Assembly (NCBI GenBank): GCA_965218095.1
Contig: OZ244587.1
Location: 5,600,001 to 5,664,000 of the forward strand
Reading direction: 5' to 3'
Source: Candidatus Poribacteria bacterium
Lineage (GTDB): Bacteria > Poribacteria > WGA-4E > PCPOR2b
DNA: 64,000 nt
The notes beneath the pieces are model-generated. The model ran no database searches, was not told the origin of the DNA, and worked only from the letters and a program-made list of their open reading frames with translations. Made by a program: the position numbers and the translations under genes. The first letter of the stretch is position 1, and the number at the start of each line of letters is the position of its first letter. Positions 1-64,000 of the stretch are shown piece after piece.

Positions 1-2185
1 CGCTCACATCAACCGAAACCCAGTAGTCTCCACTCCCCAGTCCAGTATTTTCGACTAAGGGCGAGATATCCGTTATGTTATTGTCATCAAGGCTCAGTGT
101 TGTCAGGTTGGTTAATCCTGCCAAGACTGAGATATCTGTTATGGAGTTTATCCAAAGGGTCAGGCTTGTCAGATTACTCGCACCTTCAAGTCCTGTCAAA
201 TCGCTAATGTTAGCGTTAGGGGCGAAAAGTCGGGTCAAAGTCTCCATATCCGCTACGGTAATGGTGGCACCTGACGCTTTGTCGAGAGAGTTCTCAATGG
301 CAGCACGTAGGTTGGGGTCGGGTATCTCCACCGTTTGTGCTATGTCCTCCGGTTGCACGACGACACCGTCAAACTGTACATCCACTTCTCTGTTTTGGAG
401 GGCGGAAATGTGGGTGTTGATGGATGCGGCGTTGAGGGGATTTCCCTTTACATTGACCCTGTCTCCGTTCCCCAGTCCTGTATTTGCGACTAAGGGTGAG
501 ATGTCCGATATGGAGTTTTCCCAAAGTCCCAGTTCTGTCAGTTGAGTTAATCCCGCTAAGGGTGAGATATCCGATATGGAGTTTTCCCAAAGCCCCAGTA
601 CTGTCAGATTAGTTAATCCTGCCAGGGGGGAGATGTCCGTTATGTTATTGCCTTCAATCCACAGGAATGTCAGGTTGGTTAATCCTGCTACTGCTGAGAT
701 GTCCGTTATGTTATTATTTCCAAGACTCAGGGTTGTCAGGTTGGTTGCAGCTTCAAGCCCTGTCAAATCGTTAATGTTAGCGTTACGGGCGAAAAGTCGG
801 GTCAAAGTCTCCATATCCGCCACGGTGATGGTGTCCCCTGACGCTTTACCGAGAGTTTTCTCAATGGCAGCGCGTAGGTTGGGGGCGGGTATATCCACCA
901 CCGTTTGGTCGATGTCTCCCGGTTGCACGACGATGTTATCAAACTGTATCACCACGCCTCTGTCCTGGAGGGTGGGAATGTGGATGTGGACGGCTGCGGC
1001 GTTGAGTGGGTTTTCACTTACATTCACCCAGTCTCCACTTCCCAGTCCTGTATTTGCGACTAAGGGTGAGATGTCGGATATGCTATTGTCTTCAAGCCTC
1101 AGTTCTGTCAAGTTAGTTAATCCCGCCACGGCGGAGATGTCCGATATGGAATTGTCGTAAAGCCACAGTGCTGTCAGGTTGGTTAATCCCGCCACAGCAG
1201 AGATGTCTGTTATGGAGTTGTTGTAAAGCCCTACTTCTGTCAGGTTGGTTAATCCTGCTATCGCTGAGATGTCCGTTATGTTATTGTCTTCAAGCCGCAG
1301 TTCTATCAGGTTAGTTAATCCCGCCAAGGCAGAGATGTCCGATATGGAGTTTTCCCAAAACCATAGTCTTGTCAGGTTAGTTAATCCCGCCAAGGCAGAG
1401 ATGTCCGATATGGAATTATTGGCAAGCCATAGTCTTGTCAGGTTAGTTAATCCTGCTATTGCTGAGATGTCTGTTATGTTATTGTCTCCAAGCCCCAGTT
1501 GCGTCAGGTTGGTTGCAGCTTCAAGCCCGGTCAAATCGCTAATGTTAGCATTAAAGGCGAAAAGTTCGGTCAAAGTCAGCATATCTGCCACGGTGATTGT
1601 GTCACCTGACGCTTTGCCACGAGTATTCTCAATCACAGCGCGGAGATTGGGGTCGGGTATCTCTACCGTTTGGGCGATGTCCTCCGGTTGCACGACGATG
1701 TCGTCAAACTGTACCTCTACCGCTCTGCTTTGGAGGTCAGGAATGTGGGTGTTGATGGATGCAGCGTTCAGGAAGTTTCTCTTCACATTAACTCTGTCCC
1801 CACTTCCCAGTCCTGTATTTGCGACTAGGGGCGAGAGGTCCGATATGGAGTTTGTCCGGATCCCCAGCCATGTCAGATTAGTTAATCCTGCCAGAGGTGA
1901 GATGTCTGTTATGTTATTGTTTCCAAGATCCAGTTCTGTCAGGTTGATTGCACCTTCAAGCCCGGTCAAATTGCTAATGTTAGCACTACGAGCGGAAAGT
2001 TGGGTCAAAGTCGCCATCTCATCGGCGGTGATTGGGTCACCTGACGCTTTGCCGAGGGTTCTTTCAATCGCATCACGGAGGTTGGGATCGGGGAAGTCCA
2101 CCGTTTGTGCTTGCACGGTTGCCGTCATCAGAATCGAAAGGCAAATCGACAGGAATAAAGTGAAACGAAAAGGTTGTTTTGTCAT
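1..2185 (-). CDS. Secreted internalin-like leucine-rich-repeat protein, runs off the left edge of the window
   Basis: Hand translation from ATG 2185: MTKQPFRFTLFLSICLSILMTATVQAQTVDFPDPNLRDAIERTLGK...NLTELDLGNNNITDISPLAGLTNLTWL. It has a signal peptide and 22-aa LRRs, and the frame is still open at position 1. It is missing from the ORF track because there is no stop codon in the window. Confidence 0.93.
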   Translation of the reverse strand, partial: MTKQPFRFTLFLSICLSILMTATVQAQTVDFPDPNLRDAIERTLGKASGDPITADEMATLTQLSARSANISNLTGLEGAINLTELDLGNNNITDISPLAGLTNLTWLGIRTNSISDLSPLVANTGLGSGDRVNVKRNFLNAASINTHIPDLQSRAVEVQFDDIVVQPEDIAQTVEIPDPNLRAVIENTRGKASGDTITVADMLTLTELFAFNANISDLTGLEAATNLTQLGLGDNNITDISAIAGLTNLTRLWLANNSISDISALAGLTNLTRLWFWENSISDISALAGLTNLIELRLEDNNITDISAIAGLTNLTEVGLYNNSITDISAVAGLTNLTALWLYDNSISDISAVAGLTNLTELRLEDNSISDISPLVANTGLGSGDWVNVSENPLNAAAVHIHIPTLQDRGVVIQFDNIVVQPGDIDQTVVDIPAPNLRAAIEKTLGKASGDTITVADMETLTRLFARNANINDLTGLEAATNLTTLSLGNNNITDISAVAGLTNLTFLWIEGNNITDISPLAGLTNLTVLGLWENSISDISPLAGLTQLTELGLWENSISDISPLVANTGLGNGDRVNVKGNPLNAASINTHISALQNREVDVQFDGVVVQPEDIAQTVEIPDPNLRAAIENSLDKASGATITVADMETLTRLFAPNANISDLTGLEGASNLTSLTLWINSITDISVLAGLTNLTTLSLDDNNITDISPLVENTGLGSGDYWVSVDVS

Positions 2186-2304
2186 GGATTTATCTCTTTT
2201 GTAGTTGGAAATGTGTGAGAGGCATTTGTCAGGGCACGCTCTCTTATCCGGGAGTGACTTACTGTTTCGCTACGAATCCCGATTGCTATCAAAATACTAA
2301 CTAA

Positions 2305-3354
2305 ACGACTTGTGCTAGTTGATATAGGCTATGCGAAAACTAAGTCTTTGATTTCCATAAGCGGTCGTCCTAGACTGCGGTTGAGCAAAACTGCTAAGCT
2401 GAACCCTGCTAGCTTATCAATAATTCGGGTCAACATGCCCCAATGATAACGCGCTCTGATTCGACAGAGATGAAACTGGTCATTGAGTTGATTGATGGTA
2501 GTTTCAATTCGTCTCCGAATCCAATTGAGATTCCGCCGGAGTTGTGGCGTATGTTGTGACTTCTGATTCTCACGCTTGATAGCGAATAAGCGAATCCCAT
2601 CCAACTCAAGGAGCATCTCACTCAATGGGTCTGAAATGTAACCTTTGTCTCCAATTATCAGGGGATAATCGCCTGTTTCACACATCGTCGAAAGCACCTC
2701 CCGCTCATCAACATTGGCATTGGGTACGGAAAAAGCGAGGGGTACGCCTTGATGATTAGATGAACGCGAAATCCTAAGAATGTACCCAATCCTTTGGTTT
2801 CACAATACCCGTAGGTCCTGACACTTGAGAGGCGATGTGGAAGAATGCGCACGCTTAAAGTCACAGAGGGGGACAGCCAAGCTATCGACAATGAAGATGT
2901 CATTTAACGGAAGTTCATCGTTGAGTGCTTGTTTAAGTTTTCCACTTACTCCCGACAGATTACGACGCCGACGATTAAATCGAGTTCACTCAGGTAAATG
3001 CGGAAATAGATGGCAGAACTCCTTTTTGACAAGGTTATACTAACCCGTTGACTATCAATGCCAACCATCTCACCGCCCCAAGCGATGGTTATTACTTCAC
3101 TGTCGGCTAGGTTGCTATTGGGGACACCCCGATGGGGCATTCCATCGGGGAAATGGTGTTCATACAAATCATCAATAACAATGAAACTCACACTCAGCAA
3201 GTCTTCGAGATTCAGCGACGTGATTCCTTCTTGTGCGAAAGCGGCACTCCGCTTTTGACATAACTCCATTGAAATGCTTCCTCTCTTTCATTCGAGATAA
3301 GTAACTTCTCTCAAAGGATAGCACTTCCTTTGCCTTTTAACTAGCAAAAGTCGT
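2305..3354 (-). mobile_element. IS982-family insertion sequence with frameshifted transposase
   Basis: TIRs ACGACTTGTGCTAGTT (2305-2320) and AACTAGCAAAAGTCGT (3339-3354). 7-bp target duplication TAACTAA at 2298-2304 and 3355-3361. Confidence 0.9.
2329..3269 (-). pseudogene. IS982 transposase split over three frames
   Basis: Fragments carry LADSEVITIA, GDKGYIS and RRRIETTINQL...RIRAR motifs typical of IS982 DDE transposases. Confidence 0.88.
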
Positions 3355-3599
3355 TAACTAATGGTGCTAGTTGAATATCATGGAATTTCTGTTAGAGTAT
3401 TTGTGCCCCAAACAAACCTCTTAAACAAGAGAATCGCATGGACTTAATCATCGTAGCATTTTATACTCTTTGTGACAGTCTTTTAATTCAAATCGGACAT
3501 CAAGACAACAGGCATGCTGAAAATCAGCTCTGCCATCAAAAAGGCTAGTGTATGAAACATAGAACTGATTTTCATTTTTTCTCCTCGCTAGAAAACGGA

Positions 3600-6500
3600 T
3601 TAAAAATCCAGACTCACACCTAACATAATATTGCGTGGCGCACTCCACGAAAGCGGATCCGAATGCTTCTTATCGTTGAGCGGCAGACCGTACCGGTCGT
3701 ATGTCACCGGATCTATCAGATCGTCCAGATTTTTCGTGTTGAAGATATTCCGAATATCCGCAAAGAAAGTATACGTCAACCCACCTATCCGGCTTCGCTT
3801 GCTAAGAAGCGCGTCAACATTGTAAGTTGCCGGATACCGCTTCGAGTTCACGTCAGGTTTGACCGGCGCGTTCGGATTTGGCGTGTAGGGCAAGCCACTG
3901 CCGTACCGGCCAATCAGGTTGATGGCAGCATCGAACGGCAATTGAACGTCCAACGTTCCGGAAACAATGTGCCGCTGATCCCAGGCTAAGGGATGACTTT
4001 CAGTCACTTCAGGTTGTGCCCGATAATAGGTCAGGTAGCCCAGATTTCGACTGGAGCCTTTCCCCTTTGCGACGGAATAGGTATAACTGAGCATCCCGGA
4101 AACTGGACTCCGCCCCGTGCGCCACTTGCGAACCGTCAACTCAAATCCTTGAACCCGCCCGTAGATGTCATTAATGAAATAACTGTAATCGTTGGTAATA
4201 TCGACATGCACGCTACTCACAAGTTTGTCGATATCCTTCGTAAACCCAGTCAGGTCAACCGTTAAGTCGTCGGTAAATTGCTGTGCCACCCCGACTTCGT
4301 AGGCGATAGTTTTCTCCGGTTCCAAGTCAGGATTCCCCCTTCTGCGGATTGCGCCTCGCATATCAAAGTTGAGATTTTCGTAGAGATCATCGCCCCGCGG
4401 AATCTGGTAGTAATGCCCATATGTAAAGTGCAACTTCGCCCGATCCGTAATCGGAAACGAGGTGCCGAGGCGTGGGGCAAACATGTGTTTGACGGAAGCC
4501 TCAACCGGATCTTTGATGATGGGTAGCCCAACTTTGTAGATGCTTTTATCGAGTTTGATTGTTCCATCTGAGTTCAGTTCAAGCGGATCCAACGGATCCG
4601 CGGGAGAGATACCATCTGGATTATACAGTTCATACCGCAATCCCGCATTGACAATCATTCCCGCATACTCCATCTTGTCTTGTGCATACACACTCATGGA
4701 GCTAGGTGTTACATCATAAAACTCCATGTAGAGGTTTGAACTTCCCCAATTTGTCGTACCGAGATTATAGAGATTGTGTGTCGTAAATCCAACGCCCGTC
4801 TGGATTTGGTGATTTTCCGTAACTTGGCTGGCAAAATCCGCTTTCAGTATTGATGTCGTCGAATTGCGAGTCGTCCAAGCATTTTCATCACCTGCAATGA
4901 AGTAGTTAGTATCGTTGTACGCTTGCTGAGTCGGGTTCCTAATTCTTCCTTCTGCTTGATTTTCCTCAAAGGATTTTTCGGGATCCCAAGCGTTTTCATC
5001 AAACGTTTTATTCAACGGATCCCACAATTTCTCCGGTTGATGGCTCTCAAAAGAGCGATGGAATTGCCCAAGCGTCAACGTGTAGAAGGTGCCCGAGTTG
5101 AGATTATGTGAGAGTTGCAGGGACATGCTCCGTCCATCCCTGTTTCCCACCGGAATCGCGCTGGGTAAAAAGCGCAGGCTACCGCCATAGGAGGTGCTTT
5201 CCCGCTGATCGAAAAGCCCACCTGCCGTGAGTTTGAGCTCGGGTGTCACTTCAAACTTGACCTTGCCCTGAAAGGTGTATCCCATTGCGTCATCATTGGG
5301 CAGGTAACTTTCATCTTGCCGCAACTGGCTGGCGACCGAGAACGTCAACCGATTGCCCCATATCGGCCCGCTGAGTGCAAACTCCCCAATATGGCTTGGA
5401 CGCAAATCATAGTTTTTTGTATCGTTGAACAACCCGCTATACTGGTTCAAATCCACGATGTAGCCATCTAACAGCGTAACCTGTTTCTTCTCATAGTCAA
5501 TAATGGTGCCATCGGTGTCCCTATAAGGTTGGCGTGCCATAATGGTTTCACCCGTCTCGGCATCCACCTTGGGTTCGCCTGTTTCCGAATCGATAACGGG
5601 AAGAAGCGGGTTTTCCGTCCTGTCGGCATACACACCTGGGACAATCTCCGTGAAAACTACCTGTGCATTGCCCTCCCGATCTGCCAACTCCGCAACCGTA
5701 ACAGCCTCCCCACGATAGGGCGTTTGATAATCGTAAGGTTTACCGAGGAAGATTCCCCTGAAAGGTTCAAGTGCCTCCAATCGGAAGCCGTTGTCTGGAT
5801 CCCGCCAAGGACCGTATAACGGATCGCCGTGGTGCGTCCTCCACTGCCCAATTCGGTACCTGATTCTGCCAGAAAAGTTTTGTGTGCCAGCCTTTGTTAT
5901 GAGATTAATCACACCGGATTGCGCATCACCGTATTCGGCATTGAATCCCCCCGTGATGACTTCCATCTGCTCAAGCGCATTCGTGCTGATATGCACGCCC
6001 AAGCTCCTGCCAATCGGATCATTAATCGGGATGCCGTCAATCAGATATTTAACCTCCATCGAACGGCCCCCTCGAATATGGAGCGTGCCGGCGGAGTTGA
6101 GCACCGAAACACCTGCCTGTGTTGCGACAATCCCATTCACAGTATCGCGGGGCATAGCGGCGATATCCTCCGCTTCAATAATCCTTGTTGTTTGCGTAAC
6201 ATCCCGCTGAATCAGCGGTTTGATCGCCCTCACCGTTATCTCTTCGAGCGTGACAACCTCAGCGGACTCCAGCGCGAAGTTTAACGTTGTGGTAAGCCCG
6301 GCGAACACCTTCGCACCCACCACAGTCTCCGAACCGTAGCCAGTGAGTTCGACTTTCACATCATAACCTCCCGGTGGGATATTGGCCATGACATAATAGC
6401 CGGCATCGTTTGTCGTCGTGGTACTGCTTGTCCCGACAATTGTAACCTTGACATTCGCCAGTGGTGCCTTAGTCGCTTCAGACCTGACGATGCCTGAAAT

Positions 6501-6608
6501 CTTCCCAGTGATGGCGGCAGAGGCACTACGAAAGCCTGTCTGTTCTACAAACATAAGCGCCGCTACGCAAGCCATAAGTATCCAGAAGAAAGGTGTTGTT
6601 TTTTTCAT
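3600..6608 (-). CDS. TonB-dependent receptor with N-terminal carboxypeptidase-regulatory-like domain
   Basis: 1002 aa. TGKISGIV start, plug motifs LHIRGGR..E..YLIDG and GGFNAEYG.AQSGVIN, GNPDLEPEKT, and C-terminal Phe. Confidence 0.93.
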   Translation of the reverse strand: MKKTTPFFWILMACVAALMFVEQTGFRSASAAITGKISGIVRSEATKAPLANVKVTIVGTSSTTTTNDAGYYVMANIPPGGYDVKVELTGYGSETVVGAKVFAGLTTTLNFALESAEVVTLEEITVRAIKPLIQRDVTQTTRIIEAEDIAAMPRDTVNGIVATQAGVSVLNSAGTLHIRGGRSMEVKYLIDGIPINDPIGRSLGVHISTNALEQMEVITGGFNAEYGDAQSGVINLITKAGTQNFSGRIRYRIGQWRTHHGDPLYGPWRDPDNGFRLEALEPFRGIFLGKPYDYQTPYRGEAVTVAELADREGNAQVVFTEIVPGVYADRTENPLLPVIDSETGEPKVDAETGETIMARQPYRDTDGTIIDYEKKQVTLLDGYIVDLNQYSGLFNDTKNYDLRPSHIGEFALSGPIWGNRLTFSVASQLRQDESYLPNDDAMGYTFQGKVKFEVTPELKLTAGGLFDQRESTSYGGSLRFLPSAIPVGNRDGRSMSLQLSHNLNSGTFYTLTLGQFHRSFESHQPEKLWDPLNKTFDENAWDPEKSFEENQAEGRIRNPTQQAYNDTNYFIAGDENAWTTRNSTTSILKADFASQVTENHQIQTGVGFTTHNLYNLGTTNWGSSNLYMEFYDVTPSSMSVYAQDKMEYAGMIVNAGLRYELYNPDGISPADPLDPLELNSDGTIKLDKSIYKVGLPIIKDPVEASVKHMFAPRLGTSFPITDRAKLHFTYGHYYQIPRGDDLYENLNFDMRGAIRRRGNPDLEPEKTIAYEVGVAQQFTDDLTVDLTGFTKDIDKLVSSVHVDITNDYSYFINDIYGRVQGFELTVRKWRTGRSPVSGMLSYTYSVAKGKGSSRNLGYLTYYRAQPEVTESHPLAWDQRHIVSGTLDVQLPFDAAINLIGRYGSGLPYTPNPNAPVKPDVNSKRYPATYNVDALLSKRSRIGGLTYTFFADIRNIFNTKNLDDLIDPVTYDRYGLPLNDKKHSDPLSWSAPRNIMLGVSLDF

Positions 6609-6691
6609 TGGTTTCTCTCCTGAAAATCAAGCATTGTGGATTTTAAACGCAGTAAGTCGTGCTTAACTCGAATTTTCAACTCTTGATTCAA

Positions 6692-7246
6692 CTACTCAGC
6701 ACGTCTCATAAGAACTATAGTTCCGGTTACTCCAGTTGATGTTAGGGTGAGCGTATCTCCTGATAAATTCCAAGTGGCTTCCTCAATGGAAATTACGCTT
6801 TGTTCTTCTGTGTAATTTAGTGAATCCCAGACATCTTTAGGTTCAAGTATTACCTTTTCTTCTTCTGCAACGAATGACAACTTTGAACCCGATAGAGTAT
6901 ATTTCCCGTTAGCGGTAAAAGTCTGCCTGAGCGTGACAAAAACGCCATCACCTTTATTGACTACCGACTCAAATCCAAGATTAAGAGAATATGAACCATC
7001 GGTAGCAAAAACAACGTCATTCTTGGCAATCTTGGTTTCTATTCCTTGTATTTGCCCCTCTTCTTCAAAACCAAAGGCAAACGACAAAGCAAAGGTAAGC
7101 AAGCTGGCAACTGTGCTAAGGGGTTGTTCATCGATCGATACTATCTCCCAAGAACCAACCAATGTTGACTCGTCTTCGTCACTGCTACCGCAACCCATCA
7201 CAACTAGTAGAATTACTACAAACACAACCAACGTTTTCCTCAGCAT
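6692..7246 (-). CDS. Lipoprotein, lipocalin-like beta-barrel
   Basis: Lipobox VMGC, LVGSW motif and C-terminal W.LSGDTLTL. Likely start is ATG 7246. Confidence 0.7.
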   Translation of the reverse strand: MLRKTLVVFVVILLVVMGCGSSDEDESTLVGSWEIVSIDEQPLSTVASLLTFALSFAFGFEEEGQIQGIETKIAKNDVVFATDGSYSLNLGFESVVNKGDGVFVTLRQTFTANGKYTLSGSKLSFVAEEEKVILEPKDVWDSLNYTEEQSVISIEEATWNLSGDTLTLTSTGVTGTIVLMRRAE

Positions 7247-7315
7247 ATCCCTTTCCCTCCACACTTGTAATTAGACAAGGTGGTTGAACCCCGGCATTTT
7301 TTTCATTTGACAGCA

Positions 7316-7378
7316 GAAGGCATTTACCCCTAAACGCCCCTCCCAAAGATTCATTTGGATGATTCAAACAGGCTCTAA
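7316..7378. repeat. Partial copy (right half) of the MITE at 19165-19295
   Basis: Ends in TTCAAACAGGCTCT and aligns by eye with 19235-19295. Confidence 0.6.
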
Positions 7379-7380
7379 AA

Positions 7381-8318
7381 TCAGAATAGGCAAAAACTGC
7401 CGGGAATATAATTCCTAGAAAAGGAGAGGCCAAATGTTATCGGCATCATGTCTTGGCTTGGTAACTTAAAGAACGGTCTATCCACTCGCAATTCGAACTT
7501 CAAGCGACTCTGAGAGAGACGCAGGATCTCTATTCCGCCGGCGGCATAGGCACCCAAGCCATCATCTTCTTCATCGTTATAGCTAGCACCGACTATGGCG
7601 AGCCCGCCGCCCACATAGGGCGAAATATTCTGTTTGTTGAAGAAGTAACGTCCGCCAATCGACCAGGAGAAGAAGGAAAAACTGTCGGTCTCATACTCGT
7701 CGCGTCGCTGCCCCTGAACTCCGTCCCCACAGCATAGGAGGGCGTCTCATAAGACCAACCAAACTCATAACCGGGTTCGGCTACGATGTCTGTGCCGGGG
7801 ACGAAGGTTCCGAGGATTCCTACATTCCAAAGGGACTCGCCGGTTATCTTCCGGCGTACAGCCGCCTCCTGTTCGGTAACATTCTCCATGTCAACTGTAG
7901 AAGCAATTGGCTTTCGGTGGACAAGCGCATCGACCAGCCTCGGTGCGGCTGAGACCATCTCTTCGATACCTGCCAACATCATCTGTCGCTCAATAATGAT
8001 TGTTCCGACGGGGTTTTCCTGACTCAAGCGCACGAAAATCTTCTCACCCAGACGGCGTAAAACAACGCGATAGGCACTCGCTGAGGCCGGTGCCTCGTAA
8101 ACGGGATCGCCGACCGATATACCCTGCTTGCGCAGCTCATCACGCACCAACATGGCGGCGGTCTGCGCGTCGGCTTCGGGGATGCCTAGATGGTCACCGA
8201 TTAAGCAGACAGCAGTGGCAGGTGCCGGGGCATCAACCTGTGCAACAACGGGGACAACAGGGAAGGCTAGAAATACAAAACCAAACAAGAAACTCCAGAT
8301 CCTTTTCAGATTAAACAT
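7381..8318 (-). pseudogene. Secreted protein with C-terminal outer-membrane beta-barrel-like region, frameshifted near 7705
   Basis: Signal peptide at the start. Changing frame after TEFRG gives SWSIGGRYFFNKQNISPYVGGGLAI..., which continues into ORF 7381..7614. Confidence 0.7.
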
Positions 8319-8419
8319 CTTAAAATCTCCTTCTGACACCAAAAATAAAGCCCATGTATGAAACTAAAATATACATGGGCTGTGACTAAGGACTTCTTGA
8401 AACGGGTTTTCCCCGCACA

Positions 8420-9967
8420 TCAGCGGGATTCTTGTCGAAGCCCTATCCAGAGGCAGGCCGCCATTCCCAATAGGACAATGGCGAACGGGAAGCCGGTTGC
8501 GAGCGAAGCCGCCTGCAACGACTTCAGACCGCCGCCAAGTAGCAACGCGATGGCAACCAACCCCTCAAGACTACACCAGAACACGCGTTGAGGAACCGGC
8601 GCGTCAATCTTGCCGCCGGCTGCGATGGTGTCAATGATCAGAGAGCCGGAGTCCGACGAGGTAACGAAAAAGACGATTGTCAGCATCATCGCGACGGAGG
8701 CAAGTAGGGTTGTCAACGGCAGTTCATCGAACATTTTGAACAACGCAAGTTCCAACTTCCAAGCCTCAACGTTCTCGGTCACACCCGTATAGCCATCAAC
8801 CATGTGCTGATGGAGCGCGGTACCGCCAAAGGCAGCGAACCATAGTAAACATAACAACGTCGGCAGAAGGAGCACAAAGATCACGAACTGGCGTACCGTA
8901 CGCCCCTTTGAAATGCGGGCGATGAAAGTACCGACGAACGGCGCCCAAGCTATCCACCATGCCCAGTAGAACGTGGTCCAGTCGTGCAGGAAGCCGGTAT
9001 CCTCGCGCCCAATCCAGTTGCTGAGTGGCACAATCCTCATGAAATAGTCACCAAGCCCAGCGAAGATACTGCGGACAATGTAGAGCGTCGGGCCAAGTAT
9101 GATAACAGCCAACAGCAACAAAAAGGCGACAATTATATTGAACTGGCTCAGACGCTTGATCCCGACATTAATACCGGTCAGCACGGATGTCATTGCGATG
9201 GCTGTTATCACCACAATCAACACCACCATGGTGACGCTATTCGCGGGAATGTCAAACAGATAGTTGAGACCGGATGTGACCTGTTGTACCCCCAATCCGA
9301 GCGAGGTTGCGAGTCCAAACATCCCTGCGAATATGGCAAACGTATCAATGATATGGCCAGGCCAGCCCCAGACTCGGTCACCGAGCAGTGGATAGAACAC
9401 CGAGCGGATGGTGAGGGGCAATCCCCGGTTGTAGGCGAAAAATCCGAGAGCAAGTCCGACGACACCGTAGATTGCCCAACCGTGTATCCCCCAGTGGAAG
9501 ACCGTCGCCGCTATGCCGGCGGTAGCGGCCTCCGCCGTTCCGGCGGTAATGCCGAGCGGGGGATTCTGCAGGTAGTACATCGGCTCCGCCACTCCGAAAA
9601 ACAGCAGACCAATGCCCACGCCTGCCGCGAAGAGCATCGCAAGCCAGGTTAAGTTGGAGTACTCGGGTTTCGCATCTGCGCCCCCGAGGCGCACCTTGCC
9701 GAGTGGAGAAAATGCCACAAACAGACAAAACAGAAAGACAAGATTGGCGGTAATCATGAACAACCAATCAAGGTTCGTAGTGAGCCAAGTGCGGGTGTTT
9801 CCAAAAACTTTTGTCGCGCCCTCCTGAAAGACGAGTGATCCAACGACAAATGCCACGATGGCAATGCTGGAAATCACGAATACCGGAGTCAAGTAGATAT
9901 CTAAACCGAATAATTTCCGGTACTCCCTTTCCTCCGGTAGTTGGGGTTGTTTTCCTTCTTCACGCAT
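8420..9967 (-). CDS. BCCT-family (betaine/choline/carnitine) transporter
   Basis: WLAMLFAAGVGIGLLFFGVAEP, FHWG.HGWAIY, WTTFYWAWWIAWAPFVG.FIARIS.GRT and FFVTSSDSGS motifs. RBS AGGAG precedes ATG 9967. Confidence 0.96.
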   Translation of the reverse strand: MREEGKQPQLPEEREYRKLFGLDIYLTPVFVISSIAIVAFVVGSLVFQEGATKVFGNTRTWLTTNLDWLFMITANLVFLFCLFVAFSPLGKVRLGGADAKPEYSNLTWLAMLFAAGVGIGLLFFGVAEPMYYLQNPPLGITAGTAEAATAGIAATVFHWGIHGWAIYGVVGLALGFFAYNRGLPLTIRSVFYPLLGDRVWGWPGHIIDTFAIFAGMFGLATSLGLGVQQVTSGLNYLFDIPANSVTMVVLIVVITAIAMTSVLTGINVGIKRLSQFNIIVAFLLLLAVIILGPTLYIVRSIFAGLGDYFMRIVPLSNWIGREDTGFLHDWTTFYWAWWIAWAPFVGTFIARISKGRTVRQFVIFVLLLPTLLCLLWFAAFGGTALHQHMVDGYTGVTENVEAWKLELALFKMFDELPLTTLLASVAMMLTIVFFVTSSDSGSLIIDTIAAGGKIDAPVPQRVFWCSLEGLVAIALLLGGGLKSLQAASLATGFPFAIVLLGMAACLWIGLRQESR

Positions 9968-10037
9968 TTTCAAAATTCTCCTTCTAGTTGGACCTAGTTG
10001 GACAGACACAGCGGGCTGTCCCTACAAGCGTAGACGT

Positions 10038-11303
10038 TTAGAAATAATAACCGAAGTTAAAATTAACCCGCCAATTCCACGTGTCATTTCCGTTGGCACC
10101 AACATCACCAATACCCTCATAGATGTTAGCGTAGACATCCCCATCGTTACCGACAAAGGTGTTGCCGTTGGAAAGTGCCAGATCGCTATAGATGTACAGG
10201 CTACCCAAGACCGTCCAGCTCGCACCCAGTGTCACCAAGGTACTGCTGTTGAAGTCACTCTCCGTTTTGAGGACAGTGCTTGCTTCAACATAAGGTGTGA
10301 CGCTGTCAATCCATGAGATGCCTGATGTATCTATGCCGCCGTAGCGCAGTGATAGCGCGGGGATTAATCCCTTGGATGCTATGGGCCAGGCGAAATCGTA
10401 AGCCCCCATTGGAATCAGGTCGCCGGTGCCCCAGGGCGTATCATCGGTGATGTTATACGCGTAATAAGAGAATTGTGAGAAGAGCGTAAAGCCTGCGAAC
10501 GCATTCTTCATGTGCGCGGAAAACGCGTAGTGATTCGCGCCATCATCGTCCACATCTGTTCCCTTCAGCAACCCGTATTGAAGCGACGCACCTATGTCTG
10601 CGATGTTTTCAAGGGCATAGATTGCACGAAGGTTAAATTGATGTTGCTCATCAAACCCGTTTTCTTTTTTTACCTTATCATCATTTTCATCCTTAATAAC
10701 AGTGCCTGTTGAATCAGCCGTAGTATACCACCTGACAATGTCATAGCTGTATCGTGAACTCGCCAGACTATTTCCTATCGTCTGGGGCTCGCTCTGAAGA
10801 TAGTAGCCCACATCAAGGGTCAATTTGCCAAGAGTATCGCTCCATCTGATTCCCAGATCCATATCATCAGCGAGCCCAACATAAAAATGCTGGTCAAAGA
10901 ACCAACTACTAGAAACACCATAAGGACCGGGGCCGAACGGGACCCGCACAATACCAGCCTTGAGCGTGCCTAAATCACCCAGATTATACCCTAACCACGC
11001 TGTATGTATCATACTGTAGCCACTGGACTGGTCGGAATACCTGGGATACCACCGGTATTCGAGTCTGCTGCTGATGTTGTGAAAGTTAAGATCTGCATTT
11101 AGTCGGAACATCTCAAACGCGATATCGCCAATCTTTTCGCTTCGGCCGTCGTCGGTGTAAGTGCCGTAGACATAGTTCGTCCGCATGGCACCCCCAACTT
11201 TAATCGGACTTTTTTTGTCCTCCGCGTGAGCAACCAATTGTGAAACGAACAACAGCCCTACGATGCCGAGACTGAAGATTCGTTTGTGCACCAGATTTTT
11301 CAT
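10038..11303 (-). CDS. Putative outer-membrane porin co-transcribed with the BCCT transporter
   Basis: Signal peptide, alternating beta-strand pattern and C-terminal WRVNFNFGYYF; lies directly upstream of the BCCT gene. Confidence 0.75.
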   Translation of the reverse strand: MKNLVHKRIFSLGIVGLLFVSQLVAHAEDKKSPIKVGGAMRTNYVYGTYTDDGRSEKIGDIAFEMFRLNADLNFHNISSRLEYRWYPRYSDQSSGYSMIHTAWLGYNLGDLGTLKAGIVRVPFGPGPYGVSSSWFFDQHFYVGLADDMDLGIRWSDTLGKLTLDVGYYLQSEPQTIGNSLASSRYSYDIVRWYTTADSTGTVIKDENDDKVKKENGFDEQHQFNLRAIYALENIADIGASLQYGLLKGTDVDDDGANHYAFSAHMKNAFAGFTLFSQFSYYAYNITDDTPWGTGDLIPMGAYDFAWPIASKGLIPALSLRYGGIDTSGISWIDSVTPYVEASTVLKTESDFNSSTLVTLGASWTVLGSLYIYSDLALSNGNTFVGNDGDVYANIYEGIGDVGANGNDTWNWRVNFNFGYYF

Positions 11304-11522
11304 AGCATATATCCTCCTATCTTCGTAAAGGCAGGCGAAAAACTGCTCTGCCTTTGTTTATCTGCCCCGCAAATTCTCGGAGCCATATCATCAATGCCTT
11401 CTGGCTTCGTGAATTTTTGGATACGAGAACGCTCATCGCCAGAGTAAATCTCCGGGCAATCCGTAATGAACAAACATTTTATTTATTATAATCCTTGAAC
11501 AGATTAAAGTCAATATATAATA

Positions 11523-11677
11523 ACCTAAGTTGCTACTTACATCATAGAGAAACCGAGTTTTTCACGCTTGGATTGTCTGATTTTGGGAAAATCGGTTGGA
11601 TTTTTCCTTAAATCGCGTGCCTTGTCTGTAAAAAACTCGGTTTTTGTCGCTTGGCTTATTCAGGTGGCAACCTGCGT
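11523..11677. mobile_element. MITE with ACC(C/T)AAGTTGC-type TIRs
   Basis: Ends ACCTAAGTTGC and GCAACCTGCGT, flanked by 7-bp direct repeat TATAATA (11516-11522, 11678-11684). Contains an internal GAAACCGAGTTTTT/AAAAACTCGGTTT inverted repeat. Confidence 0.75.
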
Positions 11678-11702
11678 TATAATAACCCAAGTTGCATACT
11701 TT

Positions 11703-11880
11703 TAGGACTTACGCAGTTGAACACTCGAAGCCCCCGATGCGGAGATCGGGATTCAAAGCAACCTGACGCCCGATGAATCGGGCAACTACAGCAGGGGATC
11801 CATTAAGGAGCCCGTAGGGAACAACGATCGGCCTGTCCCGATCTTATCGGGGTGTTCCCTACTGAAGTGCGTAAGTCCTA
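11703..11880. mobile_element. MITE with TAGGACTTACGCA TIRs nested in a second ACCCAAGTTGC element
   Basis: TAGGACTTACGCA...TGCGTAAGTCCTA with ACTTT on both flanks; internal GTAGGG...CCCTAC and CCCGAT-n-ATCGGG palindromes. Confidence 0.75.
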
Positions 11881-12108
11881 ACTTTTCATACTTTTCCGAG
11901 GAAACGGAAGAATTTGATAGAGACAAAAGAGGGTGAGAACTCACGCTAGGACTCATTTCTGGGCGGTTTGCACAGGAAGGTCCCTCGGAAAAGTACTCAG
12001 AAACCCATGTTGCCACCTAAAGAATTGGAAAGACTGGAAAATTGGAAGAGTTTATCTCTTCCAATTTTCCAGTCTTTTTCCTTCCACACCTTGCTCAAAA
12101 TGTAAAGT

Positions 12109-12300
12109 TTATTCTTGAAACTTGCTTACCGATGTGCGGGGGATGTTGTGTTTCGAGTATGATTTGCCTGCGGGCATGGGTAAATTCAGCCTCGAATAAT
12201 CTTGGGTTTGGGCAACGGAAACCGGTGGGAGCAGCAGGCTTGCCTCGAAGGAGAGGGAGAGCAATACGAGAAGCGTGAAACGAAGTGCTTGGGTTTTCAT
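12109..12300 (-). pseudogene. N-terminal remnant of a secreted protein (signal peptide plus AQTQDYSRLNLP)
   Basis: Good RBS and signal peptide, then an abrupt break. Resembles N-termini of secreted WD40 proteins (inference). Confidence 0.45.
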
Positions 12301-12339
12301 TGGTTTAGGCTCCTCACTAGCTTGATAACAAATGTGTCA

Positions 12340-12371
12340 GAAACCGAGTTTTTTAGAAAAACTCGGTTTCT
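12340..12371. repeat. Dispersed palindromic repeat GAAACCGAGTTTTT-n-AAAAACTCGGTTTC
   Basis: Further copies near 11550-11644, 13697 (half), 13870-13900, 15252-15282, 34909-34941, 39936-39998 and 50737-50829. All are intergenic, with variable loop length. Confidence 0.85.
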
Positions 12372-12421
12372 CGATTCGACTGTGCACCGGCTGTCGAAGT
12401 GCTTGGGTTTCCAAACTGGAA

Positions 12422-13648
12422 TCACTTCTCCTTCACCGGCGTTTCGGTAGGTAGATTGTCCCTTTCGATGATAGCCATTCGGGTAAGCCGCCATTCGACA
12501 CTTTCAGTGCCAACGTCAGACCACTCCCCATTCAGTGAATTCCCCATGAAGACATAGTCTTCCTCGCCCATGTCGGTGTCCGTGGGTTCATGGGGCGCCC
12601 AGTTGGTGTAGGTGACCGGCTCGCCGTTCGTCCATTGCCATTTGCCCTCCTTGGCAAAGTCGGTCAGCCCGATCCAATAGGGACGAGATCCAAAGATTTC
12701 CGCGAGCCACTTCTGCTCCGCTACATCGTTAATCGCGACCAGATGTGCCTCTTCGGCAACCGCTTGGATGTTCGCATCGTCCCAACTCTTGCAACGGATG
12801 CTTTTGTAAGCGTGTCCATTTCCCGGATTCACCACCCACACTCCCGCGCCCGGCAACGACGAGGTTGACGCTTCCGCGGACGCTTCCACCCGACCAGGGG
12901 TCACATCAGTGGGAATCGACTCGCCCTCTAATGTGAAGACCAGATCATCTTTTCGTTCTCCAACCTGAAGCAGGAACGGCTCCGCCGTTGCCGAAAGCCC
13001 TTGAAATTCCAACCAAACCGTGTAGAACCCAGGCTGCTCCATATATTTCACAAAGTAACCTACATCGTCCGTCATGGCGGATGAACTTGAGCTACCGCTA
13101 CCCATCCCATCGGGATAACGAAAGCGGGCTTTGACCCCAATCTTCGCGTTGGCAAGCGGTGTCCCGTCGGCGAAAACGATTCGACCCTGAATGCGCATCC
13201 GAGGCTTCACTTTGACTTCAACGTTCTCAATGTGTATCCCCGGCTTGATGGAAAACGTGATTCCACCAAAAGGTGGCGGTGGCAGTTCGTGCTTATAGAC
13301 GGTCACCGCCCCGATTTTGATAGATAGAATCTCATGGTCAGGCGTATAGTGAGGCAGTGCCACCAATTGGACTGAAACCGGCATGATGTTGGTGATGGAG
13401 AAACGCCCCGCGTCGCCGGTCTGTGATTCCAAAAAAGGGATGTATCCTCGTTGTTCTACACCATCAACAACTTCAAATGGCTGAACAGCTAACGCGAACC
13501 CCGCAACCGGGTTCCCCTCGACATCAACAACGCGACCGGATAAAGTGCTCGTGGCGTCCTCTGCGATGCCGGGTAACGATGAGATCAGTAAAAGTGCGAC
13601 AATCGTGGCGAGAAGTGTGAAATTTTGTCTGAAATATGAACGGTTCAT
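12422..13648 (-). CDS. Secreted carboxypeptidase-regulatory-like plus C-type lectin domain protein (paralog 1)
   Basis: Signal peptide; C-terminal NGHAY..SWDDA...HLVAIND..EQ.WL...YWIGLTD..KEG.W.W.NGEP.TYTNW. Confidence 0.9.
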   Translation of the reverse strand: MNRSYFRQNFTLLATIVALLLISSLPGIAEDATSTLSGRVVDVEGNPVAGFALAVQPFEVVDGVEQRGYIPFLESQTGDAGRFSITNIMPVSVQLVALPHYTPDHEILSIKIGAVTVYKHELPPPPFGGITFSIKPGIHIENVEVKVKPRMRIQGRIVFADGTPLANAKIGVKARFRYPDGMGSGSSSSSAMTDDVGYFVKYMEQPGFYTVWLEFQGLSATAEPFLLQVGERKDDLVFTLEGESIPTDVTPGRVEASAEASTSSLPGAGVWVVNPGNGHAYKSIRCKSWDDANIQAVAEEAHLVAINDVAEQKWLAEIFGSRPYWIGLTDFAKEGKWQWTNGEPVTYTNWAPHEPTDTDMGEEDYVFMGNSLNGEWSDVGTESVEWRLTRMAIIERDNLPTETPVKEK

Positions 13649-13923
13649 GGTAAATATCTCCTTTTGGGTGGGTTGGTTGTGAAAGATGACGTCAAAGAAC
13701 CGAGTTTCTTCATGAAATTTGAAGAATTAATCGGGTAGCGATCTTGTAGGTCGAGTTTCCAAACTCGACAGTCGCCGTGTCGAGATGTGAATCTTGACCG
13801 ACAGGTGACGCCATTATTTTATCAAAATTCATCGAAAAACTGAGTACACGTCGGCAGAAATAATGATAAGAAACCGAGTTTTTGGCAAAAACTCGGTTTC
13901 TCTGGAATCGGTCAAAACTTGGG

Positions 13924-15207
13924 TTACTTCTCCTCCACCGGCAGCTTGGCAGGCAAACCACCCTTTTCGAGGATGGCCATTCGGGTCATCCGCCATTCTG
14001 GACTTTCGGGGCCAACCTTATGCCATTTCCCGTCCGGTGAAAGCCCCATGAAGACATAATCCTCATCGCCCCTGTCGGCGTCCATCAATTTATGGAGTGC
14101 CCAGTTGGTGTAGGTGGCCGGCTCACCGCTTGTCCATTGCCATTCGCCCTCCTTTGCCACATCGGTCAGCCCAATCCAATAAGGAGCAGTGCCAAAGATT
14201 TCCACGAGCCACTGTTGTTCCGCCTCATCGTTAATCGAGACCAGATATGCATCTTCGGCGACCGCTTTCGCTTTCGCATCGTCCCAACTCTCGCAATGGA
14301 TGCTCTTGTAACTGTGACCATTTGCGGGGTTTACCACCCACGTTCCCGCATCGTCCGGGTCCACCTGACCGGGAGCTGGCTCGATGGGAATCGGCTCACT
14401 GTCGAACGTTAAGACCAGACCATCGCGTCGTTGCCCAGCTTCGAGGATAAACTGCTCCGAGGTTGCCGAAAGCCCTTGAAATTCCAACCAAACCGTGTAG
14501 AACCCGGGCTCATCCACATATTCCACAAAGTAACCCGCATCGTCCGTCTGAGGTGTGCTGCCTGAACTACCGGTGCCTGTCCCATCGAAATAACGTTGTC
14601 GGACATTGAGCCGAACCTGCGCGTTTGCAAGGGGTGTCCCGTCGGCAAAAACGATTTGACCTCGAATGCGCATCCGGGGCCGTACTGTGACCTCAACATT
14701 TTCGAGGTGTACGCCCGGCTCAATGGCAAATGTGATTCCACCGAAAGGTGGCTGTTCTTGGTGATACGGCGGATAGAAGGTAATCGCTCCGATTTCGATG
14801 GATAGCACCTCAGTGTCCGAGGCAAAAAGGTCGTCCGGGGCAAAGTCAGGTGGTAGCATCCCATCATCTGGCACATGGGCAGGTTGTGCCACAAATTGAA
14901 TCGGCCCGGGCTTGATATCCGTGACAGAAAACCGCCCCGCTTCATCGGTTTGCGATTTGAGCAGAGGGGCATATGCTTCTGGCATGAACTCCTTGAGTAG
15001 GAACGCTGGCTCCATCTCGCCATCGACGACTACAAATGGCTGAATCGCTATCGGGAGTTCGGCAATCGGATTTCCATCAATATCAACAACACGGCCGGAC
15101 AAAGTCGATGTGGCGTCCTGAGCGCTGCCGAGTGACGATGAGATCAGTAAAAGGGCGACAATCACCGCGAGAAGTGTCAGATTGGGTCTGAAATATGAAC
15201 GGTTCAT
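13924..15207 (-). CDS. Secreted C-type lectin domain protein (paralog 2)
   Basis: Same architecture and clear similarity to its neighbours. Confidence 0.9.
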   Translation of the reverse strand: MNRSYFRPNLTLLAVIVALLLISSSLGSAQDATSTLSGRVVDIDGNPIAELPIAIQPFVVVDGEMEPAFLLKEFMPEAYAPLLKSQTDEAGRFSVTDIKPGPIQFVAQPAHVPDDGMLPPDFAPDDLFASDTEVLSIEIGAITFYPPYHQEQPPFGGITFAIEPGVHLENVEVTVRPRMRIRGQIVFADGTPLANAQVRLNVRQRYFDGTGTGSSGSTPQTDDAGYFVEYVDEPGFYTVWLEFQGLSATSEQFILEAGQRRDGLVLTFDSEPIPIEPAPGQVDPDDAGTWVVNPANGHSYKSIHCESWDDAKAKAVAEDAYLVSINDEAEQQWLVEIFGTAPYWIGLTDVAKEGEWQWTSGEPATYTNWALHKLMDADRGDEDYVFMGLSPDGKWHKVGPESPEWRMTRMAILEKGGLPAKLPVEEK

Positions 15208-15305
15208 GGTAAATATCTCCTTTGAGGTTGATTGTGAAAGATGACGTCAAAGAAACCGAGTTTTTGGCAAAAACTCGGTTTCTCTGGAATCGGTCAAAAC
15301 TTGGG

Positions 15306-16571
15306 TTACTTATCCTCCAACGGTAGCTTGGCGGGCAAACTGTCCCTTTCAAGGATAGCCATTCGGGTAACCCGCCATTTTGGACTTCCGGGACCAACGC
15401 TGTGCCACTGCGCTTCCAGCGAAAGCCCCATGAAGACATAATCCTCATCGCCCCTGTCGGCGTCCATCGGTTTATGGGATATCCAGTTGGTGTAGTTGAC
15501 CGGCTCGCCGCTCGTCCATTCCCATTCGCCCTCCTTTGCAAAGTCGGTCAGCCCGATCCAATAGGGATGGGGGCCAAAGATTTCCGCGAGCCACTTCTGC
15601 TCCGCCGCATCGTTAATCGAGACCAGATGTGCATCTTCCGCGACCGCTTTCGTTTGGGCATCGTCCCAACTCTTGCAACGGACGCTTCTGTAAGCGTGAT
15701 CATTGGCGGGATTCACTACCCACGTTCTCGTACCGTCCGGCTCCACCTGACCGGGAACTGGCTCAATGGGAATCGGCTCGCTGTCGAACGTTAAGACCAG
15801 ATCCTCCCGTCGTTGTCCAGTTTCGAGGATAAACTCCTCCGACGTTGTCGAGAGCCCTTGAAATTCGACCGCAACCGTGTAGAACCCAGGCTTATCCACA
15901 TATTCCACAAAGTAACCGGCATGGTCCGTCTTGGCACCCCCACTTGAGGTCCCGATGCCCCCCCCATTGACATCCTGTCGTAGTACATCAACCTGAACCT
16001 GCGCGTTGGCAAGGGGCGTCCCGTCGGCAAAAACGATTTGACCCCGAATACGCATCCGAGGTTTTACCGTGACCACAACGTTTTCGATCTGCGCGCCCGC
16101 ATCGATTGCAAACGGGATGCCATGAAAACCAGCCGGCACAGTCGGATAGAAGGTCATCTTCCCGATTTTCAGTGATAGAATCTCACTGTCCGGTTCAAAG
16201 TTCGGATTCCCTCGCATTTGAATTTGAGGGGCTACCATGACCTGAATCGGACCAGAAACGATGTTGGTGATGGAGAAATGTCCCGCTTCATCCGTTTCGG
16301 TCTGTGGTTGGCTCCAAAGATTGATGCGTCGTTTGGCGTCTGAAATGTTACGTAGTCGCCCTAATACCTCTTTCATGGCATCACCATGGATGATTATCGC
16401 TGACCTGAGGGCTATCGGGATGCCGGAAACCGGATTCCCATCCACATCAACAACGCGACCGGATAAAGTCGATGTGGCGTCCTGAGCGGTGCCGGGTGGC
16501 GATGCGATTAGTAAAAGTGCGACAATCCCGGTGAGAAGTGTCAGATTGGGTCTGAAGTGTGAACGGTTCAT
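15306..16571 (-). CDS. Secreted C-type lectin domain protein (paralog 3)
   Basis: Same architecture and clear similarity to its neighbours. Confidence 0.9.
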   Translation of the reverse strand: MNRSHFRPNLTLLTGIVALLLIASPPGTAQDATSTLSGRVVDVDGNPVSGIPIALRSAIIIHGDAMKEVLGRLRNISDAKRRINLWSQPQTETDEAGHFSITNIVSGPIQVMVAPQIQMRGNPNFEPDSEILSLKIGKMTFYPTVPAGFHGIPFAIDAGAQIENVVVTVKPRMRIRGQIVFADGTPLANAQVQVDVLRQDVNGGGIGTSSGGAKTDHAGYFVEYVDKPGFYTVAVEFQGLSTTSEEFILETGQRREDLVLTFDSEPIPIEPVPGQVEPDGTRTWVVNPANDHAYRSVRCKSWDDAQTKAVAEDAHLVSINDAAEQKWLAEIFGPHPYWIGLTDFAKEGEWEWTSGEPVNYTNWISHKPMDADRGDEDYVFMGLSLEAQWHSVGPGSPKWRVTRMAILERDSLPAKLPLEDK

Positions 16572-16934
16572 GGTGAGTATCTTCTTTTAATCGGTTCGTT
16601 GTGAAAGATTGAAGAATAGGAATTACGCAAGGGGCATCAAGGCGTTTCTATTATACTATAGTTCCGCCTTCGCCTGCGGGGAGAATAAAGGGGGGAGAAA
16701 GAACGGGGAAAGAATGGTTCGTAAAACGTAAGACGCTTGCCCTGGAGGAGTGAACAGCGGACCTGCACCAACGTTGCCAACTGGATCAGAACGTTAATCA
16801 CAATGGAGACCTGAGATAAACCTCTGCATCGCCAACACCTTCATCAACCGCCTCGCCAAGCTGACGGGTAATGAGCAGAAGACAATGTGGGTCCGCTCGA
16901 AAGGTGCGCTCAACGGCTTTCTACTCGCCATAGG

Positions 16935-17717
16935 CTATTCTTCCTTGGCTCGATCTTCCATCAGGCCCACCTCCACTAGACAGCGGTCCATCTCTTTGAG
17001 CAGTTCCTTGTACTGGGCGCTGCGAAAATAGGCCCTGGCCGGGTCCATCTGGCGCAGGCCCGTTCTGTCCAAGTAGCGCATCGATCCTGTATACACCCCA
17101 TCCGCGGCGTCTTTGAGCAATTGGGCGAAACGGGCTGGTCTACAGTAGAGCAAAGGCGTCAATGACGCCATTACCTGAATGCCCGCGGCCCTGAGGCGCC
17201 GCATGGTTTTGAGGCGCACTTCAATGCGCGGGGCGTGCGGTTCGAGTTTCCGCCGCACCCGATCGTCGTCGGTAGGCACGGAAAAGCCCACACGCAGTCG
17301 CCTTCCAAAGGCTTGCAACAGCTCAAGGTCATCCAGAATCAGGTGACTACGCGTGTGCACCACGACACTTTTGGGGTTGCTCTCCAGCAATATCTTCAAA
17401 CAGCGCTGGGTGAGCCGGTACTGCCGTTCGACGTATTGGTACGGATCGGTGGCCGAACCCACGAAAATCCGCCGACCCCAAATTTTGGCGCGCGCCTTGC
17501 CCAGTAGAAAGGGGGCATTGGTCTTGGGCTGGACCCAACTGCCCCAGGGCAAAGGATGCTCGCGGGCATGGGGGAACTTCATAACATAGCAATAGGCACA
17601 GCCTATGCTGCAACCGCTGTACGGATTGAGGGTATACTCGGTAACAGGGGGGCCGTCTTGGGGTACTAAGACCGAACGCACTGCGGTTTCTTCTATATTT
17701 AAGTGAGCATGTGCCAT
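16935..17717 (-). CDS. Radical SAM protein, spore photoproduct lyase (SplB)-like DNA repair family
   Basis: LNPYSGCSIGCAYCY (CxxxCxxC), SATDPYQ..E and LEP.AP motifs. Confidence 0.9.
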   Translation of the reverse strand: MAHAHLNIEETAVRSVLVPQDGPPVTEYTLNPYSGCSIGCAYCYVMKFPHAREHPLPWGSWVQPKTNAPFLLGKARAKIWGRRIFVGSATDPYQYVERQYRLTQRCLKILLESNPKSVVVHTRSHLILDDLELLQAFGRRLRVGFSVPTDDDRVRRKLEPHAPRIEVRLKTMRRLRAAGIQVMASLTPLLYCRPARFAQLLKDAADGVYTGSMRYLDRTGLRQMDPARAYFRSAQYKELLKEMDRCLVEVGLMEDRAKEE

Positions 17718-17723
17718 GCCCCA

Positions 17724-17752
17724 AATATACTATACAAATGTATGGTTGTCAA
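17724..17752 (-). promoter_or_regulatory. Sigma70-like promoter with palindromic operator in the spacer
   Basis: Minus strand reads TTGACA-17 nt-TATATT; the spacer contains ATAC-N4-GTAT (17732-17743). Confidence 0.65.
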
Positions 17753-17947
17753 GTCCAAAAAGTCCTGTCACCTCCACCACCACTCCCCTTTCTTGACTCC
17801 CTCTCCCTCCCGCGAAAACGGGCAAGACGGAGCAGTCCCTGCGGCATCTCGAACTCAATGTGCTCAGCGTTACCGAACAGCACCACCGCTGCGCGTTACA
17901 AGACCCTATCTCTCAACGGAGCACAGGATGTGCTCTGCCATGAGTTG

Positions 17948-18260
17948 TTAACTGTAGAATCCGGGCGTGGGGAGAAGTTCGTTCAGCATCCAGTTGCCGA
18001 TGTCGCGGATCTTGTAGTCAACCGGGTCGTGCAGCGTGAACGTGCGCGCATCGCGCCAGAAGCGGTCGTTGCGCAGGGAACCCAGGGTGGCCCGGCTGCC
18101 CATGACGTCGAAGATTCGCGAGGAAATGTCCAAGCAGGCCTTCGTCGCCGCGACCTTGGCCGCTGCAATGGCAACAGCGCACGTTCCCCGCTGATGTTCG
18201 GTGAGCTCTGTGCCGGCATCCCATGCGTCCTGAAGGATGTCATTCGCCCGGTTATTGACT
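17948..18260 (-). pseudogene. C-terminal fragment of an SfnB/DszC-like acyl-CoA dehydrogenase family monooxygenase
   Basis: IAAAKV...IFDVMGSRAT...DRFWRDARTFTLHDPVDYK; the N-terminal part is absent. Confidence 0.8.
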
Positions 18261-18288
18261 AGCATGGAGATAAGGTAATAAACCGGCC

Positions 18289-18489
18289 AAAACGGTCGCC
18301 GTTGGAGCATCACAAGTGGTATTGACGCCCCAACAGTTGGAGGCGGTCTACGATTTACCCGTTGAGGTGCTACAGAGTTCGAGGCGGGCGGCCGTGGGTC
18401 GCGCTTTTTTTACGCATTCCCGATTGATGGAGCGGTCAATCAAAAAGCCCAAACGTTCATCTAGCTGATTGGCAAAAAGGGTTTGCCTT
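18289..18489 (+). repeat. Relic of the hmuV 3' end plus downstream DNA; inverted copy of 28399-28598
   Basis: CAGTTGGAGGCGGTCTACGATTTACCCGTTGAGGTG...GATTGATGGAGCGGTCAATCAAAAAGCCCAAA matches the reverse complement of 28399-28598. Confidence 0.85.
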
Positions 18490-18567
18490 ATTTTGGCAAA
18501 TAAAATATAATATGGCCTTATGCTAGGGACAGGTTGAGATCTGTTCCTAGGTACTTATCAAAATCTG

Positions 18568-19131
18568 TTGTTGAAAGATTATTTCTGGGCTACACAAAAG
18601 TCCCTATCACGGCTTCAGCGTCGTGTTGTCGAAGACGGTGCAGTGTTCCCCGATCCAAACGATGCCTTTCTTCGCGAGCCGTATTTCGCTTCGTTCAGAG
18701 CAGGCAAGTTTGACTTCACAGCGATTGCCGTGCACGTGATTTGGGGAAATTCGGTCGAGCGACGTCGGCGTGAGGTGCAGGAACTCGCGAGTATGTATCA
18801 GGCGGTGCAAGCCGCGAACAACGAAGAACAGGGCGTGATATTGTTAGGGGATTTCAATCGCAACCCTGATGATCAATCGGCGTATCGTCCACTGCTGTCA
18901 ATCCCATCAATGGGGCACCTGTTCCAACTCCCACAGAAGTCCTATATCAAAGACACCAGCCTATACGACAACATCTTTTTCCAAACACACCATGTGGCTG
19001 AATACACTGGAGACAGCAGGATTGATCGATTCGACGAGACCGATTTTGGGAACGACGACGCCGCAGCTTCACTTGCAGCGAGCGATCATCGTCCGGTGTG
19101 GGGAACGTTTCACACAACCAACGACGACTGA
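18568..19131 (+). pseudogene. Endonuclease/exonuclease/phosphatase (DNase I-like) protein, probably N-terminally truncated
   Basis: F.REP, ILLGDFN, YDNI and SDHRPV motifs are present; the N-terminal WN motif is missing. Confidence 0.75.
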
Positions 19132-19164
19132 TTTGATTTTCGAGTCTCCATTCGATACAATCTA

Positions 19165-19295
19165 AGAGCCTGTTTGAAAAGCAGGTGGCAAAGCCATTTT
19201 CGGGTCATTTGAGGGTCAAAATCATCGGATTTTCAAGGTGTTTACCCCAAAATGGCCTCTCTCGAAGACGGATTTGGAATATTCAAACAGACTCT
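19165..19295. mobile_element. ~130-bp MITE with AGAG(C/T)CTGTTTGAA TIRs
   Basis: AGAGCCTGTTTGAA (19165-19178) and TTCAAACAGACTCT (19282-19295) with TA flanks; directly abuts an AGGTGGCAACTTGGGTT MITE end. Confidence 0.7.
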
Positions 19296-19651
19296 TAAGG
19301 TGGCAACTTGGGTTTTCGTGGAGAAAGATTGGCGTAGGTTCTCAATATTCAATGCGGTGGAGTCAGGACGGGCGGGCGGAAACAAAGAAGATTCTTCGGC
19401 AAGTCCTAAAATATCAAGTGAAAATCGGGGACAAACGCACTCTTGAACGACTCAGTTTGGGGGCGGTCCCGAAGTTAGGCAGGGCGCAGTACGATGTTAG
19501 ATACAGGTCGCAAGGGCACATGGGGATGCCTACACCGGGTTCATCGAGTGCATTAAGCAGGCGTTGGGTTCAGCGTGTCCCCAAAAGCCTTCACACACCG
19601 CTAGCTCAGCCTGAAAACGGGGCTGAATTGTAAGAGGAAGGCGCTTCTACC

Positions 19652-20386
19652 ATGACCGACGAAGAAAAATTTGCCGTCGATCTCCAGGGCTATCTGGTGA
19701 TAAAGGACGTTTTGACCGACGATGAAGTGGCTGAGATGAACGCCATCATCAATGGAGGAAACCTTGAGGGGCCACCGAGTCTTTGGGAAGAGCCGTTTAA
19801 GCGACTCATCGACCACTCCAAAATTCTCCCGTATCTGATCAATCTTCTAGGCCCGAATGTCCGTCTCGGCCACGATTACGCCATTTTTATGAACGAGGGC
19901 GAAGGGCACGGTGGATTGCATGGCGGCGAGGATGGCGGTCACCCCGGCGGTCCCGAAGGCGACCATTGGTACAAATATCGAGACGGTGTGATGCGGAACG
20001 GGTTGTGCGTGATGACATACAACTTAGCGGATGCGCCCGAAGGGGCAGGTGGGTTCGCCTGCATTCCGGGGAGCCACAAGAGCAACTTCCTGACGAACAT
20101 TCCGCCAGAGGTTCGACGATTCGAGCGTCCGGCACACTATGCCGTCCAACCCGCCCTCGAAGCGGGGGATGTCCTGTTCTTCACCGAAGCGGTCGTTCAC
20201 GGGACGATGCCGTGGCAGGCGAAACATCAACGCCGTTCGTTGCTCTACAAATATAGTCCCGGACACTCAGCGTGGTCAGGAAGCTATTATGACATCAGCA
20301 GATACGGTGAGTTGACCGAACAACAGAAACGGATGCTCTTGCCACCGTCAATTGGTAGTCGTCCGCGCGTCGTGCAAGAAAATTGA
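19652..20386 (+). CDS. Phytanoyl-CoA dioxygenase (PhyH)-family protein
   Basis: LQGYLVI.DVL, GGF.CIPGSHK and AGDVLFFTEA..HGT motifs. Confidence 0.9.
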   Translation: MTDEEKFAVDLQGYLVIKDVLTDDEVAEMNAIINGGNLEGPPSLWEEPFKRLIDHSKILPYLINLLGPNVRLGHDYAIFMNEGEGHGGLHGGEDGGHPGGPEGDHWYKYRDGVMRNGLCVMTYNLADAPEGAGGFACIPGSHKSNFLTNIPPEVRRFERPAHYAVQPALEAGDVLFFTEAVVHGTMPWQAKHQRRSLLYKYSPGHSAWSGSYYDISRYGELTEQQKRMLLPPSIGSRPRVVQEN

Positions 20387-20511
20387 GAATAGCTCGAAAA
20401 TCCGAATCGTGACAAATTATTTGGGGGCTCATAATTCGAGGTGCGTCATCGCTCGATTCGACACAATTGGGCACCACGCTGAGATAAATTGAGGGGAGTT
20501 TCGGTCATTGA

Positions 20512-20681
20512 TAGGGGCGAGGTTCCCTCGCCCAACGGGTTGGGAAACCCAACCCCTACCCATTGAGGGTGGCTATTCTGTAGCAGAGGCAGCCCCACCT
20601 CGATTTTCGGAGATTACCGCGTCCAGGAGGCCGCTCCCACAAAAGTGCGCGTCTTCCCCCCGCTTGCGGGGGATACAGGGG
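20512..20681. repeat. Cluster of REP-like palindromes
   Basis: TAGGGGCGAGG..CCTCGCCC, GGGTTGGG..CCCAACCCCTAC, GTAG...CTCCCAC and CCCCCGCTTGCGGGGG. Related units lie at 21452-21521, 34953-34976 and 39004-39087. Confidence 0.7.
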
Positions 20682-20851
20682 GGTGGGGAAATCCGACGTT
20701 GGCTTCCGCCAGAGATCCCGTTTCTCAATCTCGTTCTTGTCGAGTTGATCTGCCAGCCAGCAAAACCCATTTGAGAGCTTTATCTCTGCTCTTATTTTGA
20801 TAGAAACCGATTCAATTTCTCAACAGGAGGGTCTGCGGACATGTCAAAAAA

Positions 20852-21430
20852 TTGAGTCCTGAAACATTCCAAAAAACGTTCGATGCTTATTTTTGGAAAT
20901 GGTGGATAGTCGTTGGGATTTTATATGTTGTCGCTTTTTCTCTGTACTCGGTCTCAGTTTTGAACAGAACCTTAAACTCAGAACCTCCCTCGTTCGTCCG
21001 TTTGATAGCCAATTTCGCGTCTGGGATGGGCGAAATCGCATTCGGGGTCATCACTATCGGGTTTATCTCAATTGGTGCTTTGACAGTCGGTGTGGTTGCT
21101 ATCGGTGCATGCTCCGTCGGTATTATTGCGTTCGGTGCGTTCTCTGTTGGTATTATTGCGTTTGGCGGCAACTCTCTCGGGGTAATCGCTATCGGGGCAG
21201 GTACAAGTTACGGGATGATCAACATCCGGTCAGCTCCAAGGGGGCGGTTCGACATCGGTAAAGCGGTTGGGATTGTTGCCATCGGTCCTGAAGCCTACGG
21301 TGTCTACACATTATCTTACGCCGGCAAAGGCCGCTATACGTTCTCGCCGGAACACCAAGATGCAGAGGCGGTCGCGTTATTTACACGTCGGCTGCCAAAG
21401 TTCAAGAAAGCGTTTTCTCTCACGTCTTAA
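20852..21430 (+). CDS. Membrane protein with glycine-rich G-x-x-A-x-G repeats
   Basis: N-terminal TM segment and ~10-aa periodic GIIAFGA-type repeats; start codon uncertain. Confidence 0.65.
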   Translation: MSPETFQKTFDAYFWKWWIVVGILYVVAFSLYSVSVLNRTLNSEPPSFVRLIANFASGMGEIAFGVITIGFISIGALTVGVVAIGACSVGIIAFGAFSVGIIAFGGNSLGVIAIGAGTSYGMINIRSAPRGRFDIGKAVGIVAIGPEAYGVYTLSYAGKGRYTFSPEHQDAEAVALFTRRLPKFKKAFSLTS

Positions 21431-21623
21431 GTTAATTGAGGGTGGCTATTCTGTAGGAGAGGTGTCCCCACCTCGTAGATTCGTCGGCAGGGGAAAATCG
21501 AGGCAGGGACGCCTCTCCCACCACGTATCCCCCGAAATCTCTTCTATCCTGATAATCCGTTAATCCTGTAAATCCTGATTCAGACAGTTTCCCCACCGCC
21601 CGAATCCAGCAATGCCCATCCGC

Positions 21624-24600
21624 TCAATCCGCAAGCAGCGCCTGAGTCTTATCTTCGTATTCATATACCCAAGCGCGTCCGGCAATTTCTCCCGCTGTAT
21701 TGATTAGAACGATTTCAGCTCCCCAACCGATAGCGTATCGATCGAAGGTTTCCCCTTCCGCGCCGGCAATATCTATGGACCGATCCAACCCGACTGAGTA
21801 GGACAACGACTCCGCTGCGATGTGTTGTTTAAGGGTTTCGACCGCCGCTGTGGCAGGGCAGATGGCGACACAGACCAACCCTTTGTCTCGATACACCTCC
21901 TGCAGGATATTCAGCAGACGTATCTGTCGAACATGATGGATGTTATTCAAGGTCCAGAAATGCAGGGCAATCGTCTTTCCCTTTAAATCTCTGATGGAGG
22001 TGGGAGAGCCGGACAGCCATTCTGCAATACTCAACTCCGGTGCGGGTTGGTTCACCAAGGTTTTGAAGCGTTCCTCGGCGGACTTGACGTATGACCGCTG
22101 TGCTTCCCGCTCTGCTTGCTGCTTTGGGGTCGGCTCCGGTCTCGCGTCAGCCGGCGTCAGAGCGAAGACCAAATCGCGCTGATTCACCGCTATATCCTTA
22201 AAAGTTTTGCGGTACTTTCTATCACTGACACGGATCGATACAATTGGATCCTTGATGTGCTTCAGTTCAAATTCGCCATGCAGGTTAGTGTGAGTGTAGG
22301 GGTATCGGTAGCCGGAGAAGGGATCTTCTTCGCCTCTTACCCGCACTAACGCCTGTTCAATCGGTTGCCCATTAGCATCCACAACCTTCCCAGCGAGATA
22401 TGCATCCGCCTTGACCAGTACCAAGTTGTGCCGTTGGTTGGTTTTCAAAATATTAAATTCATGTTTCGCGTACCTCGAATCGTCAATATGCAGTGTGAAG
22501 ATGACTGCCATTGAAAGATCATCCAACCGATAATCGCCATTCTCATCGGTGTGTGTTGACCAGTTTTGTGACTGCTGACCTATGCCCAACCGTATACCGC
22601 GAACCGGCTCGCCAGAGGTATCAATGACACGTCCTTCAATGAAAAACTGACCACCCGCCGGCAACAGGACGAGATCTGCGATTTGGGTCATCTCTGTCGT
22701 CGCTGTGAACCGCTCGGTTTCCGCTCTGCGATACCCTTCTAATTCCACAGAGATAGTGTATTCGTCACCAACGATGAGCTCAATCTCAATCTCCCGGAAC
22801 CATCCATCGTCATCTGTCACGGCGACTGTTGTGCCGTATGATGAGTACTGTTGGGGATCCCAACGCATCAGAAGCACGTCTGCGCCGACAACCGGTTCAC
22901 CAGTCTCTGTTAAAATCCGGCCAACCAACTTCAGCCCTCTCGAAAACTGAAAATCAACGACAACGGTTTCGGCTTCGACGACATCTACACGCCTCTGGAT
23001 CTGTCCGATATCGAGGCTCTCAGTCTGTCCGATATCTTGATAGTCCCCCAGTGGGTTGGTGTGGACGAGTGCTCGGCCGGGCGCGGCGTCAAAGTGGTAA
23101 GCACCGGTTTCATCCGTTATGGTATGGTGATTTATCAATGAAGAATTCTCCGGACGGGCAGCATCGTTTAATTTGATAAGGTGATTGGCAACCGGTTCGT
23201 TTGTGTCTTGATCGGTCACCCGCCCAGTGATGAAACCACTCCGAATCAGGGTCAGATCTACGTTAACGGTCTCTCCTTCAGAAACCGTAATGGGTTCTTT
23301 GGCGATAGCTGTCCACCCTTTTGGCCCGTAAGCGAAATAGAGACTGTACGTGCCGGGGGCAATGTTTTTCAGCCGATAATTTCCCCACCAATTAACGCGT
23401 GCTTCTCCCCATCCCTCGGTCGGCTGGATGCCCTGAAACGAGATCGTTCCACTTCTGACCGGCTTGCCGGTCCCTGCATAGCTGACGCGTCCTTCGATCC
23501 TGCCCTCACGCTTCAGTCGGAATTCAAGCCTCTTTGCACTCACCGGCACGTTGTGGCGACTCTCCTTTGCGTATCCCGGTCCTTTGACGTCAAGACTTAT
23601 TGTCGCACCCTGCGGCAATCCAGGAAGCACAAATTTCCCATTCGCATCTGTCTTGACAGGTTGAGGCAAAGCATCATGCGTCAAACTATTTCCGGGGTCC
23701 CCGAGTATAGGATCACCACGGGACACAGATTGAATCTGTGCCTCGGCATTCTGAATCGGCTCACCTGCCTCGTTCATTACTTTGCCAGAGATAATCTCCG
23801 GCATTTCGAGTTGAATCTCAACATCCGCTGTGCTTTGGAACGGAATTTCTTGCCACCAGATTGCGTGATCGGGGTGCGTAACAGCAATATTCAGACGACT
23901 CAACATGTCCTTAGAATCAAAAGGTCTCCAGTCGAGTTTTGAAGGCGAAAGTTCAAAGCGAAATGTCCCCTCCACCCCCGTACGCGTGAAAAAAAAGGGG
24001 CCATAATAGCTGGAGTATCCAGATCTGGCATCTCCTTTAAGTGGATAGAAACTTACGGCATATCGAAGTACGGCAGCCGCTACCGGTGCACCATCGCTGT
24101 CGATGACACGACCGGAAAAGATCATTTTTTCGGATTCGTTCTTTGCTGCTGCTGCGCGTTGCGCGCTGCCGCCATTCCCCGGCGTTGCCTCGCGGGCAGC
24201 CAACTGGCGCCCCTGATCCCCTGAAGCACGGCTAGAACCAGCTAGTGGACGGTTTTCCATATGGACCGGAGAGACCGAGATTGACGAGCGTGTTGAATTG
24301 GTGGTGGGTGCCAACAGTACCACCTCGGTTGGACCCACCCCGACCCGATTCATTGACGGGGCGGTTGGTGAATCGGTCCCATGCCTAGCAATTCCGATTA
24401 ACACACATACTGCCGTGATCAACGAAAATAGGATTTTGCCAATAGCTGTGGCACTCCACGACGACGCCATCGTTGGAGACGGTATATGGTGAATCTGCTC
24501 CATTACTTGCATAAGAAAACCTCCTTTGAGTTTGTGGCTTTTCAAGAATCTGCCATAGCGCTCAGACAGCGCACTCCCAAGTTGCTGACGCGCACGATGC

Positions 24601-25097
24601 AACTTGCCCTTGACGGTGTTCACAGAGACGCCGAGAAATTCTGAGATCTCCTTCAGCGAACAGTTACTCATATAGAACATCGATACCGCCACCCGATTGT
24701 CATCGGGGAGCCCGGAGATCGCCTGCTCTAAATCCACCCGCCAACCTTCTGTGGGGGCGGTGTGCGTGGGTTCAATCCGTAGGGCGTCGTCCGTGGCATC
24801 CTCTAGCACGATTTCGCGCCGACGCGTTTTCGTGACCTTCACCAGCCAGCGTTGGCACTCGTTGGACATGATCGTATAGAGCCAACTTCGGAACCGATGG
24901 GGATGCCGCAGTTGATAGAGATGGCGATATGCCCGTATGAACACCTCCTGCGTGATATCCTGCGCATCTGCTTCATTCCTCACCTTCTGAAAGGCGTAGG
25001 TGTAGACCATGTCCTGGTACTTGTGCACCAACACACCGAACGCGTCTGGATCACCCGCCAGTGTTTCGGACACTAACTTTTCGTCGGTTGAATACAT
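21624..25097 (-). CDS. ECF sigma-70 factor fused via a TM helix to carboxypeptidase-regulatory-like domains and a C-terminal thioredoxin-like fold
   Basis: DAQDITQEVFI and F.SWLY.I (region 2); SLKEIS.FLGVS..TVKG.LHRAR (region 4); TM ILFSLITAVCVLIGIA; repeated GRV.D..G.PV; C-terminal PAPELS...W...DLKGK.IALHFW. Confidence 0.88.
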   Translation of the reverse strand: MYSTDEKLVSETLAGDPDAFGVLVHKYQDMVYTYAFQKVRNEADAQDITQEVFIRAYRHLYQLRHPHRFRSWLYTIMSNECQRWLVKVTKTRRREIVLEDATDDALRIEPTHTAPTEGWRVDLEQAISGLPDDNRVAVSMFYMSNCSLKEISEFLGVSVNTVKGKLHRARQQLGSALSERYGRFLKSHKLKGGFLMQVMEQIHHIPSPTMASSWSATAIGKILFSLITAVCVLIGIARHGTDSPTAPSMNRVGVGPTEVVLLAPTTNSTRSSISVSPVHMENRPLAGSSRASGDQGRQLAAREATPGNGGSAQRAAAAKNESEKMIFSGRVIDSDGAPVAAAVLRYAVSFYPLKGDARSGYSSYYGPFFFTRTGVEGTFRFELSPSKLDWRPFDSKDMLSRLNIAVTHPDHAIWWQEIPFQSTADVEIQLEMPEIISGKVMNEAGEPIQNAEAQIQSVSRGDPILGDPGNSLTHDALPQPVKTDANGKFVLPGLPQGATISLDVKGPGYAKESRHNVPVSAKRLEFRLKREGRIEGRVSYAGTGKPVRSGTISFQGIQPTEGWGEARVNWWGNYRLKNIAPGTYSLYFAYGPKGWTAIAKEPITVSEGETVNVDLTLIRSGFITGRVTDQDTNEPVANHLIKLNDAARPENSSLINHHTITDETGAYHFDAAPGRALVHTNPLGDYQDIGQTESLDIGQIQRRVDVVEAETVVVDFQFSRGLKLVGRILTETGEPVVGADVLLMRWDPQQYSSYGTTVAVTDDDGWFREIEIELIVGDEYTISVELEGYRRAETERFTATTEMTQIADLVLLPAGGQFFIEGRVIDTSGEPVRGIRLGIGQQSQNWSTHTDENGDYRLDDLSMAVIFTLHIDDSRYAKHEFNILKTNQRHNLVLVKADAYLAGKVVDANGQPIEQALVRVRGEEDPFSGYRYPYTHTNLHGEFELKHIKDPIVSIRVSDRKYRKTFKDIAVNQRDLVFALTPADARPEPTPKQQAEREAQRSYVKSAEERFKTLVNQPAPELSIAEWLSGSPTSIRDLKGKTIALHFWTLNNIHHVRQIRLLNILQEVYRDKGLVCVAICPATAAVETLKQHIAAESLSYSVGLDRSIDIAGAEGETFDRYAIGWGAEIVLINTAGEIAGRAWVYEYEDKTQALLAD

Positions 25098-25418
25098 AAC
25101 AACCTTCCCATCCAAAAACGAAAACAACAACAGCCTCTCAATGAGCTAGGCGAAACTATTAACTATTAATTAGACCTACTGAGTGGATTGGAGGTTATGC
25201 CGCAAAGAAAAAAAGATTCGGATGCGCTCCATTTCCAATCGGAAAAATCAATAGTTAAAAACCTAGCTGTTGCGTATTACAATGAAAAGAACGAGTCACC
25301 GAATTTCAGTTGTTCACATTCAGGGATTATGCCGTTGAGTGAAAATGGGTCATAATACCAATTCTGATGAAGAGTCACACATTGTTGAAACGAGCGGGCG
25401 AGCCGGCGAGCAGAAGAA

Positions 25419-25465
25419 GAAAGTGAGCAGGTGTAAAAGTGAGTAGGTGTAAAAGTGAGCAAAAG
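25419..25465. repeat. Short tandem 16-mer repeat (AAAGTGAG(C/T)AGGTGTA); heptamer repeats at 25765-25840
   Basis: Seen directly in the intergenic sequence. Confidence 0.6.
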
Positions 25466-25974
25466 CAGAAGAAGCAACTCCCTGTCTTTGTTTTTTCTCA
25501 CTTTTCCACTTTCCCACCTGCCCATTGTCTCTTCTTCCCTCACTTCCTCATTGTCTCTGCGCTTTCTGTCCGAATGGTGCGACAAAATTATTCAGAAACG
25601 GTATAATTTGAGCATGCATCCACCATAGAAGCCCTTGTTACGACAAGCTAACAACCTCGAGCTTGCCGAAGTCTCAGCCGAATCGCTCAGTAACTCTTGA
25701 GCAGCAGCTTGCGACCCCCACCCCCCCTTTATTTCCCCGCAGGCAGCGGGGGAGCAAGAACGGTCCGTAAACGTCTTTTATGCCGTAAACGTCTTTTATT
25801 ACGTTTCCCGTTTCCCGTTTTACGCTTTACGCTTTACGATCGCCCTTCCTAGGTAGATTGTTGTACATGTCAAAATCTGTAGTCGTGCATTAAGGCCTCG
25901 CTAACTTTTTGGGGTGGTGGTAAAATATCTCATCATTAGAAAAAAGGCAAAGTATCAAAGGAGAATAGCACCAC

Positions 25975-28230
25975 ATGAAGCAGCTTTCGACTCATTTCCT
26001 ATCATTCATATTATTCATATTATTCATCCATCCATGTACTGTGTTTGCACAACAGCCCCCAAATCGCACCGGGGAAATTCATGGTACAGTTTATCGACGA
26101 GGTAGTGGAGGGCGAGTGGCATCCGCGCAGGTTCGCCTCGTCGAAACAGGTCAACACATCATAACCGATCCGAATGGTGAATTTCGATTCCGCAACCTTC
26201 CCGCTGGAAAATATACACTCACCGTATTCGCTTCAGGTTATCGTCTACCGGCGGATGTCGTGGTTACGGTGAAGCCGGAGGAAACGACGCGGCTCAAGAT
26301 TTACCTTGAGCCGGTTGAGTTCCTATTCGACGAGGTCCGCGTGACGGCGCAACGTCTGCCGTCAACCGTTAGCCGACAGAGTTTGGGTGGGCTAGAGATT
26401 AAGCGCGTCCCTGGCACCGCAGGGGATGCCCTTCGCGCCCTGCAAGCGTTGCCGGGTATCGGCGTGGCAAACGATTTTAGCGGTTCACTCTATATTCGCG
26501 GCGGCTCCGAGGAAGACAACCTATACTACTTCGACCGGGTGCCGGTTGGTTACCCCTACCATTTTGGCGGAATTGTCTCGTCCCTGAGTTCCGAAATCAT
26601 TGAGCGAATCGATGTCTACGCTGGCGGCTACGGTGCCGAGTTTGGTGTTGATTCTCAGGCGGTTATTGACATCTATTCGCGGGACAAGAACACTGACGGT
26701 CTCCATGGAAAATTTAATCTGAACCTGCTTTACTCCGAAGGGATGTTTGAGGGGAAAATCGGCAAACGTGGATTCTGGTATGCTGCCGGACGGCGGAGTT
26801 ACCTAGACCTGTTTCTCGGCTCGTTGTCGTTTGATAGTGGACAAATTACCGCCTTTCCCCGGTTCTGGGATTATCAGCTAAAGGGTGGCTATGACCTGAG
26901 TGAAAAACATCAACTCTTTGTCAACTTCTTTGCCTCCGGCGACCGCTTTGCACTCAAACTAGATGGCAAAGACGTGGACGAGGATTTTAGAGGGAACCTT
27001 AGCTTCCAGAGCGGTTTTGAGGGGGCTGGAATTCATCTCCGTTCCCTGCTCACAGACCGACTCACCTCCTTTTTGTCTTTCACCCGTTCGGACACGCAAT
27101 TCGAGTTCAATATCGGCTCTGGGCTTTTTCTGAAAGTTGATGCGCCAGATTACGTGCTCCGCGAGGACCTCACCTACACCTTGATGCCAAAACACCAACT
27201 CGAATCCGGGTTGATACTTGCCCTGGAACCGGGTCAAGTTTCTGGCAACTTCAGCCGTCCGCCTCAAGAGGGTGAAGTGGATTACGACTTTCGGTTTGAA
27301 GAAAAGACAAGACTATCAGAGCAAGTACAGGGACAACGGGTTGAAGTGTATCTACAAGACCGCTATGCTGTGCTCCCATTTTTGTCCGTTGTGGCCGGTT
27401 TGCGGCTCGATTATTTCAACCGGATTGATAAGTTCTCGATCCAACCGCGGGGCAGCCTCCAACTGGAAATTCCAAGCGGCGTGGAACTCCAACTCTCTTA
27501 TGGCCTCTATCATCAGACCCCACAACCGTGGCAGCTCTCTCCTAGCATCGGGAATCCGGCGTTGGGCGCGAGCCGGGCGAGCCACTACATATTGGAGTTG
27601 ACACGCCAACTTTCGCCGGAAACGGAAATCAAATTCGCAGGCTACTACAAGGACCTTGCCAGCCTTGTAACAGTTGACGATAAAGCGTCATATCTCAATC
27701 AAGGGGTCGGCTTCGCGCAGGGGACTGAGGTGTTCCTCCGGCATCGCGCTGGGTCGCGGTTTTTTGGGTGGGTCTCTTACGCGTATGCACTCGCCAAGCG
27801 GCGTGACCGGCCAGGGGCGCCGTATCGCTACTATTCGTTTGATCAGACGCACGTCGCCACCCTGGTAGCGAGTTACAACCCCGCTCCGACTTGGGAGATT
27901 GGGGTGAAATGGCAGTACCGAACCGGAAACCCCTATACCCCAGTGCGGGGCGCAACCGTTCAAACTGACCCGCGCAACGGTAACTTTATCTACGACCCAA
28001 TTTACGAGGAAACAAATTCAGCACGCTTCCCACCCTATCATCGGTTGGATCTGAAGTTCAGCAAAGCGTTTCGATTTGAAAATTGGCAGATGGGTGTTTT
28101 TTTAGAGCTCTTGAACGCCTATAACCGTCAGAATTTGTTGGATTTCAACTACAGCGAGAATTACAAAGAAAAGGACGAAATCTACCAGTTTCCTATCCTC
28201 CCTTACTTAGGCATTACCACCGAGTTTTGA
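25975..28230 (+). CDS. TonB-dependent receptor
   Basis: Signal peptide, N-terminal carboxypeptidase-like domain, IRGGS, AGGYGAEFG, YHRLDL and C-terminal F. Confidence 0.92.
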   Translation: MKQLSTHFLSFILFILFIHPCTVFAQQPPNRTGEIHGTVYRRGSGGRVASAQVRLVETGQHIITDPNGEFRFRNLPAGKYTLTVFASGYRLPADVVVTVKPEETTRLKIYLEPVEFLFDEVRVTAQRLPSTVSRQSLGGLEIKRVPGTAGDALRALQALPGIGVANDFSGSLYIRGGSEEDNLYYFDRVPVGYPYHFGGIVSSLSSEIIERIDVYAGGYGAEFGVDSQAVIDIYSRDKNTDGLHGKFNLNLLYSEGMFEGKIGKRGFWYAAGRRSYLDLFLGSLSFDSGQITAFPRFWDYQLKGGYDLSEKHQLFVNFFASGDRFALKLDGKDVDEDFRGNLSFQSGFEGAGIHLRSLLTDRLTSFLSFTRSDTQFEFNIGSGLFLKVDAPDYVLREDLTYTLMPKHQLESGLILALEPGQVSGNFSRPPQEGEVDYDFRFEEKTRLSEQVQGQRVEVYLQDRYAVLPFLSVVAGLRLDYFNRIDKFSIQPRGSLQLEIPSGVELQLSYGLYHQTPQPWQLSPSIGNPALGASRASHYILELTRQLSPETEIKFAGYYKDLASLVTVDDKASYLNQGVGFAQGTEVFLRHRAGSRFFGWVSYAYALAKRRDRPGAPYRYYSFDQTHVATLVASYNPAPTWEIGVKWQYRTGNPYTPVRGATVQTDPRNGNFIYDPIYEETNSARFPPYHRLDLKFSKAFRFENWQMGVFLELLNAYNRQNLLDFNYSENYKEKDEIYQFPILPYLGITTEF

Positions 28231-28284
28231 CGGTCACTGCCGCACACGCACATGCTTGAGGAAATAGAAGCCTGAAACCTGTTA

Positions 28285-28397
28285 TCTGTCTTTGGACAAA
28301 CCGGCGAGATTCACGGCACCGTCTATCGCAAAGGCTCCGACGAAAGGGTGCCAAACGCCGATGTCCATCTTGTTGAAACAGGGCAGCAACAGGTAAC
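28285..28397 (+). pseudogene. Relic N-terminus of a paralogous TonB-dependent receptor
   Basis: Translates to SVFGQTGEIHGTVYRKGSDERVPNADVHLVETGQQQVT, versus TGEIHGTVYRRGSGGRVASAQVRLVETGQHIIT in 25975..28230. Confidence 0.75.
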
Positions 28398-28398
28398 A

Positions 28399-28648
28399 AA
28401 GGCAAAACCTTTTCGCCAATCAGCCAGATGAACATTTGGGCTTTTTGATTGACCGCTCCATCAATCGGGTATGCGTAAAAGCGGCGCGATCAGCGTCTGC
28501 CCGCTCGAACTCCGTCACACCTCAACGGGTAAATCGTAGACCGCCTCCAACTGCTGCCGCGTCAATACCACCTGTGGTGTTCCAACGGCGACCGTTTTGC
28601 ACGCGGTTTGCCTCCGCTCCCCGATCGGCGTCGGGGACATGCTTGATA
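28399..28648 (-). pseudogene. Collapsed hmuU-hmuV relic (hmuU 5' end joined to hmuV 3' end)
   Basis: 28595-28648 matches 31417-31467, and 28530-28598 matches 29730-29797. Confidence 0.8.
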
Positions 28649-28732
28649 GTCGTTACGTGGTGTGTTATACTTTCAGTCGAAAGCAGAAGGATGATTCTCC
28701 TAAACAACTATCTTAAAATAATGGAGGAAATC

Positions 28733-29350
28733 ATGTCATCCGTCGCTGTACAATCCCACCTGACACCAGAGGAGTACCTCGCTTTGGACCGCAAGGCGAC
28801 AACCAAAAGCGAATATCTCAACGGTCAGATTTACGCATGGTTGGCGTCAATTATTCTCACATTCACTCTTCTTATTGTATCTTCGTGCGGCTATAATGGC
28901 CCATTTCAACCAGTTAGTGGAGTAGAAAAAGAACGAATAAAGACGGAGTTGAAAGATCGGTCATTCCGTCAATTTGATCCTGACAAAGACGCGAGTCCGA
29001 GAAAAGGAGTTGTTCTGAGTTTCTTTGGGGGAATTAGTCTCTGGGCACAATATTCCGAAGGCCGTCAAGCGATTAACGAGTGGGAGATTTCCGCAAAAGA
29101 TTATCGTGTTGAAAAGGCGGGCGATGATTCGGAAATCAAAATTTATTTCAACGAACTGAGCTCGGCAGGAATACTTCCTACTCAGTGTAAAAATTGTATT
29201 CAAACTTCGGGATTCTCTATTTCAATCAGGGATGTTTTCGATAGCGAAAAGATATCCTTCAAGCTGAATAATCCTGATAACAGTTTGCCCTCACCGTTTC
29301 CTGTATTTAAATCGTGGACAAAATTTAAGGAGGATGAAATTTTCGATTAA
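28733..29350 (+). CDS. Chimeric ORF: Uma2 N-terminus fused in frame to an AT-rich putative lipoprotein
   Basis: RBS GGAGG precedes ATG 28733. Sequence MSSVAVQSHLTPEEYL...KSEYLNGQIYA is followed by a hydrophobic stretch ending LIVSSC. Confidence 0.6.
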   Translation: MSSVAVQSHLTPEEYLALDRKATTKSEYLNGQIYAWLASIILTFTLLIVSSCGYNGPFQPVSGVEKERIKTELKDRSFRQFDPDKDASPRKGVVLSFFGGISLWAQYSEGRQAINEWEISAKDYRVEKAGDDSEIKIYFNELSSAGILPTQCKNCIQTSGFSISIRDVFDSEKISFKLNNPDNSLPSPFPVFKSWTKFKEDEIFD

Positions 29351-29363
29351 ATTGCCCAACTTT

Positions 29364-29665
29364 CACCTGACGCCGGAGGAGCACCTCGATTCGGAACACA
29401 AGGCGACGACCAAAAGCGAATATCTCGACCGTCAGATTTACGCGATGTCCGGTGCGAGTCGGAAGCATAATCTCATCGGAGGTAATATATTCGGTGGGCC
29501 TCATGTCCAAGTGAGGGATCGGGCTTGTGAAGTCTACGCCAACGACATGCGCGTGCAGGTCACCCCGATAGGGCTATACGCCTACCCGGATGTTGTTGTC
29601 TGTGATGAACCACGCTTCGAGGACACCAGCTTTGATACACTCCTCAATCCGCCGGTTCTTGATGT
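29364..29665 (+). pseudogene. Uma2 (DUF820) endonuclease fragment
   Basis: KSEYL..QIYAMSGAS..HNLI, CEVYANDMRV, YPDVVVC and TLLNP motifs; truncated where it meets hmuV. Confidence 0.8.
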
Positions 29666-30433
29666 GGAACCGGAAGAAAGAGGCACGACAACCAGTCGGC
29701 CGCTCGAATGTTGCATCACTTCAAAAGGCAAATCGTAGACCGCCTCCAACTGTTGCGGCGTAAAAATGAGTGTGGGTGTTCCAACGGCGACACGGTTTCC
29801 GTCACGCAACATAAGAACCTGCTCGGCATACATTGATGCTAGATTCAGGTCGTGAATCGCGGCAATGACCGTTTTTCCTGACTGTGCGATTGACCGGCAC
29901 AAACGGAGCATCTGGACCTGATGGCGAGGGTCAAGATGATTCGTCGGTTCGTCCAACAAAAACAGTCCCGGTTCTTGTGCGAGGATACGGGCAAGATCAA
30001 TGCGAGAAGCTTCCCCGCCCGATAGCGTCGGATAAAGGCGTTCAGAGAACATCTCGGCTTCCATCTGTTTCATCGCCTGCCGCGCAATTGCTAAATCCGC
30101 GGATGTCTCTTTCGCGCCGTTGAGGTGCGGATAGCGTCCGAGCAGGACAATCTCCAGTGCCCGGAATGGGAAGTTGACATCGCGTTTCTGTTGAAGATAG
30201 GCACGTTTTCGCGCTAATTCTTGTGGCGCGTATTCACCGATCGATTCACCAAAAAACCGGATTCGCCCGGTTGTCGGCGACAGTTCGCCGGAGATGAGGC
30301 GTAAAAGCGTTGATTTGCCCGCGCCGTTTGGTCCGATGAAGATCCAAAACTGACCGGCTTCGATTGTCAGGTCAATGTCGCGGACGAGCCACTTCTGGCC
30401 GATGCGATAACCGACCCGTTCCAGTTCAACCAT
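29582..30433 (-). CDS. hmuV: Heme ABC transporter ATP-binding protein
   Basis: GPNGAGKST, LSGGE, LLDEPT..LD..HQ and HDLNLA motifs. The C-terminus reads on into antisense Uma2 DNA. Confidence 0.9.
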   Translation of the reverse strand: MVELERVGYRIGQKWLVRDIDLTIEAGQFWIFIGPNGAGKSTLLRLISGELSPTTGRIRFFGESIGEYAPQELARKRAYLQQKRDVNFPFRALEIVLLGRYPHLNGAKETSADLAIARQAMKQMEAEMFSERLYPTLSGGEASRIDLARILAQEPGLFLLDEPTNHLDPRHQVQMLRLCRSIAQSGKTVIAAIHDLNLASMYAEQVLMLRDGNRVAVGTPTLIFTPQQLEAVYDLPFEVMQHSSGRLVVVPLSSGSTSRTGGLRSVSKLVSSKRGSSQTTTSG

Positions 30434-31460
30434 ACAGCACCTCTTTCTTGAATCTCATCAATAGCCAGAGGAAAAACGGCCCCCCAAGCAACGCGGTGAC
30501 AACGCCAACAGGCAATTCGGCGGGGACGGCAACAGTTCAGGCAAAAAGATCTGCCAACACGAGCAGAATTGCGCCCCCCAACGCGGAGCCGGGCAACACA
30601 TACCGATGGTCGGCGCCGCCCATGAGGCGGAGCAGGTGCGGCACGACGAGTCCCACGAAACCGATGCCCCCCGCCGCCGACACGGCTGCGCCGACGGTCA
30701 ACGCGACGCCAAAGACCGCCCACCGCTTCAACGATTCGGTCGAAACACCGAGGTGATACGCTTCCGATTCGCCGAGGCTCATGGCGTTGAGGGCACGGGC
30801 GAGGCGAAACAACACAATCGCCCCGACGATTGCCACCGGAAGCGTCACGGCGACCACCCGCCACGTCGCCCCACCGAAGCCGCCGAGTAACCAGAAGGTG
30901 AGGCTCCGAAGTTGCTCTTCGTCCGCGAGGAAGGTCATCAAGCCGATGCCCGCGCCTGCGAAACTGTTGAGCGCGATTCCTGCCAACAACAAGGTCACTG
31001 TGAGGACTCGTCCTTGCATTTGAGCGATTTTCCAGACGCCGACTGTCACGAGGATACCACCTGTGAATGCCGCGATCGGTACGCCCCAGATTCCCAAAAA
31101 ACCGCTCCCGATGAGCACAATCCAGACCGCCGCGCCAAGTCCTGCACCCGCCGTTACGCCAATTAACCCCGGGTCGGCGAGGGGATTGCGGAAGATGCCC
31201 TGCAATGTCGCGCCGGAGATGGCTAAAACCGCCCCGACGATGGCTGACAATAGCACGCGGGGAAATCGGACGTAGATGAGCACCTCAAACCCGTCTTCGT
31301 GGAAAAGCAGGACGCGGGGGATGCGCCACGGCAGAATCTGATACGCTCCCACACCCGCCGCAACGCACAGCGAAATTGGGAGTAAACTGGCGAGGATGAG
31401 AAGAATTTTGGATCGATTTTGCACGGTTTGACTCCACTCCCCGATCGGCATCGGGGACAT
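30426..31460 (-). pseudogene. hmuU: Heme/iron ABC permease (FecCD family) with an in-frame TGA at 30537-30539
   Basis: RNPLADPGLIG and IGFVGLVVPH motifs. After LADLFA* the same frame continues TVAVPAELPVGVVTALLGGPFFLWLL...* to 30426. Confidence 0.85.
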
Positions 31461-31486
31461 GCTTGATCATCTCATCGCGATGAATA

Positions 31487-32404
31487 CTATTCACCCTTCG
31501 CAACAAAATGTCCTTCCGATTCATAGATGCCCCGAAACAGGTCGAGTGCCGCTCTGCCACAACGGGGACCGAATCCCGACAAGTACAATCCGTTTATCGC
31601 AATCACTCGTCGATTTCGCCCGGCAGGTGTCTGCGCCAAACCGGGGAGTTTGAGTAACCCTTCGACCCCGCCGATCGATTTCAACCCCGATTCAAACAGC
31701 ACGTACACCTCCGGCTGTGCGGCGATAACCGCTTCCGCTGTCATCGGTTTCGTGCCTTTGATTTTGCCCGCGGCATTCGTCGCACCCACAATCTCAATCA
31801 TCGCGCCCGGTGCTGAGTCTCTGCCGAGCACAAAGGCGGTTTGGGGGCCGCGCAGATAGAGGAACAATGCTTTCCGTTTCGACTGACCTTCCCGTGCGGC
31901 GCGTTTGGATTTCAACGTGTCGAACTGCTTTTCTAACGCTGAAATCAACGCTTCAGCGCGTTCTTGGCGACCGACCGCCTTAGAAATCGTGCGGAGACGC
32001 TGTTTGGCTTCATTGAACGTTCTCGGCTCTTTGAGTAGTAGCACCGTCACGCCCGCCATCCGTAGCTGGTCAATGACTTGCGGTGGTTTCACGTCATCAC
32101 GACCGATGATCAACGTCGGTTTCAGGGAGAGAATCCCCTCTGCGTTGAGCCGATACTGATAACCGACCGATGGCAATTTTTCTTTGGCGTGTTTTGGATA
32201 AGTGGAAGATGCATCGCAACCGACAACATTCTCGCCGACACCCAGTGCGAACAGGATCTCGGTGGTACTGCCGTTGAGTCCGATGATGCGCTCCGTTGAG
32301 TTGATGACAACCGTTTCGCCGTGGGCATCTGTGACTTCAACGGGCTGTGCCGCGGCGAGCAACGAAATAAGACACAACAGAATCACAAGCGGTTGTTTTT
32401 TCAT
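31487..32404 (-). CDS. hmuT: Heme ABC transporter periplasmic binding protein
   Basis: TEILFALG, VG.D.SS.YP, VGYQYRLNAEGILSL.PT and GFGPR motifs. Confidence 0.88.
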   Translation of the reverse strand: MKKQPLVILLCLISLLAAAQPVEVTDAHGETVVINSTERIIGLNGSTTEILFALGVGENVVGCDASSTYPKHAKEKLPSVGYQYRLNAEGILSLKPTLIIGRDDVKPPQVIDQLRMAGVTVLLLKEPRTFNEAKQRLRTISKAVGRQERAEALISALEKQFDTLKSKRAAREGQSKRKALFLYLRGPQTAFVLGRDSAPGAMIEIVGATNAAGKIKGTKPMTAEAVIAAQPEVYVLFESGLKSIGGVEGLLKLPGLAQTPAGRNRRVIAINGLYLSGFGPRCGRAALDLFRGIYESEGHFVAKGE

Positions 32405-32635
32405 TGTTGACTCCTTATCTTGAAAATAGGGAATTGAAGGTTTGGTTTTGACACGGTCGGTCGATTTGTGTTATATTTACTCCGCGTCGAAAACATCTGC
32501 TGACTTTGGGAGATTTTCATTGTGGGTTAAAATCGAAACCCTGATTCAATTTTATGCGAGAAATTTTCTCGCAAATCAGAAGTTGAGCCGCAAACGTATT
32601 ACCTGTGCAACTGACACAAAACATGGAGATGACGA

Positions 32636-33874
32636 TTGACTCGAATCGCAACTGAAATCCGTAGTCCAAGGTCTTTTAACCAGCCTTTGGATCGCACCGA
32701 TCTTGATATTGCCGACAAGAAACGGACTAATCTTCTCGCTTGGCGTGGTCAGTTCTCTCCCCAGTTCGTGCAAGCGATTCTTGAAAGTTACACGCACCAG
32801 AATGATATCATTCTTGATCCGTTCGTCGGCAGTGGAACTGTTCTTGTGGAATCTGCACATTTAGGACACGAAGTTTATGGTTTTGAAGTCAATCCTGCTG
32901 CCGAAACACTAGCCAAAGTATACACGTTTATAGGTTACAGCCCGAAAGAACGGTGTGCGCTGCTTTCGCGTGCGGAAAAAACCTTATCTAAATATATTCC
33001 GCTAGGGCTTCCCCTCTTTGATTCAAGAATTTCAAATGATGACGATAGCGTATCAATTAACCCGCTTATCCGTCATTTGCCCGGGCTGAAGAGTATTGAT
33101 ATCAAGATACTGCTCGAATCATTAGTCGTAAAATTGGACATCGGCGGAGAGTACTTTCCAATTCACAGTTTATGGTCGAAATGGAATGCGCTTCGCACAC
33201 TTGTAGAATCTTTACCACAGTCAGAAAAAACAGTATCGGTCGCGTTAGGAGATGCGAGATACTTACCGTTGGACGATAGCGTCATTGATTTCGTTCTGAC
33301 CTCTCCACCGTACATCAATGTCTTTAACTATCACAATAATTACAGAACCTCTATTGAATTGCTGGGCTGGAAACCACTTGTTTCCGCAAGATCAGAAATC
33401 GGCGCGAATCGTAAGTTCCGGCAGAATCGTTTTCTAACTGTGGTTCAGTATTGCATTGATATGAGTCTTTCATTAGCAGAGTTAGTCCGGGTCTGTCGGA
33501 ATTCAGGGCGAATCATATTCGTTGTGGGAAGGGAGTCCAATGTTCATAAAACCGCTTTTTTCAACGGTGCCATCCTTCGTCGTCTCGCCGAAGAAGTTAT
33601 CGGTATCAAAACTGCTTTGCAGCAAGAAAGGAAGTTTCAAAATAAATTCGGCAACCTGATTAAAGAAGATATCCTGCATTTCATTCCAAGCAATGGGCAA
33701 CAGGTTAATCGTTCTCTTACCATCAAACAAGCAAAACAGATCGGAGCAGAGGTGTTATCGAATGCTCGGGATAGAGTCCCGACAGATCGACGTGGTATTC
33801 TCGATGATGCCCTGAGCCACGCACACCAGATAGAACCTTCTCCTGAGTTTATAGCTGCACAGGCGAAAGAATAA
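32636..33874 (+). CDS. Amino-DNA methyltransferase, probably N4-cytosine (alpha order)
   Basis: Motif I DPFVGSGT precedes motif IV TSPPY; coupled to the next gene by TAATG. Confidence 0.88.
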   Translation: MTRIATEIRSPRSFNQPLDRTDLDIADKKRTNLLAWRGQFSPQFVQAILESYTHQNDIILDPFVGSGTVLVESAHLGHEVYGFEVNPAAETLAKVYTFIGYSPKERCALLSRAEKTLSKYIPLGLPLFDSRISNDDDSVSINPLIRHLPGLKSIDIKILLESLVVKLDIGGEYFPIHSLWSKWNALRTLVESLPQSEKTVSVALGDARYLPLDDSVIDFVLTSPPYINVFNYHNNYRTSIELLGWKPLVSARSEIGANRKFRQNRFLTVVQYCIDMSLSLAELVRVCRNSGRIIFVVGRESNVHKTAFFNGAILRRLAEEVIGIKTALQQERKFQNKFGNLIKEDILHFIPSNGQQVNRSLTIKQAKQIGAEVLSNARDRVPTDRRGILDDALSHAHQIEPSPEFIAAQAKE

Positions 33875-34785
33875 TGGCACGACCAACACCGCACTTAGAT
33901 AAGCTTAACGCGCTACTCGCAAACGACAAACTACCTGCCGATGACAAGGAAAGAATCGATTATGCGATAGAGAAATATCATGAATGGATACAGGCGATGT
34001 CAGAAGCGGATGAGGATGAGTCTGTTATTATTGAACGATTGGTTTCCCTGCTTTCCGGGTATAAGCAGTTTATCGATTTGGATACCATATTCGATAGCGA
34101 AAGTGATTTTTTATATCGGCAAAAAGGACAGTTAAAACTGGATAACACGGTAATAGAAGAATTTCTTCCTCATTTGATATCGAGGGCACTGCCAGACTTG
34201 GATAATACCCTATATCTCGGTCCACAGTCGTGTTTTTCGGCAACATATTTTACATCTACCCTTACGCATCACGAACGTGGGGGCGGATTCCATATTCGGA
34301 CAAAAAACCAAGATTTCACCATCGCACGGAAACTATTTATACGGACATCGCATCATCCAAATTTTGAAGGAGATTTTCTAAGCCGGGAAACTTATCTGGG
34401 CTACATATGTGCCGAGTGCAAAACGAATTTGGATAAGACAATGTTCCAAGAGGCATCGGCGACAGCTCATGATGTTAAAGCGGCTGTGCCCGGCGCGAAG
34501 TACTACCTGCTTTGTGAATGGCTTGATATGACTCCGATTAGCACCGCACCAACTGATATTGATGAAGTCTTGTTGCTTAGAAAAGCGAAGAGAATTGGTT
34601 CTCAAGTGAGGCGTCATTATGCAACCTATTCGGGACGCCAGAAAGCTCGAGAAGAGTATGCTGAATTCCTTAGAGATAACCCTTTTGCGCCGGATGTATT
34701 CACTCGACTTGTTCGCCATATTGAGAGTGTACTCAATGACCACGCCCCAGAAGAGGGAAACGTGCTAAACGGCGGTTATTTCTAA
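33874..34785 (+). CDS. Bpu10I-family type II restriction endonuclease
   Basis: RQKGQLKLDN..IEEFL, K.QDF and ECKTNLDKTMFQEA motifs; adjacent to the MTase. Confidence 0.85.
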   Translation: MARPTPHLDKLNALLANDKLPADDKERIDYAIEKYHEWIQAMSEADEDESVIIERLVSLLSGYKQFIDLDTIFDSESDFLYRQKGQLKLDNTVIEEFLPHLISRALPDLDNTLYLGPQSCFSATYFTSTLTHHERGGGFHIRTKNQDFTIARKLFIRTSHHPNFEGDFLSRETYLGYICAECKTNLDKTMFQEASATAHDVKAAVPGAKYYLLCEWLDMTPISTAPTDIDEVLLLRKAKRIGSQVRRHYATYSGRQKAREEYAEFLRDNPFAPDVFTRLVRHIESVLNDHAPEEGNVLNGGYF

Positions 34786-34789
34786 AAGC

Positions 34790-34869
34790 CCCGCGAGCGA
34801 TGAAACGAGACAGAACAGCATCACGAGGTGTTGTATTTCATTGTTGACTCTTATCTTGAAAATGGGAAC
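34790..34869 (-). repeat. Diverged copy of the hmuT RBS and signal-peptide region
   Basis: TTTCATTGTTGACTC-TTATCTTGAAAAT-GGGAA matches 32399-32433 and extends into the signal peptide codons. Confidence 0.8.
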
Positions 34870-35005
34870 ATTGTAAAAATTGACCGCTCATGTCAAGAAA
34901 TGGTGAAAAGAAACCGAGTTTTTCCAAAAAAACTCGGTTTCTCCCGGATAGGTGGGAGACGCAGCCCCCTCCCACAGTAGCGTGAACTGTTCGTTTGCGT
35001 CGGTA

Positions 35006-35647
35006 TTAGAAATTCCGACTCCCATTGGGTTGATGGACGTACTCAAAGGTTACAAAACCGCCCTCCTTTTTGCTCTTATTGTCCTTATAGTAGCCGATGA
35101 AACGCACCTTTGCAAACGTGCCATCCGCCGTTTGAACTACGAACACACGTTTCTCCAGAGGCAAGATCCAGTGATTGGGCGGTCCGGTGTAAATGTACCA
35201 CCCCTCCTCGCTCTGTGCGACGATAGCGAGGTTCTCGTCTGAACCAGCGACGTACCCGCCCGCGGGTGCCTCTTTCACCTGCTCAAACTCTACATCTTCG
35301 AGCATCACCGCACTTCCCTTTCCCGCGCCGCTCACGCCGCCGTTGAGTTTCACCTTCGTCTGTTGAAAGCCGAGGTCCCAATCCATTGAATTTCGTGGGT
35401 CGGCGACCTCGAGGGCATCGCCTTTGGCGAAGGAGAAATACGCCCACGCCTCTTTGCTCGTTGCGTCAATGGTGAAGTTGACAACATCGAGTTGTGGTGA
35501 GACTTCGGCGGGCGACTGTTCCTCAAGCGGTTGCTCGAGTTCATCGTCGTCATCATCATTACTACAACCGAAAAAGAAAACGGTACTAATAAACAAAACT
35601 GACCAGATAATGAGTCGCCAAGTGGCGAGATTTCTGAGGGTTTTCAT
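35006..35647 (-). CDS. hmuY: HmuY-family heme-binding lipoprotein
   Basis: Lipobox FFGC; W.YFSF, WDLGF...KLNGG.SG.G.G, GWY.Y and VFVV.TADG.FAKV...GYY motifs. Confidence 0.88.
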   Translation of the reverse strand: MKTLRNLATWRLIIWSVLFISTVFFFGCSNDDDDDELEQPLEEQSPAEVSPQLDVVNFTIDATSKEAWAYFSFAKGDALEVADPRNSMDWDLGFQQTKVKLNGGVSGAGKGSAVMLEDVEFEQVKEAPAGGYVAGSDENLAIVAQSEEGWYIYTGPPNHWILPLEKRVFVVQTADGTFAKVRFIGYYKDNKSKKEGGFVTFEYVHQPNGSRNF

Positions 35648-35680
35648 TGTGTCCTCCTATTGAGTACTTGAAATGGTGGA

Positions 35681-35896
35681 TTAGACAGTGATCGGATGGC
35701 CCGTGTCTGTTAAAGACTTTGCACTATCATCTTTGAAAGCCAACATGGCTTCCGCGATGGTGCCGGCAACTTGGTAAAAATCTTGTGCAATCATCGCAAT
35801 GTCGATGCCCCGGTATTTGAGGTGAATATGCCCATCAAGGCATTGATAGACAGCACACACGCTGTTATTTGACAAAAACTCTCTTGTGTGATCCAT
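35681..35896 (-). CDS. Small 71-aa Cys/His protein
   Basis: RBS AAGGA precedes ATG 35896. Sequence C-AVYQ-C-LDG-H-I-H; lies in the heme operon. Confidence 0.7.
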   Translation of the reverse strand: MDHTREFLSNNSVCAVYQCLDGHIHLKYRGIDIAMIAQDFYQVAGTIAEAMLAFKDDSAKSLTDTGHPITV

Positions 35897-35952
35897 TTTC
35901 TTCGTTTCCTTTCTTGATAGTTTCAGTGGCGTAAGAAAGAATCCGTTTTCTC

Positions 35953-36477
35953 TTACCACTGGGAAGATGCGTGTAAAAATAGTAGGATTGAAAAACAGGT
36001 GATTGAGAGATAAGCCGACTTTCTTCCACGTCGGCACAACACAAAGCGAATCAACAGTTGAAACAGATAGAGCAGGCACACACCACACGCGCCTGACATT
36101 TGGTGAGACCAATCGCTGTGATGATTGCCGTGCAATAGAAAAGCGGTTAGCAATCCGAGAGCCGACAGTGATAGTCCGATAATCACATTCTGACAGCAAA
36201 ATGTATCCAATCGCTCGAGTGCTGGCAGGTGGTAAAATATCACCAGAAATCGTTTCCGTTTGAGTTGGATTTCTTGGATGAGGTAGGCCAACGATGAGGC
36301 GCACGCACATGCAAAAGCACCATCTGCAAGCAGAAGTGCCCTCGAATACAACAGCCAGCAAAACTGCTGCAATAGGGGCGTGAACGAAACCAACGTCCCG
36401 GCGAAAAATATCGAAGTGAAACCGCCTAGCCCTAAGAGGTGCGCTCTACTGAGTACCATCTTTTCTTCAATTGACAC
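35953..36477 (-). CDS. Short HemX/CcsA (cytochrome c assembly)-like membrane protein
   Basis: AYLIQE.QLK.K...LP.LE.LD...G..L...GLL and R...RG.KSAY.SI..F motifs match the C-terminal half of that family. Confidence 0.65.
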   Translation of the reverse strand: MSIEEKMVLSRAHLLGLGGFTSIFFAGTLVSFTPLLQQFCWLLYSRALLLADGAFACACASSLAYLIQEIQLKRKRFLVIFYHLPALERLDTFCCQNVIIGLSLSALGLLTAFLLHGNHHSDWSHQMSGACGVCLLYLFQLLIRFVLCRRGRKSAYLSITCFSILLFLHASSQW

Positions 36478-36662
36478 GATTGATTGCTGTGTAATGAGTC
36501 ATGCGTAACGGGAGGCAAATGTTTTTAAGCGTTACGCACGACTCGTCACAACAGGTTCTCAAGCTCGCCCCCTAACCCAAACAAGCTTGAGAGCCTAGGG
36601 TTGGTTATCGACAAGCCTTCTCCACCCTGTGAGAGAAAGCTTGTGGTCATTTGACAGGCTGC

Positions 36663-38609
36663 TCAGTAGTTCAAAGAGAGTCCGCCATAAAATGACCGCC
36701 CGGTGAAAGTATAAAAGGCTGGAATTTTGAAGTCGAAAATGTTGTTGATGCCGACGGAGGCTTTGAGCCATTTGAGAACCTGCTTTGACCCCCGAAGATT
36801 CCAGATATAGTTGCTCGGCGCGTACTCCTCATCTTCAAGTACATTGTCGCTGTCGTCGAAGAATCCCCACCTGCTGGCGTAACGCCCGCGCAGGTCTAGG
36901 TTGAAACCGGCGTCTCGGTTTGTGTAGGCAAGCTTGAGGTTGCCGCTGTGCTTGGATCGATTGAGCAGCGTCAAACCTGTCTCCTTATCCTCGCCCTTGA
37001 GATACGCATAGCCGACCATCGCGGAGAAGCCCCCGATTGAACGGGTCGAAAATTCGACTTCAACCCCTTCGGTAAACGCTTTGCTGACGTTGAAATACTG
37101 AAATTTACTCCCGCCAAGCACGCTTTTCCCAATCCGCTCCGCTTCGATCAGGTTTTTCAGGTTGTTCCGATACAAGTGCACCCGTCCTAGCAGCGCGGAC
37201 TTAAACTGGTATTCAACCCCAAGATTCCAACTCCCCGACGACTCCGGTTGCAGGTCTGGATTTCCAAGCACTTGATAGCCAGATGTCGGATTGCTGAAAT
37301 CGAGATAGAGGTCTTTGAAGTCGGGTGCACGAAAGCCTTGACCGAAGGAGGTGCGAATCGTGACATCACTGGTCACGTGATACATCCCGCTCAACTTTGG
37401 ACTGAAGTGCGTTCCAAATTCGGAGTGATGGTCAAGCCGTCCCCCCAAGACAAGCGCAAGGTTTGCCATCGGTCGAAATTCGTTCTGGAAAAACAGCGAA
37501 TCCGTCGTAACGCCCTTCTCACCGCCTGCAATGCGTTGGGATTCGAGGTTTTCAAAAATTAACTCTGCGCCAACGGTCAGTTGGTTCTTCAATCCGAGGG
37601 CGGTGTCAAATTGCGCTTCGCCTTTGATCAGGTCTTGAACCGTGACGTTTGATGACGCGGTGAGCGAGGTGCCACGGTCAATAACCGTCGATTCATCGCG
37701 GTAGCGTGTGGCGTAGATTTTGCCCATCAACTTTGAGCGCAAACCGAGTTGATACCCCGTGCCGACGCTTCCGCTGAAGTTGTCAATATTGCCGAGGCGG
37801 TCGAAGATGATGTCGTCTGTTTCACTGACACCCTCCTGCTCTTGGGCAAAATACTGCCCCGAAAACAGCAGCATCGCTTTGGAGGTAAGTTGATACTCGG
37901 TCCGCGCAGAGTGGGTCAAGTTCTGATAGCCATCAATCGTCGTCGAAAGGTCTGACTCGTCTAGATCGATTGGGTTTCGGCGATTTGCGGCAAGGGTCAA
38001 TAGCGCGTTGAACTTGTCGCGTTTCAACTCAACCGCGCTGCGACTGTCAATGGTGTTGTGGGTCTCGAAGTTGTTGGTGAATTGCACAGCAAATGGGGAC
38101 GACACTTTGCGTGTGATAACGTTGATGACGCCCCCCATCGCAGCACTGCCAAAGAGTGCCGACGATGCGCCTTTGACAATCTCGATCCGCTCAACGTTTT
38201 CGACTGCAATCCGTGCGAGGTCGAGTTTGCCAGCGATTCGACCGACCTGCGGTTCGCCATCAAGTAGGACCAGGATGTAATCGGAAGCGAGCCCTTGCAG
38301 TTGAACACCGTCGCCGTGGGCGTCGCGATGGACGACAACCCCCACCCGATGCTCAAGCACCTCGCCGATGTTTTCCGCGCCTGTCGCTTCAATCTCACTT
38401 CGCGTAATGACTTCGGTGATGACCGGCGTGTCTTTTAACCGACGCTCGGTTTTTGTGCCGGTGATGACCACCTCGTCCATCTGAAAAAAGTCAGCGATTG
38501 ACGCGGTTTGGGCGAAAGTGCAGACGGGTTTGAAGCCTGTCTCTACAGTCATTCCACCGATGGTGAAGATAACGAAAAAACCGATCCAGATTCGGTTGTG
38601 TAAACTCAT
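36663..38609 (-). CDS. TonB-dependent receptor, likely heme (HmuR-like)
   Basis: DEVVITGT, RIEIVKG..S.LFGS.AMGGVINVIT, FRAPDF..LY and NPDL.PE motifs; upstream of hmuY. Confidence 0.9.
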   Translation of the reverse strand: MSLHNRIWIGFFVIFTIGGMTVETGFKPVCTFAQTASIADFFQMDEVVITGTKTERRLKDTPVITEVITRSEIEATGAENIGEVLEHRVGVVVHRDAHGDGVQLQGLASDYILVLLDGEPQVGRIAGKLDLARIAVENVERIEIVKGASSALFGSAAMGGVINVITRKVSSPFAVQFTNNFETHNTIDSRSAVELKRDKFNALLTLAANRRNPIDLDESDLSTTIDGYQNLTHSARTEYQLTSKAMLLFSGQYFAQEQEGVSETDDIIFDRLGNIDNFSGSVGTGYQLGLRSKLMGKIYATRYRDESTVIDRGTSLTASSNVTVQDLIKGEAQFDTALGLKNQLTVGAELIFENLESQRIAGGEKGVTTDSLFFQNEFRPMANLALVLGGRLDHHSEFGTHFSPKLSGMYHVTSDVTIRTSFGQGFRAPDFKDLYLDFSNPTSGYQVLGNPDLQPESSGSWNLGVEYQFKSALLGRVHLYRNNLKNLIEAERIGKSVLGGSKFQYFNVSKAFTEGVEVEFSTRSIGGFSAMVGYAYLKGEDKETGLTLLNRSKHSGNLKLAYTNRDAGFNLDLRGRYASRWGFFDDSDNVLEDEEYAPSNYIWNLRGSKQVLKWLKASVGINNIFDFKIPAFYTFTGRSFYGGLSLNY

Positions 38610-38807
38610 TAATTGTCTCCTTTCTGTGTAATTTTCTTGACAATCGCAAAGCGATTGGCTTATCTTAATAGGAACAGAAAGGGCGATGGGCGCAAAAAAG
38701 CCCCATTACATCAAACCGATAGAGATATGGGATATAGCTAACAATTGGCCGTTGGGAGCTGTCCCTTTTCTATCGTTTGCCTTTTCTGTTATTTTATTTC
38801 CTATTGA

Positions 38808-38830
38808 TTGATAATGAGTCTCAATATCAG
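38808..38830. promoter_or_regulatory. Fur-like operator
   Basis: GATAATGAGTCTCAATATC (38810-38828) resembles the GATAATGATAATCATTATC consensus and lies upstream of the heme operon. Confidence 0.75.
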
Positions 38831-39113
38831 ATATAATACAACTTTATTGAGCGATAACTAATGAGATAATGTTTCTCCAAACATTCATCTCGTCCTCAAT
38901 TCGTGTTCGATTCGACGTATGACCGGAGCACGGTGTTAATTTGTGCTCCACATACAAATACTTATGTGCGTCAATCATAAAGCTTAAATTTAACGTAGGT
39001 TCGTAGTAGGGCGATTTATCACCCGTCAGGTTCGTCGTCAAGTGCTTTATCGCCTGTCCAAACGCGCAATGAATTGCGCTACTACTAACTTTTATATCGA
39101 ACTCACGTTAAAT

Positions 39114-39470
39114 TTAGTGTACCCTGAATTGACCACCGCGCGGTTCCGCCTCAAGGTCAGGGCGAGCGGAATCGAGAAATACCTCGTGAAGTTCTAGCTT
39201 GTTCGACTGCGTGAACGCCTCTTTGGGCAGGGTTCCCGATTGGGCGTGCCCCTTACGGAATTCATCCGATTCGACCCAGTTTTCAAAGTCCTTCCGCAAT
39301 TCCCAAAGCGTAAACACGACGTAGGGGTCGCCGTCATTGACCGGACGCAACACTTGGTTTGAGATGAAGCCGGGCATCCCGTCAACGAGTTGAGCGCGGT
39401 TGCGGAAACGCGCCTCGAAGGCTTCGGTGTACTCGGGTGCAACGTAGATTCGATTTGCAACAGTTATCAT
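39114..39470 (-). CDS. IsdG/MhuD-like heme-degrading monooxygenase (ABM family)
   Basis: N-terminal Asn (VANRI), FE.RF..R...V..MPGF and W..S.EF..GH motifs. Confidence 0.82.
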   Translation of the reverse strand: MITVANRIYVAPEYTEAFEARFRNRAQLVDGMPGFISNQVLRPVNDGDPYVVFTLWELRKDFENWVESDEFRKGHAQSGTLPKEAFTQSNKLELHEVFLDSARPDLEAEPRGGQFRVH

Positions 39471-39886
39471 GGTCTTGACCTCCGTTCTGTCTTTGTATGA
39501 TAAACTCGAATGGGGTTATGTTGAGTTGGCTGACTAGGTGAATTGACATCAACAAAAATATGTTCCCCGTCAACCTTCACGGGATAGGTTGCAATCCCAC
39601 ATTTTCCGGGCCAGATGCACTTGCCTGTTTTGACATCAAACTTCCATTGATGAATTGGGCAAACGATAACGTCATTTTCTAACTGACCCGCGTGTAAAAT
39701 TCCACCAACATGGGGACAGATGTTGTTCACCGCGTAATACTTCCCATTGACGTTGTGGATACCGATGAAATTACCTTCCAACTTCGCGCTAATGCAGCTA
39801 CCGGGACTCACCTCATCTGTCTTGGCTGCTTTTATGAATCGAGGGACTCCCGGATTTCGTTGTGTCTCTTGGATTTGTAAAGCCAT
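39467..39886 (-). CDS. Rieske [2Fe-2S] ferredoxin
   Basis: CPH...CPIH.W.FD..TG; ATGA overlap with the monooxygenase gene. Confidence 0.9.
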   Translation of the reverse strand: MALQIQETQRNPGVPRFIKAAKTDEVSPGSCISAKLEGNFIGIHNVNGKYYAVNNICPHVGGILHAGQLENDVIVCPIHQWKFDVKTGKCIWPGKCGIATYPVKVDGEHIFVDVNSPSQPTQHNPIRVYHTKTERRSRP

Positions 39887-40050
39887 AAGCCTCCTCTGAT
39901 TAGTTCATATCAAAAACAGGCGCAAAGCCGCTTAGAGAAACCGAGTTTTTGCGTCGGGTAATCCCGCTAGCCTTCAGGGTCCGAAAAACTCGGTTTCTGG
40001 AATCAAACGGTTTCTTTGCACGAACTCTTAACATGCCCCCCTGATTTTGC

Positions 40051-40079
40051 TTGACATAAACAGCGTTATTGCATAAAAT
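40051..40079 (+). promoter_or_regulatory. Sigma70 promoter of bfr
   Basis: TTGACA-17 nt-TAAAAT. Confidence 0.7.
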
Positions 40080-40121
40080 TTCAGTTGATTCAACCCAATT
40101 CCAAACATTAAGGAGAAAACA

Positions 40122-40607
40122 ATGGACGGACACCCTGAAATCATCGAAGTGCTCAACGAAGTTTTGACGTCTGAACTCACCGCTATCAATCAGTATTTTG
40201 CCCATTCCGAAATCTGCGAAAACTGGGGATATGAGCGTCTCCATCAAGCGATACGCGAACATGCCATCGGAGAGATGAAGCACGCTGAAGAGCTCATTGC
40301 TCGTGTGCTCTATCTCAATGCCATGCCCAACATGGCACGCTATTTCGAGATTAAGATCGGCGCGAATGTCGAAGAGATGATGGTAAATGACCTCGCCCTT
40401 GAGAAAGAAGCGGTCGAGCGGCTTAATGAGTTTATCCAACTGGCCCATACCCACAAGGATTTCGGTTCGGAAGAACTTCTTGAGCAGATCCTCAAAGACG
40501 AGGAAGAGCATATTGACTGGATAGAGGCTCAACTCGACCAGATTGACCAAGTGGGCATCCAAAACTACCTCGCACAACAGATTATTTCTGACGAAGAGGG
40601 AGCATAA
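40122..40607 (+). CDS. bfr: Bacterioferritin
   Basis: ELTAINQYF.H, EMKHA (heme-ligand Met), EE.HIDW and G..NYL..Q motifs. Confidence 0.96.
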   Translation: MDGHPEIIEVLNEVLTSELTAINQYFAHSEICENWGYERLHQAIREHAIGEMKHAEELIARVLYLNAMPNMARYFEIKIGANVEEMMVNDLALEKEAVERLNEFIQLAHTHKDFGSEELLEQILKDEEEHIDWIEAQLDQIDQVGIQNYLAQQIISDEEGA

Positions 40608-40623
40608 TTGGCTCCCGTGCATG

Positions 40624-40693
40624 CTATAACGATTCCAGAAAAGCAATGAGCGCGTCCCTGTCGCTTATGGACATCTGTCGAGCTATCTCACGC
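40624..40693 (-). repeat. Diverged copy of the 3' end of the di-heme oxidoreductase gene
   Basis: Translates REIARQMSISDRDALIAFLESL*, versus REAVQQMSASDRDALIAFLESL* at 41682-41751. Confidence 0.85.
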
Positions 40694-40719
40694 AAGGCGA
40701 TTACAGCATCACCTCACAT

Positions 40720-41535
40720 TTAGTCATAAATAATCCAACCATGGCCTGACTTTTTGTTCTGTTTTAGTTCTTCAAAGCTTTCAATAATGTTCCTACTGTC
40801 ATATCTGACGATATTTTCATACCTGACAATGAACTTCGCGTAATACTTCAGTGCTTCCGCCTTGTATTTCACGGTACGTTGTTTGTCTTTTTCTGGGTCG
40901 TCACTGTTAATTTCGACGTGTCTGCTGTAGGGATCATCAGGATGGGCCAGCACCGCCCAAAGACCGTGATTGAGATGTGCAATATCGAGGTAAGCCATGT
41001 GGACCTCTGCAAGCCCGCTTTTCGCGTACTTCTCGACGTAGGCGTACCGGGCATTGAGAGATTCTTCGACAGCTTCACGGTCATTGTATCCCCGCGCAAT
41101 GAGATAGTATTCGGCGGCGGGACGCCAACTGCTGTCTGGATAAAGTGCAACCAAGCGTCTCAGAAAGCCGTAATGATACCAATAACTTGCACCGATTTCA
41201 TTGTAGGTGATATTTGCTCCTAGCCGATTTAGTGCCGCGGCTTTTTCCCACTTTACCCAATAATCCCCTGGCAGATCTCTATGCTCTTCATGAAATTCAT
41301 CAGTGAGAACTCTCATTAGCTGGCTAGAAAGCGTATTGGCAAGCCAGAGTGCTTCCTCTTGGTCCTCGCTTTTCTGATCGGCTGTCAACAGAGGTTCCAG
41401 AGCGACAAGCGCATCGTAAAATTTTAACTCTGTTATTAAAGCCTCAGCTTTATCGAGAGAGCTTTCATTATTGCCAAACGCTAGCGTCAAAGTGGCAAAA
41501 CAGAAAAAAATCACGAAAAATGCTCGACACTTCAT
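40720..41535 (-). CDS. Secreted alpha-helical hypothetical protein
   Basis: RBS GGAGG, signal peptide, 271 aa. Confidence 0.75.
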   Translation of the reverse strand: MKCRAFFVIFFCFATLTLAFGNNESSLDKAEALITELKFYDALVALEPLLTADQKSEDQEEALWLANTLSSQLMRVLTDEFHEEHRDLPGDYWVKWEKAAALNRLGANITYNEIGASYWYHYGFLRRLVALYPDSSWRPAAEYYLIARGYNDREAVEESLNARYAYVEKYAKSGLAEVHMAYLDIAHLNHGLWAVLAHPDDPYSRHVEINSDDPEKDKQRTVKYKAEALKYYAKFIVRYENIVRYDSRNIIESFEELKQNKKSGHGWIIYD

Positions 41536-41681
41536 CTTATACCTCCTTTGCGGTCAAAATCTGCGGACTTCTCAAACTCCGAGTCGATTAATTTCTCTCA
41601 GGTGCGGGAACTTTACCCCTACTGCGATTTTGATTTAATGCATTACCCAACGATGACATAATTGGAAACGAAAAAACCACA

Positions 41682-43082
41682 TCACAAAGATTCAAGAAAA
41701 GCGATGAGCGCGTCTCTGTCGCTTGCGGACATCTGCTGAACTGCCTCACGCGATTGTTCTGCTTCCCCGCCGTGCCATAGAATCGCCTCCAGTAACCCTC
41801 TTGCCCGACCGTCGTGGAGGAAGTTGGTGTGTCCGTTGACCACTTTGACCAGCCCGATACCCCACAGCGGCGGCGTGCGCCACTCCGAACCGCTCGCCAG
41901 AAAATCAGGGCGATTATCTGCCAACCCCGGACCCATGTCGTGCAGCAGCAGATCGGTGTACGGGTGAATCGTCTGGTTGGAAACCTCCGGCACATCCGAT
42001 AATGTCCCCGTCCGCAACGTCGGAATATGGCAACCGGAACATTGTGCACTCTCAAAAAGTTGCTCGCCACGTTGAATAAGCGGGTCGTCGAGATCACGTC
42101 GGGCAGGCACAGCAAGGGTTTGGACATAAAATGTTACCACATCCAAAATTTCATCGCTGAGTTCTGGGTCGTCACCCCGTCCGTCATATTGCGGTTGCCC
42201 AGCCGAATTTTCATTCGGTAGCAGCAAGGTTGTAATACCCATGTCGTCGTGGTAGGCGGAAGCGACCTGTTGAATCAGTGTTGGCTGATTCGCCTTCCAC
42301 CCGAATCGACCGAGATTCTGCCCATTCTCTTGGACATCCCAAACGAAATTCGCTTTCCCTGAGATCCCATCGCCATCCTGATCATCTTCGTCCGCTAAAG
42401 CGAGGATGGTTGATTCAGGTATTGCTTCGAGTAGTCCTAAGCCGAACACAACGGGCGCGACACGGGGCGAAAGTTCAACGTTGTCCGGTAACGGTTGATA
42501 CGCGTCTTCGATTTTGTAGTTCGGCGTCCGGAGATACACCTTCACCCCGTCGCTGGTCGTGAGTTCACCCTCGGTATAATTAATTGTTACCGTTCCTTCC
42601 GGGGGTACACCGAAGATCGCTCGGTTATTGAGTTGTGTGCCGAAACCGGGAACAGGCACGGGTCCGTGTGTGCCGTCTCCCTCTGGGTTCGGAAGACTCA
42701 CACGGAAAAGCATTGATGTGAGTTTTTCGCCCGATGTCGGCGCGCGGCCCCGCCCATCTCGCGCATGACAGTTGATGCACGAGATATTATTGTAAACCGG
42801 ACCGAGTCCCGGGTTGACTTCCGCCGGGACCGTGACAAAAACGGCTTCAAACTCAACATCACCCTCTAGGTGCTTTGCTAACCCGTCTGCCGAAAGATTT
42901 GGCGCGGGCGTCGAAAACGCGTGGCTCGTCGCGTCGAAAACCGTCGTCTCCCCGCCTGAAAGCCCTTTATCCGAAACGCTCATCTTCTCCGGATCGGTCA
43001 GATTGTCGGAACCGCAAGCGATGATCAGCATGCAGAGCAATACTATGGGGAACAGAATATATGAAAGATGGTTTGATTTCAT
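41682..43082 (-). CDS. Di-heme oxidoreductase family (DUF1111) lipoprotein
   Basis: Lipobox IIAC; GLGP.YN..SCINCH, GRFGWKA, CSGCH, TDLLLHDMG, WRTPPLWG and LHDGRAR motifs. Confidence 0.93.
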   Translation of the reverse strand: MKSNHLSYILFPIVLLCMLIIACGSDNLTDPEKMSVSDKGLSGGETTVFDATSHAFSTPAPNLSADGLAKHLEGDVEFEAVFVTVPAEVNPGLGPVYNNISCINCHARDGRGRAPTSGEKLTSMLFRVSLPNPEGDGTHGPVPVPGFGTQLNNRAIFGVPPEGTVTINYTEGELTTSDGVKVYLRTPNYKIEDAYQPLPDNVELSPRVAPVVFGLGLLEAIPESTILALADEDDQDGDGISGKANFVWDVQENGQNLGRFGWKANQPTLIQQVASAYHDDMGITTLLLPNENSAGQPQYDGRGDDPELSDEILDVVTFYVQTLAVPARRDLDDPLIQRGEQLFESAQCSGCHIPTLRTGTLSDVPEVSNQTIHPYTDLLLHDMGPGLADNRPDFLASGSEWRTPPLWGIGLVKVVNGHTNFLHDGRARGLLEAILWHGGEAEQSREAVQQMSASDRDALIAFLESL

Positions 43083-43099
43083 GATTTCAAACACAACGG

Positions 43100-43170
43100 G
43101 TATAACGCATAAAATAACCGGTATTTCAGAAGCGCAGCGTATTAAATGGCGGCTCGTTTTTTTGTTCGCC
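43100..43170 (-). other. Degenerate integron attC-like site
   Basis: Minus strand: GGCGAAC-AAAAAAA-CGAGCCG...CGCTGCGCTTC...CGGTTATTTT-ATGC-GTTATAC, an imperfect hairpin bounded by R''-like and R'-like cores. Confidence 0.55.
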
Positions 43171-44038
43171 TTCTGAATTTTATTAAGATGATTAGGGTCA
43201 AAACAGTAATAGCAAAAGCGATTATACCGTATTTGATGTGCCTTGTCGTGATATAGTATTCGTCTGTGCTAATCACTATTTTAGTTGAATTCGTTAAAAT
43301 TGAATGAAAATAGTCAAGCCTATCATTAATGAGCTCTTCTTTGTGATAACCATATGTTTTAGACAACTCCAGAATCTTTATTGCATCTTCTACAATGGTG
43401 GCATATGCGACGTAATGAGCTAAGTCAAATAGTAGACTCGCAACATATTTATCTTTCGGTTTGACAAAAAACATTCTTTCTTCAAGTTGGTAGTAAAGAC
43501 GATCAATTTTTTTATGGACGTTCTCAAAATTTAAATCAGAAAAATCGGGTTCACCGTCATTATGAAATCGCTGCTTTGACAGAATAAATTCTTCATTGGG
43601 TTGGTTAATTTTGTGATTCAGTATGCTTTGATGAATCCATTCTGAACCGTAATGAGATTCGGGGTTAGTTTTTACAGACATATCGATATACTTTTTTGCA
43701 TTCTGATAATCGCCTGCTAATTCGTAGATTGTACCTAAGTTCGCTTGGATTGTATATGAACTCGACGTATCATGTAGCTTTTGTAAAAGTGTAATCGCTT
43801 CAGAATAGTTCTCTGCTACAGTTAATCCGACAGCTCGGTTGATCTTGTTGTCTGATTGAAGCGCGTTTGTATATTGTATTTTTTTCTGAGCATAAATTGA
43901 ATCGATGTTATCAAAATTGATATGCTTGCCTTCAGTACGTAGATGTATTCCTGAAAGGAGCGTACCCTCCAACCACATACAGCCCAAACACTCTGATTGG
44001 ATGATTAAGAGACTCAGTACGATAAAAATCAGTTGCAT
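43142..44038 (-). CDS. AT-rich secreted TPR-like protein with C-terminal membrane anchor; putative gene cassette
   Basis: ANLGTIYELAG...NP.SH.GSEWIH; GTTAGCC immediately precedes the ATG; markedly AT-rich. Confidence 0.8.
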   Translation of the reverse strand: MQLIFIVLSLLIIQSECLGCMWLEGTLLSGIHLRTEGKHINFDNIDSIYAQKKIQYTNALQSDNKINRAVGLTVAENYSEAITLLQKLHDTSSSYTIQANLGTIYELAGDYQNAKKYIDMSVKTNPESHYGSEWIHQSILNHKINQPNEEFILSKQRFHNDGEPDFSDLNFENVHKKIDRLYYQLEERMFFVKPKDKYVASLLFDLAHYVAYATIVEDAIKILELSKTYGYHKEELINDRLDYFHSILTNSTKIVISTDEYYITTRHIKYGIIAFAITVLTLIILIKFRRRTKKRAAI

Positions 44039-44104
44039 AGGCTAACTCTTATTTACGCAAAGGTGTGTTGTTGGGTTTCGTGCCTCAAGCTGGTGATGTT
44101 CTCC

Positions 44105-44745
44105 CTACAACTTACGTGCTACTGCCATGATATGCGCACTCACACCGAGCAAATACGGTTCACTTTCAAGTTGACGGACAATCTTCAATAACCATTCGCG
44201 CCGTTCTTTCACCTGCCAATAATCGGCGAAATCTTTAACAAGCCTTGCCGGACCTTCTATGGCAAGCAGTGATTCAAGTTGGAAACCCGCTTCGGAGACC
44301 TCTGCTGCGAGTTCATCAGGATGGTGGAAAAATGACGTTGTGAAATAACTCGGATCGTCGGTCAGGTTACGATGTTGACCATCCTGTAAATCCCGTTCAA
44401 TGAGCGGTACAAATACCGCATCCGTCATCATTCCCTCAGTCAGGCAATTAATCGTAGAAATAAAGCGCGAAATGCCCACCGCCATGAGGAGGCCATTTGG
44501 ATGTAACACGCGGTGCGACTCCTCAAGTGCTTTAAGCCGATCGACTCGCTCGGTCAAATGGTACAAAGGCCCGAGTAGGAGAACGACATTGACGCTCTGG
44601 TCGTCATAATCAAGATGACGCGCATCACCGACAATGATTCTCTCAAGTGGACAATCCGGTTGTTGTTTGGCAGCCTCTTGAGCCTGCTGAATATGACGGG
44701 GTACAGCATCAATGAGATGAACCGTATAATGAGTTGAAAAGCCAA
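44105..44745 (-). pseudogene. Class I SAM-dependent methyltransferase lacking its N-terminus
   Basis: V.LID.VP.H, GDAR.L and VLLLGPLYHL motifs are present; the GxGxG motif I and a real start are missing. Confidence 0.75.
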
Positions 44746-44832
44746 AACACGTAAACGAAGGCAACTTACCAGCCGTTTAGAAGCGAAATTTCGTCTAACG
44801 GGTCGTTAGACATCTCAGAAAGGAAGACATCC

Positions 44833-45258
44833 ATGAATCACATTCATAGAACGCTTGCCGTGATTGCCGTCATGTTGGCAGCCGTTATTAGCGGCTGTTC
44901 AAGTGATGACAATCAGGGCGAGAACGGCGAAGAATCCGGCACTGAACTTGCGCTGAACGAGAACTACGATAATGTCAGAAACGGTGTCCGACTCATCTTG
45001 GCCTACGACGCACAAAGCAATTCTTTCAAAGGTACAGTGGAAAACACCACCGACAAAACCTTGAAGCAAGTTCGAGTTGAAGTCCACTTGTCAAACGGAA
45101 CAGAACTCGGACCAACAACTCCGGCTGATTTAGAACCCGGTGAAGAAAGAGACGTCGAACTAACGGCAACAAGCAAGGACTTTGACGGGTGGACTGCCCA
45201 TCCTGAAGTCGGAAGCGGCGAACATGGTCACGGCGAAGGGGACGGTGAGCATGATTGA
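44833..45258 (+). CDS. Small lipoprotein with Ig-like (FxLYD-like) domain and His-containing tail; putative gene cassette
   Basis: Lipobox ISGC and G.VENTT...L..V.VEV.L. Flanked by GTTAGAC (44805) and GCCTAAC (45279); opposite strand to the operon. Confidence 0.75.
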   Translation: MNHIHRTLAVIAVMLAAVISGCSSDDNQGENGEESGTELALNENYDNVRNGVRLILAYDAQSNSFKGTVENTTDKTLKQVRVEVHLSNGTELGPTTPADLEPGEERDVELTATSKDFDGWTAHPEVGSGEHGHGEGDGEHD

Positions 45259-45290
45259 GAAGGCCGACCGTGAACGCCGCCTAACGTCCG

Positions 45291-46418
45291 TTAATTGAAG
45301 TCACTATCTAACACCAACTTCAAGATATCGTCCTCTAGTGTCTGCTGAACCGTGCTGACCGCATCAATTGCTGCTTGGACAGCAGAACGCTGGGCAGTGA
45401 TTGAATTGCGGAAGGGGTCTGGAATCGCGCCAATGGTGTCAATGGCGGTCTGGACTTCAGTTTGGAATCTCGCGTCCAACTCGGCGTCCTTGCTCTTCAC
45501 AAATTCGTTGAGTCCCTGACCATCTGCGGTAAATTTACCCATGTAGACGTTTTGAATGCCGCGGATATTGTCTTGGAAGTCAGTAATCGAGTTGAAGCTA
45601 AACTGCGATTCGACGAGGGTTGTGTCCCGCTCATTGAACGGGGCAGAGATCTTGCCGTTGGCGACTTCATCAGCGATGACAATCATGCCGTTGACCATCT
45701 CCTGCATCGCGGCTTTCTGTGACTTATAGATCGTGCTTGAGGTGCCGGCGTTGGCGACCTCTGCGGCGAAATTCTCGCCTGCCATATCCCACGCGCTGCG
45801 CAACTGAGCGGTCTTCGCTTTCAGATTCTCCGTCGTTGCGACGAGGTATTCCAGTTCACGGGGGGTAATATCCGCCGCTTTTCGCTGATTGCCATCGCGG
45901 AACAGGAGATACTCGATGGTATGGAAGCCTTTCAGCGTGTCCTCAAGCCCATCAATTGCCCCTTCAGTCAACAAGTCGCCACTGGCAAGCACCGCGTTAA
46001 GGTCAACCCGATTGACTGGCCAGCTATCGAGCGCCGGGTCAAGCCCCTGTGTGTCAACCGGACCGAATAGGAACGCCTCACTCTGCTCCCACGGTCTCCG
46101 CGCTGCCTTCCACGCTGCCTGCGCCTTTTCCAAATTCGCTTGAGTTTTGTCCGCTTCCAACGCTTTGACAGCGGTCAGCAGTTCGTTCGCTTTGTTGTCT
46201 AGATCGGTGTAGGTGGCGAGCACAACGGTGTTAGCGAAGTCGTTTAGGGTCGTGGTTGCGTCAAAGGCAGATACAGTGTCTTCGCCGTTATCGTCGTCGT
46301 CGCTGCCACAACCGACGAGACCGCAACCGACGAGGAAAAGCGATGGGACCAGAAGGGTTGATAGGGTAAAGTAAAAGAATTGTGTAAGGTACTGTGTAAG
46401 GTACTGATTGAATCTCAT
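45291..46418 (-). CDS. Imelysin-family (IrpA/IcmP-like) iron-regulated lipoprotein
   Basis: AW..AR.PWEQSEAFLFGP, DSWP, GFHTIEYLLF (GxHxxE) and ES.FS.NS..DF..NI motifs. Confidence 0.93.
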   Translation of the reverse strand: MRFNQYLTQYLTQFFYFTLSTLLVPSLFLVGCGLVGCGSDDDDNGEDTVSAFDATTTLNDFANTVVLATYTDLDNKANELLTAVKALEADKTQANLEKAQAAWKAARRPWEQSEAFLFGPVDTQGLDPALDSWPVNRVDLNAVLASGDLLTEGAIDGLEDTLKGFHTIEYLLFRDGNQRKAADITPRELEYLVATTENLKAKTAQLRSAWDMAGENFAAEVANAGTSSTIYKSQKAAMQEMVNGMIVIADEVANGKISAPFNERDTTLVESQFSFNSITDFQDNIRGIQNVYMGKFTADGQGLNEFVKSKDAELDARFQTEVQTAIDTIGAIPDPFRNSITAQRSAVQAAIDAVSTVQQTLEDDILKLVLDSDFN

Positions 46419-46465
46419 TGGATTCCTCCTTTTTGATTTGAAACTTGTGCCCGCGAAAGCGGGGA

Positions 46466-47668
46466 TTAGTATTGAAACCCGAAGCCGAGTGCGAAGATGT
46501 TCTCCTTGTTATCAACTTCGGTGCCCAATCTCCGTGCTGAGTAATGTCCCTTAAAGACAAGCTGCGGATGCGGATGATAATTGGCACCAAATGTCCACGT
46601 CTGCCTTTCCCAGCGCGGATTATCAAAGATTTCACCTTCGACATCAGCCATCGTATCGTAGTTATCGTAACGGACGAACAGATCGAATACCGTCTCGGTA
46701 TTCAACGATGATTTGAAAAACGCAAGCAGATTGTAACCCACCTCAAGGTATCCCCCGAAGGCTCGGCGACCGACGGGCGTCCGCTTTACATTCAGGTTGT
46801 TTGAAAGGTTACGATTGGCTTTGGAGACGAGATCTGAGTTTTCGAGCGTTCCGTACAGAAACAGCCCGCGAACCTTCAACGCGCCGACTTCGTAAAATCC
46901 GTGCAGGTCAACGATCGAAACATGGGCGTCAGTCCGCAGGTCCGGTTTGGGGCGGTTGTCCGCACTGTCTCCATAGTAGGCGGAGATACCGACAACTGCC
47001 CCGTCCACGACTATGTAATCGATCCGACCGACGAGCGCGAAGTCTTCTGCATTGGTGGTCTCAAACCGCAGTTGATGCCCCCCGACAATCCAACGACGCG
47101 AGCTAAAGCCGGTGGAGTCCAGGCCGTTGACGACTTGCGCCTGATAGCTGAACGCGCCGATTTCGCCGAATAGCTCAATCCCGTTCTCATGCCAGATGGT
47201 TGGAATTAGGTTCGATTCCGATTCGGGGCGGGTGGTTGTGAAATAGTGTTGTGGGCGATGTCGCTTGGCAGTCAGACCGACCGGCACGATGATGTGCCCC
47301 ACCCGAAGGTTGAGTGCCGGACGGATCGCAAAGACAGCGGCAAGTTTCTCAACAATGACCTCACCCCCCTTTTCGACTTCCATCTCGAACTCGCCAAACT
47401 CCTCGAATTTGTCGAACTCCATCGTGATGCCGGTCCCACCGTGCTCAAACTCGATCTCCGCTTCAAGCCGGATGGTGTCATTCATCTGGTATTTCGGTGA
47501 GATGACAAACCGTTCCACATCAATGCTGGCACGTCGCTCAGGGTCGGTCTGCCAATCGAAGTTGGCATAGTTGATTGCCCCGTAGCCGAAGATTTGCAGA
47601 CGCTTGGAGTCAGCCGGTACGACTTGAGCCATCAAGAGTAGAAGAACAACACAACAGAAGACTCGCAA
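46466..47668 (-). CDS. Outer-membrane porin of imelysin iron-uptake clusters
   Basis: EIEFEHGGTG..E.E...E.G motif and C-terminal FALGFGFQY; TTG start with RBS GAGGGG. Confidence 0.82.
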   Translation of the reverse strand: MRVFCCVVLLLLMAQVVPADSKRLQIFGYGAINYANFDWQTDPERRASIDVERFVISPKYQMNDTIRLEAEIEFEHGGTGITMEFDKFEEFGEFEMEVEKGGEVIVEKLAAVFAIRPALNLRVGHIIVPVGLTAKRHRPQHYFTTTRPESESNLIPTIWHENGIELFGEIGAFSYQAQVVNGLDSTGFSSRRWIVGGHQLRFETTNAEDFALVGRIDYIVVDGAVVGISAYYGDSADNRPKPDLRTDAHVSIVDLHGFYEVGALKVRGLFLYGTLENSDLVSKANRNLSNNLNVKRTPVGRRAFGGYLEVGYNLLAFFKSSLNTETVFDLFVRYDNYDTMADVEGEIFDNPRWERQTWTFGANYHPHPQLVFKGHYSARRLGTEVDNKENIFALGFGFQY

Positions 47669-47685
47669 TTTTACCCCTCAGATTC

Positions 47686-47710
47686 ATTGAAATTGAGACT
47701 CAATTTCAAT
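47686..47710. promoter_or_regulatory. Perfect 25-bp palindromic Fur-like operator
   Basis: ATTGAAATTGAG-A-CTCAATTTCAAT directly upstream of the porin RBS; a second, weaker copy AATTGCTACTGAGACTCATTCGCAATT lies at 47777-47803. Confidence 0.8.
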
Positions 47711-47887
47711 GTGCTATTAAATAAAAACGGGCATACTCAGCCATTCTGTTTGCCCGATTGATGTTGGTGCTTCTCAAATTGCTACTGAGACTCATTCGCA
47801 ATTAAAACTCCATTATATTATAAATCGCAGCAAGGATTTTGTCAAGTTTTTTTTCAAATTATTAGCGAAGGAGGTGCGCGGTGTTAT

Positions 47888-48224
47888 AAAATCAAAACAA
47901 GCAGCAACTGCCGGGAGTATAATTCCTAGAAAAGGAAATGCCCAATGTTATCAGTATCATGTCTTGGGTTGGCAACCGAAAGAACGGTCTATCCACTCGC
48001 AATTCGAGCCTCAAGCGACTCTGATAGAGACGTAGGAATTCTATTCCGACGAGTGCATAGGTGCCCAGACTACTATCCTAAATGATTGCTCCGACGGAGG
48101 TTTCCTGACTCAAGCGGACCAGAACCTTTTCACCCAGATGGCGCAAAACAACGCGATAGGCACTCGCTGAGGCCGGTGCCTCGTAAACGGGCTCGCCGAC
48201 CGATATATCCTGTTTGTGCAGCTT
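47888..48224 (-). pseudogene. Internally deleted relic of a paralog of the gene at 7381-8318
   Basis: 47888-48070 aligns with 7377-7560, and 48081-48224 aligns with 7994-8139. Confidence 0.85.
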
Positions 48225-48288
48225 CAGACACTTTTTGAATCGCTTGCCGCCGGTTGTAAAGCGAACAACCCGGAGCAGAACTACGCCT

Positions 48289-48495
48289 CAAGTGACAGAC
48301 GAGATGATAACCGAATACCTCGAGGAACACCAAAATCACAAGAATCACGTTGATGATGACTTCACCATCGAATGACGACTTTCAGTCCGGCCGAACAAAC
48401 TTGGAGTCTGACAGCTTTGAGTCGGCTTCAGCCGAAACCACGACTTTCAGTCGATGAAAAAACCTATAGGCTTTTAGTCCATAGTGGTTTAGTTA
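48289..48495 (+). mobile_element. IS200/IS605 remnant (TnpA C-terminus plus right end)
   Basis: QVTDEMITEYLEEH...DDDFTIE* (stop at 48375), followed by two CGACTTTCAGTC units and a terminal hairpin. Confidence 0.65.
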
Positions 48496-48533
48496 AACCT
48501 CCTTATTTGTTGATAGTTGGAACACTTGTGTTG

Positions 48534-49310
48534 TTATCGTAGAACTTCAAGATGCTCGGGTTTAAAGAACTCGTCTCCGTTTTCCAAAGCACGCTGTGTA
48601 ATTATACGCATTGCTTCTGCGGCTTCATGATTTCCGTCTTTTTCAAACATATCGGCCACTTGTGAACCTATAGATACAGGAACTTTGCCATCCTCGGTTG
48701 TATGTGAGGCTATGAATTTACTCCTCTCAATCATACTGAAGGTATTACTACTGTCATCAGAGCTCAGTGTGCCTAATTCTTGCGAAATCCGAACAGTTTC
48801 CTCGAACAGCACGAGTGACTTTGGTATGTCTCTGGGGGCAACGCTACCGTCTTCACGTGCCATTGCCTCAAGTTGTGCTTGGATTTCAACCTGACGGTTT
48901 ATCAACGTTTGTCTCCGTAACTCCACAGCGGAGACCTGCGGACTAGTACTTGAATCTCCCACATCGTGTGTGTCTGAACTGGCTTCCTCGCTCTCATCTA
49001 CGCCATCTGCATCCCCTGTGTCAAGATGTGCATCTGTCGGATGCGTATCTGACAAGGTGGGACTCTCGCTGTCTTCAGAGGTTTGACTCTTGCTCGTTTC
49101 AGCTATCTGAGCACCTTGGTTACGCGAGCGCTCGCTAGGCAGATGTGAGTTCGGTTGGCTTTCCCGTTTTACCGGCTTGGTAACCTCATATACCGTGATA
49201 TTTTCGACGGATTTCCCTGTAATCATCAAATATGCGAGAAAGCCCACAAATCCGACAATCACAAAAACGCCGACGAATTTAACATATTTGCCTAAATGTT
49301 TTATAAGCAT
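48534..49310 (-). CDS. Hypothetical membrane-anchored protein with acidic/Ser-rich linker
   Basis: 258 aa with an N-terminal TM helix. Confidence 0.7.
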   Translation of the reverse strand: MLIKHLGKYVKFVGVFVIVGFVGFLAYLMITGKSVENITVYEVTKPVKRESQPNSHLPSERSRNQGAQIAETSKSQTSEDSESPTLSDTHPTDAHLDTGDADGVDESEEASSDTHDVGDSSTSPQVSAVELRRQTLINRQVEIQAQLEAMAREDGSVAPRDIPKSLVLFEETVRISQELGTLSSDDSSNTFSMIERSKFIASHTTEDGKVPVSIGSQVADMFEKDGNHEAAEAMRIITQRALENGDEFFKPEHLEVLR

Positions 49311-49357
49311 TATAATGGTCCCCTATATTCGGGCCAGGAGTTAAGTAAGAAATTAGG

Positions 49358-50571
49358 TCTAACTCACCCCCGTAAATGGAGGATTAAATATGTCAACAAA
49401 GCGGATTCAGCATACTGCCAAATTCAAGTTTCAAATTGCACTTAAAGCCATCAAGTCAGACAAGAGTATCAACCAACTGGCAAGCGACCACCAGTTGCAC
49501 CCAAGCCAAATCAGCCAGTGGAAGAAACAGTTGCTTGAACATGGGAGCGATATTTGCGCTTCCAGTCTGAGTAAGCAACAACGCGAGCAAAATGACAGAG
49601 AGTCGAATCTGTATGAGCAAATGGGGCGGTTGAATATGGAACTCGACTGGTTGAAAAAAAAAGCTGCCTCAAGCCGCTGAACAGAGACGGGCGCTCGTTG
49701 AACCTGACCACCCCAAACTGAGTATGCGTCGTCAGTGTCAGTTGCTGGCGGTCTCTCGGTCAACGCTCTACTACCCACCCGCTGCAGAGTCGGAAGACAA
49801 TCTGCATCTGATGCGGCAAATAGATGAGCAGTATATGGAAACACCTTTCTATGGGAGTCGTCGAATGACATAGCATCTCAAGCGTCTTGGCTACCGTGTG
49901 AATCGCAAACGCATCAGGCGACTCATGCGTTTGATGGGCATAGAAGCAATTTATCCCAAACCCAAGCTCTCACCCATTAACAGCGAGCATCGGATTTATC
50001 CATACCTATTACGTGACTATGAGGTGACCGCTTCCAATCAAGTCTGGTCGGCTGACATTACATATATCCCGATGAATAAAGGGTTTATGTATTGGGTTGC
50101 GATACTCGACTGGTATAGTCGTTACGTCATCACTTGGGAGTTATCCAATAGTTTAGAGAGTCAGTTCTGTCTCGACGCCTTGCATCAAGCATTATGTGGG
50201 GCAACTCTTGCAATCTTCAATACCGACCAAGGTATCCAGTTTACCGCCAATGCTTTCACCGATACCATCGAAGCCGCTGGCATTGCTATGAGTATCGATA
50301 GCGCGGGTCGGGCCATTGACAACATTTACATCGAGCGGTTTTGGCGTTCGGTCAAGTATGAAGATGTTTACCAGAAACTGTACCCGACGGGACAAGCCCT
50401 TTTTGATGGATTAACTCATTATATGCGTTTCTATAATGAGAAGCGACCTCACCAGAGTCTCGATTATGCGACGCCGGCTGAGGTGTATCTCGGCTAAAGC
50501 AGTGTCGGTGACTCTCAATCATCTTACTTATTTATCCATTATTTTGGCATGGACAATGGGTCCACTTTACA
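49358..50571 (+). mobile_element. IS3-family element (orfA 49390-49680, orfB to 50497), inactivated
   Basis: OrfA HTH ends WLKKK at an A9G slippery site. OrfB has W.ADITYI, DWYSR, FNTDQG.QF and DN..IERFW motifs, and an in-frame TAG at 49871. The right end reads ...GGGTCCACTTTACA. Confidence 0.9.
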
Positions 50572-50710
50572 TAGTTGATTCTCCTATTAGAGTTTACGTG
50601 GTTTAAGAGCGTAGCATTCTATATAGAACGCTGCGTTTCTGTTGCCCCCTAAAAGGGGATTGGATTTGGAATATAAGCGAAATTCACCGTGCGACACATC
50701 TCGCGAAATA

Positions 50711-50898
50711 ACCCAAGTTGCGACCTATTCCAGAGAGACCGAGTTTTTGGTATACGTTTCCCAGATGCTGAGCAGATCGATTGCGTTTTCACCCAATTCG
50801 TGTCAATTCATCGTAAAAAACTCGGTTTCTGCCCTAGCAAGCGAGTCGCATGACGAGCGCGATAGTTTTCCTTGTCTTATCAAGGTGGCAACTCGGGT
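50711..50898. mobile_element. MITE of the ACCCAAGTTGC family
   Basis: ACCCAAGTTGCGACCT...AGGTGGCAACTCGGGT with an inner ACCGAGTTTTT/AAAAACTCGGT repeat, the same layout as 11523-11677. Confidence 0.75.
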
Positions 50899-51067
50899 TA
50901 TATTTAAACTGTGACAAGGATTTTGTCAACTTCTTTTTTTGCAAATAGAAATCGCGCGCCGACGTTGAGGAGCATACTCTTCCAAGCCGTGTGGGAGAAT
51001 CCCTTCTCAATTGGAAAGGTAGGAGGTGCAAATCGTGATAGACAAGGCACCCCACCTTTTTGCGCTA

Positions 51068-52300
51068 TCACTTCCAGCCTCGAACCATATAAGCCTGCAA
51101 GATACCGCTCTCGTCCGAATTGAAAAACCCCATGTTGCCATCTGGCGAGAGGAATGGGTGGATATGGCTACCTTTTTCCCAAGAAGAGCGTGGATTGAGC
51201 AAGAAGGTGATATTTCCCAGTGAACCCGTCTCATCAGCGGGCAACTCAGCCAGGTAGATTGCCCCGCCTTTGTCCCGGGGCCCCGCGTCCGTAATCAAAC
51301 ATCGTCCGGCGATGTCCGTGGCAAAATGATAGAAGTCGGGGTTTGGAAAGTGCCGCGACAGGTCGTTGCGCACGCCACCCGGCGTATTGATACCCAAATG
51401 CCCAACGTGAGGCAGCGCTTGTCCCTCAATGAGCTGACAACTCCTGGGTTCTCGAGTGGAAGTGCTGGTACAAGCCCTCGCGCTGCGACCAATCCAGCAT
51501 TGGTGCCCCTGGCAAAATTCAACCCCATCGCGTCCCCAAGGCAGGTCTCTAAGCTGCGTGCCATCGTCGCGGATGACGTGGATATCCGCACCAACTCCGC
51601 TGACCAGTCGGGTGACTTTTCCTGTCGCATCACAGGTATTCCTATGGTTCTCTTGGATCAGGATATCGTGTGCTTCCGCCGCGTCGAGGGAACGACTGTA
51701 CTGCGGGTGCATGTTGCACCACGTCTGTCCGTGGATGATGAGTTCGACGGTTGCTTCCTCCAGATCGAACACTATCAATCCCCAAGGGGCGCCTTCCGCT
51801 TTGCCATCGCCGAGAAAGGCAGAAATCGCCAGCCGCCTACCATCAGAGGAGATAGTGGACAGTGGATAAGGACGGCTTGGACGAAAATTCGTGCCGGGAA
51901 GCGGCGCGTCAACGGTCAGTACTGTATCCCTGCCGGAGCCATCCATACCGACTCGCTTGAGGGTCAATCTCCCGCCGCCGGGTCTAGTCTCATCGATAAA
52001 ATAGTAGAGGGTCGTTCCATCGGGCGAGACAGAGGGGGCAGTCGCGCCGATCTCTTCAGTAATTGGGATAAGTTCACAGTTATTCTCCAGGTCACAGATT
52101 AGATACCTGTGTTCCAGGTCACGCGGGTCCGACCCGTGTGGATGGGCGGAGCGATGCAGGATAAACCGCTTAGAATCCGGCGTGAAGATCTGTGCCTCCA
52201 TGTAGATATGTGAACATGGCACATCAACTTCGGTCGTTAATTGGATAACTTCCAACCTGTCAGGGCTGGTTTCATTTAACATATCGGGACGTTCTTTCAT
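51068..52300 (-). CDS. Oligogalacturonate lyase-like beta-propeller protein
   Basis: V.QLT..., HIY.E...FTPD and C-terminal H.HP.LSPDG..GFFNSD.SG..Q.Y motifs. Confidence 0.75.
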   Translation of the reverse strand: MKERPDMLNETSPDRLEVIQLTTEVDVPCSHIYMEAQIFTPDSKRFILHRSAHPHGSDPRDLEHRYLICDLENNCELIPITEEIGATAPSVSPDGTTLYYFIDETRPGGGRLTLKRVGMDGSGRDTVLTVDAPLPGTNFRPSRPYPLSTISSDGRRLAISAFLGDGKAEGAPWGLIVFDLEEATVELIIHGQTWCNMHPQYSRSLDAAEAHDILIQENHRNTCDATGKVTRLVSGVGADIHVIRDDGTQLRDLPWGRDGVEFCQGHQCWIGRSARACTSTSTREPRSCQLIEGQALPHVGHLGINTPGGVRNDLSRHFPNPDFYHFATDIAGRCLITDAGPRDKGGAIYLAELPADETGSLGNITFLLNPRSSWEKGSHIHPFLSPDGNMGFFNSDESGILQAYMVRGWK

Positions 52301-52318
52301 TGTCTCTCCATATGCTCC

Positions 52319-53125
52319 TTACCACGCAGTCCACCCACCATCAACTAGCAGATTCTGACCGGTAATATAACTGCCAGCGTCACTCGCCAGTAACACGACA
52401 GCACCTTTCAACTCCTCGGGTCTGCCCATACGACCGAGCGGTACCTTCTCCTTCAGGAGAGGGATGAAGCCTTCAACACGGTCGCGGACCTCCGGCTTTG
52501 GGAATGGACCGGGCGCGATGGCGTTGACCCGGATATTATACTTCGCCCAGTAAGCCGCGAGATATCGGGTCAAATGTACCACACCGCCCTTCAGTGCGTG
52601 GTAATTCGGGGAGCTGTTGACCGGCAGCCCTTCGTAGACGCTCGGATAACTCGCCACGACCCCGTACATACTGGCGATGTTGATAATTGAGCCGGGGGCC
52701 TGGCGCTCGCGCAAATGGAGCATCACATCTCGTGCCAGCAGGAAATAGGCGGTCACTCCCACATGATAAGCCTGATCGAAGTCTTCAGCCGTAGCGGTGT
52801 CAATGTCCGGGGCGGCGCCTCCGTAGGCGTTATTGACCAAAACATCGATTTGTCCCATTCGTTCGACCACCTCGGCGACGAAGCCGGGGCTGGTGTCGGT
52901 CTCGCCCGGACTGAAACCCAAACCAAGATGTCCGCTGCCGCCGGGCAGCGTGGCAGCGAACTGGGCCGCCTGTTCAGCATCGCGGCTAGTGACCACGACC
53001 CGAGCGTCGGCTTCGGCAAGGGCGCGGCTCATAGCTGAACCCAGCCAGCCGCAAGCCCCGGTCACAATAGCAACTTTGCCCTGCAAGCTGAACAGATCCA
53101 GGACATTGCGTTCAGTGGAACTCAT
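52319..53125 (-). CDS. SDR-family oxidoreductase
   Basis: TGACGWLG, NNA, S.YG, YHALK and G..L.VDGGW motifs. Confidence 0.93.
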   Translation of the reverse strand: MSSTERNVLDLFSLQGKVAIVTGACGWLGSAMSRALAEADARVVVTSRDAEQAAQFAATLPGGSGHLGLGFSPGETDTSPGFVAEVVERMGQIDVLVNNAYGGAAPDIDTATAEDFDQAYHVGVTAYFLLARDVMLHLRERQAPGSIINIASMYGVVASYPSVYEGLPVNSSPNYHALKGGVVHLTRYLAAYWAKYNIRVNAIAPGPFPKPEVRDRVEGFIPLLKEKVPLGRMGRPEELKGAVVLLASDAGSYITGQNLLVDGGWTAW

Positions 53126-53169
53126 GATATTCCTCCGTTTCAATGAAAAATCCCCAGGTTAATCCTTGA

Positions 53170-53295
53170 ACAATGTTGTCACTACCGTCACTTCTTCAGT
53201 CCGGAATCCTTTCTGTTGAATTTGGAAACGGACTTCTCGCAAGACTAGTTGCTCGGGAATCGCGTCAAAGTATGCTTTTGTGATTCCGATCGACA
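53170..53295 (-). pseudogene. Probable IS4-family transposase fragment
   Basis: Translates AIPEQLVLREVRFQIQQKGFRTEEVTVVTTL. Confidence 0.5.
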
Positions 53296-53599
53296 ATCAC
53301 CTGGAATAAGCAGAATATCTCAAGACGAACCGCATAGAGGTCTTGGCTCAGTGCATCAGCACCCTACGTTATTGCGCCTGTAAAAGTTATCGTCTTGTAT
53401 ATTGTACACACAGGTTACATCATATTTACTTTCGGTGTCCTGCTGACGTTTCCTTATCCTGTTTTCGCGCCTATCCAAAAACGTCCAGCGCCGGTGCAGG
53501 ATGACCGCGCCATCGTAAGACAGCCCATGCATAGGCTTTATGTAGCATCAGGCGGTCGGCAGCCAGACGCAAATCCTAAGTTCATGTTGCTCTTCTGGC

Positions 53600-53858
53600 A
53601 GAAGCGAAGCGTCACGTTTTTTTCAAGCAATGTGAGAAGACGTTGTTGTTGAGCGGGGGACATCTGGCTGTGAGCAATTCGGAGTAATTCGTCAACAGGA
53701 AGCCTCTGCATTGCAAACAACTTGGCGTGCATCTCGTTCGGGGCGTTGATGCTTTGTGCCGCAAGCTGTTCAGGAGATTACTGAGTCAACTCTGCGATGT
53801 GTGCTAACAACCGGTACACCTGTTCAGGAAGCTCGATTGTGAGTCTTTGTGTAGCCAT
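53600..53858 (-). pseudogene. Antitoxin-like small protein remnant
   Basis: MATQRLTIELPEQVYRLL...* and DELLRIA.SQM...QQQRL..LLEKN; internal stop. Confidence 0.5.
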
Positions 53859-53909
53859 TTGATTGAAACACCAAATTAGAGAATTAAACCGGTTAAAGTA
53901 AAGCCCCTT

Positions 53910-54050
53910 CAGTAGCTAACACCTTTTAATTTCTCGCACATTTCTCCATCTGCACTGGATGTCGAGGCTTCAGCCGGGGCTTTCAAACTGGCGCTCCGGC
54001 TGAAGCCTCAACATCCTGAAATCCGCCAATTCAAAAAACGTTAGCGACTG
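53910..54050. mobile_element. 141-bp MITE with 14-bp target-site duplication
   Basis: TIRs CAGTAGCTAAC and GTTAGCGACTG; AAGTAAAGCCCCTT at 53896-53909 and 54051-54064; internal palindrome GATGTCGAGGCTTCAGCCGG...CCGGCTGAAGCCTCAACATC. Confidence 0.85.
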
Positions 54051-54124
54051 AAGTAAAGCCCCTTTATCTTACCATATACGTTGGCAATAAGCAACTCACT
54101 TATCGGGCAACACAGCCACTGCTA

Positions 54125-54300
54125 GTTACCAAATATTTGACAACGCTTCAGCCGCCTTGTGACGAATCTCCCTCGATTTATCCTTCAACGCCTCTTGCAA
54201 CGCAGGCGCCGCGGCTTGTGAGGACTCACCCATATCTCCTAGCACATCAGTTACCTCAATGCCAACCTCCACTGATTCATTGTCCAATGCCTTTGTCAAG
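54125..54300 (-). pseudogene. HEAT-repeat protein fragment
   Basis: LTKALDNES.EV and PALQEALKDKSREIRHKAAEALSNIW*. Confidence 0.55.
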
Positions 54301-54386
54301 TTAAAAGATTAAAATATTACGATTGTTTTTCGATCAAAGTTATGCTATAGTAAAAACAGACACTCACCTGGAAAAACGAGGTATTT

Positions 54387-54653
54387 ATGAATAATCAAAG
54401 CACTGTTACACAACGTCCCAATCTGTTGTATATCCATTCCGATCAGCACAGTCCCGCTGTTACCGGCTGTTACGGCGACCCACTGGTGCAGACGCCAAAC
54501 CTGGATCGGCTTGCGGAGCAGGGGGTTGTGTTTGAGAATGTCTACTGTCTTTCCCCAATCTGTGTTCCTTCGCAGATGTCAATGTTGACCGGACAATACC
54601 CTTACGAGAACAAGGTCTGGACAAACGACCATATCCTCGATTTGAGGCGGTAA
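54387..54653 (+). pseudogene. Sulfatase N-terminal fragment
   Basis: PNLLYI.SDQH, TPNLDRLA..GV.F and CVPSQ..MLTG (CxPxR with R replaced by Q); truncated at 88 aa. Confidence 0.85.
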
Positions 54654-55045
54654 TTTTATCGAAGCTCAGAAAAGTATACAAGGAGATGTTTTCAAACGCC
54701 TCCTTGGGACCACAAGAGAAAACCTTGTTCGGTTGGTGCTTAAACACCGTTAAAAACAAGTGACTGCTATCGTTGGGAATCAATATCGTCGAAGCTATTG
54801 GAAGGCGGCAAGTTTGATAACCGCCTGCGCGGAGGTGCTGCGTCTTCGAGGGAAGGAAGGGGAAGTACAATCCCTGATCAGTGAGATTCGGAATCAATTT
54901 CCGCGTCACCGCTTCGTTTCAGGCAGAACTGAAAGAGCAAGCGGAAGGTAACCTGAGAGTGTCTCTGAGAAGCGCCAAATCAACCCGAATTCAGACTAAA
55001 ACTTTTCAAGGTTGAAGATTGGAAATTTATTGGAATTGGAGTTAA

Positions 55046-55894
55046 ATGATGCTACAACAAGACCCATGGATTCCTATTGAACCGGATTGGGAAACGATTC
55101 TGGAAAAGTACCCCAATCCAATCCAGGCGCTCGCGGAGATGCGCACCCCTGCGCCGATTATCCGCCAAGCGTACAACCCAGATCACTGTGCGGGACTCAT
55201 CCAAAAGTTCATCGACAAAGATCTGATGTACGATCAGGACGCGCTTTACGCCGACCCCTCTATTGTTCCCCCGGAACGTATCGATATCGGCACAAGCCTT
55301 GCCAATCGTGGGAACTCTCCAGAGGATTTCTTTGCGCACGGCCAGGAAACCCATGACCTCTTCAAGACACTGTTCGATGGCTTCGATAATCCGGTTTCAA
55401 CCCTGTACGAGAATCTCGCCCGCCTTGCGCCCGGCAAGCGTGTAGTGACAGCGTATGAACCTGATGGTCGGCTGTATGGTCCCGCGATTTTCCGCATCCA
55501 CTACGGCGGCACCGCTTACCAGCCCCATTTCGATTCAGTCCGGTGGCGTGAGAATCGCGTCGATTATGCGGTCTATCGTTTCGAGCATCAGTTGGCTGGG
55601 CTGATCTGCTTTCAGAATTCCGAAATTAAAGGCGAAACTGCGCAAGCGATTCTGCATCGTTGTTTGTGGATGCCAGACATCAATGACCACATCCAGCAGG
55701 GGACCTTCCATCAGTATGCAGCGCAAAATAAGGTTGAAAACGTCCAGGTCGATTTAGAGGTCGGCGACCTCTACTTTTTCAACACCCGATGCATCCATGA
55801 AGTCCCCGGCGTCAAAGGTAAAGCGCCACGCGTTGTCCTTGCCATCTTCATCGGATATTCTCCGGATGATGAGGAAGTTTTCGTCTGGTCGTGA
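55046..55894 (+). CDS. Putative Fe(II)/2-oxoglutarate-dependent oxygenase
   Basis: PHFD (HxD) and GDLYFFN...IHEV...R motifs. Confidence 0.7.
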   Translation: MMLQQDPWIPIEPDWETILEKYPNPIQALAEMRTPAPIIRQAYNPDHCAGLIQKFIDKDLMYDQDALYADPSIVPPERIDIGTSLANRGNSPEDFFAHGQETHDLFKTLFDGFDNPVSTLYENLARLAPGKRVVTAYEPDGRLYGPAIFRIHYGGTAYQPHFDSVRWRENRVDYAVYRFEHQLAGLICFQNSEIKGETAQAILHRCLWMPDINDHIQQGTFHQYAAQNKVENVQVDLEVGDLYFFNTRCIHEVPGVKGKAPRVVLAIFIGYSPDDEEVFVWS

Positions 55895-56087
55895 AAATGC
55901 CTTGCGCCAGCAATTCCCGATTGGTGAGAATGCTCGCGTCGTGAAACCGATAGTCCTTAGATTTGAGTCGGTAGTAGTATCGCAGCCGTCCTTCTTCTAC
56001 CTCGCATCTGAGGTCATCGGGAGAGATCTTTAACATCTTCGCTGCTTCATTGAGGTTATACTCAATGGTGCAGCCACGTATTCGCAT
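55848..56087 (-). CDS. Small helix-turn-helix (excisionase-like) protein
   Basis: Y.L.EAAKML.IS...L...V.EG.L and YRF motifs; RBS GGAAGG. Confidence 0.5.
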   Translation of the reverse strand: MRIRGCTIEYNLNEAAKMLKISPDDLRCEVEEGRLRYYYRLKSKDYRFHDASILTNRELLAQGIFTTRRKLPHHPENIR

Positions 56088-56229
56088 TGGTTTTCCTTCC
56101 TTGCGTCTCTCCTTGTCAGGAGAACCAACGCTGAAAATTTCGAGAAAGTTGCGAGATTTATACCAGCGAACGGCGCAGGGGCTCATATCACGCAACTCTA
56201 TCACTCAACAATCTACCAGGAGAGAAACA

Positions 56230-57240
56230 ATGCAACTCAAATTTGCTTATCTAGGCGCATGGCACAGCCACGCCAGCATGCACACCCGTGAGGCAACAGA
56301 GCGTCCGGAGGAATTTCAACCTATTGGATTCTACGACCCAGATCCGGCGGTCGTTGCGAGAAGAGAGCAGGAGTGGTCTGAATCCTTTCCTGACCTCACC
56401 GTTTTTCCATCAGTCGAAGCGGTATTGGACAGCGACGCTCAAGCGGTCATCGTCGAAGGGCATGTTTACCAGAATTTGGACTACGCAGAGCAGGCGCTTG
56501 AAGCGGGTAAACATGTGTTGCTCGAAAAACCGGCAGGCGTCGATCTGGAACAATTGAAGCGGATCCACAAACTCTCGGAGCGCAAGGGACTGAGCCTTCA
56601 GATGGCGTATATGTGGCGGTACAATCCCACTATCCACGAGATCCTCCGGCTGGCTAAATCGGGGGCGTTGGGTAATATTTTCTACTATCGTGGGCACATT
56701 CCCAAGCCCATATTGTGGCATCCGCAGTTAGAGAAAGAGTTCAAGGTTTATCACGGCGGGATCTACTTCGAGATGGCTGGCCACCTGATTGATCTGATGG
56801 TCATCATGATGGGCGAGCCGAAGGCGGTGCAGCCCTCCTTGGGACGACACTACGACAACCGATCCGAGGTGGATAACGCAGTCGTCGTCCATGAATTTGA
56901 AAGTGGGCTCGGCACAATTGACACGGCAGGCATGCACGTTGAGAGCGGCAAAACCCGCCGCATTGAAGTGTACGGCACGAAGGGTACGGCCATCCATACG
57001 CCCATCGGCTCGGATAACCTCAGCCTGAGTTTAGAAGCGGATGTCGAAGGCTACACAGCGGGTTCGCAAGATGTGACCATTACTCGGTCGTCAGCCTCTA
57101 GATCGCTGTTGCGAGAGCTCGCCGCCTGTATTCGAGGAGAAAAACAGCCAGATTACACGCTAGCGCATGATAGGGCTGTACAGCGGACACTATTTGCCGG
57201 TTGTGGCATAACAGACGGAGATGCGCTTAGGTCTACGTGA
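56230..57240 (+). CDS. Gfo/Idh/MocA-family oxidoreductase
   Basis: ALEAGKHVLLEKP, RYNP and GG...E..GH.ID motifs; RBS AGGAGA precedes ATG 56230. Confidence 0.9.
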   Translation: MQLKFAYLGAWHSHASMHTREATERPEEFQPIGFYDPDPAVVARREQEWSESFPDLTVFPSVEAVLDSDAQAVIVEGHVYQNLDYAEQALEAGKHVLLEKPAGVDLEQLKRIHKLSERKGLSLQMAYMWRYNPTIHEILRLAKSGALGNIFYYRGHIPKPILWHPQLEKEFKVYHGGIYFEMAGHLIDLMVIMMGEPKAVQPSLGRHYDNRSEVDNAVVVHEFESGLGTIDTAGMHVESGKTRRIEVYGTKGTAIHTPIGSDNLSLSLEADVEGYTAGSQDVTITRSSASRSLLRELAACIRGEKQPDYTLAHDRAVQRTLFAGCGITDGDALRST

Positions 57241-57321
57241 GGCTAAAAATGGGGTCGTTTGATTTAGCACCGAGCGATTTTAATGATCTGGCGAGTCAGT
57301 CAGGAGCTTAGGGGTATAAAA

Positions 57322-57375
57322 ATGTTCGTTGGCGTGGATGGGTGTAAAGCTAGCTGGTTCGCTGCGGGCTGCTAG
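57322..57375 (+). repeat. Diverged relic of the DUF429 gene start
   Basis: MFVGVDGCKASWFAAGC*, versus MFIGVDGCKAGWFAVGL at 57407. Confidence 0.8.
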
Positions 57376-57403
57376 CCCGTTCATCAAACGTGAATGGTTT
57401 TGA

Positions 57404-58123
57404 ATGATGTTCATTGGTGTAGATGGCTGCAAGGCGGGGTGGTTTGCTGTTGGACTGACAGGCGACAATCGCTGGCGGGTTGATGTTTTTCCGGATATGT
57501 CTAGCCTTTGGGCTCGGTACAGTCAGGCGTCGGTGATACTGGTTGATATCCCTATTGGCCTGAGAGAAGATGGTACGGGTGAACGCCGCTGCGACCCTGA
57601 AGCCCGGAAGTTGCTCGGTCCAAGGCGTTCGAGTGTGTTTCCCGCGCCGTGCCGGGGGGCGATCTATGCGCAGTCATATCAGGAAGCCTGCGATGTCAAT
57701 CAACGACTGATAGGCAAACGATTGTCTGTTGAAAACTGGAATATTATCCCCAAAATTCGTGAGGTCAATTGCTTACTTTCGGGCGACGCCTCCGCGAGAG
57801 ATCGCATCAGAGAAACCCATCCGGAACTCTGTTTTTGGGGATTGGCGGGTCGTCCGATGCAACACGCCAAAAAGCGGAGTGAAGGATTGTCGGAACGGAC
57901 ACAGCTCCTCCAGTCAATTTATCCACAGACTGCCGATATTATCGCCCATGTGCTATCCACCTATAGGCGCAAAGATGTAGCAAGGGACGACATTCTCGAT
58001 GCACTATCCGCCGCAGTGACAGCCATGATAGGGGGACAAAATCTTGCATCCATTCCACAAGAACCGGAGTTTGATAATCGGGGATTGCGTATGGAAATGG
58101 TATACTATAATTATACAGCGTAA
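57404..58123 (+). CDS. DUF429 (RNase H-like predicted nuclease)
   Basis: GVDGC..GW, VDIPIGL, R.SSVF.AP, E.HPE and DD.LDA motifs. Confidence 0.88.
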   Translation: MMFIGVDGCKAGWFAVGLTGDNRWRVDVFPDMSSLWARYSQASVILVDIPIGLREDGTGERRCDPEARKLLGPRRSSVFPAPCRGAIYAQSYQEACDVNQRLIGKRLSVENWNIIPKIREVNCLLSGDASARDRIRETHPELCFWGLAGRPMQHAKKRSEGLSERTQLLQSIYPQTADIIAHVLSTYRRKDVARDDILDALSAAVTAMIGGQNLASIPQEPEFDNRGLRMEMVYYNYTA

Positions 58124-58223
58124 ACCGATGAATTGAGACGTTGCGCAAGTCTGGTTGCCCTATCAGCAGAATAGGGCAGATTTATACGAAACCCTGTACG
58201 AACTTATGAAATGAACCACTCAG

Positions 58224-58439
58224 TTGCTAGCGTTTGAGATGCTGAATCCCTGGGATGTGAACCGCGATAACATGGTGGACATTTTTGATCTGGTGCTCGT
58301 TGCCGGAGAATTTGGCAAATCTCCGCCTGATCATCCGGCGGTAGATGTCACTGGTGATGAGGTCGTGAACATTTTCGATCTTGTCTTCGTTAGCGGACAC
58401 TTTGGTGAAAGCTACGGTGCAGTCGAATTAAAGAAATGA
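58224..58439 (+). pseudogene. Isolated dockerin-like domain (C-terminal fragment)
   Basis: Two copies of D(V)N.D..V.IFDLV.V...FG; no signal peptide. Confidence 0.7.
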
Positions 58440-58444
58440 ACCCC

Positions 58445-59368
58445 TTAATTTTCACCCTTTGAAGGTAAGTCAACCTTCGTATTCGACATCTGCTCCAACG
58501 CGAGCATCAAGGCGTGTATCCCCAAGCGTCCATGCCCCTGGGCTTGGACAGCAAGGTAAAGCTGATGCACGAGGGCGAGTCCAGGGAGACTGAGGTTCAT
58601 TTTCTTTGCCTCGTCCAGTGCGATCCCCATGTCTTTGATGTAATGTTCGGCAAAGAAGCCGGGATCGAAATTGCGCTCAAGGATGCGCGGCGCAACATTG
58701 TCGAGGGTCCAGCAACTCGCTGCGCCCTTGCTAATCGACGAGAGCATCGTTTCCACGTCTAGGCCGGCCTTGTAGCCGTAGATCAACGCCTCGCAGACGC
58801 CGATGATTGTTCCTGCAAAAGTAATCTGATTGCACATCTTGGTGTGCTGCCCTGCGCCCGCTCCACCTTGATGGACGATGTTTTGCCCCATTGCTTCAAA
58901 GAGAGGCATGACCACTTCAACAGCATCAGCATCGCCGCCCACCATAATAGACAGCCGTGCCTCTCGCGCTCCAATATCCCCGCCCGATACCGGGGCATCG
59001 ATCGCGGAGACGCCCCGCGCTTTGGCGTCCTCATAAATCTCCTGTGACAGCGATGGCTCGGTGGTTGTCATGTCAACAATAATGCCCCCCGACTTCGCAC
59101 CTTTTAAGATGCCATTTTCGCCGAGATATACCTCACGCACATCTGGCGGAAAACCGACGATGGTGAAGGTCACGTCCGATGCCTCAGCGACTTCACGGGG
59201 GGAATCTACCCAGGTTGCCCCGGCATCCAGTAGGTGCTGCGACTTCGCTTTTGTGCGATTGTAGACGGTCGCCGAATATCCGAGGTCCATGATGTGCTGG
59301 CACATCCAGCGTCCCATGACGCCGGTCCCAATCCAGCCGATTTTTGTCCTTGAAGGATTAACTTTCAT
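58445..59368 (-). CDS. NAD(P)-dependent beta-hydroxyacid dehydrogenase (3-hydroxyisobutyrate/tartronate semialdehyde reductase family)
   Basis: [28 protein letters not shown] and KDMGIAL motifs. Confidence 0.93.
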
Positions 59369-59665
59369 CCGATTTTTGCCTCCTTAATTTGTATCCAACC
59401 TTCCGAAGGCCCTCAAAATATGGGTTAGATCAAGACTTTTCACATACTTTTTCGCAATAAGTCGTTACAGGCTTTTAATAAAGTGCAAGGACGCTAGGGT
59501 GCTAAGACGCAAAGAAAAGCAGAAACAACCCCTCCAACCTCCCCTGTGGTGCTACGCACCACACCCCTCTAACTCCCCCTTGTAAAGGGGGAGAACCTTC
59601 GTAAGGGGAGGCTTACAACTCTGTGTCTTTGCGACTTTGCGTTAAATGAAGCGAAAAGCCATTAT

Positions 59666-60049
59666 CTACTCATTGCGTACTTTTTTCGCCGTAACAGATT
59701 CAACGAGATCATAGAGTGGGACTTCAATTTTCCGGAACGGCGGGCGTTTTTGCTTGACAGCTTCTTCGATTTGACGCATTGTCTCAATCGAAAACCACAA
59801 CTCTCCGCAGTCTCTGCACTCTTGCGCCGAAACATTTTCTAAAAGGCCAATACTCACGAAAGCGGGAATGGAAATCCAGAATCCCCAGTGCCACGATGTG
59901 GGCGTTGACCAAATCAGATTGCAGATGGAACTAAATATCACCCCGAAGATTACATAGGCGCCAATGATTGGTACAAGCCGTTCTGCACTGAACAGCGGGG
60001 CGCCGTTTGCGAATAAGACAACGCCTACAATAAAGAGTGCTGGAAGCAC
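59666..60049 (-). pseudogene. Chimera of a membrane-protein fragment and a YgiT/MqsA-type zinc-finger C-terminal half
   Basis: Hydrophobic helices are followed by ENVSAQECRDCGE.WFS.ET...IE. Confidence 0.5.
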
Positions 60050-60559
60050 ACCAAAAACGTCTATCAGGACCTCATATCGCCATTGAGAAAAGTTTCACCC
60101 GTGCCATGCGGACACGCGATTCTTCTCCCCTTCAGTACTGCAATCGATGCGTTCCTCTGCTGTGATTCGACGCCTATACTATATCTGCATTTGCCACAAA
60201 GTACAAGAAAAAAACTGAATGGATTGTTGGCACGATAAATAAACCTATGCCGCCTATTTTGAAGGAGTAAGGGAGCGGAGATGCAAGATAGCACGGATCA
60301 TCAGAATGAACGGATTTGTCTCAGGAGAATCCGTAAATTCTGTTAATCTGTGCTATAACGGAGTTGAAGGAGAGGAAGGAGCAGAAGGATAGAAGTCCAT
60401 TTTCTTCCTTTCATTCTGCCGATTGATGTTGACGCAGCTTCTACTTTCTGCTAGAATAATCTGTCACCTGGGGAGGCTAGATACGAGGCAGCAGTTGGAT
60501 CGACTAAAGAAGGAAGTTGGAGATAAGAAGTAAACGTACGCCTCAAGTCGACATCAACA

Positions 60560-61194
60560 GATTGGAGGTTTCCTCCGAACACTTCTGTGGATTTACACTG
60601 ACATCAATCAAATCGGTTTAATCTTCGACGTACCGTTTTTTAATGCGCCTTCCGTTTGTGCCAAGTGGACGGGAGCCAGATCTGCTGTACATCGCAACCG
60701 AGCATCTTTCTCGGTTGGAAGATACCTATCTGGATGGTCCGGCGGACGTTGTGGTAGAAGTTGTTTCAACAGAAAGCATAGACTGAGACTACAACGGAAA
60801 GTTCAGCGAATACGTTCTTGGCGGCGTCCCTGAATACTGGCTGATAGATTTGTTGAAAGAGGAAGCAGTGTTCTATCATCTGTCAGACAAGGACAGGTAT
60901 GAACCCCTGCCTTTGGAAGATGGGATTATCTTCCGCTCTCAAGAGATCCCTGGATTTTGGCCTCGAGTCGATTGGCTTTGGCAGACGCCGTTACCGAATA
61001 CGTTTGACGCATTACAGGAATTGATGCCCGAGTTGCAAACGGAAGCCCTTCGTCAGGCAGAGATGAAAATCCGGGATGAAGCTAATGCCCGGCGACGGGA
61101 AGCCAATGCTCAACGTCAGGCGGAGGCGGAATTGGATCGGCTTCGAGTGGAGTTTGAAGCTTTACGCGGCCGCTCGGAGGAAGAAGAGCATTAA
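60560..61194 (+). pseudogene. Uma2 endonuclease pseudogene with coiled-coil tail
   Basis: REPDLLYI, GPAD.VVEVVS.ES, Y..GGVPEYWLID and S..IPGFW motifs; in-frame TGA near 60784 and a broken 5' part. Confidence 0.8.
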
Positions 61195-61350
61195 TGTGTT
61201 GAGCCTTTCAGATGATGCGCCGGATTGCATCGGGAGAAATAACGCGGACTGCGAGCTCGTAATCTTTTGGTCATCTCATCGAAAACCTTTGATTTCAATA
61301 CGCTTCGCTACTCAATCAACGAGGTTTTCGGATAATAGGGAGGATTTTTA

Positions 61351-62217
61351 ATGCTGAAATCTATCAGTGAAGATGTACTCAAAGCTGCCCAGACAATTCC
61401 ATATCCGTCAGATCTTTATCGCTTCGATGCAGTTACCGAAGGGATTTGGGGTGGCTTTGGAGCCATAACGGACGCGCATGTGCTATTTTTCCATGACCAC
61501 GGTTATCTGGTGGTTCACGATGCGTTCAGTCAAGCGGAAGTGCAAGAGATGTTGGAAGGGCTGCTGGACCTAATGGACGGGAAGCATCCGGATTACCGAG
61601 GTATCCAATTTGAACCGAAGCTAGTTAAACAGAAGTCGAAGCTTTCCTCGCAGGGGAGGCGCGATATCATCCGCAAAATCTTCCGTTTCGTGGAGTATGA
61701 ACCGCGTTTGAAGGCGATATCCGAGCATTCGGGGCTGATCGCCGTGGTTCAACGCCTCATTGGGGAAACACCCACCCTATTCCAGGACATGGGGTTGATT
61801 AAACCGCCGATGATCGGATCAGAGAAGCCGTGGCACCAGGACTGTGCCTACTTCAATTTACCGCTGGGGACGCCGGTCGTCGCGGCCTGGATTGCGTTGG
61901 ATGAAGCGACCCCTGAAAATGGCTGCATGCACATCATCCCTGGCTCCCATAAAGAAGGTCCGATGGTTCATTTCAAACGGCGAGATTGGCAGATCTGCGA
62001 CACCCATGTGCCTGTGCATCGAGATGTGATGGCGCCGCTCAAGCCGGGCGGCTGTCTTTTCTGGCATGGACTGTTGCATCATGGTACGCCCGCGAACCGA
62101 TCGAATCTGCGTCGTCGTGCGCTTCAATTCCATTATAGCCCCGCCGGCAGTGAGAGTACCACGACCAAAGAACGGATGGAGATTTTCGGGAGTGAGGGAA
62201 AAGACATCGATTGCTAA
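61351..62217 (+). CDS. Phytanoyl-CoA dioxygenase (PhyH)-family protein
   Basis: KPP..G..KPWHQD, WIALD.AT.ENGCM..IPGSH and H.T.AN.S..RRA motifs. Confidence 0.93.
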   Translation: MLKSISEDVLKAAQTIPYPSDLYRFDAVTEGIWGGFGAITDAHVLFFHDHGYLVVHDAFSQAEVQEMLEGLLDLMDGKHPDYRGIQFEPKLVKQKSKLSSQGRRDIIRKIFRFVEYEPRLKAISEHSGLIAVVQRLIGETPTLFQDMGLIKPPMIGSEKPWHQDCAYFNLPLGTPVVAAWIALDEATPENGCMHIIPGSHKEGPMVHFKRRDWQICDTHVPVHRDVMAPLKPGGCLFWHGLLHHGTPANRSNLRRRALQFHYSPAGSESTTTKERMEIFGSEGKDIDC

Positions 62218-62411
62218 ATGTATAAAATGTATAAGTGGTTAAGGTGTTCTGCCACTATCGCTTGAGGGCAGAGAGTTTTGACAGGAACGATTGCTTCAAC
62301 CCCGATCTTCAATCGGCGACAGCTTGTTCACGTATTTTTGCCAGCATGTGCTCAGGTCAATTGCGCAAGTTCAAACCGTATATTATTTGAGTATTATAGC
62401 GGAGGTGAGTC

Positions 62412-63317
62412 ATGGAAATTCCGAAGGAGAATGGATTCACGGCGGTGGAGTACCAACGTCGGCTCGCCGCGGTGCGTGCTCAGATGGCTGACCGCGAAAT
62501 CGATCGCTGGTCGTCCTCAGTGCTGACAACACATACTACCTCACGGGTTATAATAGCGTTAACTCGTGAGACTTTCAGTGCTGTATTGTCGCGCAGAGCG
62601 GCGAGCCGGTGCTGTACACGGCGAACGACGATCCGGTGCGGAAGATCGTCGAATTGCTAGACGACCTCCGCCTGCGTGACAAACGCCTGGGGCTTGAAGA
62701 AAATAGCCCGAACCTGGGGGTGCACAATCACCAACGTTTGCAGCGAGCGTTAGCTGGTATCCAATGGACGGACGCTTCGGGTTTGGCAAACAAAGTCCGG
62801 CTAGTCAAGTCCCAGGAGGAGATTACCTGTATGCGTGAAGCGGCACGGTCGCGCACATTCCCATCCAGCGCGACGATTCGGTCTTTATCGAACTGGGGCT
62901 TGTGTGCGACGCTACACCGCACCATTAATGCGCACGACTGTTGTTGGGCCCATGCCTTCTGAACGTCAGGAGATCATGGAAGCCGCACAACTGGCAGTAC
63001 AGACCATCGTTGAGACTGCCCGAGCCGGTGTGCGGGCTTCAGACGTTGCAACGGCTGCATACAACAAGGCTATCAAGCAGATCGGGGATCGCATCCAGTT
63101 CCACCACAATTTCGGCTATTCGGTTGGCATTGGCTTTCCGCCGGATTGGTTGGAACCCATCCACTTTTTCATCCAACGAGACAACCACACCCCCTTGCAA
63201 GCCGGCATAACCTTCCATCTTCCCCTCACCCTGTGCGTCCTCGGCGTCTACGGCGTCGGTACCAGCGAGACCATCTTGATCACTGAGGAAGGGTGTGATG
63301 TCCTGACACAGGACTGA
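62412..63317 (+). pseudogene. M24 (Xaa-Pro peptidase/creatinase-like) protein with several frameshifts or deletions
   Basis: F...EYQRRL..VR..M, R.VKS.EEI..MR.AA, GYSVGIGFPP.W and G.SETILITE.GC in different frames. Confidence 0.8.
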
Positions 63318-63701
63318 ACAGCATCACAAAAAAAACAGTGACGGCAAAAGGATGATACACGGTACTTTTTCTCAAATATCGCCGCCTGAATTGATTGCGC
63401 AGCGACTGGATTGGTAAACCTCCCGACTCTGTGTTTAACTGTCTCGAACGGGGTTTGTATCATCCTTTTGCTGCGACTGAAAAAAGATCTGTGCGCTGTG
63501 CACAGGACTCGGTGAATCTCCCGCCTAATTTTTAGACTGTGGATAGTGGCGATAGCCTTCCTACAACGAGGCAGATGATAAGGTTGCTATTGCTCTAAAG
63601 CATAAATATTCGGGCAATTGCCAAGACTCAGACCCTAATCTTCAATTGGGGTCTACCTTGACTGTCCAAATACTTCTGCATCGAACCACTATCCACGTTT
63701 T

Positions 63702-64000
63702 CTATCTCGCCTGAACACCCGGCCATTGATCATCACTCGCCGTCACGTCCACCACAATCCCATCAGGGTCTTCCACCTTGAACGATTCATCTGGGGGTAA
63801 ATTCGAATTGTAGGCTTTCCCACCCACCCCATCCGATATAATCTCGAACCCATTCGCCTCACACCGTCTCGCGGCTTCCTGCAGGTCCGGGACGCGCACG
63901 CCGATGTGGAGGTAGTCCAACATTCCGCCCACATGCGCTGGACGCTCCGGTCCGTTGTGCTGGAAGACCCGGAAGTTGTGGTAGCCGTCGGTGAGATCGT
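63702..64000 (-). CDS. VOC/glyoxalase-family protein, 5' end outside the window
   Basis: HIG.RV.DL..A and K..DPDG.VVDV motifs; frame is open to the window edge. Confidence 0.8.
   Translation of the reverse strand, partial: DLTDGYHNFRVFQHNGPERPAHVGGMLDYLHIGVRVPDLQEAARRCEANGFEIISDGVGGKAYNSNLPPDESFKVEDPDGIVVDVTASDDQWPGVQAR

Follow-up and report, generated by a model that had tools for sequence, protein, structure and literature searches.

The window, a 64-kb stretch of a Candidatus Poribacteria chromosome from a sponge symbiont, carries a haem-uptake and iron cluster. We analysed this one window together with one 22-kb neighbourhood in relatives, for which 27 Poribacteria loci were fetched; clade groupings such as clade I were named post hoc, once the trees had been viewed. 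A preliminary description had reported that one end of hmuT, DHOR, a Uma2 gene, hmuV, hmuU and a DUF429 gene is present twice, and had read the pairs as brackets around foreign DNA. All six pairs are genuine and lie far above chance (self-BLASTN within the 64-kb window; ungapped matching for DUF429), at or near the positions first reported. The coordinates of the hmuV pair, the treatment of hmuV and hmuU as separate brackets and the cargo at DUF429 do not hold, and the excess of third-codon-position differences holds at DUF429 but not generally. The six pairs are not a single process repeated six times, and only one scar, at the R-M genes and hmuT, shows foreign DNA together with a swapped allele. 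The features of this scar are as follows.

32434-34792, plus strand: R-M cargo (Bpu10I-type pair), inserted into the hmu operon and convergent with it
32442-32639, plus strand: 65-aa ORF without a family, first ORF of the R-M cargo
32636-33874, plus strand: N6/N4 DNA methyltransferase (Pfam PF01555)
33874-34785, plus strand: Bpu10I-family restriction endonuclease (Pfam PF09549, E 6e-110)
34793-34869, minus strand: hmuT copy B, the stranded resident start, with ribosome-binding region, ATG and ~16 codons
32355-32433, minus strand: hmuT copy A, the start of the working gene, with 29 nt upstream and 16-17 codons, of the other allele type
30130-32433, minus strand: tract of raised synonymous divergence, comprising hmuT, hmuU and the first ~100 hmuV codons, its far boundary approximate

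The R-M cargo has a GC content of 44%, against 52-55% in its flanks. A comparison with related loci reveals the empty site: none of the 24 related Poribacteria loci spanning it has the pair, and HmuY and hmuT lie only ~40-350 nt apart in 23 of the 24 related loci with both genes (computed from locus coordinates). The 27 fetched loci contain no M or R homologue; in the relative L015, IS630- and IS3-family genes occupy the site. The nearest non-conspecific homologues of the R protein are 88-89% identical, a homologue at 82% is attributed by its source to a Thiohalocapsa MAG, and the R cluster consists of three sequences on two contigs. No terminal inverted repeats were found for the cargo. The R-M insertion is the youngest of the events.

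The two hmuT starts (32355-32433 and 34793-34868) are 83.5% identical over 79 nt, with 3 one-base gaps (self-BLASTN, E 3e-13). Copy B has an early stop caused by a 1-nt deletion and runs on into the native HmuY terminator and an intergenic region conserved in relatives. Over the first 50 coding columns, 8 of the 10 clade-I relatives compared are nearer to copy B than to copy A, although by only 2-7 of the 50 positions; one is a tie, and the tenth, L015, is IS-disrupted. The stranded start is thus of the native type, in line with the swapped allele that had been proposed. Copy A begins with the signal peptide MKKQPLVILLCLISLLA, in contrast to the clade-I type MKIQQL.... Read by eye from an alignment, the last ~14 nt of the relic are about as similar to the intact copy as to the clade-I type; taken alone, these nucleotides would leave room for a single-crossover origin.

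Behind copy A, synonymous divergence is raised up to 1.8-fold over ~2.3 kb. Specifically, the dS ratio, that is, dS between the window and clade I divided by dS within clade I, is 1.82 for hmuT codons 20-200 and 1.53 for codons 201-305, 1.13-1.53 for hmuU (only 1.13 for codons 1-150), and 1.25 and 0.78 for hmuV codons 1-125 and 126-251, while the ratio of medians is 0.79-1.02 in the upstream genes DHOR, Rieske, ABM, TBDR2 and HmuY. In hmuT codons 20-200, all seven dS values between the window and clade I (1.12-1.96) lie above all 21 values within the clade (0.41-1.07). The third-position profile rises from 0.96 in its last HmuY interval to 1.58 in its first hmuT interval, a step located exactly at the cargo; the tract is uneven and without a sharp far end. 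Furthermore, the HmuY tree pairs the window with the relative L005 (support 95), and AU tests on the hmuT 5′ alignment reject both this pairing (p 0.001) and a placement of the window within inner clade I (p 0.003). Run the other way round, the AU tests give weak results (p 0.03 for HmuY and 0.097 for TBDR2).

The empty site, the native relic, the one-sided divergence tract and the tree conflict support, at this junction, the earlier proposal of homology-facilitated illegitimate recombination (HFIR); as far as sequence comparison can tell, the architecture is shown in part to be the product expected of that process. The divergence tract is read as DNA that would have been imported along with the R-M cargo. 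The R-M pair and the adjoining hmuT may have entered together from a more diverged Poribacteria lineage, with hmuU and early hmuV potentially coming in too, to a lesser degree than hmuT. On the hmuT-hmuV side, the tract suggests that the incoming DNA was integrated through homologous exchange, while on the HmuY side it would have been joined non-homologously inside the resident hmuT, at about codon 16-17. A dead stub of the resident gene, with its ribosome-binding site, start codon and 16 codons, would thereby have stayed behind, and the imported hmuT start would now carry operon reading. No donor was found for the R-M genes and the hmuT tract (the best non-conspecific hmuT is only 84-86% identical at the protein level).

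Two further cargos lie between copies of a DHOR end and of a Uma2 start.

40624-40693, minus strand: relic DHOR 3′ end, 22 codons and stop
40694-41681, minus strand: orphan cassette, a 271-aa secreted protein without a family (40720-41535) plus spacers
41682-41751, minus strand: intact DHOR 3′ end, 57 nt identical to the relative L001, followed by 13 nt with 4 private changes
28734-28836, plus strand: Uma2 start copy 1 (35 codons), sharing the reading frame of the lipoprotein ORF
28837-29350, plus strand: lipoprotein-like cargo gene, signal end ...LLIVSSC with a lipobox by eye, GC 40%
29334-29738, plus strand: Uma2 start copy 2 (29364-29443) and truncated Uma2 body (Pfam PF05685, E 9e-10)

The DHOR ends (40628-40693 and 41686-41751) are 83.3% identical over 66 nt (self-BLASTN, E 4e-12). 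The last ~20 nt of the relic overlap the start of a downstream 248-aa ORF (39900-40646), and this site, too, is found empty: of 7 relatives that carry both genes, 6 have DHOR overlapping or directly adjoining that ORF. The orphan cassette has a GC content of 45%, and its protein has no Pfam or NCBIfam match. Among the fetched loci, a homologue of the orphan gene is present only in L005, at the same site and with the same two junctions, indicating that the insertion has one origin; L005 carries three DHOR ends. The copies in the window differ at codon positions 1, 2 and 3 by 2/5/7. Polarised with relatives, the relic has nine private changes (2/4/3), only outside the gene overlap, and the four private changes of the intact end are synonymous or stop-to-stop. 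The DHOR flank diverges normally (dS ratio 1.02), and the orphan gene dS between the window and L005 (0.65) lies inside the flank baseline (0.44-0.77). A second, imported allele is therefore not supported here: the changes fit in-place decay and the flank is native, the decay pattern that the preliminary description had itself set against its reading. In-place decay under split constraints would explain the differences. The gene-attached copy would change only synonymously and the stranded copy would decay, spared where it still serves the next gene, as the DHOR relic may be because it holds the start of the downstream ORF.

The Uma2 starts (28757-28836 and 29364-29443) are 87.5% identical over 80 nt (self-BLASTN, E 2e-21). 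The stub 5′ of the lipoprotein gene is kept in L003, L015 and L025 (71-84%, ~103 nt) and in part (35 nt) in L007, and lipoprotein orthologues, 77-80% identical in nucleotides, lie 3′ of hmuV in L003, L006, L007, L015 and L025. The PF05685 match of copy 2 spans profile positions 2-100 of 172; copy 2 and its body are probably a decaying fragment, the 3′ part of which doubles, antisense, as the hmuV tail. The copies differ evenly over codon positions (3/3/4), which argues against a second allele here, and the change is non-synonymous in 7 of 10 changed codons. The DHOR/orphan and Uma2/lipoprotein events are probably both insertions that duplicated 66-80 nt of target, the copies having then diverged in place.

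The remaining pairs enclose no cargo of this kind.

28399-28648, minus strand: fused relic hmuU′/hmuV′, from alignments, also in L015
28595-28648, minus strand: hmuU′ start in the fused relic, 15 codons, 2-nt indel
28478-28594, minus strand: hmuV′ 3′ end in the fused relic, in-frame TGA, followed by ~80 nt of downstream sequence
18262-18489, plus strand: second fused hmuU′/hmuV′ relic, inverted, 88.6% identical over 202 nt to 28399-28599
57322-57375, plus strand: relic DUF429 start, 17 codons closed by TAG, 31 nt ahead of the intact gene
57404-58123, plus strand: intact DUF429 gene, 3′ of the relic start

The hmuU starts (28595-28647 and 31417-31467) are 90.6% identical over 53 nt with a 2-nt gap (self-BLASTN, E 1e-12). 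The hmuV ends share a core (28518-28592 and 29717-29791; 82.9%, E 1e-12) and are 72% identical over 115 nt; the true counterpart of the relic is 29677-29791, and 28399-28477, earlier included in the pair, has no counterpart in resident hmuV and matches the second relic at 18288-18489. The two pieces, taken before as two brackets, abut (28399-28594 and 28595-28648) and form one fused relic. The same fused junction is present in L015 at 20534-20619; the relic is old and shared with another species. It may be the remnant of an old second hmuUV copy that predates the split from L015.

The DUF429 starts (57322-57372 and 57407-57457) match at 35 of 51 positions, against 28 of 51 for the next best ungapped match on both strands of the window. 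They had been listed as a cargo bracket, but only ~31 nt are enclosed. Lys at residue 9 is present in both copies and is rare among homologues; among the first 60 of 120 homologues listed, only P0241 and P0279, both 98% identical, have it. The third-position excess described earlier is clear here (3/2/11), absent from the Uma2 pair and mixed at DHOR, and it fits either two alleles or decay with synonymous drift.

Neither integrase nor transposase, nor terminal inverted repeats, are found at the three cargo junctions, as the preliminary description had noted for mobility genes; an IS3-family rve fragment (49898-50497) lies inside the range it covered. The larger claim, that this lineage gains its genes predominantly through HFIR after natural transformation, a route left unannotated so far, is very improbable. 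This claim draws on the R-M/hmuT junction as one match to the expected product, on the junctions free of mobility genes, and on bracketed inserts in other species with chromosome-scale assemblies (L005, L007 and L014), where direct repeats 145-238 nt long and 72-73% identical enclose 7.9 kb in L007 and 4.8 kb in L014. However, the 2.2-kb insert of the window between Imelysin and DHOR (43100-45290) is not bracketed by a repeat, the hmuT-hmuU inserts of 12 relatives (HEPN, nucleotidyltransferase, Uma2, S4 paralogue) all come without a clear gene-end copy beyond shuffles (four are marginal, 27-31 versus 22-26), and IS genes sit at the L015 R-M site. HFIR accounts for the R-M/hmuT junction and not for DHOR/orphan, the Uma2 pair or the hmuU′/hmuV′ relic, so it provides no general rule. 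Among the papers listed by a literature search, none connects Poribacteria with comEC and competence in this sense.

Some genomic islands integrate into gene ends and supply a replacement end, and IS fragments are present in the window, at 2329-2697 and at the rve site. Remnants of such integrase islands or of transposons with a surrogate gene end, or assembler chimeras of mixed strains, are hardly credible as the source of the pairs: the three cargos lack integrase and transposase domains and measure only 0.5-2.4 kb. Against an assembly artefact, the window proteins map to a 6.35-Mb contig, the window hmuT allele (99-100%) recurs on two other contigs, as the R gene does on other contigs, the orphan cassette has identical junctions in the chromosome-scale L005 assembly, and architecture of this kind also occurs in the L007 and L014 assemblies. 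A circle carrying a gene end as a short homology arm, integrated by a single, reversible RecA crossover of the Campbell type, would likewise place cargo between direct repeats with reciprocal chimerism. The repeats, at 51-115 nt, exceed the minimal pairing length for homologous recombination, the orphan cassette has identical junctions in two species, and the DHOR mosaic is reciprocal, the upstream copy being native for 57 nt and then differing, the downstream copy differing for 49 nt and then native. Yet split constraints predict the same mosaic, decay in the L005 DHOR relic has taken another course precisely where constraint is absent, vertical inheritance is enough for an orphan dS at the flank baseline, and the native gene body predicted beyond the repeat is not observed at hmuT; no circle was observed, and this origin is improbable.

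Nobusato et al. reportedly described, in 2000, R-M system insertion with long target duplication. If all pairs, the R-M pair included, were long target duplications made at insertion and later diverged in place, no allele would have been imported. This reading accounts for the DHOR pair and for the evenly spread Uma2 differences, and the accessible part of Furuta, Abe and Kobayashi 2010 (PMC2853133) documents close likenesses: R and M genes alone, inserted in an operon between direct repeats that exceed 30 bp and cover a start codon or a stop codon, with the target gene intact and an empty site in relatives. The repeat pairs given there are, however, true duplications, 93-100% identical (44/46, 47/47, 417/423, 384/412 and 388/397), whereas identity between the hmuT copies is 83.5% and the working one lies in a longer foreign tract. 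What looks like a duplication at the R-M site is thus better read as a resident start plus an imported start. Furthermore, the dead hmuT copy is at least as close to clade I as the working one, the raised dS is confined to the side of the working copy with the HmuY side normal, and the trees conflict, so that target duplication throughout is doubtful. The layout is also shared here by non-R-M cargos, the orphan and lipoprotein genes.

HFIR has been described (PMC3240628; primary papers cited in PMC5361080 and PMC2884548) for E. coli conjugation and in three naturally transformable bacteria, Acinetobacter, Streptococcus pneumoniae and Pseudomonas stutzeri. The R-M/hmuT scar resembles it in having one end anchored by homology and the other joined without, cargo trapped beside the anchor, no mobility gene, and the expected one-sided diverged tract; it differs in that HFIR is here deduced from a natural scar and matches a single junction well rather than all six pairs. 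HFIR is likewise proposed, in the relevant passages of Kirchberger et al. 2017 (PMC5361080), for gene 3′ end displacement in Rhs, CDI and T6SS effector-immunity loci, where a new allele and cargo enter via homology on the conserved side, the old end is kept downstream as an orphan, and serial events create arrays, comparable to the three DHOR ends of L005. The genes affected here serve haem transport and redox functions, without immunity genes, and starts as well as ends are stranded. Both mechanisms, HFIR and R-M insertion with long target duplication, are already in print.

We consider it reasonably probable that the window holds at least four separate scars of differing ages: an R-M insertion with an imported hmuT allele, older target duplications and an old hmuUV remnant. 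Relics persist for long in these genomes, so scars of differing age stand side by side. Their common visible outcome is a small cargo or a new allele beside the stranded start or end of a neighbouring gene.

The minus strand of the window carries the gene order orf400, imelysin, DHOR (di-haem oxidoreductase), a 248-aa ORF, Rieske, ABM monooxygenase, TBDR2 (TonB-dependent receptor), a 226-aa ORF, HmuY, hmuT, hmuU and hmuV; the HmuV score meets the threshold set for the haem ABC ATPase model in NCBIfam. Twenty-seven related loci (numbered with the prefix L) were retrieved with the TonB-dependent receptor at 36663–38609 as query (63–88% protein identity, none identical to the window); 25 of the 27 are from Candidatus Poribacteria MAGs, and for many the underlying assembly is chromosome-scale. 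We refer to L001–L007, L014, L015 and L025 as clade I and to L008–L013 as clade II, labels that were assigned after the trees had been seen. The preliminary description had listed six similarities between gene ends, all of which are real. Three of the pairs bracket cargo: the two hmuT starts enclose a restriction-modification (R-M) pair, the two DHOR ends an orphan gene, and the two Uma2 starts a lipoprotein-like gene. The DUF429 pair and the hmuV and hmuU pieces bracket none. The features concerned are as follows.

18262–18489, plus strand: fused hmuU'/hmuV' relic, second (inverted) copy
28399–28648, minus strand: fused hmuU'/hmuV' relic, first copy
28734–28836: Uma2 start, copy 1
29364–29443: Uma2 start, copy 2
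32355–32433, minus strand: start of the working hmuT copy
32434–34792: R-M cargo
34793–34869, minus strand: stranded hmuT stub
40624–40693, minus strand: DHOR relic end
41682–41751, minus strand: intact DHOR end, with the orphan cassette (271-aa secreted protein) between it and the relic

The R-M cargo spans 2,359 bp, holds the methyltransferase (M) and endonuclease (R) of a Bpu10I-type pair, has a GC content of 44% against 52–55% in its neighbours, and is flanked by a repeat of 76–79 nt that is 83.5% identical with three indels. The hmuT stub runs on from the conserved HmuY terminator and intergenic region, and has clade-I-type signal-peptide codons and a 1-nt deletion. When the first 50 coding columns are compared, the stub is nearer than the working copy to eight of the ten clade-I relatives, by a margin of 2–7 positions (the copies tie for L006, and L015 is disrupted). 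The putative non-homologous joint lies 8 nt past the R stop codon, after hmuT codon ~16 of the relic. No M or R homologue occurs in any of the 27 related loci. Furthermore, 23 of the 24 loci having both HmuY and hmuT show a spacing of ~40–350 nt, computed from coordinates, with a single hmuT start and no R-M pair; in the remaining locus, L015, this site is occupied by genes of the IS630 and IS3 families. The R protein cluster comprises three sequences on two contigs, and the presence of each cargo in conspecific genomes is judged from cluster and contig counts of this kind; the next relatives are 88–89% identical, and for a relative at 82% the source gives a Thiohalocapsa MAG as its origin. 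Since the hmuT allele and the R gene are found on other contigs and the orphan cassette occurs again in L005, an assembly artefact is unlikely. Avoidance of Bpu10I sites was considered and set aside: a motif that we take to be the recognition sequence occurs at 21 sites compared with ~33 expected from base composition, by a plain count.

Synonymous divergence along the locus, given as the dS ratio (median dS of the window versus seven clade-I loci, divided by the median dS of the 21 pairs among those loci)
DHOR: 1.02
Rieske: 0.84
ABM: 0.79
TBDR2: 0.81
HmuY: 0.91
hmuT codons 20–200: 1.82
hmuT codons 201–305: 1.53
hmuU codons 1–150: 1.13
hmuU codons 151–307: 1.53
hmuV codons 1–125: 1.25
hmuV codons 126–251: 0.78

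A tract of raised synonymous divergence opens at the working hmuT copy and lies on a single side of the R-M cargo, with HmuY on the opposite side. Specifically, in the 50-codon third-position profile the final HmuY value is 0.96 and the opening hmuT value 1.58, and the profile drops under 1 at about 30130. The HmuY tree joins the window to L005 (support 95), and the hmuT 5′ tree puts the window outside a clade holding all ten clade-I rows (support 96). AU tests on hmuT 5′ reject both the pairing of the window with L005 (p 0.001) and a placement within inner clade I (p 0.003); tests in the opposite direction give weaker results (p 0.03 for HmuY and p 0.097 for TBDR2). The search for an hmuT donor found none, the best non-conspecific match being 85.6% over residues 20–200.

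The likely reading of this pattern is that a more diverged lineage supplied the R-M pair together with hmuT and part of the DNA downstream of it, that the hmuT and downstream side of the incoming DNA was resolved by homology, and that its other side was joined inside the resident hmuT. Because such an insert brings its own gene start, no real duplication is needed at the R-M site. This fits the footprint predicted for homology-facilitated illegitimate recombination (HFIR), in which a donor-type tract on one side of the cargo would end in homologous exchange, and the other end of a linear DNA substrate, taken up by transformation or conjugation, would be joined non-homologously, usually at a microhomology of a few bases. 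Here the raised dS ratio has fallen to 0.78 by hmuV codons 126–251. The HFIR-like mechanism that the preliminary description had proposed for these junctions is supported at R-M/hmuT, by the one-sided diverged tract and the AU test at p 0.001, and is not needed at the others. In the parts of the sources consulted, HFIR has been proposed for the displacement of T6SS and Rhs genes (PMC5361080) and for dimorphic loci (PMC2884548), and is described in conjugation (PMC3240628). Literature searches on Poribacteria for R-M with horizontal transfer, or for competence with comEC, returned nothing relevant.

The closest alternative for the R-M cargo is the insertion with long target duplication described for R-M systems, for which the consulted portion of PMC2853133 gives repeats of >30 bp, often across a start or stop codon, a target gene that is kept intact, and occurrence mainly in competent species. 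The cargo agrees with that portion of the source in having both R and M within <20 kb, no other mobile element, a direct repeat of >30 bp, and an empty related site that aligns with the repeat in 23 of 24 loci. It departs in the identity of its repeats, 83.5% here and 93–100% in the tables of that portion, from which near-identity is our reading and not a stated criterion. The copy attached to hmuT lies within the diverged tract. Integrase-driven islands that carry a surrogate gene end fit poorly: as the preliminary description had noted for mobility genes at the junctions, no cargo ORF carries an integrase or transposase domain. An IS element or transposon is also disfavoured by the inverted repeats, which pair the ends of none of the three cargos, and by the duplications, which are 51–115 nt rather than short. 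A diversity-generating retroelement was rejected as well, as the ORFs in 21.6–59.4 kb contain no RT domain and the differences between the DHOR copies involve all four bases and are not adenine-specific.

A single event, in which incoming R-M and hmuTUV displaced the whole resident operon, would account for three hmu relics at once, but it was rejected on three grounds: relatives without the R-M pair also have the lipoprotein gene and the junction of hmuV with Uma2, the fused hmuU'/hmuV' relic has a counterpart in L015, and hmuV codons 126–251 are native-like. The hmuV-end and hmuU-start pieces are contiguous and form one fused relic. L003, L006, L007, L015 and L025 also have the lipoprotein gene (77–80% nt), along with its upstream Uma2-start stub and the Uma2 remnant into which the tail of hmuV runs, indicating that this arrangement is old. 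The two Uma2 starts differ at 3/3/4 sites by codon position, and 7 of the 10 changed codons are non-synonymous. Copy 1 is nearer than copy 2 to the sequences of relatives, and copy 2, together with the truncated body that follows it, has the look of a fragment in decay, judging by its match to Pfam profile positions 2–100 of 172. In L005 and L010 the hmuT–hmuU gap contains a Uma2 gene, which agrees with the relic order of Uma2 start, spacer and hmuU' start. The fused relic occurs twice in the window in inverted orientation, 88.6% identical over 202 nt, and the two copies enclose ~10 kb in which a sigma-factor fusion and a TonB-dependent receptor are encoded, a layout that we take to resemble inversion-associated duplication. 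The C-terminal tail of HmuV (~30 residues, 29582–29680), beyond the haem ABC ATPase model, which stops at ~residue 250, is the antisense of the Uma2 remnant; the tail is also present in L001, L003, L006, L015 and L025.

At the DHOR end, the flank is not foreign, and the one-sided diverged tract of HFIR is not found around the orphan cassette. DHOR overlaps or abuts the 248-aa ORF in six of the seven loci that have both genes. The intact end equals L001 for 57 nt and has four private changes in its last 13 nt, all synonymous or stop-to-stop, where the overlap with the start of the next gene is lost. The relic has nine private changes, all in its first 49 nt (2/4/3 by codon position), and none in its last 17 nt, which still contain the next gene's start. 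These changes fit a duplication whose copies then came under split constraints, and do not fit two alleles. A Campbell-type reading of the mosaic is weakened by the L005 relic, which shows a different decay within the same unconstrained part. L005 carries an orphan-gene homologue at the same DHOR site, along with three DHOR ends, and the two cassettes have both junctions in common, so that the cassette has a single origin. The orphan-gene dS between the window and L005 (0.65) falls within the flank baseline (0.44–0.77), so vertical descent suffices for its presence in both, and a recent horizontal transfer between them is unsupported.

Two further observations concern this site. The 248-aa ORF (39900–40646) has a dN at least equal to dS against relatives (for example, 0.09 versus 0.07 with L001), and therefore its frame or gene status is doubtful. 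In L005, positions 2187–7448 hold three consecutive DHOR ends: DHOR-a, an allele that has diverged (dS 1.5 versus a baseline of 0.45–0.77), DHOR-b (4810–6384), a chimera of a distant-paralogue body (dN 0.4–0.8) and native-like last 110 codons (dN 0.09), and, with the orphan gene, a relic end after them.

In the DUF429 pair, only 31 nt separate the relic stop codon from the new start, and the copies differ at 3/2/11 sites by codon position (eight synonymous and four non-synonymous codons). Both copies have a rare Lys at residue 9, shared among the first 60 of the 120 listed homologues only by P0241 and P0279, which are 98% identical, and the N-termini of the homologues are too conserved to show which copy is native. 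By sequence comparison, the pair may reflect an allele swap or duplication plus drift. The third-codon bias that had been attributed to several pairs is present in DUF429 and absent from both the Uma2 starts and the private changes of the DHOR relic.

Bracketed inserts also occur in the related loci: 7.9 kb between 145-nt repeats (73% identity) in L007, and 4.8 kb between 238-nt repeats (72% identity) in L014. L001–L004 and L015 have a ~150-nt copy of the TBDR2 end upstream of TBDR2, a duplication that is absent from the window (score 19 versus a shuffle maximum of 25). Inserts between hmuT and hmuU occur in twelve relatives, none of which shows a clear gene-end copy (four marginally exceed shuffles), and the window insert at 43100–45290, between imelysin and DHOR, has neither a flanking repeat nor gene-end copies. 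The proposal that this architecture is a dominant route of gene gain is accordingly unsupported. The R-M/hmuT junction and the other scars add a new case to types of event already known, in a region rich in such scars. We consider it unlikely that small accessory and defence cassettes of Poribacteria are "homology-hitchhikers", which would carry a portable copy of the neighbouring core gene's end, enter the same site in other lineages by host recombination alone (either a crossover combined with a non-homologous joint, or a circle entering through one crossover) and leave by recombination between the copies. The leads for this idea are the orphan cassette, whose junctions are identical in two species, L005 with its three stacked DHOR ends, and the bracketed L014 and L007 inserts; if true, it would define a class of mobile element without transposase or integrase.

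Other repeats and candidate replacements were seen in the region. The hmuT–hmuU gap is an insertion hotspot in L003, L005, L008–L014, L016 and L018, holding HEPN, nucleotidyltransferase, Uma2 or a ribosomal-protein-S4 paralogue depending on the species. The 2.2-kb insert at 43100–45290, present in no related locus, encodes a TPR protein (GC 35%) along with a class-I methyltransferase, and also has an ORF with an FxLYD domain. A palindromic repeat of ~34 nt that resembles a terminator (GAAACCGAG...CTCGGTTTC) lies at 12339–12372, 13869–13902, 15251–15284 and 34909–34943, after HmuY and between tandem C-type-lectin paralogues, and at several sites in relatives (L001, L006, L014, L025). A 41-nt direct repeat (90%; 20562–20602 and 21435–21475) surrounds a 192-aa membrane-like ORF (20852–21430); this could be a further small insert between repeats, or else a hairpin element of dispersed type. 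Within 38310–39110, third-position divergence is raised over the first ~100 codons of TBDR2 (ratio 1.25–1.58), and 38850–39110 upstream of TBDR2 is matched by L005 alone; 38310–39110 may be another replaced segment. Upstream of orf400, where L006 and L015 have genes of 249 aa and 77 aa, 47887–48223 is a decayed copy with an internal deletion (matching 7376–8137) of a gene that is intact 40 kb away at 7381–8342 (85–90% nt).

Third-position bias between a relic and an intact copy is by itself no proof of two alleles, as split constraints after a plain duplication give the same pattern. The stubs account for annotation oddities of the region, including short ORFs, the fused Uma2-lipoprotein frame and the 30-residue HmuV tail. 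The R-M/hmuT junction suggests that some published R-M long target duplications may consist of a resident gene end and an imported one. At this locus, the R-M system would have come with a swapped allele of the adjoining gene, with no mobile-element gene involved, making R-M/hmuT a natural, datable scar with the footprint predicted for HFIR in an uncultivated sponge-symbiont phylum.
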